64,000 bases of DNA from Chiloscyllium plagiosum (lineage: Eukaryota), in the NCBI RefSeq assembly GCF_004010195.1, contig NC_057752.1:8940766-9004765 (forward strand), read 5' to 3'. The notes under the pieces were generated by a model. The model was not told where the DNA came from. It was given only the letters and a program-made list of their open reading frames with translations, and made no database searches. A program made the position numbers and the translations under genes. The first letter of the stretch is position 1. Every line of letters starts with the position of its first letter. Below, piece after piece: positions 1 to 64,000 of the stretch.

Positions 1-252
1 CATTTCGGACAGAGATGAGGAGAAACTTCTTCACCCAGAGAGTGGTGGCTGTGTGGAATGCTCTGCCCCAGAGGGCAGTGGAGGCCCAGTCTCTGGATTC
101 ATTTAAGAAAGAGTTGGATAGAGCTCTCAAAGATAGTGGAATCAAGGGTTATGGAGATAAGGCAGGAAGAGGATACTGATTAGGAATGATCATATTGAAT
201 GGCGGTGCAGGCTCGAAGGGCAGAATGGCCTACTCCTGCACCTATTGTCTAT
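1..252 (+). mobile_element. CR1 LINE 3' end
   Basis: MRRNFFTQRVVAVWNALP-type ORF2 C-terminus, 3' UTR and ctattgt tail. Confidence 0.85.
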
Positions 253-497
253 TCCTTTCCCACCCTTATTTCGTGTCATCCACAAATTTAGCGATAGTAC
301 TTTCTGTCCCTTCTTCCAAGTTATTAAGACTGAGATTGTCAGTAGTTGGGCCCAGAGGTCCAAACCCTGTATTGTCTATTCCTTTCCCACCCTTATTTCG
401 TGTCATCCACAAATTTAGCGATAGTACTTTCTGTCCCTTCTTCCAAGTTATTAAGACTGAGATTGTCAGTAGTTGGGCCCAGAGGTCCAAACCCTGT
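243..497. repeat. Perfect 127-bp direct tandem duplication (CR1 tail + antisense CR1 RT fragment)
   Basis: 243-369 = 370-496; the minus strand encodes ..STIAKFVDDTK; a diverged third partial copy lies at about 1701-1781. Confidence 0.9.
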
Positions 498-1394
498 GAC
501 ACCCCACTAGTTACAGCTTGCCAACAAGATGATGACTCACTTCACAGGTCCAACTACACATTGCAGTGTCCCTTTCCTGCTTTGGGAACATATGCTCAGT
601 TGAAATTATGCCACAGGGCACTATTACACGGATGCTTTACTACATAGCTTAACATTCCTCTCTCTCCTTTAGCAGAGATATTAATTCATTTCAGCTAGCA
701 GTGTCTGAAGACCTATCTCTGCAATAAGCATTCATATGCAAGTAACCCATAGCAATGTCAAAATTCCATTCAAATTTTAACAATGTTCCTAATCCCTACA
801 CATTCTGAAGTTCTACAGCATCAAAAAGGTCAAATTTGGGAGACTACAAATTGGAGGGTTACCTAATCTGTTCGGTACACTTCTCAAATTGTCATTTTCT
901 GAACCCAATAATAATTTCCCCTACACTACTTTTAAAATCTATGGAATAAACGTCTTGGGAGAAGCATATGTGTCTATAATTACTGGTGGGTGTTTTCCTC
1001 TTCAACCCCTTTTAACTATAATAAATTATTTATAGTTGCATTTATTTTAATTTTTTTGGACTCCTTAGTAAATTAGTGTTCACTATAAATGTTGCAATTG
1101 TTCAAACTCCATCCTTTTTGAATTTCTTCTTTTAGCAGCCCTCTTTGCCAGTGTTCTAAAGTCTCCCCCAATATTTCATTTGTTTACCCCTTTTATTACT
1201 TTCTGCCTCCTCCTTCATGCCTATTTTGCTAACAGCTGCCTTATAAAACATTTAAGTGCCTCTCTCTATGTAATGAATGCTATAGAAATGTACTTTCAAT
1301 TATCGAGTTTGAGATTCAAGGTTAGAAATATTGTGATAACGATAGTAACATATAAAATCCAGATCAGGTGTTGCAGTTAGTATACTTCTATATC

Positions 1395-1697
1395 AGAGAA
1401 AGAGATGACTGGTGATGGTCACCAGTACCTGAGGGTCACCACACCTCCGGTGAGCAGCAACATTGAAAAGGAGTGTCCTTCATGGTAACCTCAGCTGGTG
1501 CAGGAATCAAACCCACACTGATGGTGTCATTCTGCATTGCAAACCAGGCATCAAGCCAACGGAGCTAACTACACCCCATAACTGCACTGGCTGAGGTTAC
1601 CATGAAGGACTGTCCTTCTCGACCTCTCCCCTTGCTGAAGGTGTGGTAACCCTTCAGTTAAACCACCACCAGTCCCCTCTCTCTAATGAGAAAGCAC
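1395..1697. mobile_element. Head-to-head inverted pair of a tRNA-derived SINE
   Basis: ccttcatggtaacctcagc (1478-1496) vs gctgaggttaccatgaagg (1590-1608); related copies at about 45060-45200, 45350-45520 and 47575-47780. Confidence 0.7.
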
Positions 1698-2179
1698 TTT
1701 AGTACTTTCTATCCCTGCATCCAAGTTATTAATATAGAGATTGTCAGTAGTTGGGCCCCAAGGTCCCAAGTCCCCTGTGACTTTACCTTTATATTTTTAC
1801 TACTGTGTCACCAAAGGTTTCTATTTTTAACACCAGGGTAATGGAATGCTAAAATTATTTTCCTCTCCCCAAGAAGATAGTGGTTGCTGGGATAATTGGG
1901 GTATTTAAGAATTGTTAGATTTTTGATGGGCGGTGGTAATGAGGGAAATGGAGTTTAAGATGAGTATATGGAGTTGAGGTCCATGTCAGCTATGATCTAA
2001 CTGAATGGTGGAACAAGCTTGAGGGACTGAATGTTTTGTTTGCATTCCTAAATGTGGCATAGGCACAGTCCTATTCTCCCATTGTTACTTTTTCAAATTG
2101 CTCCAGATTTACTTCAACACAGGATTACAGACTGCCCAACTGATGCCACATTTGATTTCTTATTATCAAATGCATAGTG

Positions 2180-2580
2180 AAAGGTTTTGTATGCAGTACA
2201 GGCAGATCATACCATACAAACTGCATTAGGGTAATAGAACAGAGTGAGGAATACAATGTTAGGGCTGCAGAGAAGGCACATAAAGAGTGAGATTAGCATT
2301 AAATTTAAAATTTGAGAAGTCCATTTAGCAGTCTAATAACAGCAGGAAAGAAGCTGTTCTTGAACCTGTTGGTACACGTGTATTTTAAGCTTTTGTATCT
2401 TCTGCCTGAAGGAAGAGGTCAGAAGAGACTATAATGGGGTGGGAAGGGGGTCTTTGATGTTGGCTGCCTTCCCGAGGCAGCGAAAAGTGTAGATGGAGTC
2501 AATGGATGGAAGGTTGGCTTGCATAATGGACTGGGCTGTAGTTTCTTACAGTCTCAGGCAGAGTGTTTGACATACCATAA
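2180..2580 (-). mobile_element. Rex1/Babar-type LINE 3' fragment
   Basis: Minus strand reads LPSGRRYKSLK...TNRFKNSFFPAVIRLLN, the characteristic Rex1/Babar C-terminus. Confidence 0.75.
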
Positions 2581-2778
2581 GATCCTTCATCCTATCAATA
2601 TGGGCTGTATTTGAACCCAGCTTCCAGGCAGTGCAGATTTTATTTTGTTAGAAAGGTGGTTAGTGCATTGTTAATCACTTTTCACTGCATATTTCTTCCC
2701 ATTCAACAATTTTGCAATCTGATTGTTGCAGGCCACTAAAATAACTGAACTTTTCATCAGCTACATGTTATTTTACAG

Positions 2779-2880
2779 ATTAAAAACCAGGGAACAGGAA
2801 GCTGCCTGGACGTTGGGGAAAACAATCATGGTGGGAAACCTCTGATAATGTATCCATGCCATGGAATGGGAGGCAACCAG
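2779..2880 (+). CDS. GALNT6: GALNT6-like GalNAc-transferase, antepenultimate coding exon (ricin-B lectin alpha repeat); gene begins upstream of the window
   Basis: ttttacag|ATT...CAG|gtacta; 102 nt, phase 0/0; [34 protein letters not shown], typical GALNT3/6 lectin motif ([23 protein letters not shown]). Confidence 0.93.
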
Positions 2881-3214
2881 GTACTAAGAATGGTCATTTG
2901 AATATGCCAGCTGTGTTTATCAACCACTCATCTGTGTGCTAAATTGTTCTGAGTCAGATGGTGAAGTACAAAACAAGACACAATTATTTTCCAAATAGTA
3001 GCTTTATTCACGTGATGTAGCCTTCCAGATGTCTGCCTCTTAACTACCTAGGATGCCACCTTGTGATGCAGTGGTGGTGTTCCTACCACTGGACTGAGAG
3101 GCTCAGGTTCAAGACTCACCTGCTCTAGAGGTGTGTAATAACATCTCTCTGAACAAGTTGATTCGAAAAATGGGTGTAAACACAAAACAGAAAAGGTATT
3201 CTACCTGCTAGGGT

Positions 3215-4710
3215 AGACTTTTTCCCTGTGCGTGGAGCCTCTCTGAGCCTGTAGGGGTTGGCTCCGCAGTGGTTCTTTCAGCGTACATAGACAGCATGCT
3301 CCTCATGTTCACCAACCCAGCTGACCTGGGAGGATGTGCAAATGCCAGACGGTGTATTCGGCCATGTCTTCCATCAACTGGGCCAAATGTTCCAGTCTCT
3401 TGTTTGGTCTGTGGTGGCGGATTCCTTGCCAGAGGAGTGACAGGGGTTCAGCTGGAATACCACCCATCTCCTCTATCTGCAAGTCTACCTTAGTCTGGCT
3501 GAGGAATCTTGGCCAGTGAATTGGCAGGAGCTGGGCAGGACCACTCCAAGTGCTGTCTTACAGGAGTTAAGTGCTGGTCATAAACCAGCTGGTGGCCGCC
3601 ATGCTGTGGTACCGGCTAGTCCCTTTGACCACTCCTCCTGGTTCATTTCTTCTGGGACAAAAAGATGCACTGGGTTGGCACAGGTTTTCAGTCTCCCTAT
3701 TGAGGAGCGTAGTCAGTCGCTGGTGTGTGTCACACCCAGATGGTGACTTTCCGTCTTCAGGCCTTCCAGCGATACCTTTTACATTGAGCCTCCTTTTGGG
3801 TGGTGTGCCCTGGTGACTTATTATTTTCTGCCAGGTGCGTAACTTCAATTATGACATGCAGCTCCTGTTTATCACCTGAGGGTTTGCAGGTCGCCCTCTG
3901 GATGGTGCCTGTCTTTTACCAGGACCTGATCACTGTCTGGGACGTGGTCGACTCACGTTGGGCCTACCTTCCATCAGGAGTGGCAGTTATTGTCAGCTAT
4001 CAACCACTGCCATCCAGTGCCTTAAAACTGTGGCGCTCAGACGCGACATTGTGCACCAGTTGGAGGATGCTCAGGTGTGCGGTGGAATCCCATCTGCACG
4101 TACCCCTGCTCAGATGGAATTCCACAAAGGCCCCAAGGTCCTGAACCTCCCTCAGAAACCTGCGCCGCCTCCTTAGTATGTGTTGTGTGTTGTTTCAAGG
4201 AGGCAAAACAGCACATGCTGCTGCTGCACAACATCTATCTCAACTCTTACGTCTGCCACTCGGACCCGCCATGGCATGCTTACTAGCTGCCAGGTAATGG
4301 GGATTCCCAGTGGACAGCTCTCTCCTCGGGAGTCCTTCCTCTTTCCCTCTGGGATCTAGGGTGGAGGGTGTTCCACATAGCAGTCTCTAATAGCTGCAGA
4401 TTGCGATGGTTCACAGACTGCAGTTGGGTGCTGTGGAGTCCGTGAACCATGTATATATTGATTGTGGATGGCTGCACTCCCTTTTTAGTTATTTGAAAAA
4501 CCTTTCATTGTGCTCTTGGTTGCACTTCAGCCCCACACTCCCATGGGCACCTGGTGCAGAGGGGTGTGGTCAGATCAGAGCTCCTCTGTCTGGGTCTGTT
4601 CCTGGGCTTGGCCAGGCTGGCTATGAACAGGGCCAGGCAGCGGGCTGTGGAGGGAGCTGTTTCTGCTGATAACCGCGGAAGAGGGGCAGGCTATGTTCGA
4701 GCCTGGGTGT
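3215..4710 (+). mobile_element. Degenerate L1-Tx1 clade LINE (RT C-half and downstream region)
   Basis: Frameshifted SAYIDSMLLMFTNPADL (YADD-like), INWAKCS, NWQEL, LVINQLVAAMLWYRL, FYQDL, GLFLGLARLAMNRAR; GC-rich relative to the flanks. Confidence 0.75.
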
Positions 4711-4711
4711 C

Positions 4712-7700
4712 ATATGCTATACTATGTACTATGCTATACTGTTCTTTCGGCCCTTTATGTTGTGCCAGCCTTTTATCCGACTCTAAGCTCAGACTAACCT
4801 ACAGACCCTTCGTTGTACTGTCATCCATGTACCTATCCAAGTGTCACTTAAATGTTCCTAATGTATCTGATTCTACTATCACTGCTGGCAGTGCATTCCA
4901 CACACTCACCACTCCTTGTGTAAAGAACCCACCTCTGACATCTCCCCTAAACCTTACTCCAATTACGTTAAAATTGTGCCCCTTGTGATAGCCATTTCCG
5001 CCCTGGGGAAAAAAGTCTCTGGCTATCCACTCTATCTATGCCTCTCATCATCTTGGACACCTCTCATCCTCCTTCACTCCAATGAGAAAAGCCCTAGCTC
5101 CCTCAACCTTACCTCATAAGATATGCCCTCCAGTCCAGGCAGCATCCTGGTAAATGTCCTTTGCCCTCTCTAAAGCTTCCACATCCTATCTATAATGAGG
5201 TGACCAGAACAGAACACTGTATTCCAAGTGTGGTCTAACCAGGGCTCTATAACGTTGCAGCATATCCTCATGGCTCTTAAACTCAATCCACCTGCTAATG
5301 AAAGCCAACACACCACACACCTACCGAACAACCCTATCAACTTGGGTGGCAACTTTGAGGGATCTATAGACATGGACCCCAAGATTCCTCTGTTCCTCCA
5401 CACGGCCAAGAATCCTGCCTTTAACCCTGAATTCTGCATTCAAAGTCAACCTTCCAAGGTGAATGACTTCACACTTTTTCCGGGTTGAACACCATTTGCC
5501 ACTCATCTGCCCAGTTCTGCATCCTGTCAATGTCCCGTTCCAACCTACAACAGCCCTCCACACTATCCACCACTCCATCAATCTTCGTGTTATCAGCAAA
5601 CTTACTAACCCAACCTTCCACTTCCTCATCCAAGTCATTTATAAAAATCACTAAACGCAGAGGTCTCAGAAGCAATCCCTGTGGAACACCATTGGTCACC
5701 GAGCTCCAGGCTAAATGCTTTCCATCTACCATCACCCTCTGTCTTCTATGGGCCAGTCAATTCTGTATCCAGAAAGACAAATTTCCCTGTATCCCATGCC
5801 CCTTACTTTCTGAATGAGTCTATCGTGGGGAACCTTGTCAAAAGCCTTGCTAAAATCCATATACATGACATCCACTGCTTTACCTTCATCAATGTGTTTT
5901 GTCACATCCTCAAAGAATTCAGTAAGATTTGTGAGATATGACCTGCCCGTCTCAAAGCCATGCTGACTATCTCTAATCAAACTATGGTTTTCCAAGTAAT
6001 CATAAATCCTGTCTTTCAGAATCCTCTCCAATACTTTGCTCACTACTCATATAATATTGACTGGCATGTAGTTCCCAGGATTATCCCTATTTCCTTTTTT
6101 GAACAAGGGAATAATATTTGCCACACTCCAATCATCCGGCACTACTCCAGTGGACAGTGAGGACACAAAGATCATCGTCAAAGGCACAGGGATCTCTTCC
6201 TGTAGTAACCTAAGGTATATCCTCTCTGGCCCAGGGTATTTATCTATCCTTATGTTTTTCAAAATTTTCAACACATCCTCCTTCCTAACATCAACCTGTT
6301 CGAGCAAATCAGTCTGTTTCATGCTGTCCTCAGAAACGTCAAGGTCACTCTCAGTAGTGAATACTGAAGCAAAGTATTCATTTGGGACCTCCCATACCTC
6401 CTCCGACTCCAGGCACAAGTTCCCTCCACTATCCCTGATTGTCCCTACCCTCACTCTGGCCATCCTCTTGTTCCTCACATAAATGTCTGAAGGTTTTCCT
6501 CAATCCTACCCGCTAAAGCTTTTTCATGCCCCCTTCTAGCTTTCCTAAGTCCGTTCTTCAGTTCCTTCCTGGCTACCTTGTAATCCTCTAGAGCCCTGTC
6601 TGATCCTTGTCGCCTTAATCTTTAGTAAGCTTCCTTCTTCCTCTTGACTAGATGTTCCACATCCCTTGTCACCCACGGTTCTTTCAACCTACCAACCCTC
6701 CCTTGCCTCAGTAGGACAAACCTATCAGCAGATGCTTCCTAAACAACCTTCACAAATCTGTCGTGCATTTCCCTGAGAACATCTGTTTCTAATTTAGGTG
6801 CCCCAGTTCCTGTCTAATAGCATTGTAATTGTAATTTCCCCACCTCCCCCAATTAAATACTTTCCCATACCATCTGCTCCTATCCCTCTCCATGAGTATA
6901 GTAAAGGTCATGAAGTTATGATCACTATCACCTAAATGCTCTCCCACCAAGAGATCTGACACCTGACCTGGTTTGTTGCCAAGCATCAAATCCAATATGG
7001 CCTCCCCTCTAGTCAGCCTATCTACATATTGCATCAGGAACCCTTCTTGGACACACCTGCCAAAAAATGCTTCATCCAAACTATTTGAACTAAGTAGGTT
7101 CCAATCAATATTAGGGAAGTTAAAGTCACCCATGACAACAACCCTGTTACTTCTACACATTTCCACAATCTGCTCCTCCATGTCTCTGTTGCTACTGGGG
7201 GGTCTACAGAAAATTCCCAACAAAGTGACTGCCCCTTTCCTGTTTATGATTTCTACACATACTAACTCTGTAGACAAACTCTCCTCGACGACCTCCCTTT
7301 CTGCAGCTGTGATACTATCCCTGATTAGCAATGCCAATTCCCCACCTATTTTACCCCCCCACCCCCATTCCTTTTGAAACATCTAAACTCTGATACATCC
7401 AACAACCATTCCTGCCCCTGTGATATCCAAGCCTCTGTAATGACGACAACATCATAGTTCCAAGTACTGATCCATGCTCTGAGATTGTCCCCCTTATTCC
7501 TGATACTTCTTGCATTAAAATAGACACACTTCAACCCATCACACTGACTGCACCTTAGCCCTATCAAGAGCCTATCCCTCCTTGCAAACTCTCTGCACGC
7601 TGTATCTGGCTAGTCATTACCTACTCCATCATCTGATCCGTAGCTCAGGTTCCCACCCACCCGCCAAACTAGTTGAAATCCTCCCGAAGAGCTCTAGCAA

Positions 7701-8500
7701 ACCAGTCCACCCACCATATTGGTGCTCCTCCAGTTCAGGGGCAACCAGTCCTCCTTGTACAGCTCCCACCTTTTCCGCAGAAGGTATCCCAATGATCCAC
7801 ATATCTGAAGCCCTCCCTCCTCCACCAGCCCTGCAGCCACGTGTTTGTCTGCAATCGCTCTCTATTCCTAGCCACACTCGCACATGGCACCGGTAACAAT
7901 CCTGAGATTACTACTCTGCCTTCTAGCTTCCAACCTAACTCCCTATATTCTTTTTTCAGGTCCTCCTCCCTTTACCTACCTATGTTGTTGGTCCCGATGT
8001 CTACCACGGCTTCTGGCTGCTCTCCCTCCCCCTTAAGAATCCTGTAGACTCAATCAGAGACATCCCTGATCCTGGCACCCGAGAGGCAACACGTCATCTG
8101 GGAGTCTCGCTCACGATCATAGAATCTCCTGTCCGTTCCTGTAACCATTGAATCTCCTATCACTGTCACTCTCCTATTCTCCCCTCTTCCCTTCTGAGCC
8201 ACAGAGCCAGGCTCAGTGCCAGAGAGCTGGCCGCTGTGGCTTTCCCCAGTAGGTGTTCCCCTGCCACAGAGGCTCCTTGCACGGTCTGCCTATTCCCCTT
8301 TCCCTCTCCTGACTGTCACCCAGCTACCTTTATCCTGTAACTTAAGTGTGACTACCTCCCTATAACTCCTCTCTATCACCCCGTCAGCCTCCCGAATGAT
8401 TTGAAGTTCACTTAGCTCCAGCTCCAGTTCTCTAACGCAGTCTGTGAGGAGCTGGAGTTGGGTGCACTTCTTGCAGGCATTTGAGAAGGAGCAACCAGTG
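4712..8500 (-). mobile_element. Near full-length degenerate CR1 LINE (ORF1 zinc-finger/coiled-coil + SGNH esterase-like; ORF2 APE + RT)
   Basis: ORF1 CKKC..LQLL..VRELELEL and GEQPEAVVDIGTNNIG; ORF2 CVYFNARSI, ITEAW, VMGDFNFP, SDHN, QHGF, DFSKAFDKV, GVPQG, SKFADNTK; microsatellite tail near 4712-4740; many stops and frameshifts. Confidence 0.92.
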
Positions 8501-8802
8501 TCCACCAATGATGCCTTCAGGAAGAGGTGGGCACCGCAGGGGATGGACTGTTTTATTTCCCCCTCTGACTCCATTTTGATTTAGTCCCCTTCTTCCCTCC
8601 CTAACCCACTTCACATTTTAATGACCGAATTGCTGCTAACAGGCTTTGCTTGTAAATGTTCAACTGGCCACATGGGTATTTTCCCAGTGGTGAAAAAATA
8701 AACAAAATATATACATAATGGTGTGTTTTTATTGTGTCACTGTTTTTTAAAAAAAATATACACAGACATAGGTGATTTGGGAAAGACATGAGCATTACTG
8801 CT

Positions 8803-9510
8803 GGGCCCTCTTGTGGTGCAGTGGTAGTGTCCCTACTCCTGCACCAGAAGGCCCGGGTTCATGTCCCACCTGCTGCAAAGGTGTGTATTTACACCTCTGA
8901 TCAGGATGATTAGAAAAATAGGTTAATAAAACAAAGTTTCCCCTCAGGTGGTTGGGGGAAAATATATATAAATGGTTTCCCCTGGGGCCGTCTTGTGGAG
9001 CAGTGTTTATGTCCCTACTCTGGACCAGGAGACCCATGTTCAAGTGCCACCTGCTCCAGAGGTATGTAATAACATCTTTGAATAGGTTGATTAGAAAATT
9101 AGGATAAATTTGAATGAATTAAAAATAAAGTGCTGAGGCACGATTGCTCTTCTGGCACAGTGGTATTGCCCTTACCTCTGGCCTAGGAGGCCCAGGTTCA
9201 CGTCCCACCTGCTCCAGACATGTGTAATAACATCTCTGAATAGGTTGATTTTTAAAAAATAGGTTAAATAGGAAAAGGGCCCGTGGACTTTAGGGGGAAA
9301 AAAAAGAGGCTGGGGACTTTACCCTTAAGAGGCTTTGCATGTAGATTAATCAGTTGGGGAAAAAAACAGGTGAGTTACTGACGGTGATTATTAGATGTGA
9401 AAATACCAGAAGGTGATGGGGGGTAAACACCCAGCAGGCCCAGGTTCCAGTCCTACCTGCTGCAGAGGTGTGGAATAGCATCTCTGACCAGGTTTATTAG
9501 AAAATATTTA
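8803..9510 (+). repeat. Tandem cluster of four ~120-bp tRNA-headed SINE-like units
   Basis: A-box tggtgcagtgg and B-box ggttcaagtcc-like motifs at about 8803, 8984, 9146 and 9430; dispersed copies at about 3060-3170 (+), 25630-25745 (-) and 60840-60935 (-). Confidence 0.75.
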
Positions 9511-9762
9511 AAAGTTACCTTGCTTCCAGCTACAGTTTGATTTCCCTCACGTTTGGTGTTATTGCATTGCTCTTAATGGACATTGCAAGTAAATTAATCA
9601 CTTGGAACACAGGTTATTTAGTGGTTGTAGAAAAATAACTCAGGGTGATTTGGTGGTGGGATAAATCCATTTGGTTGTGTGAGATAACACTTCCTGATAT
9701 AAGACTAAAAAAAGAAAGGAAAGGAAGAAAAAGGGCTGGCTTTATTCCCCATCCAACTCCAG

Positions 9763-10062
9763 GGTCATAGTCATACAGCACAGAAACAGACCCTTTGGTC
9801 CAACTCACCCGTGCTGACCAGACATTATAATCTGACCTAGTCCTGTTTTCCAGCATTTGGCCCATATCCCTCTAAATTCTTTCTATTTGTGTATCCATCC
9901 AGATGCCTTTTAAATGTTGTAATTAGAGCAGCTTCTATCACTTCCTCTGGCAGCTTGTTCCATACACACACCACCCTCTGTGTGAAAATGTTTAATCCTC
10001 AAGTCCTTTTAAATCTTTCCCCACTCACCTTAAACGAATGCCCTCTAATTTTGGACTCTTTC
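9763..10062 (-). mobile_element. CR1 3' end fragment
   Basis: Reverse of FTQRVVCVWNKLPEEV, 3' UTR and ctatga tail. Confidence 0.8.
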
Positions 10063-10145
10063 TCTCCCCCCTCCATTCCCTAAATTTCTCTTTCTATTAT
10101 TGTTGCAGTGCTTGTAAATTGTTACTTAGAGGCACGATTGATTTG

Positions 10146-10605
10146 TGAACTACTCCCACAGAGGCCAGCTTCCCATCACCAAGTCACCCTTTATTGACAT
10201 GTGCATAGTACTTGACACTGGTCTGGCTTCCTCAGAGCCAGTTCCCAGAGTGGACAGAACCTCTGACACCCCGGTTTTTTTTCTTTCTTAATTCCCCCTC
10301 TGCACCCAAAGGGGGCCCAGCCCAAATTACATGTGGCCATGTGTGTATGTGTAGTGACACCGTTGTGCTAAAGCTTTGTTCTGTACTTTCCACCACCAAG
10401 AAAACACCCATGAGGATGGAAAAAACTGAATGCGGGGGGGGGGGGAGAGAAGTAGGGAGAGGAGGAGGGGACTAAATCAGAATAGAGTTGGAGACACTCC
10501 TGCTCATATCTATCAACCAGGACTCCCTGATTGGTGCTGTTAACCTGGTCCAATCAGGGAACTCATTCTGAGGTCCACCTGTCTGACCTCGTTACAATCA
10601 CTACA
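10146..10605 (-). mobile_element. Gypsy solo LTR with an internal ~220-bp insertion
   Basis: TG...CA termini; 5-bp TSD ATTTG (10141-10145 / 10606-10610); homologous to the LTRs at 48722 and 52822. Confidence 0.85.
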
Positions 10606-10911
10606 ATTTGATGTCAGCCTAATTTTTTAAAAAAAACAGGGCAGGCTCTCCATTTTGATTTAGTCCTTCTCTTGTTTATCACACCCTTCCTTCACTTCAG
10701 TTATTGTTGCTGTACCGCTTGTGCTTGTTAATTGTTACTGTTTAGTTGTTTTAATTTGGTGGTGGATTTTCACCAAAACAGGCTGGTTTTCCAACTGGGT
10801 GATTTGATGATGGGTTTACAGAGGGGGAAAAAAAGGCAAATTTTCTCTTAAGGGAGTAGGTCAGGAACAGGAAAGAGGCAGTATGGAGTTGTATTGAACT
10901 ACAAAATACAA

Positions 10912-11287
10912 TGATTTGGAGAATCAATCTAAACATCAGGTCATAGACAGAGAACACAGGGGGCTAACACCTTCAACATATTGTCTAGCTATCACCATTG
11001 TTAACAGCTAACCCGAGAATGCAACTTTAAAAAAAAGGGTTTTGTGATTTACACATGAAAGAAGTGAAACTATCACTGTATTCTAAAAGATGAAAGGCTT
11101 AACAGACAATCAATTCTTCAATGTATAACTTCAGTTACATCACACTGCAAATTTTTGCTATAAATTCTGTGTGTTAGAGATTGAGCCTTCCACAATCACC
11201 TGATGAAGGAGCGTCGCTCCGAAAGCTAGTGTGCTTCCAATCAAACCTGTTGGACTATAACCTGGTGTTGTGTGATTTTTAACTTTG
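10912..11287 (+). mobile_element. Penelope-like element 3' fragment (family A) with short inverted 5' end
   Basis: TSD tacaaaatacaa (10900-10911 / 11288-11299); contains a hammerhead motif; same family at 43496-43706 and 49903-50022. Confidence 0.8.
11197..11231 (+). ncRNA. Minimal type-I hammerhead ribozyme motif (intact core)
   Basis: cac-CTGATGA-A-GGAGC-gtc-GCTCC-GAA-AGCT-A^-gtg: stem I cac/gtg, stem II GGAGC/GCTCC, palindromic AGCT in place of stem III. Confidence 0.75.
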
Positions 11288-11868
11288 TACAAAATACAAG
11301 TAAGCATTTATGGAAGACAGAATGACTTCTGCCTTGGTAAATGGACGACAGCATTGTAACAGTATGGTGGGGAAATTGCAGGTAATAATGTTCCCACATG
11401 TTTGCTACCATTGTCTTTGTGGGTGGTACTGTTTGTAGCTTGAAAGGTACTGTTGAAGTCATGTTGTGCTGTTGCATGTTTAATCAGTAAATGATTAATG
11501 TTTGAGAACAACCTTGACAGGTTGCTGCATAATTGGTGGCTAGATTATTAATGTTTAAGAACAGCTATCAACAAAGCAAATAGAAAGCTGAACTTTTCTA
11601 ACCCATACAATGGAGAATAATTCGAAGGAAGTCATGATCTAACCTTGGGAATGGTTTCCAACTGTAGTTACTAAGAGACACAGATAACTTCCCAGGCCTG
11701 CAAGTGATGCAGGAAAGGTTTTTTTTTTATTCTTTGCAACTGAGTTAGAAAGACCGAGATGTCGCGAAATTAAAAATTAGTTCAAGTTGATAGGAGGGAG
11801 AGGGTAAATTGAAAATGCAATGACTGCTTCCTGTATGATTCATCTGAATAAACCAGGGAGTAGATGAG

Positions 11869-12070
11869 GAGAAAGTGAGGACTGCAGATGCTGGAGATCA
11901 GAGTCGAGAATGTGGTGCTGGAAAAACACAGCAGGTCAGGCAGCATCTGAGGAGCAGGAGAATCGATGTTTTGGGCAAGAGCCCTGCATCAGGAATTTCT
12001 GAAACGTCGATTCTCCTGCTCCTCAGATGCTGCCTGACCTGCTGTGCTTTTGCAGCATCCCACTCTCGAG
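11869..12070. mobile_element. PLE-derived fold-back mini-element (family B)
   Basis: Inverted arms around a decayed hammerhead; TSD agggagtagatgag (11855-11868 / 12071-12084). Confidence 0.8.
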
Positions 12071-12224
12071 AGGGAGTAGATGAGTCGTACAGACCAGGAA
12101 ATTGCTAAATTTAACCTCTTTTTAGGAAAATCAGAGTCTGTTTCTTATCATATGATCCCCTTAGAATTAAGTGTGGGTCCAGTCTTGGGCTTGAATATGA
12201 CGTTTTTTCCTCTTTAGCGTAATG

Positions 12225-13750
12225 GAAACATAAGACCTGGAGTAGATTGTTCAGTCTATCAAGTCTACCCCGCTATTCAACTAAATTTGATTTTCTAGCT
12301 CAATGCCATTTTCTCACACTACCTCTGCATCCCTTCATGTCATTAGTTTCCAGAAACCTATTGATTTCTGTCTTGAACATGTTCAGTGATTGAACTTCCA
12401 CGGTCTCCTGGAACAGAGAATCCCAAAGATTCAACACCCTCTGAGTAAAGTCATTCCTCTTCATCTCAATCTCAGGAAAAAGTGTGGGCTTTTAAGACTA
12501 TGTCCATGGTTCTAGAGTTACCAGCCAGTGGAAACATCTTACCTACATCCACCCTGCCATGTCCTGGAAGAATTTTTTTAAGTTTCAATGAGATCACCTC
12601 TCATTGTTTGAAACTCCAGGGAATACAGATCCAGTTTCCTCAATCTCTGCTCATAAGAAAATGCTGCCCTCCAAGGGACTAATCTGGTGAACATGTGATG
12701 AATTCTCTCTATGGCAAGTGTATTCTTCCTTCGGACACCAAAACTGTACACAGTACTGTCTCACCACGGCTCTACACAAATGCAGCAAGACAACTTTATT
12801 TTTGTCCTCAAATCCCCTTGAACTGACTGCGAGCAGACTATTTGCTCTCCAAACTGTTTGCTACATCTGCATGCCAGCTTTCGTGACTATGAATAAGGAC
12901 ACCCAAGTCCCTTTGGTCATGCATATTCCCTAACTTCTCATCATTTAAGAAATATGCTGTCTTTTTGTTTTTTTTTCTATCAAAGTGGATAACTTTATTC
13001 CATCTGCCATGTTTTTGCCCATTTATACAGCCTGTCTAAGTCATTTTGAAGTCTCCATGCAGCCTTCTCACAACTTGCATTCCATTCCCACCGAGTTTGA
13101 TGTTACCTGCAAATGTGGAAATATTACAATTGATTCCCATAGCCAAGTCCTTTTGTAAATTGTGAACAGCTGAGGATCTAGTTCTGACTTTTGTGGTACC
13201 TCACGAGTAGTCTGCCATCCTAAAAATTATCCATTTATCCCTACTCTCTGTCTGTTGATCAATTCTCAACCCATACTAGCATAATCTCCCCAATCCTTGT
13301 GCTGTCGTATTGTTTACTTAGCCTCTGTGAGACTGTATCAAAAGCTTCCTGAAAATCCAAATGTACCACATCCACTGGTTTTCCCTTATCTATGCTAAAA
13401 CTAAGATCCTCAAAAAAGAATTGTCTGTTAAACATGACTTCCCTATCATAAATCCATGTTAACTCTACTCAATGTTTGCATTTTTGTTTAATTGTTTAGT
13501 TATCACATCATTTCTAAAATAGCTTGATGTCATCAGCAGGAAAATGTTATAATTCAACTGGTTTGTAGCTAACCATTCTCCCTCTTCCATTCTTAAATAG
13601 TGGCATTATATTAGCTACCTTCCAATCAGTAGAAAGTTTCCCAGAATATATAGAATTTCAAAAGATAGCCACCAATGCACCCACTATCTCTAAACTACTT
13701 CCTTCAATATTTTGGGATGAAGCTCATCTGGTCCAAGAAATTGATCAACT
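12225..13750 (-). mobile_element. Old degenerate CR1 RT fragment
   Basis: Reverse-strand remnants of DVVHLDFQEAFD, ISTFAGNIK and the CR1 3' UTR. Confidence 0.7.
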
Positions 13751-14267
13751 CTCGATCCAGCTCATTTTTCAAATTGAATATGATCATGAATGGTCATCAC
13801 AAAGTGTATGTGAAAAGAATGTCTCCTCTTGTGGGTCTGTCCACATCTAGGGGGTACTGTTTGAAAATTGGGGTTTTGCTCTTTTAGGACAGACGAGGAG
13901 AAATATTTACTCTTGGGGTTATGAGATATTGGAACTCCCTGCCTCAGAAGGTGGTGGAGGTGGGTCATTTTTAAGACACAAGCTGGTCGATTCCCTTGTC
14001 TAACAAGAATCTAAGGTTAATATAGATAGTTTCTGTTCTGAATTCCAACTTCCCATCTGAATAGCAATGAAGTTATTAAATGGCACAGCAGGCTTGAAGG
14101 GACAAAAAGTCTACATCTGCTATCTTGTATGTTCACGAGACAAAAGTCTCCCTTTTTATATAAGCTGGCTTGTAATAAACGCTACTGTTTTGGCCTTGGA
14201 GAGGCAGAGAGATATCTGACATGTCTGATGTTTCAATTTAACACCCATTTTCCATTGAAATTTTCAG

Positions 14268-14420
14268 TATTTCGAATACACATCTCGGTCTGAAATCCGC
14301 CACAACATCGGGAAGCAACTGTGTCTTCATGCTGTGTACGGCCCAGTTCGATTAGAGCTATGTAAATACAAAGGAAAGGATACAAGAGTGCCAGGAGAGG
14401 AACGCTGGGAAATTTTACAC
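14268..14420 (+). CDS. GALNT6: GALNT6-like penultimate coding exon (lectin beta repeat)
   Basis: ttttcag|TAT...CAC|gtaagt; 153 nt, phase 0/0; YFEYTSRSEIRHNIGKQLCLHAVYGPVRLELCKYKGKDTRVPGEERWEILH. Confidence 0.93.
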
Positions 14421-15364
14421 GTAAGTGTTGCATATAGATGGGAAGAGTGTTCTGTGGGAGCGGGTGAGAGTTTGGCTACTCTGCCTTTGCTTTTACTCGT
14501 GGTCATTCTTAATGCAATTCTTGATTGAGAGTTTTGGTATCCACTACTGATCCTTTACTCATCCAAATCTTTGCAAACAAACCTGTACCTGGAATCTACT
14601 GACTAAAATACAGAATGGGGAGATGGGTTTACTTTTCTTTCTGTAGCCCAAAAGTAGCAAGATTGATTGTACTGTCTTCCTCTGGCACCTGGGATTAATA
14701 TCTGTTAACTTGCCACATACAGAGAATCAAACCTAGGGCTTTCCCAACTGGTTTTGCTGTTCACTGAATAAAACCTACAGACCCATCAAAGAACTTGAAA
14801 TGGATTGCACCTGAAATAAGGGAAACTTGTAAACATTAACCAAATAGCCAAGGGATCTTGTAGCTTATAGCAGCATCCCAATTAACTCAGAGTGCAGCAT
14901 GACATGTCTGAACTGGCTGATTTTTAAAAATCAGTTTTTTTTTACTTAGTAGCCATTTCTGTAACTAATCTTTCTCTATTGATAGTTGCTCTCTTAACCT
15001 TCTCTTACTCCTTTAAACTACAAATGTATTGACCTGTGTCTTCGCTAGATTGATTAGCGAGACTCGCTCAATAGGTTCTGACTCAAGTTTATTCTTTTCC
15101 AGAGTCCAGAACTATAGAATTCTTTATCATTCTCTATTTCCCATTGTCCTGTGATCCTTAGGATTTTGAAAGCTAAGCATGACGCTGCTGAACCTCAACT
15201 ACTTAGGTTCCCTTCCCATCGTATTGTATTTTTCAGCTTTGATCATGTCCTGTTTTGCAGGTCTTGATCAATAACCTTGCTTCTCATTTATAAAACAAAG
15301 TGTGTTGATTTTGGACAGGAAAGAGATGGGGAGATTACATTTTATTGTATTAACAGATCATCTT

Positions 15365-15790
15365 GTCATACAACATAGAACAGTACAGCATAGGAATAGC
15401 CCTTCGGCCCACGATGACGCCAAATGAAACTAATCCCTTCTGCGTGCCCTCGGTCCAGAGCCCTCCATTCCTTGCATATTCATGTGCTTATCTAAGAGTC
15501 CCATAAATGCCCTTGTCAAGTCTGCTGACACCACTATGCCTGGCAGTGGGTTCCAGACACCTACCACTCTGCTTGTTTTTTAAAAAAAAAACTTGCCTCT
15601 CATGTCTCACTTGAACTCTCCTTCTGCAACCCCCACCCCCTTAAATACATTGCCCCTAGTTTTAGACATTTCACCTCTGGGAAAAAGATTTGAACCGTCA
15701 ACCCTATTAATGCATCTCATAATTTTATAGACTTCTATCAAGTCTCCCCTCAGCCTCCAATGCTCAAGAGAAAACAGCCTGAATTTTTGC
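15365..15790 (-). mobile_element. CR1 3' fragment
   Basis: RLFSLEHWRLRGDLIEVYKIMR...SKTRG motif. Confidence 0.8.
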
Positions 15791-16232
15791 AAATTGTCTG
15801 CTACCCTCCAGCAGTACTTAATTGGCTGTAGTGTGCTTTGGGACACCCTGAGCTCTATAAAGGTGTTATATAAATGCCATAGTTCTTGCATTTGATCTCT
15901 GTCTCTGCACTAGGAAAGGGCAAGATCAGCCAGATTTAGTCTGTTTGTACCCAGTAATTGACTTGCTGTGATCTTGATTTTTTTTAAATTTCCTCTGCCC
16001 AAACTCCTGTCCACCATGGCATAATATTGAACAGAATGCTCAGACTCACTCATTGTCTGTGATTATACCTCACAAATGAGCATTGAAATGATGCAGGGCA
16101 AATTGTAAGCACATGTCCCAGGAAATGAGGAGAGTGAATTTCGGTGAAAATAGATGGGAGAAACCTTCGAATTCCAAATAAAGAGATGTAGTAACCTGAT
16201 GTTAGTTGAATCACTCTGGTATGTTATCTATA

Positions 16233-16321
16233 AGAAGAAGGGCTTATGCCCGAAACGTCGATTCTCCTGTTCCCTGGATGCTGCCTGACCTGCTGCGCTT
16301 TTCCAGCAACACATTTTCAGC
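16233..16321 (+). mobile_element. Young PLE family-B 3' fragment in the last GALNT6 intron
   Basis: TSD tatgttatctata (16220-16232 / 16322-16334); sequence matches the right arm of the 63606-63776 palindrome. Confidence 0.85.
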
Positions 16322-16560
16322 TATGTTATCTATAGTCTGATAGACCATCCCCTTAGTGTATCATCCTTTATTCATATCCAGACCTGTGACATCGAAAATA
16401 TTAATTTTAAAATACTACATATTCTGGACTTGACATTGTATTGCCAGATTCATTGGCTTATAAGCAATGAGCTTTATATAAAGGCGATAGCAAATCCCCA
16501 AACTGGGGAGACAGGTGGGGGTGAAGCACAGGTTATTAACTTGTACTTTTTTTTTCCCAG

Positions 16561-16671
16561 GACAACCTAAAAAATTCTGCCACAAATCAGTGCTTGACTG
16601 CATCAGGACAGAACCCAACCATGGCCTCGTGCAACTCTGCAGACCCGTATCAGCAGTGGTCTTTTATCTAG
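16561..16671 (+). CDS. GALNT6: GALNT6-like terminal coding exon (lectin gamma repeat, stop TAG)
   Basis: Long polypyrimidine tract ...tttcccag|GAC; DNLKNSATNQCLTASGQNPTMASCNSADPYQQWSFI*; C-terminal QxW. GALNT6 preferred over GALNT3 from C-terminal similarity and adjacency to CELA1. Confidence 0.9.
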   Translation, partial: DNLKNSATNQCLTASGQNPTMASCNSADPYQQWSFI

Positions 16672-19600
16672 CCAGAGGGAGGAGCTGCTCCAAGGAAGCA
16701 TCAGAATTGGATTAAAAGTGGACAACATTGAAGTGGCCTGATTTAAAAGCCAGCCTTTCACCATTGAACCTTTTCGTGACTGTGGATTTTGCCTCTAAGC
16801 ATGGAGAGCAAAGAAATCTCGTGGATTGTGGATTTCCACAATATTTTTTCTGTGTCCCATTTGCTCTGGAATTGAAGTTATCCCCTTCTAATTATTTTAT
16901 ATATTTAATGTTATCTTACCCCACCTCCCCATCATTGAATATTCCACATTTAAAAATGAATATGATTTGCACTGAGAAAGAGAATACATTTGTTTTTAGG
17001 AACCTCTGCATGTTCCAGAAGATTTATGTGTCAGATTTAGGTGGATTTGGATTAGATTCAATTTACAGGTATATCAATTCAGCACTGTGACCCAAAGCAA
17101 GGCAGTAACAAAATGTGATACCATCTTATGCATTTCATGCATTATGCAGCAGGAAGTAAATGGGAATGAATTGTGCTGTCGTTTACTTCCTGTTAATGGA
17201 AGAAAGGGAGTGGGGAGATTGTTGTCTGAACTAGTGTTTTGATATTTTCTTTGTCCAAATGTGGCTGAGAATTCCTGTTGAAATTCCTCAAATTTTGGGT
17301 TGGGAAACAAATCATTTCAAATTTGATGACATTCGCTTTGATAGTCTCCACCATTCCATGCAGTCTAGCATCTCAACAAATTCCTTAAACACCATGAAAC
17401 CCTAGGTGCAGCACCAGAAATACAATTATATGGGATTCCTGTTGCAAGCTGTTAATTAAGCCGGTAATTGGGAAACAGACAAGGCAGTTCTCTGAATGGT
17501 AAATGCTCAACCTAAGCCAGGCTGTCAAAATGACAAACGCAAGGAAGGGATTTTTCAACAGAGAAAAAAAAATGGGAGGACAAGTCTATTCAGAAAATCT
17601 GCAATAATGTTATTGCATGTTGGAACATAGTACTTACTGAAAAGTTTGGGCTTGGATCTTGGTCCAGTCTCTCTATCCTTGGTTTAGAATGATACACTTT
17701 CTCAATTGAAACAGTGCTGAATTTAAAACCAGTTCGGCTGAAAAGGTTGTGGATTCAACCCTGCCATCTACTTTGACAGTACAGCACTCATTCAATAGGA
17801 TTGTTTCTTTGGATGAGATGTTGAACTATAACTCCATCTGCTCCCATGGTACATAAATGCAGGTTTGTTAACTCAGTTTGGAGTTTAACTATGATGAGTC
17901 ATCAATGTCTTAATATAAGTTATTGTATATTTTGGCACACCATGTATCAGGGCTCTAGTCAGAGATGGCAAGAGATAGTTGTTTTCCTATGAAGTTATAA
18001 ACCCCCTCTCAACTATTCACCAGGGAAAGATGTAGATAGGAAAGACATTTCTCCTGAAGGTAGTGGGATGGTAAAGTGTGTTACCTCAAAGTTAACATTT
18101 TAAATAAGAGAAGGGTACGTGGGCTGGAGACAGCACAAGGATCATGTTGAAATGGACCAGAAAAAAAAACACTGAAGCTCCTTGAATCATTCAAGTGAGA
18201 CTTTTCCAGCAGAAATCTGGGGACAAATGTGTTCTGGTTTTTGATATTCTTCAATTAGTACAAATTACGAATCTCCAAAAGAATATTGTATCAAATGGGA
18301 AACTAATATTAAAGGGAAAGTGTAACCCTAATCAATGGTTGAGTCATTCCTATTCCAAGCTCTGCAAATGTGAAGCTTCCTCTGGTACTGGCACTGGTAA
18401 TGTTGCTGGTGTGGAAATTCGCCTGTAGATCACTGCTGCCCTTAAACTATGCAAGCTGCATTATTGTTATTCCGAAGTACTATATTCCTTCCTGAAGGGA
18501 GATTCCATCCTGGAGGGAGCTTTCTTAGTCCAGTACCTTTTCCATTGTGTAGTTAACCTAAAATGCTTGTAACACACAATTGTAGCCCATGTTTACATCA
18601 CCACATCAGGAAGATTAAACTGATGCACCTGTGCCTTGTTCTCACCAAACTGTAGGATGTGTGTTTCCCGCACTGTTTGGATTCACTTGCTGAGTCAGTG
18701 AACAGTTCCAGGTTTGCAGCTCATTAGTATGGAATTAGCTGGTTCCAGTTGAGATGGCAATGGAGCACTACAATTGAGTTGAATGTCTCTGAGTTGAAAT
18801 AGTTGGCTGCAATTCCCTCTTCTAATTCTTACAAAGTGATATGCAGAATCAGGATTAACACTGAAATGGTCTGCTAACACTCACCATGCAGGCTTAGGCA
18901 TTATTCCCACTTAGATAACAGTGAGGCTGGTGCCTGTGGAACCATGTCAGCAAGGAAAACCCACAGAAGGACAGAAGAAGAAATTGACAAGGGAAAATTA
19001 AAATCAAAAGTGTGCATTTAAAATTTCTGCTCAGTGACAATGGAGTAACCAACAAATGAGCAGAATGGAGCATGAGCAATTGCTGTTGCAATTGGGTTTG
19101 GATTTGTGCTTAAGTGAAGTTGACATTGTACCATGAATATAACCCAGGTGTGAAGAAGCTATCACATTAAATCATAGTAGGTATATTACAAACAGTGGCT
19201 TGTTTGTAAGCTGCAATACTGCTCTGGACTGTCCAGCCATTCGATCACTGAGCAGAGTTCTGGAATTGTCAAAACTGTTCTATCTGCGGGAGAAAGCATC
19301 TGAACCAACTTTACGGGTAAACATGGACACTTTTTTTTTCCCCTTTAGGTAGAATGCACACAGCTGCATTTCTAGAGATGAGCGCGATCAGAAAAAGTGG
19401 AATCTGTATATGAGAGTTGTATAACTTGTGTTAATTTAAATGCTTACAAACCAATTTGCACATTGTTCGATATGTATGTGTGTATTAACAGCACAGTTGA
19501 AAAGGGTTTCAGGTCATTTTGGCTAATCTAAATCCCTAAACAATTGCTTCACAGAGGTAGCCGTGCTGAGCCCACTGAACTGCATGAGGCTATTTTGACT

Positions 19601-20823
19601 GTGGGTTAGTGATTTCCTAATTTAATGTTTCATATTTTAATTGAAATGAAAACTATATTTTTCTAATCTTTTTAGAATATTGACTTGTAAAATGCTCTGA
19701 TTTGTGATTGCACTTCTGCAAATGTGGAATTGAAATCCCACTGGTAAGCAAGCACCAAAGAACCTCTATCTTCTCCTCACAACATCATTCTGATAATAAA
19801 TCATGGGGGTGATCATCCTGTACTACAGTGAGCCTAAACTTGCTCTTCCCAGATAAATTTATAATTTAGCCAACAAGGCTGCAAACAATTCAACATTCAT
19901 CTGCCTAATGGGTTGTTGTTATTCTGTTTTGGACTTTGAGCTTGTTTCATACAACATAATTGTAACTGGTGTTAGGTGCCAGTTGTATTCATTACTAGAG
20001 ACTGACTTAGAAACTAGAATGATCTCCAAAGGGTAGAATGTTGCTATTGCAATCTTCACCTCTCCTCTTCCCCAACTACTATCATCACTATGCTGATTTT
20101 CAATTGAATACTGATTTTTATTTTTGAAAATTGACTTTCAGGGTGTTATAATAATTTTTAAATGTGATGTCTAATTCTGAAGAACTTCACCCTCAATGTT
20201 TGTAGATCTGAAGGCTGCTATGTTGTGTACGTGTTTCCTATTGTATGTCTGTTATACAGACTACTATCTGCAGCAAGGCTAGACTGTTCTTTCAGAAATG
20301 CAGGGAATCTGGTAAAATAATTGGAAAATTGAGTAACTACCAGTGAATATTGCCAGTGCAACTTGCTGTGTTAAGAAATCCCTCTTTAAAGATGCAGGGT
20401 TACTCCCTGTTAGCTCAGTGAATAAGTACACCTTCCTCTGCACTACTAAGTCATGAAGGTCAGGGAAGGCTTAAGTTCATTTCCATCTTGTGCTTCATTA
20501 GCTGAGCAACAGCCAGGGTACTATGATCAGTTTTGATGGGGAAAAGGAGGGAAAATTAGTCAGGATGCCTGATGTTCTGACAAATACTTACTGCTTGTAA
20601 CATCAAAAATAGATACTGTGGTCATACACCACATTGTGGCTAGTGGGACCTTGCTGTGTGCATTTCCTAAATTCCAACAATAGTCCAAAGTAAAAAAAAA
20701 TTTAATTGACAGTAAAGCATGTTGCAATGCCCTGACACCGTGAAAGATGCTACATTGAAGAGAACAAAAGGTACTTGGTCCAGAGCAAGTATGCCCATTG
20801 GCATCCATTGATCCAAATTCCAG

Positions 20824-20974
20824 ACAAAAAAACTGAAATCACTACAGATGCTGGAAATCTGAAACAAAAAGCGTTCTGAAGGGTCACTGGATACGAAACG
20901 TTAACTCTAATTTCTCTCTACAGCTGCTGCCAGACCTGCTGAGATTCTCCAGCAATTTCTGTTTTTTTTCGATG
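20824..20974. mobile_element. PLE-derived mini-element (family C) with decayed hammerhead
   Basis: gttctgaa-gggtc-actg-gatac-gaaacgttaac; same family at about 33680-33815, 36160-36300, 47760-48250 and 62030-62125. Confidence 0.7.
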
Positions 20975-21170
20975 CTGGAATTTGGATCAGTTATTAATGA
21001 GCTAAGGGGAAAAAACTGGATGAAGAAGTCACACTGAGCTGGCACTGAACTTTCCCTAAAGGCTTCTTTACTAGCAGTTGAAACTCTTTCTAATAAATGC
21101 TGTTTCCTACTATCCAGCACCTCTGAATATTGTTTTTGTCTTATCTAATTTTGAACAAAACTTACTGTAT

Positions 21171-21176
21171 AATAAA
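21171..21176 (+). terminator. Candidate polyadenylation signal of a long GALNT6 3' UTR
   Basis: AATAAA followed by GT/T-rich downstream sequence (gggagtgttgttgatt); other AATAAA candidates exist (e.g. 19795, 21092). Confidence 0.3.
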
Positions 21177-21599
21177 ATCAATGTTCTAATTGTGGGAGTG
21201 TTGTTGATTATTCCCTTTTCTTAATCTATTAGTTTGATACAAATGGTGCAATGACTCTCACAGATGTGCTTAAATGTGGAGCAAAATAAGTACTTGAGAG
21301 CTTCCTGGCCTCTTCCAAAGCCAAAAGTGTTTTGCTATCAAACCTGCTCTTGCTGAGGAATAAATACATTAGGGCAAAGTGAGTTGAGGAACAGGCACCG
21401 TCTAACAACTTGTAGCTAGTCTTTGGGATAATTTGGGGAAAGGGAATAGATTATTGCATACGTTGGATATAGAATGTCCTGGTGGAGCTCATCAGATGAT
21501 ATAGTATGTAAATACTGCATATCATCCAGAAGATTACACATTTGATCACCTATCTATGCTAATCTTAATGGGTGTGATTGGATGCTACATGTTTTTGTA

Positions 21600-22266
21600 C
21601 AGAGGAACATCGATTATCTGAATATCAATTATCTGAATTTTGGATTATCCGAAGGAGATCTCGAGGTCCCGGTAGAAACATTACATCAAAGACATGTTTC
21701 CAACACTGATCGTGTCTTTTGTTTACAGTGATTAAAAGTGAACTCTGCTTACTGAAATGTTACTGAGAACAGTCCTGGACATCGATGGGAGCCCAGACGC
21801 CGTCTCCAAGTGACTGACCTCCCACGCTCTCACTCTCACTCTCTCTCTCCACCCACACACTTTCCCTGGAGTTCAACACAGGGGTGTACCCTAAACCTCC
21901 CTTCCCCAGATAATCTCTCCAACATTGTCCTGTACAGGGTAAAGGTAAAACCTGTCAAAAAGTTGCAGTAAAACTTTGTGTGCGCACTATTTGGAGACTC
22001 TTTCCGACCGCCCCCCCCCCCCCCAAAAAAAAGGCAGCAGCAGTCTTACTGTTGATGTCTGGTCCGGCTGCCCTGGTGCGGGAGGGGGAGTGATCAGGGG
22101 TGGAGAGCTGCGCACGGTGTGCTGCTGTCTCATCTCCTGGACAGGGAGCGGGCCTAACAGAAAACTGAGCCCCCAGAGGAAAGGCATTGAATCAGTTAAC
22201 CAAATAATCAATTATCCGAATGAAATAGGGCCTGCCCATTTCGTTCAGATAATTGAGGTTCCTCTG
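21600..22266. mobile_element. Non-autonomous Tc1/mariner (Tigger/pogo-like) MITE
   Basis: TIRs CAGAGGAACATCGATTATCTGAA / TTCAGATAATTGAGGTTCCTCTG, TA on both sides, subterminal attatc(c/t)gaa repeats, no transposase. Confidence 0.88.
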
Positions 22267-22992
22267 TATTAGGTTACTGAAGGGGTTAAAAAAATCAATA
22301 AGATTCCTCTTCTGAGTGTTATTCTGTAACTGTTGCCACAAAGCTGACGGGTGTCAAACAAATACCGGATTGGTCTCTGACACAATGTACTCAGCAACCT
22401 GCTCTCACACTCACTGTCTGGCCTCACCATGAAGTATCACTTGGTGAGCTCCTAGGATGCAGCAGGTGCTGTAGAACTGTACCCCAGCAAGATATGGCAC
22501 TTTAACAAGGCGCGAACAGCATCTCCCATGAGTTTTCCTTCAACATTAGTCAAAACAGATGGAAATTATAGAAAAAGGGCCATGTGTAATCTACATGGTG
22601 TTCCTAGGTCATTTTTTTAAACCTACAGTCTGTTCCTGCAGTTGTTCTGTAAATTGCGGATCTTATGGCTATGTTGACCTACACACAGATGCTCATCAGA
22701 TAATAAAATCTTTATTTGACTTTTAAAGTGTTAAAGCACTGTTTACAACTTGTGTGCTTTGCCAATTTCTTCTCTGAGTTGTATCCCTAGCTTTGTTTTT
22801 CCTTTTGAATTCCATGTGAGGCACTCATTGTGAAGCTCATTGGAAAAAACAACCTCAAAACCTTGCTGATTTAGCTTAGCTGCCTCTAATATCCAATACA
22901 TATGACTCTTTTCCTATAAAATACAGGAATGAATAGTATGGATATCAGAGCATGGACACAAACAAGTTATAGGTTTGTGCATTATGTTTCAT

Positions 22993-23299
22993 AGAATTCC
23001 TAACCGTGCGGAAACAGGAAATCTGGCCCAACAAGTCCACACTGACCCTCTGAAGAGTATCCCAACCAGACCTGTTCACCTAGTCTACACATCTCTGAAC
23101 ACTATGGGCAATTTAGCATGGCCAATTCACCTAACGCGCATCTTTGGATTGTGGGAGGAAACCGGAGCACCCCAGAGGAAACCCACACAGACACAGGGAG
23201 AACATACAAACTCCACACAGATAGTCACCCGAAGCTGGAATTGAAGCCGGGTCCCTGGTGCTGTGAGACAGCAGTGCTAATCACTGAACCACCGTGCCA
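22993..23299 (-). mobile_element. HE1-type V-SINE (elasmobranch)
   Basis: tRNA head (ggcacggtggttcagtg...ttcaattcc) and V-domain gtgtggagtttg...ctccggtttcctcccaca; other copies at 41231-41553, 46875-47190, 54406-54580 (3' part) and 57963-58193. Confidence 0.85.
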
Positions 23300-23774
23300 T
23301 CCTGAATTACTCCATTGAATGTGAATAGAATGAAGAACTCTTCTCAGGCTGTAATACAACGAGATCATTGACGGAAGTTAAAACACTTTTTGCAGGCATT
23401 TTCAGGGTTTCTCCATTATCACAAATACCCTGTCATGCGTGTCATTTGAAATAACAACAAAACGCTGGAAAAGCTTAGCGGGTGTCATAGTATACGTGAA
23501 AGAGAGAGCAAGAGAGTGTGATAACGCTTTTTAAGGCCCATGGGAGCCACTAATTAATCTCCCTCTGGAGCTCTTTGTGTCTGAGTTCCTTTGATAACAG
23601 GCAATGGTCTGCCTAGCCAGAACTCATCACCTAAGTCCTTTATAGAGCAGACCCAGGGATGAGTCGGCAGAACTCTGTTCTGGGCTGGAACTAGCCTATG
23701 CATGCCACAAGTAGTCGCTCTATTTTGATGTTCAACAATAAATGCTGTTCCTTTCCAGTCGGGTTTCCTGAGTT

Positions 23775-25615
23775 ATTACAGAGAAACACTTGATGTTTCA
23801 AGATCAGTGTTCATCAAAATAGAGGAAATGTTTAAAAAAAAACAGGTTTTGAGTAAACAAAGTGAGGAAGGAGAATAAGCAAAAGGGAAGGCCTGTGAAA
23901 GGTGAAAGGCAGGAGTGAGTAAATGACAAAAAAAAAGTGCAAGGAAAAATGAAATGCCAATATTGCAAATTATGAAACAAAAGTTGGATTTACAAGAGAT
24001 GTGAATAAAAAAGCTCAATCAACAATTACCATTAGGGAAAAAATGAGAATGGTCATTATGAGTTAAAGTTGTTGAACTACAGAAGGCTGTAACGTGTCCA
24101 ACTGAAAGATGACGTGCTGTTCCTTAAGCTTCATTAGATTACTGCAGGATGTTAAGGAGAGACAGTGCAATATTTCTCCTTCCTTGAGGTAGTGAAGAAG
24201 GGCAAATAATTAGGCAATTTGGCCTTGGAGAGTTATATGTCCCATTCTTTCCACATCAACAATTAGATGCCAGGTGAGCAGGTCCATTTGGGACATTTAA
24301 CTCCTCCAATAGTTAAGACCCTTTAGTAGTCAATTTGTGGCCTTTCAAGAGCCTCCACTTGGCACCAGCTCAACTACCAGGTTTCCTGGCAATTGGGACA
24401 GGGAGGGGTAGGCAAGGGGGTGGCTACTTAAAGTCATCACCCTGCCCTTGCCTCCAAACTGTTTGCCCCCAACCCAAAAAAAATTCTCCTCTCCCAATGA
24501 ACTTTACCTTGCAAGACCTGAAAGAAAAATATCTAGCTTCTCACTGTTGGATATCCTCAAGTGACCCCTTGGAAACTAAGCCTCGAGCAATCATCTCTAG
24601 AACTAAGATGTTGCCAGCTTCTGACAACTTCTGATAAGGCAGAACATCAATATCAAGACCCAAATCTCACTAATTATCTCATGACTAGGTGATTGGAGCT
24701 CAATTTGGGGAGCTTTCTGTCACCACTGAACGTCTCCACCTCCAAACCTGGGTGCTGGTGTATTGAATCTCAACAAGCAAGTTCAGCAAAGCAGAGTGGA
24801 GAGTGAAAATAACAGGCAACCGGAAGCTTGACTCGTGATTTAAACCAAGATGTTCTACAAAGTGATCATCCAATCTCTATTTGGTCTCCTCAATGTGGAG
24901 AGACTGCATTGTGACTACCAGTGTACTAAATTGAAAGTACGAGTAAATCATTCCATCTGAAAGCAGTGTCTAGAGACTTGGACAGTGGGAAGGGAGAAAG
25001 AGGAAAGGTAGGTGTTGCAGCTTGTGCATTTTAATGGGTAGATGGTACTGGAAGGGGAGAGCCATTAAGAATGAAGAAGAATGGCCGAGGTCGCCATGTA
25101 GGGAATGGTCTCTGGAATGCTGAAAGGGAATACAAGGATGTGTTTGGTAGCGATGTCAAGTTGAGGCGGCAGAGTATGATCTGTTCAATGTGGAGGCTGG
25201 TCGGGTGAAAATAAGGACAAGGGGAATTTTGTTGTGATTCTGAGAAGGAGAGGAAAGAGTTAAGAGCAGAAGAGTATAAAATGGAACAAATGTGATTGAA
25301 GATGAGATGGTGGGTAGAGGAAAAGAATAGTGATATTGTCAGAACACCTGTGACAGACAAAGAAACAGACAGAGTGAAATAGAACCCTTGCAGGCAACAG
25401 GTGGGAGAAGGTAGAGTCAACATAGTTGTAGGAGATAATGGATATTGGTTGATAGGCTACTAACGAAAATGGAACTAGAGGGTGAAGGAACAACAAAGTC
25501 TGAGGTGGACCATTGAAAGGGTGGAAATTAAAAGTAAAGCTAATTAAATCTTGCAGTCTGGGGTAACAGTTTGAAATGGTGCCAATACAATCATCAATGT
25601 ACTCGAAAAGGAGGG
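23775..25615 (-). mobile_element. Old PLE fragment (RT thumb + GIY-YIG), interrupted at about 24160-24780
   Basis: Reverse-strand remnants HIEETK.RLDDHFVEH, KLKEQHVIFQL and a purine-rich 3' region. Confidence 0.55.
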
Positions 25616-25934
25616 ATCTTGTTATTTGGAGATTTTATTTAATCAATCTGCTCAGAGATGCTATGACACACCTCTGCAGCAGGTGGGATTTGAATCCAGG
25701 CCTTTTGATCCAAAGGTAAGGACATTGCCACTGCACCACAAGAGCCCTTTCCCTTATTAATTGTATTGTATGTTAGCAGTGTTAATAGCTCCTTGCTTTA
25801 TTGCTCATTTCAGTTGCTCTCATTTTTTAAAATGCTGTATTCATTTCACAGTTTAGCAAGCTAAACAACATGATTCTATTTGCAATTTGCATCAACTAAA
25901 AAATTGCAATTAACAGGGAAACTATGTACACATT

Positions 25935-26287
25935 ATCAGAAAGAAGGAACTTCCAATTGTATAGCACTGTTTACGTCCTGTGGACAAAAATGCCAATTTG
26001 CGCATGAGAACCCCTCAGAACAGAAATAAGATAATTGACCAGATTGTCTGTTTTTAGTGATATTGGTTGCAAGATAAATGTTACTCAGAAAATTGGGACA
26101 ATGATCCAATTTATTTGAAATGATGCCATCTAAAAAGGCACAGAGGAGTTTACATCCAAAAGGTAGCACCTGTGAAAGGACTGCACTCCCTCAATATTGC
26201 ACTGGACTGTTGGCTTAGACTATATATTCAACTCCTCAAGTGTGCCTTGTAAGGGATAAAAATGCTACCACAAAACCATGGCTGACC
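25935..26287 (-). mobile_element. DeuSINE (SacSINE1-like), degenerate
   Basis: Reverse complement of the 27180-27580 family (ccagtgcaatattgagggagtgcag...aggtgctaccttttggatg; aaccaatatcactaaaaacaga). Confidence 0.6.
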
Positions 26288-26599
26288 CGCTAATTGGGTC
26301 ACGTTAATCAGAATAGCAGCACTGTAATGACTTCAATGGCCCTGAGGAAGGGAAAGTCATCTAGGCATCATTCCCCATCCCATCATCCCACTCCCCTGTA
26401 TTATCCAGTACTGGGTGGAAGGTCTGGACAAAATTGTAATGCACCCTGCATCAAATAGTTTATGCCATTAGGTGTACAGATTCACATGTAAATAACAGCC
26501 ACCTGAACAATGTACAAGATGGTGACAGGCAGCTTTAAACTTGTACCCAAGCAAGAAGTGCTAGGGGAGATAAAATAAATTATTAATTTATTTGTTGTT

Positions 26600-26761
26600 T
26601 GAATTGAAATCAGCTGGAATCCTTCACATATTAACAGTGATATTACAAAAACTAATGATGCATATTACAAATGTATCTCACTACAGTCACTACCTTTCCC
26701 ACAATTAATAGATTAATTGACACACTACTGCCAATTCTTTAGATTAGAAAACAGTATTAAA
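26600..26761 (+). promoter_or_regulatory. Elastase proximal promoter: E-box, TC-box/RBPJ(L) site, TATA-like box
   Basis: CAGCTG 26611-26616, TTTCCCAC 26695-26702, TATTAAA 26755-26761, about 60 nt before the ATG. These are components of PTF1 (Ptf1a/RBPJL) acinar promoters, but the E-box/TC-box spacing is not canonical. Confidence 0.5.
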
Positions 26762-26814
26762 GCGAAGGCACAGTGCGAGATCAGTCGCTGCACACAGCCA
26801 GCAGAGCTACCAAA

Positions 26815-26854
26815 ATGTTGAGATTGGTAATCTTGGTGAGCCTTGCCTTGCTTG
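26815..26854 (+). CDS. CELA1: Chymotrypsin-like elastase 1, exon 1 (signal peptide)
   Basis: aaaATG; MLRLVILVSLALL+G|gtgagt; 40 nt, phase 1. Confidence 0.9.
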
Positions 26855-27179
26855 GTGAGTAGAAACATTTGCATCTTACAGTATAACTGATGTTGAGTAA
26901 CATTAATTTGGTCAACATGGGCCGAAATTGGTTCAGTGTGATTGAGATTCCTCAGCTTCATTTTATATGAACTTTACAATCACTTCTATGTTCACATTGA
27001 GGACATGGAGGTTTTCTTTCCACTTCAGAGAATATCCTATGAAGTAACTCCAAGAGAAGGTATTGTATAGATCACTTCCCTGCTATACAGGGATATAGCT
27101 GGTCCAGTCAGACCAAAAGATTGTATTTTCTCTCATTATCTAATAGAGAAAACCTTTTGGGAATAATGATCTGAAGCAC

Positions 27180-27580
27180 CCCTCCTCAGACATGAGCACA
27201 TGATGCACACTGTCATTACAGTGGAATAGTTGGGGGAATACTTTATTGCCAAAGTTGCCCATCTTTCAGATGAGTTGTTAAACCGAGGCCCTTTCGGGTG
27301 GAGATTTAAAGATCCACTCCACTATTGGAAACTGAGAAGGGAGATTTTCCAGAGTCCTGACCAACATTTATTCTTCAACCAACATAGCTAAAGCATAGAT
27401 GAATTGGATTGTTATCTCAACGCTGTTTGTGGGAATGTGTTATGCACACATTAGCTGTCATATTTACCTACAAATTAACAGTGACTACATTTCAGAAGTA
27501 CAGTATTTCATTTGCTGTGAGGTGTTTTTGAACATCCTGAGGGTGTGAAAGGCATGATTTAAATACAAGTTTTGACTTTT
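27180..27580 (+). mobile_element. DeuSINE (SacSINE1/AmnSINE1 superfamily) in elastase intron 1
   Basis: Deu-domain-like tctttcagatgagttgttaaaccgagg...taaagatcc...gtcctgaccaacattt and L2-type tail tgaaaggcatgatttaaatacaag; further copies at about 39760-40040 and 61490-61700. Confidence 0.72.
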
Positions 27581-27930
27581 TATCAAATGGGGAAATAATG
27601 CACACCAGAACAGCTGTCAACAGTTAAGTGACTCAACTGTGCATGTGTCCCACCTGAAGGCAGTGAAGCGTACTCAAGACCAATATTACCATATCCTATA
27701 TTTTAGTGTTATTCCTGAAATACTCATTGTCGAGCACATAACTACATATTCCACTGTCTCATTATTCAGTTGCATAAAAATTTAAACTCCACTGAGCAAT
27801 GACTGACTCTCAAGAATATAATCCATCCTTAGTCACTGTATGAGTGACATACACTTTAGATGAAGTGGCAAGATTTGACACATGCACAACAGATTTATTC
27901 ATAAAATGGTGTTTTAATTTTATAATGTAG

Positions 27931-27998
27931 GGCAGTGCTTTGAAACGCCACGTATCATTGGAGGAGTTGAATCTCAGCCCAATGCTTGGCCATGGCAG
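27931..27998 (+). CDS. CELA1: Elastase exon 2 (propeptide, activation site R|IIGG)
   Basis: atgtag|GG...CAG|gtatga; (G)QCFETPRIIGGVESQPNAWPWQ; 68 nt. Confidence 0.95.
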
Positions 27999-28288
27999 GT
28001 ATGAAATGTTTACTGTTTTTTTTCTTTCTGCAATAATGACATTTAACAACTAATAATTTAACAATATCTGCACTGTATGATTCTCTGAATTACTTGATTT
28101 AGAAGAGGAAGCCAATTCTGTCAGACAAATAGGAATCTGTGTGTCACAAGCTTATATCAATTAAAGAACTATTTCTTATATTTTTATGAAATAATTTTCA
28201 GATCTTTTTAAGTATTTTCTCAATGAACATGAAAGAAATATTTCAAAATTAAATGTGCTAGACTAATAATCCATTTTTTTTTAAACAG

Positions 28289-28386
28289 GTTTCACTTCAA
28301 GGCTTATCTAGTTACTGGTATCATACATGCGGAGGCAGTCTGGTTCATCCCAGATGGGTGATGACTGCCGGTCACTGTGTAGACAT
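28289..28386 (+). CDS. CELA1: Elastase exon 3 (catalytic His57)
   Basis: aaacag|GTT...AT|gtaatt; [32 protein letters not shown]; 98 nt. Confidence 0.96.
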
Positions 28387-29109
28387 GTAATTATTTTAAT
28401 TCTCATTTCACTCTTTGACTCTTACAAGTGTTGTAGCTTATAGCCTGCCCCACATCATTTGTGAATCCTACTGCAACATTTACAAACTCCCTGCCGTCCT
28501 TTTGAGGCCTATTTCCTTTCTCTTTTCTATAACTCTGTTCTGTCACCTTTACTTCATATTCTTTCTCCTTCCTGAGCATTTGCTGTATCTATCTTTTACC
28601 AAAAGTCTAATGGAATTTTATTGGAACTCAAACAAGATTTGTAATGTCTTTTTAGGGCTTTGTGGACCTTACTTATTGTTTTCTCTCTTCAGACTGAATC
28701 TGTCCATTAGAAACATTTTAAATTTGCACAGATGATAGGCGGCTGTATAAAATAAATGAAAGGGAGTTGCATGAATCTTCATTGCTTAAAGCCTGGAATG
28801 GTATAAGGTGCGTTATCTAGCTCAAGAGTTGCCCAAGGACATACCCAATGTCCTTGTGATATCATGGAAATACACTAAGCATAGGGAAGCTATTTCCCCA
28901 CGAAGAGCAAAGATCAGTGAGCCAGTCAACCCTGGGTCACTTTATTGCATCTCTGGGTACACAGATCTGACAAAACCCTGAAAGAAAATTGTCAATCCAC
29001 TCATTCACATAGCCAATTACTCAGAAAATAATTTGATGCAAAGAATAACCGAACAGTAGTTATCACTAGGTATGCTTTGCTTGCCTTCCCATCACCTTGG
29101 TGGGGCTCA

Positions 29110-29620
29110 TGGAGTCACAGAGTCATACAGCATGGAAACAGACCCTTCAGTCCAACTAGTCCACACTGACCATGTTCCCAAATCGTCCCACTTGCCTGTG
29201 TTGAGCCCATATCCGTCCAAACCTTTCCTATTCATGTACTTATCGAAATGTCTTTTCAACATTGTAACTGTACCTGCATCCACCACTTCCTCTGGCAGTT
29301 CATTCCACACTTGAACCACTCTCTGTGTTTATAATGCTGTCCATCATGTCCTTTTTAAAACTTTCTCCTCTCACCTTAAAAAGATTTCCCTTAGTTTTGA
29401 AGTCCTCCACCCTAGGGAAAAGACCCTTACTACTTACCTTATCATGTCCCTCATGATTTTATAAATTTCTATAAAGTCACCCCTCAACTTACTCCGCTCT
29501 AGTGAAAAAGGTCCCAGCCTATCCAACCTATTTTTATAACTCAAACCCTCCATTCCCAGCAACATCCTGGTAAATCATTTCTAAACCCCCTCCAATTTAA
29601 TAATATCCTTCCAATAGCAG
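29110..29620 (-). mobile_element. CR1 3' fragment in elastase intron 3
   Basis: VWNELPEEVVDAGTVTMLKRHFDKYMNRKG. Confidence 0.85.
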
Positions 29621-29907
29621 GGTCATATTTCTTTCATGCGCTCTGATTTTACAAGATGGAAAATATCAATCATTGTGTACTGTATCTGCTTAGTCTTTTA
29701 TATTATTGTCCTTTGTGCAAATCTCTTTTTTTTTTTGTCTTTGTTTATCATGATGAAGATCTCAAAATTATTTGGAAATGTATGGCCACTAACCAAGGGG
29801 TTCCAGTTTGTGATGCTAAACAAATCAGTTTTGAGTGAGTTAGAATCTCACCCTTCATTGTGATCCATTTTAAAATAATACAGTCAATTTCTTTTGTTCA
29901 TAAACAG

Positions 29908-30033
29908 GCCAGGTTTGGTATACCGTGTTGCATTGGGTGACCACAACATTTATGAGACAGAAGGCCCTGAACAGTACATATTAGTTGATAAAGTTGTGCT
30001 GAATAAGAAGTGGACTGGAGACCTTTCTGTTGG
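29908..30033 (+). CDS. CELA1: Elastase exon 4 (calcium-loop region)
   Basis: aaacag|G...GG|gtaagt; PGLVYRVALGDHNIYETEGPEQYILVDKVVLNKKWTGDLSV; 126 nt. Confidence 0.95.
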
Positions 30034-30508
30034 GTAAGTACAACATAAGGCAAATTATTTATCTTTGAGCAATGGAATAATATTTAAAATGTCTCATGGA
30101 GACTGAAGATATACAATAGTTCTGCTTCGGAATTAGGAAATGCCTCCTCATTAATCTGATAATTTAAGTCACAAGTGAAGTGTAGTCAATAGCCATAGGT
30201 ATCCATCTTGTTGTGCAGTTATATCAAAAATAATATAGGTGGACACAGCTTTGTTCAATCTGAAGCAGAATAAAGGCAGTTAAGTATAATATCAGGCCAC
30301 AAACAAGATCATCACAACAGAGTAATTGTGCATTTTACTCCAGTTACATATGCTGATCTTAAAAAGGAAATGATTGACACAACAAAAAGCTCAGCATTCT
30401 TGGTTTACTTTATAGAGCACCTAATGGCGTGTTTCATTAGCTAGATAATGAGATATGTCAAATTCTGTAATTAATTAAAACACTGAAAAACTATTTTATG
30501 CCATGTAG

Positions 30509-30645
30509 ACATGACATTGCAATGGTTCGCCTTGCTGAAGAGGCAATTCTCAATGACAAAGTCCAGCTTGCATTACTGCCACAAAAGGGAGAGATTCTGC
30601 CAAATGACTACCTGTGCTTTGCCACTGGATGGGGTTACAAATTTA
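30509..30645 (+). CDS. CELA1: Elastase exon 5 (catalytic Asp102)
   Basis: atgtag|A...A|gtaagt; HDIAMVRLAEEAILNDKVQLALLPQKGEILPNDYLCFATGWGYKF; 137 nt. Confidence 0.96.
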
Positions 30646-31366
30646 GTAAGTGCTTTTGGATTTATGCTTGAATATTATTCTATTATAGAAATTATAAGGA
30701 GATAATTTATCTTTCATTTGTATTGGAGATTGGCTCTTTAAATTGAGCTAATTGTGTTAGCTCGCTGGCAAAACATGAGCTTCATAAAAATGCTCAATTG
30801 AAGAAAAGCAACAGTATTTTGCCTGGATAAAATTCTTAAATTTATTACTCATCTGGGAATTGGAAAGAAACAAGAAAACAAAGCAAACAGGATCTTATTT
30901 TTAACATACTTCGTGTTGAACCAAAGTTGAGCAAAAGATTAAAATAAATAATTGCCAGTTGCTGCAATAGATTTCTACTTTCTCCTTTCCTCCCTATGAC
31001 TTTGCATCAAAATTAACCCTGGTTATAAGGGTCATAAATAAAATGATATTGAGGCAATGTTGATCATTTCACATCACAAAACTGCCCTATTTCAGACTAA
31101 CCAACATTCACAGGTCATCAATATGATCCAGAAATTCAGATGCAGATCCAGCAGCTGAACCCCAGCAAATGCCCGTTGATCTGTTTGTTGAATCAACACC
31201 AAGAGGTTGCAGGTTCAGGCAAGGGAGCTTAGGATAATGTATGAAGCTCAGAGAAAACAAGAATGACAAATTCAGAGTGAGATGATCAGAGAAAAATATA
31301 GACTAAACCAAGATAAATTGAAAAGAGGAAACATAGGATTCATTGGATGTTTTTTCTCTGATATAG

Positions 31367-31512
31367 ATGGTGGGGAAGTTAGTTCTACTCTTCAGCAGGT
31401 TCCCATTCGGATTGTGGACTACAAAACCTGTTCCAGACCTGACCTTTGGGGCTACTATGTCAATGACATCATGGTGTGTGCAGGCGGAGATGGTTTCGTC
31501 TCAGGCTGTCAG
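31367..31512 (+). CDS. CELA1: Elastase exon 6
   Basis: atatag|AT...CAG|gtaatg; [48 protein letters not shown]; 146 nt. Confidence 0.96.
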
Positions 31513-32104
31513 GTAATGGTGTCGGATGTTTTCCTTCCACAGGACAAAATAGTAATCTATAACAGTTTATATTAAGGTATACAGCCTTTTATAGACAATG
31601 CCAGAGGAAACTGCAGTAAATGTGAAATAAATGCTTGATCAGTACAACTGACTCACAGAACCCAGAGCTATATTGTCAGCTGGTTATGAGAATGCAATGG
31701 GGAAAACAGTAGTGAAAATGTCAACCAGCATTTTTGGATTTCCGATCATCATTCATTCACAAATCACAAATAAAAGTTGTAAGGAGATGATATGGTGAAA
31801 TTAATCTGTAGGCTGGCCGTTCACACCAAGAACCTGGATTTGAATCCAGCCCTGATCTACATGGAAAAGTTCTTCTTTCTGTGTGCCTGTTATAAAAGTG
31901 TAAATGAGAAAGACATTTGGGTGGTCTGAACTAAATGACCTGTCTCACTCAGACTACTGTGACAAACAAATGTTCAGTAGTACTCTTGTGGCTATTTTGA
32001 AGTTTATTGAAAGGCACATTAAGATAATTCAGGAATCTGGTTTTAACAACACCCATATCTACCAATCTAAAACACGAGACAAAAAAACTGACACACTTCA
32101 AAAT

Positions 32105-32740
32105 AAGGAGAAAGTGAGGACTGCAGATGCTGGAGATCATAGTCAAAAGGTGTGGTGCTAGAAAAGCACAGCAGGTCAGACAACATCCAAGGAGCAGGAG
32201 AGTTGACATTTCGGGCATAAGCTCTTAATGGCGGGGGGAGAGGGGGAGACAAGGGGACTGAGATAAATGGGAGGAAGGGGTGGGGCTGGGGGAAAGGTAG
32301 CTGGGAAGGCAATATGTAGATGAAGATGTGATAGATCGGAGCAGAGGCTGGAGCAGATAGGTGGGAAGGAAGATGGACAGGTAGGACAGTTCAAGAGGGC
32401 GGTGCCGAGTTGGAGAGTTGGATCTGGAATAAGGTGGGGGGAGGGGAGATGAGGAAACTGGTGAAATCGACATTGATGCCCTGGGGTTCAAGGCTCCCAA
32501 GGCAGAAGATGAGATGTTTCTCCTCCAGGCATTGGATGGCTTGGATTTGGTTGTGGAGGAGGCCCAGGACTTGCATGTCCTTGGAGGAGTGGAAGGGGGA
32601 GTTGAAGTGGTCGGCCACAAGGCGGTGGGGCTGTTGGGTGCGTGTGTCCCGGAAATGTTCCCTGAACCATTCCGCAAGTTGGCGTCCTGTCGCCCCAATG
32701 TAGAGGAGACCACATCGGGAGCAACAGACACAGTAGATAA
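32105..32740 (-). mobile_element. PLE family-B fragment with GIY-YIG C-terminal region, elastase intron 6
   Basis: YIGATGRQLAEWFREH; ADHFNSPFHS..MQVLGL..LEEKHLIFCLGSLEPQGINVDF; ends in the family-B terminal repeat, linking that repeat to a PLE ORF. Confidence 0.85.
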
Positions 32741-33459
32741 AACTACTGATAGCTCATAAACAGCTCTGAATATAGACCCCTGTGACCAATGCTAGTGCTT
32801 TACTGAAATTGGATTAATTAAACGTCATTCTGCTGCACAGGATTTGGTCATTTCCCAATATTTTCAGAATCACTTTATGAAATTTGATTTGCCTTTTGCA
32901 GAAAACCAAAACCTAATGTAGGCATCTCTGACAGATGAAAAGTTCAAATGAGGGTGCAGTGGAACATGAACTTGCAATGTAAACAGCAGGTATAAATGCA
33001 AGGTTCACTTGTATGTATTGGAGGGTGTGATGGGGGAGCCATTAGTATACAAAAAAGGACTGTTTGGAATGACAGACCTGGAAATTTCTGATGGGAAATG
33101 TGAGAACTGAAGATGGAGATTTATTTCCTTGGCTCTTCCTGATAAATACTATATTTTAAAATATTTCTTTGGCGCATTTTCCAGCATTTTAAAGACTCTA
33201 TAGTTCTGCTATTGCAGCCAAAAAATAGTGAATTCAGTATACTAGATCCCACAGTGAGTCCAGCAATAATGCAATTTAAATTGAAAAAAGATGTGCTACA
33301 ATATTTTCAGAAATGCACAGTAAAGGCATTCTAGGACCACCTGGGGTGTGACACAACAGACAACCTGAGCTGAATTTTCTATAGGCAAAAGCTAGGCGCA
33401 GGGAGTCTCTATCTCTATTGCCTATCAACACTGGAGCACAAGTAGGCCATTCAGCCCAG

Positions 33460-35030
33460 TGATGTCACCACAAAGATGTGGCTGCATGGGGATCAGGACT
33501 GGCAACTAAATATCTGACGATACACGTCCTATTGAAGAAACAGGCAGCGGGGTGCAGTTGCCTTGTTTATAAGATATGAAATTAAAATCAATAGCAAAAA
33601 ATGATAAAGAGTTGGAAGGCATAGAATCTGTGTGGGTAGGGTTGAGGAATCGCAAAGGAAAAAAGACCCTGATGGGAAGTTATGAGGAAGGGTCAGTCAA
33701 CCCGAAATATTAGCTCCGATTTCTCTCCACAGATGCTGCCAGATCAGCTGAGCTTTTCCAGCAATTTCTGTTTTTGTTTCTGATTTACAGCATCCACAGT
33801 TCTTTTGGTTTTTAGACTCTGATGGGAGTTGTGCACAGGCCTCCTAACTGTAGTCAGGATGTAGGGCAGAAAATCAATCAGGAAATAGTAAAGACATGTG
33901 AGAAAGGTACTGTTACAATAATCATAAGGGACTTCAATATTTCGGTGGACTGAGAATATCAGTTTGGTCGTGGATCCCAAGAAAAAGAATGTATATGAGA
34001 TGGTTTTCTGGAGCAGCTTGTGGTAGAGCCCATTAGGGAACAGGCAATTCTGGATTGGTAATGTGTAATGTGGCAGACTTGATTAGGGAGCTAAAGGTGA
34101 AGGAACCCCTTGGGGGCAGTGACCATGATATGTTGGAATTCACCCTGCAATTTGAGAGGAAGAAATTGTAATCAGATGCAATGACTACAAGGGCATGAGG
34201 GAGCACTGGCCAGAGTTGATTGGAAGGGGAACCTCACCGGAAAGACAGTGGAACTCATTGTTGCAGAAGGCTGTGGAGGCCAAGTCATTGAGTGATAGGT
34301 TCTTTTTTCTTAATCCAATAATGGGATGAGGGTGTCACTGGCTAGGCTATCCCTAATTGCCCAGAGGGCAGTTAAGAGTCATCTGCTGTGGGAGCCAAAT
34401 TTTTTTCCCAACAATCAATAATGGTTTCACGGTCATCATTAATTCAGATTTTTATTGAATTCAAATTCCACCATCTGCCAAGGCAGGAATTTAACCAAAC
34501 ATTACCTGAGTCTCTGGATTAACAGTCCAGTAAAAATACCACTAGGCCATTGTCTCTTGATTAGTAAGTGGATTAAAGTTTATGGGGAGAAGGAAGGAGA
34601 ATGGGGTTGAGAAACATATCCGCCATGATCAAATGCTGGAGCAGACTCCATGTGCTGAATGGCCTAATTCTCTCCTATATCTTATGGTCTTACGGTCATC
34701 GAGTCTGCTCTGCCATTCAATGAAGTCATGTCTGATCTGATAATCCTCAATTTCACTTTCCTATCTTTTCCATATAACCCTTGATTCCCTTAATGAATAA
34801 ACATCTGTCTATCTCATCCTGAATATCCTTAACAGGAGTTAGAGACAGATGTGTGAAGAAGTGTTTTGCCTGAAACGCTGACTTCTCCACCTCCTGATGC
34901 TGCCTGACTTGCTGTGTTCTTCCAGCCTCCTGTTTGTCTACTTTGAATGTAATGATCCAGCCTCAACAGCCCTCTGTGGTAAAGAATTCCACAGATTCAC
35001 TACTCTCTGAGAGAAGAAATTCCTTCTCAT
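33460..35030. mobile_element. Composite of CR1 APE fragment (+), CR1 3' ends (+ and -), a tRNA-SINE (34310-34550) and two PLE mini-inserts
   Basis: IIRDFN.., AILDW, GSDH remnants; opposed CR1 3' UTRs at about 34560-34690 and 34695-35030. Confidence 0.65.
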
Positions 35031-36503
35031 CTCCCTACTCTATGGACCTCTAGAGTTTCTCATATGTATATTGTGATAAAAGTAAAAGCTACATAAGATT
35101 CTAGGAGCTTTGGGGCTCACACATATTCCTCTTGCCAGGATAAAGACTGCAACGGCACTCTGGAACTCTGAGAGTCTATGTGACTGAAACTAAATCCTAC
35201 TCATCAATCTTAGGAAAGGAGAGCTTGGTACTGTTCTCCTTGCTAATCTGCAATAACCTCCCCTCTCCCAACCATCCCCACTGCCTCTGTAGTGCAGAAG
35301 TCAAACACTGACAGTGGTATCTGATGCAATGTCTTCTGGAATGTACATTTTATATGACTGTCTCACAATTTGCATCATTTTCTCCAGTATTTTTGCATTA
35401 GTCCCTCCAGTATACAAGTTTGTTGCATATCCTTGCTTGATTTGATTTTATAATTTTCAGTATCTAGTACTCTGTATATATACAGTTCAATTAACATGCA
35501 TAATTTCTATGGTGGGTGATGGTAGATTATCCCATCTAAAGAATTGAAGCACTTGCATACCTTTGGGTAACAGACTTCAACGCACGTTAACACAGGTGCT
35601 GTCCACACAGAATTGCCAAATAGGCAAGCACAAAATTTACACAGCTGCATAAATACTATACGGTGTGCAGTGATATTTCTGCTGCATTCAAGGGGATGGC
35701 CTTGGGGCAATGACTCGCAGGCATGTTATGTGTCGGTAAGCGCTAATATGTAGCCTAAATAAATAAAAGCTCTCAATGTGAATTGCTGATGGTGGCCTGT
35801 TGGGAAACTTGCTGCACATTTTTTTTAAAAACAACTGTCGCTAACTCTGCCTTGCTCAAAAAGCTGGTTCAACTGTTCAACTGTTAAAATACTGGGACAA
35901 TGGTTCCTTTGCCAATACTTGTTTGATGCATCAAATGGCTTGAGATACAGTGCAAGAATCATCTGGTCGCATTGCTGCTCATACGCACAAGCTCCATATA
36001 ACTATAAATACAAAAATATATTTTTGGAATACTCAGGCGCTATCTGAGCACAACAAAAACGGTATATTAAGCACTGAGCAAAAGCGGATAAACAAACAGA
36101 AGCCTGCACATCCTGACTAATGCTAATCTGTATTGTTGCTAAACCTGAACTCAACAATGAAAACAAACAATGCTGAAAATACTCAGTAGGTGGCAACATC
36201 TATTGCGAGAGAAACATTTCAGGGCTGTAACTCTGTCTGAATATCATCATTGTAAAGATCATTGACCTGAAAAGTTAACACTGTTGCATTCTCCACAGAT
36301 TGAGGGAGTAGTTCAAGAGAAGCTTCTCTCAGGAAATGAAATGGGCAGGATACAACTTCTGTCCGGATAAATTACACATACCATGTGGGTTCGATGATTC
36401 ATTGACTCAAGCTGTACCATGCTTTCTCTCCCTATATTTGAACAGCGAGAATAGAATTTAGAAGAATAGAATGGCAACGGAATTTCTCTTCTTTCTCACA
36501 CAG

Positions 36504-36653
36504 GGAGATTCTGGTGGTCCTCTGAACTGTGAGAAAGATGGGAAGTTCTATGTTCATGGAGTGACCAGCTTCATCTATGCAGGAGGATGCAGGTTCTACA
36601 TGAAACCAACAGTCTGGACCCGTGTCTCAGCTGAGATAGATTGGATCAATGAG
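36504..36653 (+). CDS. CELA1: Elastase exon 7 (catalytic Ser195)
   Basis: acacag|GGA...GAG|gtgagt; [50 protein letters not shown]; 150 nt. Confidence 0.97.
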
Positions 36654-37440
36654 GTGAGTTAAGATTTTTAATTCTTGTAATAATATATCAACATACAACA
36701 ATACTCTCTAAATATATAGATTTGCTTTAAAAATTATCCAATTGAGATTTAAGTCACCAATATCTATCACTATTCAGTTAAAATCAGTCGATTCTTTTTT
36801 ATCTCCATTACACTTTAAAACTATTTGGACCACACAGCAATGCTAGGCAGGAGTGAATTAGCAAACCCAGACAATTTTCTGGAGGCTAGACTCACTTCAA
36901 TGGACCACTATCTCGAACAGTTCAACAATGGGGAGCACTTAATAGTGTGCAGTCCTAATGACAGTGCCTGCCACATTACTATTTATAAAAAAGCTTACGG
37001 TCACACAGAGATCAATAAACAGCCAGAGTGGGGATACAAGAAAGAGTGTTAAGGCCAGGGCAATGGGCTAATTTACAAATGGGCTGTAGTAGTAGGGAAC
37101 CATAATGGATGGTATTCTGATAATGAGATCAAATGGGTAAAATCAGCATAATTTAAACTTATTTCATGAATTTCTAAAAGTCACATAAAATTTATAGGTT
37201 AGAGACTGTTTCCAAAAGTGAAGCAGGCCTGATAATTCAAAACTGACAAGTCAGAAGCAAATGGGTAGAGGGCCTGCAGAAATTGTATTTAAATTAATCA
37301 CATTGCACATATCATTAAAGCCAATGTGAGGCAAAGTTATGAGTGGCAGTCAATTTAATCAAACACAGTTGAAAGGACAAAGGTTGCAGAAACAATGAAC
37401 ATGTCTTTAATAATCACGTAAATCATGTTTTATTTTTCAG

Positions 37441-37458
37441 GTCATCACTAAAGGTTGA
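37441..37458 (+). CDS. CELA1: Elastase exon 8 (terminal, VITKG*)
   Basis: tatttttcag|GTCATCACTAAAGGTTGA; the eight exons sum to 783 nt = 260 aa + stop with no frameshift. Confidence 0.88.
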   Translation, partial: VITKG

Positions 37459-37511
37459 TCATTGAAGGGCAGTTATTCATATCTGAGATCTGGAGCTTTG
37501 CTATATGTATC

Positions 37512-37531
37512 AATAAATTTCCATCAATAAA
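37512..37531 (+). terminator. Tandem polyadenylation signals of the elastase gene
   Basis: AATAAA at 37512-37517 and 37526-37531, 54-73 nt after the stop, followed by a T-rich tract. Confidence 0.75.
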
Positions 37532-38310
37532 GTACATTTAAATCAAAATGCTTCTCAAAATGAATGTTTTTTCTGGCTTATTCTGTGGACTAGTTGCAAC
37601 AGGTGTGGGTGGGATTATCGGGCTTCAGATGTTGTGCTGCACTGTGCTGACATTATGCAATCTTAATTTAAGTTCTATATACAGTTGTTCTGTACTCTTG
37701 GAACATAGCACATGGTATGCCTGAAACATGCATGGGTAGGGGTTGCAGGCTATTCAGCAACAGCTCTTAAAAGACTGCTGATCTTTAAAAGGGAACTGGC
37801 TGCAAATTTAAAACATGGCAAAAGCAAAGCACAAAGGCAGTACAATACTATTCAAAAATGGTGCTTTATAAGTACTAATTATAAGGACAAATCTTTTTGG
37901 TGAAAAAAGATATTCTCAGTCAAGAATCCTGCCAGGGTAGTCTGGATGAAGATCACTAAGTGAGTCACTGCTATCTGAACTGTGGCCCAACACAAGGTAG
38001 TATTTGGTATATGCAAGGCTGCCAAAGTTTGCTGACAATTTGCAAAGAAAAAATAATTGTCTTCCAAGCATGTTAATAAAATTTCACTGTAAGCATCACC
38101 AAGAAAATTCTCATTTCTGACATCTTAAGAGCTTAATCGGCAAAAGATGTGCTGAGCCTACATCCTGAAAGTCAGTGTGGGCGTCTCACCACTTTTTCGG
38201 GCAGCACACAAGACACCCACAAACTCTAAAGATTCCACTCACAAGAAAGTGTTGCCTCTGAACACTTGGGTCACACACACATTATGTTTCCTTGATTTAA
38301 GAATATCAAC

Positions 38311-39620
38311 TATTTGAGTTTTTTGTGAAGATTTGTAGCTCAGGTTGAGGTTCAGGTTGTAAGTTTGCTTGCTGAGCCAAAAGATTTGTTCTCAGATGTT
38401 GCGTCACCATGCTAGGTAACATCATCAGTGAGCCTTTGTTGAAGTGCTGGTGTACTGTCCCGCTTTCTATTTATGTATCTGGTCTGTTGTGGTGGGTGAT
38501 ATCACTTCCAGTTCTTTTTCTGAGATTTTGGTAAATGGGGTCCAAATCATTGTGTTTATTGATGGTGTTCCAGTTTGAATGCCAGGCCTCTAGGAATTCC
38601 CATGCATGTCTTTGTTTAGCCTGTCCCAGGATGGATGTATTGTCCCAGTCGAACTGGTGTCCCTCATTGTCTGTGTGTAAGGATACTAGTGATAGTTGAT
38701 CATGTCTTTTGATGACTAGTTGGTACTTGTATATGCTGGTGACTAGTTTCCTGCTAGTCTCTCCAATGTAATGTTTGATGCAGTCCTGTGGGGTATTTTG
38801 TACTTGACATTCATTCTACGGGTTGTTGGTACAGGGTCCTTTAGATTCATCAAGAATTGCTTCAGTGTGTTGGTAGGTTTGTGGGCTACCATGATGCCGA
38901 GGGGCTGGAGTAGTCTGGTTGTCATCTCCGTGATGCCTTTAATGTATGATAGTGTGGCTAGAGTCTCTAGGAGAAAGTGAGGACTGCAGATGCTGGAGAT
39001 CAGAGCTGAAAAATGTGTTGCTGGAAAAGCGCAGCAGGTCAGGCAGCATCCAAGGAGCAGGAGAATCGATGTTTAGGTGTGTTGTGTCTTCCTGTTTAGG
39101 TTAGTTATGTAGGAATTGGCAGACTGTGCTTATCAGGCACCCGATGTTCTTGAATACGTTGTATAGGTGTTTTTCTTTGGCATCACGTAGTTCCTGGGTG
39201 CTGCAGTGTGTTGTAGCTCGTTTAAATAACGTCCTGATGCAGCTCCATTTGTGGATGTTGGGGTGATTGCTCCTGTAGTTGAGTACCTGGTCAGTGTGTG
39301 TCACTTTCCTGTCGATGCTGGTCTGCAGCTCTCCATTGGCTTTTCATTCTACTGTGACATCTAAGAAGGGGAGTCTATGCATACAGGCCTGGCATTCAAA
39401 CCGGAACTCCATCAATAAACACATGGATTTGGACCTTATTTACCAATCTCTCAGAAAAAGAACTGGAAGTGATATCACCCACCACAACAGACCAGATACA
39501 TGAATAAAAAGCAGGACAGTACACCAGCGCTTCAACAAAGGCTCACTGATGATGTTACCTAGCATGGTGGCAAAACGTCTGAGAATAAATCTTCCAGCTC
39601 AGCGAGCAAACGTACAACCT
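38311..39620 (-). mobile_element. Penelope-like element (family D), 5'-truncated, with ~240-bp inverted pseudo-LTRs
   Basis: LPFLDVTVE, THTDQVLNYRSNHP, NVKYKIP..HYIGETSRKL; 38353-38590 is the reverse complement of about 39385-39620; TSD gaatatcaac (38301-38310 / 39621-39630); family-B insert at 38969-39072. Confidence 0.9.
39542..39583 (+). ncRNA. Minimal hammerhead motif in the family-D pseudo-LTR (core G12 mutated); mirror copy at 38391-38432 (-)
   Basis: ctca-CTGATGA-T-GTTACC-tagcat-GGTGGC-aAA-ACGT-C^-tgag; the mirror copy has GGTGAC-GcA-ACaT-C; the two together reconstruct GAAACGTC. Confidence 0.7.
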
Positions 39621-42399
39621 GAATATCAACGATATTAACAATAAACACAGTAAATGCTGGAGAAACTCAGCAGATATATAAATGTTATTGTTTATATGAT
39701 TAATATTCTAACGATATTAACACATTGATTTTTCAGGGGTTCTATATTTCAAATGTGATGTCAGATATCCAACTATGCAGGTGCAAAAGAGTCCACTTTA
39801 CTATTTGAAGAAGAACAAAGAGTGCCCTTTGTGTCTTGTCCAACATTCTCCTTCAACCAAATGCCCCAAAAACAGATTAACTGGTCATTTACTCATTTGC
39901 TGGAGCTGGATTCTTGCTTGGTGCATATTGGTTGTTGTTCTTGCTTACAAAAGAACATTGTTTACTACAAAAGTAATCCATTGCCTGTGAAGTGTTTTGG
40001 GTTATCTGGAGGGCATGACTGTCACATAAGAACAGGTTCTTCTTATCCTAGCATCTGTCCCTGTTCCATCTGCTTACAGGAGAATGATGCACTTAACCAG
40101 CACGGCTGAATGAAGATAAGAGGAGATTAACAAAGGTGCAAATCAGTGACTTAGCTTTAACGTCACAGTATTACAATTATATCAGGACATTTTGCATGCA
40201 TGCATTCACTCAAAGGCACGCAATGCATCAAAAATCATAATGTTGCTTTGCCATGTAAAGCTATATTTTACTCGAGTTTTACTGATATCTGATTGCCAAC
40301 ACTCATAAATATGCTTTTGTTCTTTTCCTCTAGGTGTTCAAGAGGTGTTAGTGCCAGAATACAATGGTCAACCTTAACCAAGCACCTCACAATACTTTTA
40401 GTTTATAGTGGTAATCAGTAGATTCAAGATTGAATTTAAAATAATAGGAACTATGATGGATCACAGAAAGGAACACATTTAGGTACATGGCATGAATGAA
40501 GAATTGCAACTGTAGGTGGAATTTGAGGCAGCACCAACTGCCATCCAAAGGGGTCAGCTTGAGGACCCCTGCAACTGTTCAGCCTTGGTATTTGGACATC
40601 TTGGGGCCTGTCTACAAATAAATTTCTGCAGTTAGGAACAGCATTCTACTGCATATTTCTAAGACGTACTGGCTAATCAACTGCTCAAGCTGCTCTAATT
40701 ACAGTTAGAAACAAGTCTCTATGACAATAGCACATTATTTCTCCTTATCCGTCTCAAATTCTATGCAGCCTTTGGAACAGTTGACCTGACCATTTTCCTC
40801 CAAAAACACCTCATCATTTTATTGTTCCAGAGAACTACCCCTACCTATGCAGCTGCATTTATACTTATACATCGTAACCATGACAACAAAGCAATGGCTT
40901 CCCTTCCCAATGTTTAGTGGAGGAAACTGGAAGATCAGAAGTATTGCGCACCATGACCACAAGCTCTTTTTCTTGCTAATAACTCGCACACACTCAGGCT
41001 GTACCAGACTGTTTGCAATTTCAGCCTTCTATTCGCCCACCAGGGAGATGAGATGGCTCAGTTGATAGCATCTATGCCTAAGATGTTCTAGACTTAAGTC
41101 CACTCCAGGATTTGTTGGCCATGGAAGGTTTGCTCATGGCATGACTCAACAGATTAATAAACAGCCAGCTAATCCTTCCAACACTTCTCCCTCATAGTGA
41201 AAATGAGTGCAGGATATGAAGTAAACAATTTTAGATTAGATTAGATTGCCTACAGAGGAAACAGGCCATTTGGCCCAACAAGTCCACATTGACCCTCCAA
41301 AGAGTAACCCACCCAGATCCATTCCAGTACCCTATATTTACCTTTGACTAATGCACCTAACACTATGGACAATTTCGCATGACCAATTCACCTGAGCTGC
41401 ACATCTTTGGATTGTGGGAGGAAACAGGAATAAACCCACGCAGACATGGGGAGAATATGCAAACTCCACACAGACAGTCGTCCGAGGGTGGAATCAAACG
41501 CAGGTCCCTGGCGCTGTGAGGTAGCAGTGCTAACCACTGAGCCACCATGCTGCCCACTAACCCCCTTAGCTGGGCTTTCAACCCTATATCCTCTTCATCA
41601 CAAAGACCATCTAATTCCATTTGCACAACGGTACAATCCATTCCCTATATTCTATCCTACACTGCAGCCAGCTAATCCATCACTCAGCCCTGATGATCTA
41701 GATTGGATTGTGGACCCTCAATGCCTTAGCTAAAAAATCATCTTCTCGTGCTTAAATAAATAAAGTTAACATACAGCTCCACCAAACAAGGTGATTTAGC
41801 CTTTGGATCTGGAGTGCTAGGGTGATTAAGTCATTCAGCAATCATACACAGCTTGGGCTGTGAGTTCTGTGCACATTCTTGCATACCCAAACCTAGAGAA
41901 GAATATAACTTGCCTTTGAACTAGATGGATTCCTGAAATGAAGGTCATCCTAAAAGAAGGGCTTGAGTAGAGTGGGTCTGTTTCTGGCATTTAGAAGAAT
42001 TAATGGTGAACTCTAGAAAGCTGCTGAATGGGATGACAGGATAGATGCTGAGATACTGTTTCCCCCTGGCTGGAGAGTCCAGAATTAGGGGGTCACAGTC
42101 TCAGAGTAAGTGGTTGGTCATTTTGGACTCTGCCGAAGAGAAAGTTCTTCACTCAAGAGGGTTGTAGATCTCTGGAATTCGGTATCCCAGGGAAGAATGA
42201 TCTTACCCTTTCCTAGCTCTGCAACACCCCCTTCCCTAAAAGCCCAACACGCTCCCCACTCATAAAACTCTCTCTAACTCCGATATTAGCCTCCTGTGAA
42301 AGCCCCCTTCTTCCCAGTGTCACACATCACCCAGACAAGCCTGTGGCAAACAAACAATAACAACAGGCTGGATTATATTATACATGGGAATATAGTAAA

Positions 42400-43930
42400 T
42401 CAGAGCAGAAGTATGCCATCCTTTCCCTTGAGCTTGCTCGGGTGTTCAATAAGACCAGTGTTGATATTCAACCAATTTCCTATCCGATCCCATATCTCTT
42501 GATTCCCTTAAAGTTTAAAAGTCAAGCAATCTCAACTTTGAATATATTAATGATTGTGTATTCGCTCTTCCACGAGATACCAAATTCCAAACATTTTCTC
42601 TTTACCAGAGTCCAAAATGACCAACCGCTTATTCTGAGACTGACTCCAAGTTTGAGACTCTCGAGCCAGGGGGAAACAGTGTCTCAGCATCTATCTTGTC
42701 AGCTCACTCAGAAGCTTTCAAGAGTTTACCACTCATTCTTTTAAATGCCAGAAACAGGCCCACTCTACTCAATCTCTCCTTTTAAATGACCCTCATTTCA
42801 GGAATCCTTCTCATGCATCTCCACTACACCCCTTCAAAGGCAAGTTATATTCTTCTTTAGGTATGGGGATGCAAAACTGTGCACAGTACTCCCTGTTTGG
42901 TCTTGACCAAGCCATGTATGATTGCTGAATGACTTAATTACACCAGCACTCCAATTCCAAAAGACCAATAACCTTTCCTTTCCTAATTGTTTGGTGTAGC
43001 TGTATGTTAACTTTGAGTCTGGTGTACAGGAACTTCCGAATCCCTCTACACGCCAACTTTTACTAGCTTCTCACCATTTAAAATCTATCCAGCCTTTTCA
43101 TTCTTCCTTTCAAAGTGAATAACCTCATGTTTTCCCACATTAAACTTCATCTGCAATCTTCTTGCCCACTTACTGTCTAAATTCACTTATGGACCATTTG
43201 TGTCCTCCTCATAGTTTTCCTGCCTAGTTTTGTATCATCAGAAAAGTTACTGTATATACTCAAGTAATAGTCAAAGTATTTTGACTACTTTTTAAGGTTA
43301 AATTTATAGAATTGACTATTACATGGATACTACTGTGGAGGGGCTGAAATTCATGCCCGCCAAAATTCATACCATATCATTAGCAAGGCCAACTGAAGTC
43401 TCAACCAATAAGGGAAAAAAAAAATCATGGATCATGGTCATTCTGAAAACCCGGAGTGAAGTGCAATGGCTGGCGCACTGACTCATAAATGTTGAAAATC
43501 ACACAACACCTGGGTATAGTCCAACAGATTTAATTGGAAACACGAGCTTTCAGAGTGCTGCTCTTTCATCAGGTCATCAGGACAACCACCTGATGAAGGA
43601 GCAGCGCTCCAATAGCTAGTGTTTCCAAATAAACCTGTTGGACTATAACCTGGTGTCATGCGATCATTAACTTTGTACACCCCAGTCCAACACCAGCACC
43701 TCCAAATCATAAATGTTGATCTGTTATCTGTGAAGAACTAGGGTCGACTTTTACATGAAAATTCCAGATTTTTGGGCCAAAAATAGGGGGCTGACTTTGA
43801 CATGAGATCAACTATTACTTAGGTATATATGGTAGATATATGAAGGGACTAAGAATAATATAAGTCATTAATATGGATTATAAATAACTGAGGATCCAGC
43901 ATGGATTCTTGCCACATCCATTAGTTAACA
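42400..43930 (-). mobile_element. Old CR1 RT/3' fragment interrupted by a MITE
   Basis: Reverse-strand CR1 remnants continuous across the TA-flanked MITE (aaagtTA...TAgatata). Confidence 0.65.
43250..43832. mobile_element. Tc1/mariner-type MITE carrying a PLE fold-back insert
   Basis: TIRs ctgtatatactcaagtaatagt / actattacttaggtatatatgg, TA flanks; insert 43496-43706 with TSD tcataaatgttga. Confidence 0.8.
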
Positions 43931-46900
43931 GCTATGGAAGGGTTTTAGGACCCTGAAACAACCAAATAATGATGTCATCCAACAGCACATAAATAGCACA
44001 GTGTGGGCAGAGTGAAGATGGAAGTTCAATAGAGTGTAGATAACACATTCTCTTAATAATGCAAGATTCAGACCTCTTAATAAGGTCTGAACTTGGTATA
44101 TCTTAGATTACCATGCATGATTGTATTTCGGGTTAAAATAGAGTCTAAGAAGCTTAGACTTAAAAACAACTTTTAATCTTCCCTTCTCCTTGACCCCTCT
44201 GTCTTGAATTCAAACTCTTAGCTGTGGTCCTAAAACCACAAAACAAAAGATGGTGGCAGCAATACACCACAATGCCTAAAACATTGTAGAGTAGTAAAGA
44301 TGAAGAAACAAATCCAAAATCATCTAGAGAAAAGAACTCAACAAAATCAATTTTCCAGAAAGTAATTAGTACAGCTTTAAGACCAAAAAGCAGCCAGCAC
44401 AGCAACAAAGCTGAACAGATGCTGTGAAGGAACAATCTCTGAACAAAAACCCCGACAGAAAAATCACCAAGACATTCAAAGATAGGCTTTTACAGCCAAT
44501 AAAAGGGGTAACAGACATTTAAGGAAAAAGAACAAACAATGAGAGCAATAAAAACCAATAGCAGGCAAGAGTATATGTCCAGATAGAACCCCTACGAGAA
44601 CAGTTTGATTACCAGACATCCAGAGCCTATTTGATCCCTCATAGAAAAACAACAAAAAACTAGGCTGGGAGGCAGAGTTAAGATTTCTGGCACTTCTTTT
44701 ATCAGGTTTAGACTATTTATCTATTCAGAAAATTTATCAACAAGCAAATTAAGAAAATCTGTCAGTAACAGACTAAGACACACCAATCAGTTGAAAAGAA
44801 ATCAAGAATAAGAAAATATCAAAGAAATAAGAATTGTTTTTGGAATACAAAGTTTCAAAGCCCAAACAATGAAGTTTGTGAAACCTTTATTATTTTGATG
44901 CTTTGGCAAGAAGTGCAAATTTTCTTCAGTAACTACAAATTTTAATTGTTTTCAAAAAAGACATTGGAGTCAAACAAAAAGAACATGAATCTGATCATCA
45001 CAAAGTTGGCACAAAAATATGTCAGATGCAGAAAAATTGACACAAATGATATTGTGGCATCCACCCAGTTGATTAGCTCAGTTGATTAGATGGCTAGCAC
45101 TGTAGTTCAGAATAATATCAATATTGCAACTTCAATTCCTGTTGCAGCTAAGATAGACCTGAGGCCGGTCTCCTCACCCTGTCCTTAAGAATGGAAGACA
45201 ATGGGAAACCATAATTGACAGAAACTATCAAGGAAAACAACTTGACATGTAGATAATGAGCTCAGGACCTACCTTCAGGCAATGTACGCATGGAATGAAA
45301 ATGAATTTCTCTCATACTTTTTTTTCACTAACATTAATTACTTTGGCCAATTAGTTCAGGTGGCTAGATGGGTAGCGTGTGATTATGAATACTGCCAACA
45401 ACAAGGGTTCAATATCTGTTCTGACTGAGGTAGGCTTGGGACCTGCCACCTCATCTTGCCACAAGCTTGTTGCGGAATGGTGCCTTCAAGCGATATAGTT
45501 AATTGTCTCTCTCTAATAGATATTTATAGAAGGGTATTTGATGAACTAATCGTCCTTGATGAAATCTGCTGTTCTTGAAGCATTTTTTGCAAAAGTAGAA
45601 TCTCATGAGCAATGCAGATCAGCCCTTATGTCAATATTACTTTTGTATGCATTCAGGGGAAAGGTTACAATCTCTCAGATGTTCCTGACCTTATTTTGCT
45701 TTTTTTCCGTATTGACTTTTAATAGGAGCTAATTTATGGATGAGAATATAAAATCAGAGTGGAGTCATTGACTGATTATTTTAATTGCACCGGAATAGTT
45801 TTAATACATATTTAATTAAAACTATATTTTTGTGATACAGTAACATTTTTTTCTCTATTGTTATTATTTACTTATATGTAACTTTCTAATGAACAAGCAA
45901 GGTACAAAAATTAATTTCTGTATCAATAATGCAATGAAAGTGAAGTCCCTCATGGATTATGGCTAATTACCTAACTACCTGCTAAATGGTTTCAGTTCTT
46001 CACTTTCCTTAGACTCTTTGTTCCCCACTGTTTCTAGTATGTTCTTGATGAAGGGCTTATGCCCAAAACATCAACACTCCTGCTCCTCGGATGCTGCCTG
46101 ACCCACTGTGCTTTTCCAGCACCACACCCTCGACTCTGATCTCCAGCATCTGCAGTCCTCACTTTCTCCTGGTATGTTTTTTGTGTCTTCTACTGTGAAG
46201 AGAGGTACTATGTAAGATTTTTAATGTAAAATACATATGTATGTTTAATAATATTTTATAACACAGCCTTTATGTGTCTTGTATTTACTCTCACTATTCT
46301 TTTCCTTTGTGCATACTTATGGAAATTCTTACAACATGTCTTTATATTTCTTTTGCTGGTTTCTTTTCTATTCTATTTTGTCCCACAATCAATTTTTTGG
46401 TCATTCTTTGCTGGTTTCTAAAGCTCTTCTAATTCTCAGGCTTTCAGCTCTTATGGGCAATATATAAGTCTGTTCTTTTAATCTAATATTATTCTTAACC
46501 TTTTTAGTTAACTCCAAATGGATCCCTTTTCCCATGAGCCATTATTTCTTAACAGAATACACATTTGAAGTTCTATGAAACTTCTTTAAATATATTTCAT
46601 AAATTTACATTGTTAACTATTGTTGTCGAGTCTATGTGAAGATTAAAGTGCCCTATGATTATTGTATTGCCTTTGTTACAAGACTTTTCTTAATTAGGAA
46701 GTGGTGTAGGCTGGTACAATTGCAACATTTAAAAGGCATCTGGAAGGTTTAGAGGGATATGGGCCAAGTGCTGGCAAATAGAACCAGATTAGGTTGGAAT
46801 ATCTGGTCGGCATGGACGAGTTGGACTGAAGGATCTGTTTCTGTGCTGTATATCTCTATGACTCTAATTCATATAATCCCTACAGTGTGGAAGCTGGCCA

Positions 46901-47522
46901 TTCGGCTAATCAAACACCAAACCTCTGAAGAGCATCCCACTCAGACCCACCCCCAACCCTATCTCTGCATTTCCCATGACTAATCCACCGAGCCTGAACA
47001 GCCCTAGAAACTACAGGCAATTTAGCATGGCCAATCACCGAACCTGCACATCTTTGGACTGTGGGAAGAAACCAACGCAGACACAGGGAGAATGTGCAAA
47101 CTCCACAAAGACAGTCGTTCGAGGCTGGAATTGAACTCTGGTCCCCGGTGCTGTGAGGCAGCAGTGCTAACCACTGAATCATCATGCCACCCTGTATACC
47201 TAGTGTTAGGAAACAGTGTAAGCTGGAGTGTCTTGCTACTGAGGATCAAACACAACCAGGATTCTTGCTCATTACTTAATGACCTCAGTTGGGTAGTGCA
47301 CAAACATGGGCCTGAGATGACAACAGGTTATCTTTATTGTGAAACTTTCAGTCAGATACTATGGTAAACATTCACTTGGCTCATTATCAAAACTTGCCAT
47401 TTTGGGGTGTTAGCAGAGGGCAATTTCCCTCATGCATACCATAGCAAGAGAAAGCAGCTGCTGAGGAAAAAGGAAGTAAGTAGAAAAATTACAATTTTAA
47501 AATACAATCAAAATTAGTACAT

Positions 47523-47541
47523 TGGCTCCACCTAGTGTCCA
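47523..47541 (-). promoter_or_regulatory. Candidate CTCF site
   Basis: TGGACACTAGGTGGAGCCA resembles the CTCF core CCAC(C/T)AG(G/A)(G/T)GGCGC with two deviations; lies in apparently unique sequence. Confidence 0.4.
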
Positions 47542-48110
47542 ATATGCAGAGTGCTTTCATTTTCCTGCATTGAGCTATTTAAGTCACCATAGTCCTATTG
47601 GACCAAAGGGCTGCTCTCTCATTAGAGAGAAATGCTTGGTAGTAGTTTCACCTGAGGGTCACCACACCTCAGGCAAGTGAAGAGGTTGAGAAGTAGAGTC
47701 CTACATGATCACCTCAGCTGGTGCAGGAATTGAAGCCAAGTTGTTGACAACACACTGCATGGCAAATCAGCAACCCATACAAAACAGGACCTGAAATTTT
47801 CAGAATGTGAACACCCTCCTTCATGTTCATTACCCTCCCCTCACACCCCTAGGTCCTGTTTTGTATCCGCTGCTCCCAGCACATCCAACCCATTTTCAAC
47901 CATTTACACATTTTGTTAGTGCTTTACCTTATTATTAGCATTGATTCTTATCGTTAGCATTTATCTGTCTCTTCCCTAATCATCAGCTATCTCTTTGTTT
48001 GCCTATTCCTTTTCTCTTTCTCTGGACTCCCGTTTCCATGTACTTTATTCATCCAGCCCACCCCCCACCCAATAATCTGAATAAATACCACACTTTCTCT
48101 GCTATTTTCG

Positions 48111-48146
48111 ATTCTGATGAAAGGTCATTAGACTTGAAACATTAAC
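48111..48146 (+). ncRNA. Minimal hammerhead motif, family C
   Basis: att-CTGATGA-A-AGGTC-atta-GACTT-GAA-ACaT-T^-aac. Confidence 0.55.
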
Positions 48147-48477
48147 TCTGTTTTTCTCTCTAAAAATACTACTAGACCTGCTGAGTTTCTACCGCATTTT
48201 CTGTTTTTGTTTTAGATTTCCAGCATCCACATTTCTTTGCTATTATCTTAATATTCATTTTTGTACTTGCAGAGGTTTCTGAGTTAAAAGCTTATGTGGG
48301 TAGAAAATGGGAGGTGGCATGACAGCACTATTGTGATATGTGTATGTGTGTGTAGATGGATCATGGATCATGGTGCCATATTTGCATTGAGAACATACAC
48401 TTCATTTCAGCAAGGTTGTGATGTAATGATTTAGACAAACAGGATACTGCAAGCCCAGCAGTATCAGAAGGTGGAGA

Positions 48478-48513
48478 AGTCAATGTTTCGGGTATTAACC
48501 CTTCTTCAGGACT
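48478..48513 (-). ncRNA. Minimal hammerhead motif, family-B variant
   Basis: Minus strand agtc-CTGAAGA-A-GGGT-taat-ACCC-GAA-ACaT-T^-gact; stems I and II fully paired. Confidence 0.65.
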
Positions 48514-48721
48514 AGATATGTGGGTAGGGGTACAGACTATTTCTTCACCAAATGCTTTATTCAGTGACCCTATTTTTAAACTTGGTAGAATCAGCTGAAA
48601 GTCAATTTACTAAGACAATATCCCTTTAATTAGACCATGCTATTTTATAACGTAATCATAGTGAGCTGCCTCCTGAGGGTATTGATTCTAGTTATTGTGG
48701 GAGTCTTCTGCACCCCGCTCC

Positions 48722-51700
48722 TGAACTAACTACACAGAGGCTGGTATCCTGTCACTAAGTCACCCTTTATTTACACGTGGAAAGTCCTTGACACTGATCC
48801 AGCTCCTTCAGAGCCAGCTCTCAGAGTGAACAGAAACTCTGACACTCATATTTATAACTGTCAGCCAGGGGTCCCTTATTGGACCAGGTTAACAGCCCCA
48901 ATCAGGGAACTCATATTCTGTGAGGACTATCTGGCTGACCTTGTTACAGTCACTACATTCCTCCCCCTAGTTCCGAGGACATAGGCCAGTTCTTTCTCTT
49001 GTAGCTCCTCCTGGGGCGTATTAGCCACGAGGGGAGTGGAGAAATCCTTAGTAGATGGTTTCGAATCTGAAAAGAACAAGTTAATTAGGAAAGACAGACA
49101 AGAGCATTTCAGAGATCAAAGTTATTCTGAAGAATTTAACTGCATTTATTTCAATGCAAGGGGTCTTACAGGTAAGGCTAATGAACTCAGGGCATGTTTG
49201 GGGACATGGGATTGGGACGTCATAACTATAACAGAAACTTGGCTGAGAGACGGACAGGGCTAGCAGCTCAATGTTCTGGGTTTCAGAATAGGAAGGATAG
49301 AAAGGGAAGTAAAACAGGAGGGGGAGTGGTGTGTTTGATTAAGGAAAATATCACAGCTAAAACTAGAGAAGATATCTCTGAAAAATCAGCCAGTGAAAAT
49401 ATATGGATTGAAATTAGAAATAAGAAAGGAATGATCACCTTGATGGGATTATACAATAGCACTCCCCAATAGTCAGAGGGAAAATGAGGAACAAATATGT
49501 AGAGAGTTCTCAGATATATGTAAGAATAATAAGGCTATAATATTTTCCAAACATTGACTGGAACTACCACAGCTTTAAAAGTTTGGATGGCGATGAATTA
49601 GTTAAATGTGTCAAGAAACTTTTCTTTATCAATATGTAAATGTTCCTACTAGAGAAGGAGCAAAATGTGACCTTATCTTGGGTAATAAGACAGGGTAAGT
49701 GTCTGAAGTGATAGTAGTGGAACACTTTGGGTCGAGTGATCATAATTCTAGTTGTTTTATAATAGTTATGGAAAAAGATAAGCCTTCCATAAAAGTTAAA
49801 GTTTTTAATTGGAGGAAGGCAAATTTTAGTGGTATGGGACAAGAACTTACAAAAGTTGATTAGAGTTGACTGTGCTCAGGTATAGGGAGGTCTGGTATGT
49901 AGGATGATATGGAGATGCCGGTTTTGGACTGGGGTGTACAAAGTTAAAAATCACACAACACCAGGTTATAGTCCAACAGGTTTAATTGGAAGCACTAAGT
50001 TTTGGAGCGCTGCTTCTTCATCATTTGGCACTGAAGCTATGGGCAGCACTGCCTTGTCCTCTTTAAGTAGACCTAGCAGGGGGTTATGGTCCGTTATTAT
50101 TATAAATTTATGTCCATATTATGTGGAACTTCCTGATTCCAAATATGACTGCCAAACCTTCCTTCTCAATTGGAGCACATTAGACAAAGTCCTGGATACA
50201 TACGCTATTGGGCGTTCCTCTCCATTGGGCCACCTATGAGCTAATACCACCCCAATACTGTATGGGGAGGCATCACCTCAATACCAGATCACACTTGGGA
50301 TCATAGTATGCCAATGCTTTAGAGGATTATAATTGTTTTTTCATTTTCCTGAAAGCTAGGGCTTGTCCATATGACTATTTCCAAGGCTGACCCTTTTTTA
50401 GGAATTGATACAATGGTGCCAGGATGGAGGCCAGGTAAAGTATGAACTTTCTGTAATAATTCACCAACCCAATGAAAGACCTAAGCTCTGGGACAGACAT
50501 GGGAGCTGAGGCACTTTTGATCACCATCACTTTATCTTCCAATGGGTGTAACCTGGTCTTGTCGACTCTGTAGCTCAAGTGGGTCATTTGGTGTGCTTGG
50601 AACATATGTTTTTTACCTTTAAAGGTGTACACCCACCTGGGAGAAACGTCTAAGGTCCAAGTTCTGTAAGTGCTCCTTATTAGTCTTCCCAGTTAGTAGC
50701 ATGTCATCTAGATAAATGGTGACAAGGATAGACCTTGTAAGATGTTCTCCATCATCCACTGGAAAATGGCACAGGCTGAAGATACCCCAAATGGCAGTCT
50801 TGTATATTGGAACAAACCCTTATGGGTATTAATTGTAGCATACTACTGGGAATCATCATCTAACCGCAATTGCAAGTACACATGGCTCATGTCCAGCTGC
50901 ATGAAGGACAGCTCCCCTGCCAGCATTGTGTATAAATCCTCTGTGCGAGGGATTGTGTATCTATCCAGCTGCAAGAAACATTTTACCGATTGTTTGAAAT
51001 CCCCACAAAGGTGAACCAGCCCGTCAGGCTTCACGATCGGTGCAATCGGTGTTGGACATTCCATAACCTGGTCTTGTTTGATGACTGGCCTCCTGATTTC
51101 TGCCTCTACTTTTGCCCGTAAGGCAAATGGAACTGGGTGGGCCTTGGAGAATCATGGAATTGCTTCCTGGTCAATATACAAGGTGGCCTTGGTTCCTTTG
51201 ATACTCCCTAGACCTTCTTGACAAACTTCCAGGTATTTAATTAGCTATTTTCTACTTGAGTCAATGAAGGTGAATCTGTCTCAACCAATTCCGTCCCATC
51301 AAGTTTGGGCCTGTGCCTTTTACTACAATCAGTGGGAACTGAACCAGTTGCTTCTCATAAGAGACCAGAACCAAAGTTGTACCCTTAATCTGTATAAGTT
51401 CTCAGTCTAGCCAAGGTCTTGCACAAACAATAGGGTTGGAGTTCAGAGTGAATTTTGTTAAAGACTGGTTCTGTGGTCACTGATATGGCTGCACCGGTAT
51501 CAATCTCCATTAGAACTGGGTGACCATTTAACCAGATTGGCTCTGATTTGGATGTTGCTAAGCAATTTAACTGTTCCAAACCATATGCAGGTGGGCTTTC
51601 CAGGGTGTGCACTCTCCTAGATACCACCCTAGTGTTCTCTTATTCAATTCAGACCTAGTGGGACTCTTTTGCTGTCTCAAATCCAAATACCAGCAGCAAT

Positions 51701-53049
51701 TACAATGGCTTGCCGGCACAGATCCTGCAGAAAATTATAACTAATTGGCTGAGGCTTGGATTTGTTCTGGGGTTTTACAGTGGGCTGACCGAGAGTCCCT
51801 CTGTTCAGGATATGTCCTGAGTGAGGCTGTGCAATTGCCTTTACTCAAATGGTGTTCCCCAAGCTCAGTCAGACTGGAGAGAATGTCACTTTCATCAGAA
51901 TACCCTGGAACTCATAAGCTTCTCTTGCTGCATTTTCTGATGGTAAAGCCAGTTGTAGTGCCTGTTTGAAGTCCAGTTGGGCTTCAGCTAGTAGACGCTT
52001 TTGCATAATAACATCATTAATATCACATACCAAATGGTCTCTCAGCATCTCATCAAGGGTTAAACCAAAGTCACATGCCTCTGCCAGGTATCTTAACCTT
52101 GTCAAAAATCTCGACACAGATTTCCCTGGTTCTCGAATTACTGAGTAAAAGTGATAGTGTCTCAGAATTAGAGGAGGCTTGGTGTCGTAATACTCCTTAA
52201 GTAAATCCATCAACTCTTGAAAGGTTTTGGTATCTGGTGCTTCAGGGAAACTTAGGCTCCTAATGACCGAAAAAGCTGTGGGACCACAAGCTGCCAGGAG
52301 AATTATTTGTTGCATTTCATCTATCCCAATGTCATTTGCCCAGAAAAAGTAACATGTTCCTTCCACATACTTGGCCCAGTCTTCAACAGCAGGATCAAAC
52401 AAGTCAAGCTTCCCAAATAACGGCACAATGCCAGAAATACTTACCCCAACTCAAAGACAACTGTTGCGAGTGAATTTCTTCAGGAGCATGCTTTGTTCTT
52501 TTCGCTCCTGAAATAACGTCACAGCAGTTGGTATCCTGTCACAAAGTCCCCCTGTATTTACACGTGGAATGTCCTTGACACCGATCCAGCTTCCTCAGAG
52601 CCAGCTAGAATGAACAGAACCTCTAACATTCCTGTTTTTTCTCACCTTCAGCAAGCATACTAATTGTTAAAATGTAATAGTATTATTAGAAACTAACATC
52701 TAAGCTTATAGTTTCCCAACACCTGTCTTTACTAGATTGACTTCTTTGTCGTACAGTTAAGTTGGAAGTTTTATAAGTAGGGGATAGTATAGAAAAGACA
52801 CCCAAGGGACAGGGAATCTGGTGAATTAACTCCATAGAGACCGGTATCCTATCACCATGTTACCCTTTATTTACAGTCCTTGATACTGATCCAGCTCCCT
52901 CAGAGCCAGCTCTCAGAGTGAACAGAACCTCTGACATTCCTGTTTTTATCTGTCAGCCAGGGCTCCCTGATTGGACCAGATTATCAGCCCCAATCAGTAA
53001 ACGCACATTATATGAGGTCCACCTGGCTGACCTTGTTACAATCACTACA
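48722..53049 (-). mobile_element. Degenerate Ty3/Gypsy (Mag-like) provirus, integrase missing
   Basis: LTRs 48722-48957 and 52822-53049 (TG..CA) plus partial LTR 52509-~52640; PPT just inside the 3' LTR (48958-48969); gag MPLFGKLDLFDP..DW..LRDHLVC (52426-51869), protease MEIDTGAAIS, RT LCGDFK / IYLDD / LRSFIGLVNYY, RNase H remnant; flanks gctcc / gctct. Confidence 0.9.
49036..49900 (+). mobile_element. CR1 ORF2 endonuclease fragment nested in the Gypsy element
   Basis: CIYFNARGL, ITETWL, GGGV, IWIEIRNKKG, GSSDHN. Confidence 0.85.
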
Positions 53050-54296
53050 GCTCTCCAGCACTATTTTGAACAGTAGGTACCAGTGTGACCACCGCACTAA
53101 ACCTAATCCTGAGTTTTCCAGTATGTATTCATATAGAGTTCAAACACAAGGCTCAAGTGTTGGAACCAATTTTCCTCATGTCTAACCTGGAGAAATCTGA
53201 GCCCTGTAACCCCCCCCCCCCCAAACCCATCTGTGTCATTCATTCTATGATAGCCTGCTGACTGTAACTGCTATCATATGACTGCTTCGATAAAAGGCTT
53301 CTGAGTTTTTTTTTCTCACGTGTTATTGATCAAGGCACTTTAATGATGCAGGATTCTTTCAGTGAACACTTGTGAACAATTAATATGATTAAGTAGTAAA
53401 CTGCATAATCGGTAATACCAGAATCAGAGGTAATCTGGTGATGCAAGACAGATTATGCACAATTTCACAGATAGGCATGAAGCTTATTAGCACCTACGGT
53501 TTGCTTTCAATATGGGCAATGCTGACAAGGCTACATTTATTGCCCTCAGGAGGAGGTAGTGGACCTTCTTAAAGAAACTGTTGTACAACCTGCTAGGTAC
53601 TTCAAAGTTAACCATGTCATGTGAGACTACCAGTGCCTGCAGGCCAGACGAAATGGAGGTTGCAAGTTCCCTTCCCTGAAGTACATTAGTTTTTAATAGA
53701 AATATGGCAACTTTCATGGTCATTTTAGTTCTGATGTCTTCCCACAAACAATTAGTAAATTTAATTTATCAATTTAACACAAAGGACCGAAAACTGTCAA
53801 GTTACTCGTCCAAGACCACAACCTCTGCATTACTATAACCAATAACATTACCTTTCTTCACTATACTGCTTTAGAGAAACACCAGACAAAATAAGACACC
53901 ACCCCCCAAGGGGGAAGATCTGCATGACAGCCAACCTACTCTGGACTCACGTACTTCGTCCCAATCGGTTAGAGTAACGTTGACGCAGAACAGGGCCAAG
54001 GTCATCTTGGACAGGAATTGCACTGGGGAGATTAAGGGAATCTTTCAGGAGGTAAACAATATTTACATTCTTAAAATGATGCAATGTTTTAGTTCCCCTA
54101 ATCAAGTCATAATTATTTGGTGTTTGGAATACAGACTCATAGCACCTGTGAATCTTCTCACAGTATGTGATAGGGACAACCACTAGTCATGCCCAATGCT
54201 TGTTTGGTTGCTATAAATTAGCACATTTCAACATCAGTAACTTTATCCCAGTTACTAAATGAGCTGGTAGTAGATCAGGTGTTTCATAAATCTGCC

Positions 54297-54355
54297 TATA
54301 AATGCCCTGATGATGCGTCTGACAATTTTAATGGGCTTTGCCCTGCTTGTTACGT
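54297..54355 (+). pseudogene. Orphan elastase-like exon 1 relic with TATA box and dead splice donor
   Basis: 54310-54349 encodes MMRLTILMGFALL+G, same 40-nt length and phase as CELA1 exon 1 (28/40 nt, 8/13 aa identical); donor position reads ttacgt; TATAAA 54297-54302. Confidence 0.55.
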
Positions 54356-55475
54356 ACAGTTTCACTTATTTGACCTGTTGTCCTTGTTGCTCCTCCACTA
54401 GATGTTTAGATTAGATTTTTTTTAGATTAGATTACAGTGTGGAAACAGGCCCTTCGGCCCAACAAGTCCACACCAACCCGCCGAAGCGAAACCCACCCAT
54501 ACCCCTACATTTACCCCTTACCTAACACTACAGGCAATTTAGTATGGCCAATTCACCTGACCCTGCACATCTTTGGATCTTTGGTTTAGTGCCAGGACAA
54601 GCTATAATTATGAAAGTTAGTAAATGCTAATACCGGTACAGGGTGTGTTGCCAGACAATAACATATCAAACATGTGGTTGGTTAGTTCCTGCCTATCTCA
54701 GGGCCGCTGAGCCAAATTGCACCTCCTGAATGGAAAGTAGTAAAGTCAACAAAGACCAGTGCAAACTGGGGCTTTTTGGAACTGCATTGCTCAGTATCTT
54801 TCTACTGCACTTTATTCCCTATATTCTCTTGGACAGTACAACAGAATAACTGGATATCTATCCATAGGAAAATAATCAACATAGCTCTTTGGTTACGTGG
54901 GCTATGTTTCCCCACACTCCACCTGACGAGCAGCATATACTCCCTCCTATCAACACTCCAGAAAGAATGGCAAAATTAGATTCAGAGAATGCCAGAGTAC
55001 CAGCAATGAAAAAAGTGACAGCTACAGTGCAGCTGCATAGATAACAGGAAAGGATTGACAGGCTGGGTCTCTTTACTCATGAAAGAGAAGGCTGAAGGCT
55101 TCTTATAGAAGTCTTTAAAGTTACAAAAGGTTTTGAAAAAGTGGAACTGAGGGAATGTTTCCTCTTGTGACAGAAATATTTCTCATGTATGTCACAATCT
55201 TAAACTGCATCCTCTCTTCTATAAGAAGAAACATCCTCTCAGTATCCACCCTATCTTGTCCCCTCAGGATCTTATATGTTTCAACAAGGTCAGCTGTCAT
55301 CCTTCTAAACTTTGTATGTATAGACCTAACCTGTTCAACCACTCTTCATAAGCCTTTCAGCCCGGAAAGATAATCCTTCTACACCAATTCTTCTGTCTTT
55401 GTTCTTTCTTTTCCTGTTTCTTTGCCCATTTCTCTTTCTGCCTCCCTCCCTCTCCCAACCTGCTTGTTACTTACA

Positions 55476-56162
55476 GTCATAGAGTCATAGAAATGTACAA
55501 AACAGAAACAGACCCTTCGGTCCAACTCGTCCATGCTGACCAGATATCCCAACCCAATCTAGTCCCACCTGTCAGCACCCGGCCCATATCCCTCCAAACC
55601 CTTCCTATTCATATACCCATCCAAATGCCTCTTAAATGTTGTAATTGTACCAGCCTCCACCACTTCCTCTGGCAGCTCATTCCATACACGCACCATCCTC
55701 TGCGTGAAAACACTGCTCCTTAGGTCCCTTTGAAATCTTTCCCCTCTCACCTTGAACCTATGCCCTCTAGTTTTGGATTCCCTTACCCTAGAAAAAGAGT
55801 TTGTCTATTTACCCTACCCATGCTCCTCACAATTTTATAAACCTCTGTAAGGTCACCCCTCAGCCTCCAACGCTACAGGGAAAATAGCCCCAGCCTATTC
55901 AACCTCTCCCTCTAGCTCAAATCCTCCAATTTCGGCAATATCCTTCTGAATATTTTCTGAACTCTTTCAAGTTTAACAACATCTTTCCTATAGCAGGGAG
56001 ACAAGAATTGAACATAATATTCCAAAAGTAGCCGAACCAATGTCCCGTAAGGCTGCAACATGACATCCCAAATCCTATACTCAATGCACTGACCAATAAA
56101 GGCAAGCTTACCAAACTCCTTCTTAACTACCCTGTCTACATCTGACTCCACTTTTAAGGAAC
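55476..56162 (-). mobile_element. CR1 3' fragment
   Basis: LVRLLLEYYVQF..KLERVQK; VWNELPEEVVEAGTITTFKRHLD; ctatga tail. Confidence 0.85.
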
Positions 56163-56473
56163 AATCATTTTTCCTGATCATTTTCTCTCAGGATTAAGAT
56201 ACCTTTTGTAAATGGTTAGGAGATGAGGGGATGGGTTTTCAACACTTACATCACACTATGACTTATTAATTATTGTCTGAGGGATATTATGGATAACATA
56301 ATTAATAACTATTAACTCAATGACTAACTCAAATTGTGTATCTGGTATGCAGTTTTATAAAACTAGTCATGCAGAATGGGAGAGTTACCTGTTTCTAGGT
56401 GTTTTTTGGGCTTTGGGCCTGTCCACTCAATCCACTTTAATTCAATTGAGTGAATCTTGTGGCCCAGGAATTT

Positions 56474-57875
56474 ATAGAGTCATACAGCACAGAAATAGAC
56501 CCTTCAGTCCAACTTGCACATGCCAACTAAGACTCCCAAACTGAATTACTCCCACTTACCTGCTTTTGGCCCATATCCCTTTAAACCTTTCGTATTCATG
56601 TCCCTGTCCAAACGTATTTTAAATGTTGTGCCTGTACCTGCATTTACCACTTCCTCTGGCAGTTCATTCCATATACAAACCACCCTCTGTGTTAAAAAGT
56701 GCCCCCCCCCCCCCAATGTCCCTTTTAAATCTTTCTCCTCTGACCCTAAAATTATGCCCTTTAGTTTTCAGCTCCCCTACCCTCGGGAAAAGACTTTTGA
56801 TGTTCAGGTCCCTCACTAAATGAGTTTGATCGTACTGGAAGTTGACAGTGTCCCATTCCTATGATTGATGCTCATTATCAAAATTAGAAAATTATTCCAG
56901 CACATTGATTTTTGGTAAAAAGATCTATCAAGTCTCCTCTCAGCCTCCGCTACTACAGAAAAAACAAATCAGAGTATTTCTAGCTTCTCCTTTTAGTTCA
57001 TATCCTTTCATTCACATCCTTAATCGAGGCAGTATCCTGGTAAACCTCTTCTGAACCCTGTCCAAAGCCTCCACATCCTTCCTGTAATGTCACAACTAGA
57101 CTTGAATACAATAGTCTAAGTGTGGCCTAATCAAAGTCTCACAACACTGCAACATGACATTCTGACTCTTGTACTCAATTCCCCCACCAGTAAAGGCAAG
57201 ATTGCTATCTGCCTTCTTTACCACCAGACCTATTTGCATGGCCACTTTCAGGGAGCTATGGACTTGAACCTGAAAATTCCTCTGTACATCAATGCTCTTC
57301 GGGGTCCTGACATTAACTGTATACCTTTTGTTAACATTTGATCTCCCAAAGTGCAGCAGCTCTCGCTTATATGGGCTAAACTCCATCTGCCATTTCTCTG
57401 CCCATATCTGCAACTGATCTATATCTCTCTGTATCCTTTGACAACCTTCTACACTACCTGTAACTCCCCCAATCTTTGCATCATCTGCAAACTTACTAAC
57501 TGACCCATCTATATTTTCATCCAAGTCATTTATATATATCACAAACACCAGAGGTCCCTGTACGGATCTCTGTGGAACACCACTAGTCACAGACCACCAG
57601 CCAGAAAAACACCCTTCTAACATTACCTTCTGCCTCCTTTGAGCAAGCCAATTCTGAATCCACATGGCCAAGTCACTGTGGATCCCATATCTAAAGCCTT
57701 ACTAAAATCCATATAGATAACATCCACTGCTCGACCCTCATCAATTATCTTTGTCACCACCTGGGAAAATTCAATCAGGTTAGTCAGACATGACCTGCCT
57801 CACGCAAGGTCATGCTGACTGACTCTAATTAGGCCAAGCTTTTCCAAATGCGCATAAGGTTTATCCCTAAGAATG
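56474..57875 (-). mobile_element. CR1 RT and 3' fragment
   Basis: WIQNWL..SGVPQRSVQGP..YINDLDE..SKFADDAK. Confidence 0.88.
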
Positions 57876-58869
57876 TTGCTGAGCCACTCTTGATGATTTA
57901 TTTCCCTACCCAGAGTACATTCTGCACTCTAGGGCACTCAGTGCTTCCTGCCAATGTTTTTTTTAGATTCCCTACAGTGTGGAAACAGGCCCTTCGGCCC
58001 AACCAGTCCACACCAACCCTCCGAAGAGTAACCCACTCAGACTCATCTCCCTCTGACTAATGCACCTAATACTATGGGCAATTTAGCATGGCCAATTCAC
58101 CTGACCTGTGCAAACTCCACACAGTCTCCCAAGGCTGGAATCGAACCTGGGACCCTGGTGCTGTGAGGCTGCAGTGCTAACCACTGTGCCACCCTAATTG
58201 CTTAACATGGAGCACTGACTCATCAGTTGAGGGAACATGGTTGTAGTTGCAGCAGGAGATTTCCTTGCCCATGTTTGACTGATGACATTTGACTTCATGG
58301 GGTCAAGAAAAACTTTCCTAATAGAAATTAAAATGGAAAACACATGCAAGCTTTGGTGGCAGTGTTGATGTAATCACTGTTATATTCTGATTTGAAAGTT
58401 TGGACTATATGTCAACTTTTTCTATACTTGCCTATATGGCTACATTGAAAAAGATGGGCCTCCTAAAATTTGCTAGTCCTTTTCAGTCTTGACAAGCTGA
58501 TTCTATTCCATTGAGAGTATCCCAACACCAATGGGCACAACTATTGGAAATGAAGATCCTGGTTCAATTAAGCGTATGAGAGCAGCACAAAGATACTAAA
58601 AGATGAGATGGCAACCAATGAAGCGACAACAACACAGCCGCTTGAATAGTAAACAGAAGAAGCATCATGTGATTGCCAGAGCTACATGATCCCACAACCT
58701 GTGACTCAGATCAAGGATCTGTAGAACTGCCAAAATCCAGTCTTGAATAGTGGTTGACAATTAAACAATGAATTGGAGGGGGAGGCCCAACAAATCTCCC
58801 TATTCTTAATAATGTGGGAGTCCAGCAGCTCAACAGACAATGCTGAAGCTTTTTTCTCCATCTTCAGTC

Positions 58870-59298
58870 AGAATAGGCTGGGGTTGTTTTCCATGGAGCA
58901 TCAGAGGCTGAGGGCTGAGCTTATAAAGGTTTATAAAATCATGGGAGAACATGGATAGTGTAAATAGACAAGGCCTTTTCTCTGGGGAGGGGGAGTCCAG
59001 AACTAGAGGGCATAGGTTTAGGGTGAGAGAGGAAAAAGTTAAACGGCTTCTAAGGAGCAACTTTTTCATGCACAGCATGGTGCATGTATGGAATGAGCTG
59101 CCAGAGGAAGTAGTGAAGGCTGGTACAATTACAATGTTTAAAAGGCATCTGGATGGGTGTATGAATAGGAAGAGTTTAGAGGGATGTGAGCCAACTGCTG
59201 GCAAATGGAACTAGATTAATTTAGGATATCTGGTCAGCATGGACGAGTTGAACTGAAGAGTCTGTTTCCTTGCTGTACATCTCTATAACTCTATGACT
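58870..59298 (+). mobile_element. CR1 3' fragment, preceded by an older LINE remnant at about 58555-58870
   Basis: LGLFSMEHQRLRAELIKVYKIM; SRTRGHRF; WNELPEEVV; ctatga tail. Confidence 0.85.
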
Positions 59299-62200
59299 TT
59301 ATATTGAACAAACTTTGTACTATCAGTGTTCCTGGAATTTCTTGACGTCTGGTACCTTCATGAGTTTGGATTTTATGGTTTGTTCCATAGTTGCTTTATT
59401 TTAAGATAAATTTCTCTCTCCAATTTCTCCTTGTTCTATTGATGCACAGATTTACACTGGAATATATGCCACACTGGCTTTCTTACCCAAGTAACCATTC
59501 CTCATGTGCGTGCTATTACGATCCAGCTGATGTTTTACTGAACAAGTCAGATCCCAGTCAGAAATCTGGCTCAATGATAGTTTTTTTATTTAGAGAGATG
59601 CTCCTTCACTGAAACACAAGCATGCAATGCTATAGATTTGCTTTTAACAATAAAACAAAAGTTTATTATGCCAATTAAAAGATAAAATAGAAGAAACCAA
59701 GCTATTTACATATAACTCAATTTACACGATTTCAAAATTCTGTAAAATATAATCCTATCTATCACAACACCATCACTTTACAGAATTCAAACAGCAAAGC
59801 GTGTTTGCTTCTCTATCACATCTGCAAGTTTAACTCAACTGTTTATTTCAATTCCCAATCTTGAGAATTTGAAAGCCTCTTCCATGATTTGTCATGCAAC
59901 CAAGCTTAGATTTCCTCAGCTTTAAATGACCCCTTCAGAGTCCTAACCAAACATTTCTAGTCTGGATCTAACATCCTTACATTGAGGTAATCTATTTCCT
60001 GACAGTTATAAACTATTTCCTTTCTTCAAAATAAACTGTTTCAGACATCTAGCTTCCACCAGGACTTCTGTAAAATGAAAACAAAAGTTTTCCAAGCTAA
60101 GGGGTTCACCCCTAAGCAAAAAAAAACAAAATCCTGATCCTTCTGAACAGAAAGGCAGCTCATGTTCTTCAATATTTACTCTGTCCGCTCATAACAAATT
60201 CCCACTATCATCTTAGTTGAGATTGGCTAACAAGCCAAACTGAATCAGATGTAAATGGCCAGTTCACAACAGGCAATGCATTTAGTACCTGAGCCATTGG
60301 CAAAGCTCATCACACATTACAAACAAAAGCAGCTATTTTCTGCTCACAATTTCTGAACACAGTTATTAACAGGTTTTTAGAATTTGCCAACAAATTCCAT
60401 GATCTTAACTAAATAGCAAACAAGCCATCATCTATCAACATATCACTGAATCAAAAAAAGTGACACTTGAAATGCCAAAAGCAGTTGAAATACTAAGTAA
60501 CAGCAAGATTGATGTCATGTAAATAGGAGCCTTCAGCATCAGTCAATCAGAAACTTAAGTTTCCCATTAGAAATCATTTCCTACTAGAAATCATTGGACA
60601 ACTTGAGCTGTCAGTTGAGTGCAGAAATGAAGACAAAAAGAAAAGAAATATAATTCTAGCAGTTAACAATTTAAAGAGATTATTTTAGTACTTACAGAGT
60701 TATTTTTAATCAGCCTGTAGTGATAAATGTTTGGAGCAGATGGGACTTGAACCCAGGCCTCAACAGAAGTTGCTGGATTCTAAGAACTTTTCAAGGTAAC
60801 TGTTTATTCACATTCTATGAACCACATAAACATTTTTAAATCAACCTGTTCAGATGTATTACAACAAACTTCCAGAACAGGTGGGACTTGAACCTGGGCT
60901 TTTTGAGTCCAGAAGGTAGAAACACTAAACAGCAAGAGCTGCTACAGAATGTGGATTATGGCTATGGAAGAGATGACAAGTTGGGCTTAACTGTGCACCT
61001 GCTGCCTTCATTGTCGAATGTTGACGGTCTAAATGTACATACAGAGAATAGTCTTTGGGTTGTCAGTCTTAGTGGGGATTCCTCCGGGATGTTAGTTCAT
61101 TCCTTGTGTTAGATTGAAATCTGTTTTGTTGGCCCAGAGGGGCAGCCTTAAATTGATGTGCTTTTGGCAAAGAAAGGAGGCTGTTACAAAACTATGTGGG
61201 ATCCACCAAAGGGTGAAATACTTTAAAATATATCATTCCGCAGGTAACCTAGACAACAGTGGTTTAGACATGGGCTTTTCACTGCAAGGATTTGTTTTGA
61301 ATCCAGATTGGGCTGATTAGATAAATGTTTACTTCTCACTTTGACTGGAAGGAGTCCATTAAAGTAAGTTGGCCAGTCTCACTCCAGTTCATTTTGGATA
61401 TAGAGCCTGCAGCAAAATGTTATCTCTAATTTGAAAATTTCATTCAGAGAGGTCACAGGGATGATGGTGCAGAATTTGAAGGGGGAAAGTGCTCTGCTGT
61501 TTGGGAAGAAGCGCAGAGGAGCTCTCTCCAGTGTCCCAGCCAATATTTATGCCTTAATCAATACCTACTGAAATAGTTATTTGCATAATGCTGTTTGTGG
61601 GAGCTTGCTGTATGCAACATCACAACCACAACCACTTCAAAAATGCATCACTGACTGTAAAATGCTTTGGGGTATCCTGAGTTTCTGAAATCTCTTCTTT
61701 GATAACCTTCTGTTTCATGAGATGATGATTTGCATTTGATAGCCTGCCGTTATGGTTGTGAAAAATGCTATAGAAATTCATGTTTGTTCGTCATTCACTG
61801 GTAGCAGAAAGAGAATGGTAGGAAGCATGATTTCTTTTAATCCATTAGTCAATGCAGCTGAAGCTACTTCCACACTAAGGCTAAACTCCAACAATTAACA
61901 TGGGGATATCTACATACATTATTAACAGTAGTGCACAGTCTGAGTGTAATATTGCTGTCTCTTCAGCCAAACATAATATAGAATCTCAACCAATCGTATC
62001 ACAGAGACCACATTCTCTTCAGCCTGTTCTAAACTGGACCTGAAATGTTAATTCTGATTTCTCTCCAAAGATGATGCCAGACCTGCTGAGTTTTTTCCAG
62101 TAATTCTGTTTTTGTTTCTCTTCAGCTTTTCTCTTCAACCAATCAGACTCTAGAACCACAGTTCAATTTGATCACAGAACTATTTCTCTCATGTCATTTC

Positions 62201-63608
62201 TGATTGATTTCGTCACACAGAACAAATCATACTGTACCCAAAAAAAGACCTGTGGAATATAGCTGCCATAACTGTTGCGCTCCATCCCCAATGCACAAAA
62301 ATTCCTAATGATCACAGACACATTCAAAATTTAGCTTTTCCATCTTCCAATTGCTCCAGCAACTTATCCATACAGACTTTCTGCAAATGCCTGACCTCAA
62401 ACGCACCCTTACCCCAGCATCTTGTCACTTCCCACCATTCTGGAGATCCTTATCCTTCCATTTCTCTCCCTGATCCAAATTAACATTTTGCTATTGTTAC
62501 CTCTTAGCAGCTGGACAGCTAAGCTGATGGTCTAATTCTGCTAAAGTGATTCCAGTAGATATTTGGAGGATCCTGGATCATGATTTCAGATCATCCATCT
62601 GTTTTTGTATATTTGTTTCCATGTATTATCTGGAAAACGTAGAGCAAACATTGAATAATTAATTAAAGGTAAACAAGATTCATTCATTCACATGAAAGTT
62701 TGGCTTATAATAAACAACTGTGTAAACTAAGCCTCAATTAGAAAATTCCACTTTTTTCACAATGCTGTGTTTCATTATTTTGATGAGTCCTTCTGAGGGT
62801 CACCATAATAATCACCAAGAGTTAAAGTAAGTGAAGTCATAGGAGGAGCTTAACCTCACACCTCCACTAACACATTCAACAACACTTCTGTTCTGCTGAA
62901 TCAGAGTGAACTGAACATCAGATGCTTTAGTATGTAAATACACCATCTGATGTGGTTCTGAGTCATACGGCTAGAAAGCACCACCAGGACGTTTGTTAAC
63001 TGATCTCAGTGAAATAGCTGCAACATTGGAAATTCTGCAGCCCATACTCAATGCAATCAATTCAAACTGTCATTGGTCTGAAAGTGGAAGCAAACTGGTT
63101 CCCTCCCCATGATATATGATACAGAACAGGAAGGACATATGTTCAAGGTTTACGTAAGGATTTATTAGCTTGGGTGTGGTTGCAGTCATTGATTTGCAGA
63201 CAGGAGAATTCACAGGAGGCTCCAAAGCACAGGATGTCACCTAAACAGGGGACAAAACGTCTGCAAATCAACTTCCCAGCTCGGCAAACATGCCCACAAT
63301 TATGGCAGGAAGGACAAATATCTCCACTCCTGAATATCAAATTCCATGGGATTAGGAGCTCTTCAGTGCCTAACCCACATAGCAATTTTTAATATATCAG
63401 CCTGGTCTGAGTGTCAGTAAAGTTTATTGGCTTCACAACTGAGGCTACTTATTGATATTAAACTGTCATCTCACACAGAGGACCAGAAAGATGTTTGGTG
63501 TTTTTGATTTCTGTATAGGTTATAGGTGTCACTGGCAATATCAACATTTGTTGCTCATCCTTCAGTGCCTTTGAACTGAGTGACTTGCTAGGCTATTTCA
63601 GAGGGCAG

Positions 63609-63806
63609 AGCTGAAAATGTGTTGCTGGAAAAGCGCAGCAGGTCAGGCAGCATCCAGGGAACAGGAGAATCGACGTTTCGGGCATAAGAAGGGCTTATGC
63701 CCGAAACGTCGATTCTCCTGTTCCCTGGATGCTGCCTGACCTGCTGCGCTTTTCCAGCAACACATTTTCAGCTCTGATCTCCAGCATCTGCAGACCTCAC
63801 TTTCTC
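63609..63806. mobile_element. Very young PLE family-B fold-back element inserted in a tRNA-SINE
   Basis: Perfect 83-bp arms 63606-63688 / 63694-63776; TSD ctatttcagagggcag (63593-63608 / 63807-63822). Confidence 0.9.
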
Positions 63807-64000
63807 CTATTTCAGAGGGCAGCTAAAAGTCAACCCACATTGTCAGGATCTGGAGTCACATGTAGACCACAGCAGTTAAGGATGGCAGATTTCCTTCCCA
63901 GACATTAGCAAACCAGACAGGCTTTTACAACAACAATTACATGGCCACCATTAGAACAGATGTTACAAAATTCAAATTTCAACCACATGCCATGGTGGGA

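Follow-up and report, generated by a model that had tools for sequence, protein, structure and literature searches.

The window analysed here is a stretch of 64,000 nucleotides from Chiloscyllium plagiosum (contig NC_057752.1), and it holds hammerhead motifs of five families, A to E (Table 1). The first-pass annotation had described the copy at 11197 as having an intact core, and indeed 11197-11231 is the single window match to the full core pattern and the only complete motif there, with a predicted cut site after A11228. The insertion that contains it has an 11-nt target duplication on its two sides (10900-10910 and 11288-11298) and lies in sense between two consecutive plus-strand lectin-domain exons, 2779-2880 (Ricin_B_lectin profile positions 5-38, E=9e-07) and 14268-14420 (positions 39-78, E=0.016). 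These exons bear out the earlier placement in sense within an intron, but the host gene name given with it, GALNT6, is a putative one that goes by the motif and a neighbouring elastase gene.

Table 1. Hammerhead motifs, element copies and associated features in the window
Feature	Position	Strand	Remarks
Intron of GalNAc-transferase-like host gene	2881..14267	+	contains the 11197 motif in sense
5'-truncated family A PLE insertion	10911..11291	+	12-nt inverted tail piece (10911-10922) joined to forward pLTR (10920-11291)
TATAAA	11159-11164	+	box position in family A long copies
Putative family A start base	11192	+	A11192; 8 nt before core; from TATA position and junction counts
Family A minimal hammerhead	11197..11231	+	intact core; helix I 3 bp; helix II 5 bp; AGCT palindrome
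Family A poly(A) signal position	11240..11260	+	ATTAAA or AATAAA in family; ATCAAA in 11197 copy
Poly(A) addition sites	11257 and 11260	+	from family-level reads
Family B head-to-head pair	11867..12067	.	cores broken; same intron as 11197
Further family B relics	16235-16325, 46042-46170	+	
Further family E relics	20878-20969, 33682-33778, 62025-62116		
Family B copy	32124..32753	-	core lost; upstream GIY-YIG-like frame, Pfam E=0.0034 (under cut-off)
Family C (Poseidon-like) insertion	38311..39620	.	truncated minus-strand copy and inverted pLTR; 10-nt duplication at 38301-38310 and 39621-39630
Family C hammerhead, decayed	38391..38432	-	GCA for GAA; ACAT, palindrome lost
GIY-YIG-like sequence of family C insertion	38474-38815		
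Family B piece	38987-39077		nested within family C insertion
Family C hammerhead, decayed	39542..39583	+	AAA in place of GAA; no catalytic G12
Family A head-to-head pair, decayed	43488..43710	.	
Family E hammerhead and tail, decayed	48111..48211	+	ACAT; helix I third pair broken
Family D hammerhead	48478..48513	-	core and both helices intact; tetramer decayed to ACAT
Family A relic	49904-50028	-	
Young family B head-to-head pair	63601..63808	.	both arms cut inside hammerhead

Motif class and element of origin

[quoted passage not shown] Genome-wide, the core pattern, whose tetramer position also permitted ACCT and AGGT, matches 74,704 + 74,591 = 149,295 times, compared with 30 + 23 = 53 for the reversed control. 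The palindromic tetramer is ACGT or AGCT in 98 of the first 100 matches, these being the first on the largest contigs and not random draws; among 369 core-matching sites it is ACGT in 168 and AGCT in 91, and most of the others are CpG decay products. The core nucleotides of the class (C3-A9, G12-A14, A15.1-U16.1 and H17) are all present at 11197 and at the 149,295 genome matches, but not at 39542 and 38391. All motifs cited by the first-pass annotation are found at their coordinates with the helix II arms it gave; 11197-11231 is complete, but those at 39542, 38391, 48478 and 48111 are each defective, so that most of the examples are broken. Likewise the family B pattern (GGGC/GCCC; ACGT) is right in its helix II arms, but no family B copy within the window has a complete core. 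A search with Rfam covariance models had been proposed as a check. It finds no hammerhead in the window at E<=1, and Rfam is unsuitable for this purpose because the motifs have no helix III. What Rfam reports as miRNA at 63644-63737 and at 11942-12030 is in both cases a family B head-to-head pair.

The assignment to PLE pLTRs also holds, as in each of the five families GIY-YIG sequence precedes the motif at a fixed distance. For most paired hits the distance is about 660-690 nt in A, 250-275 nt in B and 130-150 nt in C, and it is 180-330 nt in D and E. A B-type segment matches the Pfam GIY-YIG family (E=2.4e-05), upstream of a family A endonuclease there is an RVT_1 match (E=5e-06, under cut-off), and at one locus (L165) reverse transcriptase and GIY-YIG pieces follow in order. 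At another (L226), two same-strand family C hammerheads 2.2 kb apart flank an open reading frame with an assembly gap, an arrangement of pLTR, ORF and pLTR. Full-length elements were looked for in 16 fetched candidate regions, where the long open frames proved to be N assembly gaps and no intact ORF was seen. Both the 11197 unit and the family C unit show 5' truncation, an inverted partner and a target duplication. More widely, 65 of 150 copies in family B and 32 of 87 in family A have an inverted partner.

Around the motif, B, D, E1 and E2 are 63-78% identical to one another, so the families come down to about three lineages (A; B/D/E; C). The CX2-5CxxC linker, a mark of Neptune whose absence marks Poseidon (PMC8557442), is found in family A and missing from family C. 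Families A and B look Neptune-like. Helix II has 4-5 bp in A, B, D and E. In family C the reading frame starts at the ATG that opens helix II, so that helix II doubles as the start of the ORF.

This kind of motif is already known: Cervera and de la Pena described min-HHRs in the pLTRs of metazoan PLEs in 2014 (PMC4209133), and the genome studied here carries about 150,000 copies. The metazoan motifs share with ours the CUGANGA core, the extra base before G10.1, the G10.1-C11.1 pair, a palindromic tetramer where helix III would be, covarying families, several to a genome, and copies that are mostly solo and truncated. Our 149,295 matches compare with about 4,000 in the coelacanth and about 9,000 in Xenopus, counted with different descriptors. 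In the portions of that paper's text and supplement covered here no shark is named and no start-site or cap analysis appears, and among titles and abstract openings of the freely accessible literature we found nothing on these motifs in sharks nor on their start site, poly(A) or cap.

We find it very improbable that these short units belong to the non-LTR retrozymes, which would have multiplied by way of circular RNA cut by the ribozyme. Retrozymes described by Li, Clavereau and Pollet (2026, 10.64898/2026.07.22.740005) are likewise PLE-derived hammerhead repeats, average 363 bp in one chondrichthyan genome and so come close to the 372 bp of the 11197 unit, and there are direct repeats at some of our loci. 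However, the 372 bp result from truncation, as relatives extend upstream into pLTR and GIY-YIG sequence, and 5' ends are not enriched at the cut site. Retrozymes are defined by tandem, non-coding hammerhead units, whereas the window copies are dispersed PLE ends, solo or head-to-head, and continuous with coding sequence.

Covariation, decay and the intronic copy

In an alignment of 13 hand-picked copies, 91.5% of 130 cells are paired compared with 62.3% after shuffling, and 7 of 10 helix pairs show two-sided change, with slid controls at 19-39%. The 13 were kept from 17 rows; the family A rows, which are shifted by one column, and two decayed rows were left out. In the 369 sites, selected without regard to pairing, pairs 1-3 of helix I and 1-4 of helix II exceed all 1000 shuffles, and pair 4 of helix I does not. 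These counts share ancestry and differ from an R-scape test. The extra base before the G10.1-C11.1 pair is present along with the compensatory helix change, and the commonest family B variants have a U-U mismatch in helix I. The annotation's compensatory change is thus borne out between subfamilies, but not across "unrelated families", given the relatedness of B, D and E.

Genomic copies decay neutrally, and the catalytic G behaves as any CpG. G12 has changed in 16 of 96 copies of family B and 13 of 56 of family A, and neighbouring non-catalytic CpG bases are altered in 17 and 15 of 96 (B) and 11 of 56 (A). Selection is therefore likely to have acted on the source elements and not on the dispersed copies. 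The CUGA box is more often mutated (7.8% vs 3.6% in B, 9.1% vs 4.7% in A), an excess that we do not read as selection against activity, since alignments leave the element at the very junction in which this box sits. The first 1.0 Mb has 291 copies, divided 142 and 149 between the strands. In seven genes covering 1.4 Mb there are 58 matches to the core, 36 sense and 22 antisense, so sense intronic copies show no depletion.

Does the 11197 copy then cut or regulate the pre-mRNA of its host GalNAc-transferase gene, as had been suggested? Its intact core lies in sense in an 11.4-kb intron, and the copy is young, with up to 99% identity to relatives. Against this, it is one of 11,845 equally intact family A motifs in the genome, its intron holds no second intact sense copy of the family, and sense copies are not depleted. 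Predicted folding is unfavourable: the helix I probability is at most 0.03 in five contexts, and a dimer with swapped helix II (-30.3 kcal/mol) is favoured over the double hammerhead (-16.3). A lone min-HHR was also left uncleaved in PMC4209133. Family A RNA in one run, a 3'-biased library of which about 2% was read, is mostly sense and crosses the cut site, and its depth is similar before this site (716, at 11196) and close to it (903, at 11241). These reads are family-level and not specific to 11197, whose unique intron flanks have almost no reads in the same run; their poly(A) begins some 30 nt beyond the cut site, and no cut ends were seen among them. Cutting of the host transcript is thus unsupported and we hold it to be highly unlikely; dispersed copies such as 11197 are likely to be inert inside host genes.

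Where short copies begin

The new lead here is that short copies of families A and B tend to begin just before the motif, often with an extra G. The position where their 5' ends cluster is the front of helix I, not the cut site. The per-base stop rate at -6..+8 is 0.077 in B and 0.032 in A, against 0.006-0.012 and 0.003-0.016 elsewhere. Ends at -6..-1 are found in 49 of 150 B copies, and at the cut site (+28..+31) the corresponding counts are 5 of 150 for B and 2 of 87 for A; family C has no pile-up (2 of 28 at -6..-1). The ends lie about 30 nt behind a TATA-like box. Of 57 long family A copies 39 have it at -38, and B, D and E carry one near -35, although in B and D the box (TTTATC) is a weak TATA match and the search motif was written after seeing it.

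In family A the start position was predicted from the TATA box and then tested on the junction counts. A non-templated base is found at -9 in 3,293 copies and at -11 in 707; some old family A subfamilies may score as truncated because of diverged upstream sequence. A hand count of the first 100 junctions, again the first on the largest contigs, gives G67/T23/A10 at -9 and G27/A35/C38 at -11 (Fisher test of G:A, p=6e-08). All five truncated family A junctions open to inspection have a G, two of them abutting the partner. In family B, which has 24,847 junctions at -5, there is a G excess of 66:34 in the first 100 junctions, taken in the same way, and no excess at clean non-inverted junctions (10 G, 9 A). 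A G can come from an inverted partner next to the junction. For L1 and SVA an untemplated G has been attributed to the cap (PMC3287187), and the pile-up and the G together are likely to mark a capped transcription start.

The same pile-up could instead reflect stalling of the reverse transcriptase at a folded or protein-bound hammerhead, ATT microhomology to the target, or the geometry of inverted junctions, all of which would leave the PLE origin untouched. The anole endonuclease prefers ATT, and since the B start base falls on ATT, microhomology contributes to the B ends; however, the ATT at +29 draws only 5 ends, and family A has no ATT at -8 and yet shows the G excess at its TATA-predicted boundary. 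An inverted partner accompanies 25 of the 49 B ends, but the 24 partner-free copies end within the same 6 nt. Were the stop structural, it should fall on the 3' edge of the fold, the side that the enzyme would reach first. The clean B junctions, together with the lack of any accumulation of read starts at the predicted start in the same 3'-biased RNA run, speak for such causes, which we consider unlikely overall. A splice acceptor at helix I, suggested by AG in D and E, was rejected, as B has no AG and no common upstream exon was seen by eye.

Proposed role and comparison with known elements

If the pile-up is a capped transcription start, it follows that the uncut RNA would be the insertion template. 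We think it probable that the PLE min-HHRs are selected in source elements, inert when dispersed, and placed at the head of this capped, uncut template RNA. A TATA/initiator promoter would set the start of the element RNA ahead of the core, by 8 nt in A and by 4 nt in B and probably in D and E, and the hammerhead would fill its first 37 (A) or 32 nt. The reverse transcriptase may begin just downstream, at the internal start site that PLEs are known to use, and run along the uncut RNA as far as the cap; this would account for the very many short copies with intact cores. Cutting would depend on a second copy that provides helix III and probably also on the protein of the element; it would remove the cap from the element's own RNA and could serve as a late off-switch or processing step not required for insertion.

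A broader reading, on which our judgement is evenly balanced, is that Neptune-like PLEs have built the hammerhead on the initiator, so that it heads the capped RNA. The pLTR would then resemble a retroviral U3-R with the ribozyme as R, the genomic copies, tens of thousands in number, would be a natural 5'-RACE record with capped uncut RNA as the in vivo template, and the ribozyme would act as a self-decapping switch. The poly(A) site just behind the hammerhead in family A forms part of the U3-R-like reading.

The role of the PLE hammerhead is still open (PMC8557442, PMC11167929). The finding as first written, intronic copy included, is ordinary. If the start-site reading is true, the 5' end of PLE RNA is fixed, cutting is predicted to remove a capped leader of 32-37 nt, and it is explained how about 150,000 core-intact motifs are carried without harm.

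Comparison can be made with PAc, a Poseidon element from the green anole (Frangieh et al. 2024, PMC11167929). Its frame also starts at the helix II ATG, like that of family C, its hammerhead cuts only with protein and is dispensable for insertion in vitro, and its reverse transcription starts internally. Uncut RNA serves as its template and no reads end at the cut site, in agreement with the 5' ends and RNA described here. PAc was tested in vitro, whereas our families are known from sequence and reads, and the cap-G footprint is seen in families A and B, which look Neptune-like, unlike the Poseidon PAc. The Penelope of D. virilis and the Adineta elements (PMC2377424, PMC3846280) likewise have a promoter inside the pLTR, an inverted 5'-truncated partner, an optional tail and target duplications. 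A TATA box and initiator are noted in an Adineta pLTR, as we infer here, whereas the D. virilis promoter is TATA-less and an intron separates its start from the hammerhead; here the putative start lies 0-5 nt before helix I.

Hammerhead motifs and their lineages

The motifs cited by the first-pass annotation are present in the window at the places it gave, and 11197-11231 (+) is intact, with all core bases and the palindrome, while the other cited copies are incomplete (see table). A strict motif scan of the 64-kb window returned 11200 (+) and 48509 (-); a loose scan gave 11 sites, 6 of which score at least 7, against 0.1 per shuffle. No complete family B copy was found in the 64-kb window, and the Rfam search that the annotation had proposed gave no hammerhead at E<=1 there. 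A decayed family C2 relic, absent from the annotation's list, was also observed.

Features of the window
Feature	Position	Strand	State or support
Lectin-domain exons, consecutive	2779-2880 and 14268-14420	+	
LINE-type reverse transcriptase/endonuclease fragments	5321-7382 and 57096-57698	-	Pfam RVT_1, Exo_endo_phos_2
Trypsin-family protease exons	28262-36659	+	Pfam Trypsin E=6e-10 and 5e-09
Family C hammerhead	38391		A13 and palindrome lost
Family C hammerhead	39542		G12 lost
Family E hammerhead	48111		reads ACAT
Family D hammerhead	48478		reads ACAT
Broken frames, LTR-retrotransposon gag/pol-like by eye	50375-52450	-	one frame tested, no Pfam match
Decayed family C2 hammerhead relic	63233-63285	+	
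Head-to-head PLE ends	11867-12067, 43488-43710, 63601-63808		near-perfect hairpins

These motifs belong to the class described in 2014 by Cervera and de la Pena (PMC4209133). Our chief new point is the start-site lead described below. A literature search, with most subscription journals and repeat databases outside it, found nothing on these families or on such a footprint; a 2026 non-LTR retrozyme preprint (10.64898/2026.07.22.740005) includes one chondrichthyan.

An origin in Penelope-like elements (PLEs) is indicated by three distinct GIY-YIG segments upstream of the A, B and C motifs, each at a family-specific distance (survey of 1.0 Mb of genome, the window and 59 loci), and by related segments upstream of D and E. 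One family A locus carries RT-like and then endonuclease-like frames in order, and at another locus (L226) two family C motifs on the same strand, 2.2 kb apart, flank an ORF with an assembly gap. In the 11197 insertion, as is known for PLEs, a forward copy truncated at its 5' end is joined to an inverted piece of the tail (12 nt), and the target is duplicated over 11 nt; the family C unit 38311-39620 has a 10-nt duplication. Family A resembles Neptune elements in its CX4CxxC linker (PMC8557442), which family C lacks, and family C resembles the anole Poseidon element in that its frame opens at the ATG in helix II (PMC11167929). The families had been described as unrelated, but B, D, E1 and E2 are 63-78% identical around the motif, which suggests about three lineages rather than five unrelated families.

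The proposed compensatory change in the helices is borne out. At 369 sites, picked on the core alone yet partly from loci chosen by intact patterns and with kinship ignored, helix I pairs 1-3 and helix II pairs 1-4 exceed all 1000 shuffles in pairing; helix I pair 4 shows no such excess. Among 13 hand-picked copies, with misaligned family A omitted and kinship again ignored, 91.5% of cells are paired against 62.3% when shuffled, and 7 of 10 helix pairs changed on both sides. The family D helix I 3' arm is an exact complement in 12/20 loci, though the pattern did not require it. The most frequent B variants carry a U-U mismatch in helix I, with predicted helix I pairing <=0.02 (e.g. L074:3730-3765 (-), outside the window), while B1 retains 4 pairs. 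Weaker family B ribozymes may be those that spread best.

The 5' boundary of short copies

With core base C3 as 0, 5' ends were counted in copies whose identity to a long natural copy is 88% or more. They fall at -6..-1 in 49/150 B copies (most often at -4, where helix I begins) and at -13..-1 in 27/87 A copies; only 5/150 B and 2/87 A copies end at the cut site (+28..+31). A TATA-like box stands at -38 in 39/57 long copies of family A and around -35 in families B, D and E, about 30 nt ahead of A(-8) and A(-4). The sequence around A(-4) in B, D and E1 fits the initiator consensus, YYANWYY.

A(-8) was set as the predicted family A start before junctions were counted. A non-templated base was found at -9 in 3,293 family A copies against 707 at -11. 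By hand counts of the first 100 matches listed for each, its composition is G67/T23/A10 at -9 and G27/A35/C38 at -11 (G:A contrast, p=6e-08). Of 24,847 such family B copies, the first 100 listed gave 66 G and 34 A. PMC3287187 attributes untemplated G at full-length 5' ends of L1 and SVA to the cap.

The pile-up and its G excess might instead arise without a capped start site: ATT microhomology contributes to the B peak, the B/D box is a weak TATA match, and partner-free family B junctions (10 G, 9 A) lack the excess. All five inspectable family A junctions have G, yet two abut an inverted partner copy. The B cluster persists in 24/85 partner-free copies. The most likely reading is still that a promoter in the PLE terminal repeat drives a putatively capped RNA beginning at the front of the hammerhead. 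The enzyme of the element would copy this RNA, uncut, as far as the cap and so yield short copies whose cores are intact, frequently in a head-to-head arrangement. Cleavage would require a partner copy, probably also protein, and would decap the element's own RNA. The anole enzyme starts internally just downstream, with no ribozyme cut needed (PMC11167929).

Family C shows no 5'-end cluster (2/28). Among its copies in the 1.4-Mb sample, 4/28 ends lie at -80..-85, and the C2 TATA-like box near -53 is incompatible with these as a single start site. The 11197 copy retains the TATA box and start base (11159-11192), so it could be a weak sense promoter within its intron.

Genomic copies and host transcripts

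The sense-intronic placement of 11197 holds, since consecutive lectin-domain exons on the same strand enclose it in an 11.4-kb intron, of a gene we take to be GALNT6. The suggestion that it cuts this pre-mRNA fares poorly. In a model limited to secondary structure, helix I is predicted to form with a probability of <=0.03, and a helix-II-swapped dimer is favoured over the double hammerhead by 14 kcal/mol. Fully intact family A motifs like 11197 occur 11,845 times in the genome. In seven genes whose orientation was set by clustered CUB-domain exons, 36 core matches are sense and 22 antisense (sense share 0.48-0.74, p=0.09), which excludes strong depletion of sense copies in these genes and is compatible with a small one. 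Over the first 1.0 Mb the count for all copies is 142 sense to 149 antisense.

The pattern CTGAWGAWG-N8-18-CGAAASSTH occurs 149,295 times in the genome (3.56 Gb) and its reversed control 53 times; the density of the pattern, 42 per Mb, is equal in the 1.4-Mb sample. The whole core is retained in 31/96 B and 27/56 A copies. G12 sits in a CpG and is changed in 16/96 B and 13/56 A copies, the rate of adjacent non-catalytic CpG bases. Dispersed genomic copies are not under selection.

About 2% of one poly(A) single-cell run with the same species label gave 4,389 reads aligned to 10700-12300, about 9:1 sense at the motif under the usual mate convention. These derive from family A at large, as do their 3' ends; the unique flanks of the 11197 copy have almost no reads, and a second RNA run gave no aligned reads. 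In the 2% sample of the first run no break was seen at the cut site and no pile-up of read starts or ends was reported. Non-templated poly(A) begins at 11257 (274 reads) and 11260 (341 reads), 12-15 nt past the family A ATTAAA/AATAAA; ATTAAA stands at +40 in 45/57 long copies. In family A a functional poly(A) signal lies 12 nt past the cut site; in the window copy (11240-11260) it is mutated to ATCAAA. Sense copies of family A in introns might terminate host transcripts prematurely, which is a more probable effect on the host than cleavage by the ribozyme.

Other features of the window

The protease exons, presumably elastase-like, sit downstream of the GalNAc-transferase-like gene. Two of the three head-to-head hairpins score in Rfam as false miRNA precursors. 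Among young A and B copies, about 40% are paired with an inverted partner in this way, and such head-to-head copies could supply much double-stranded RNA.
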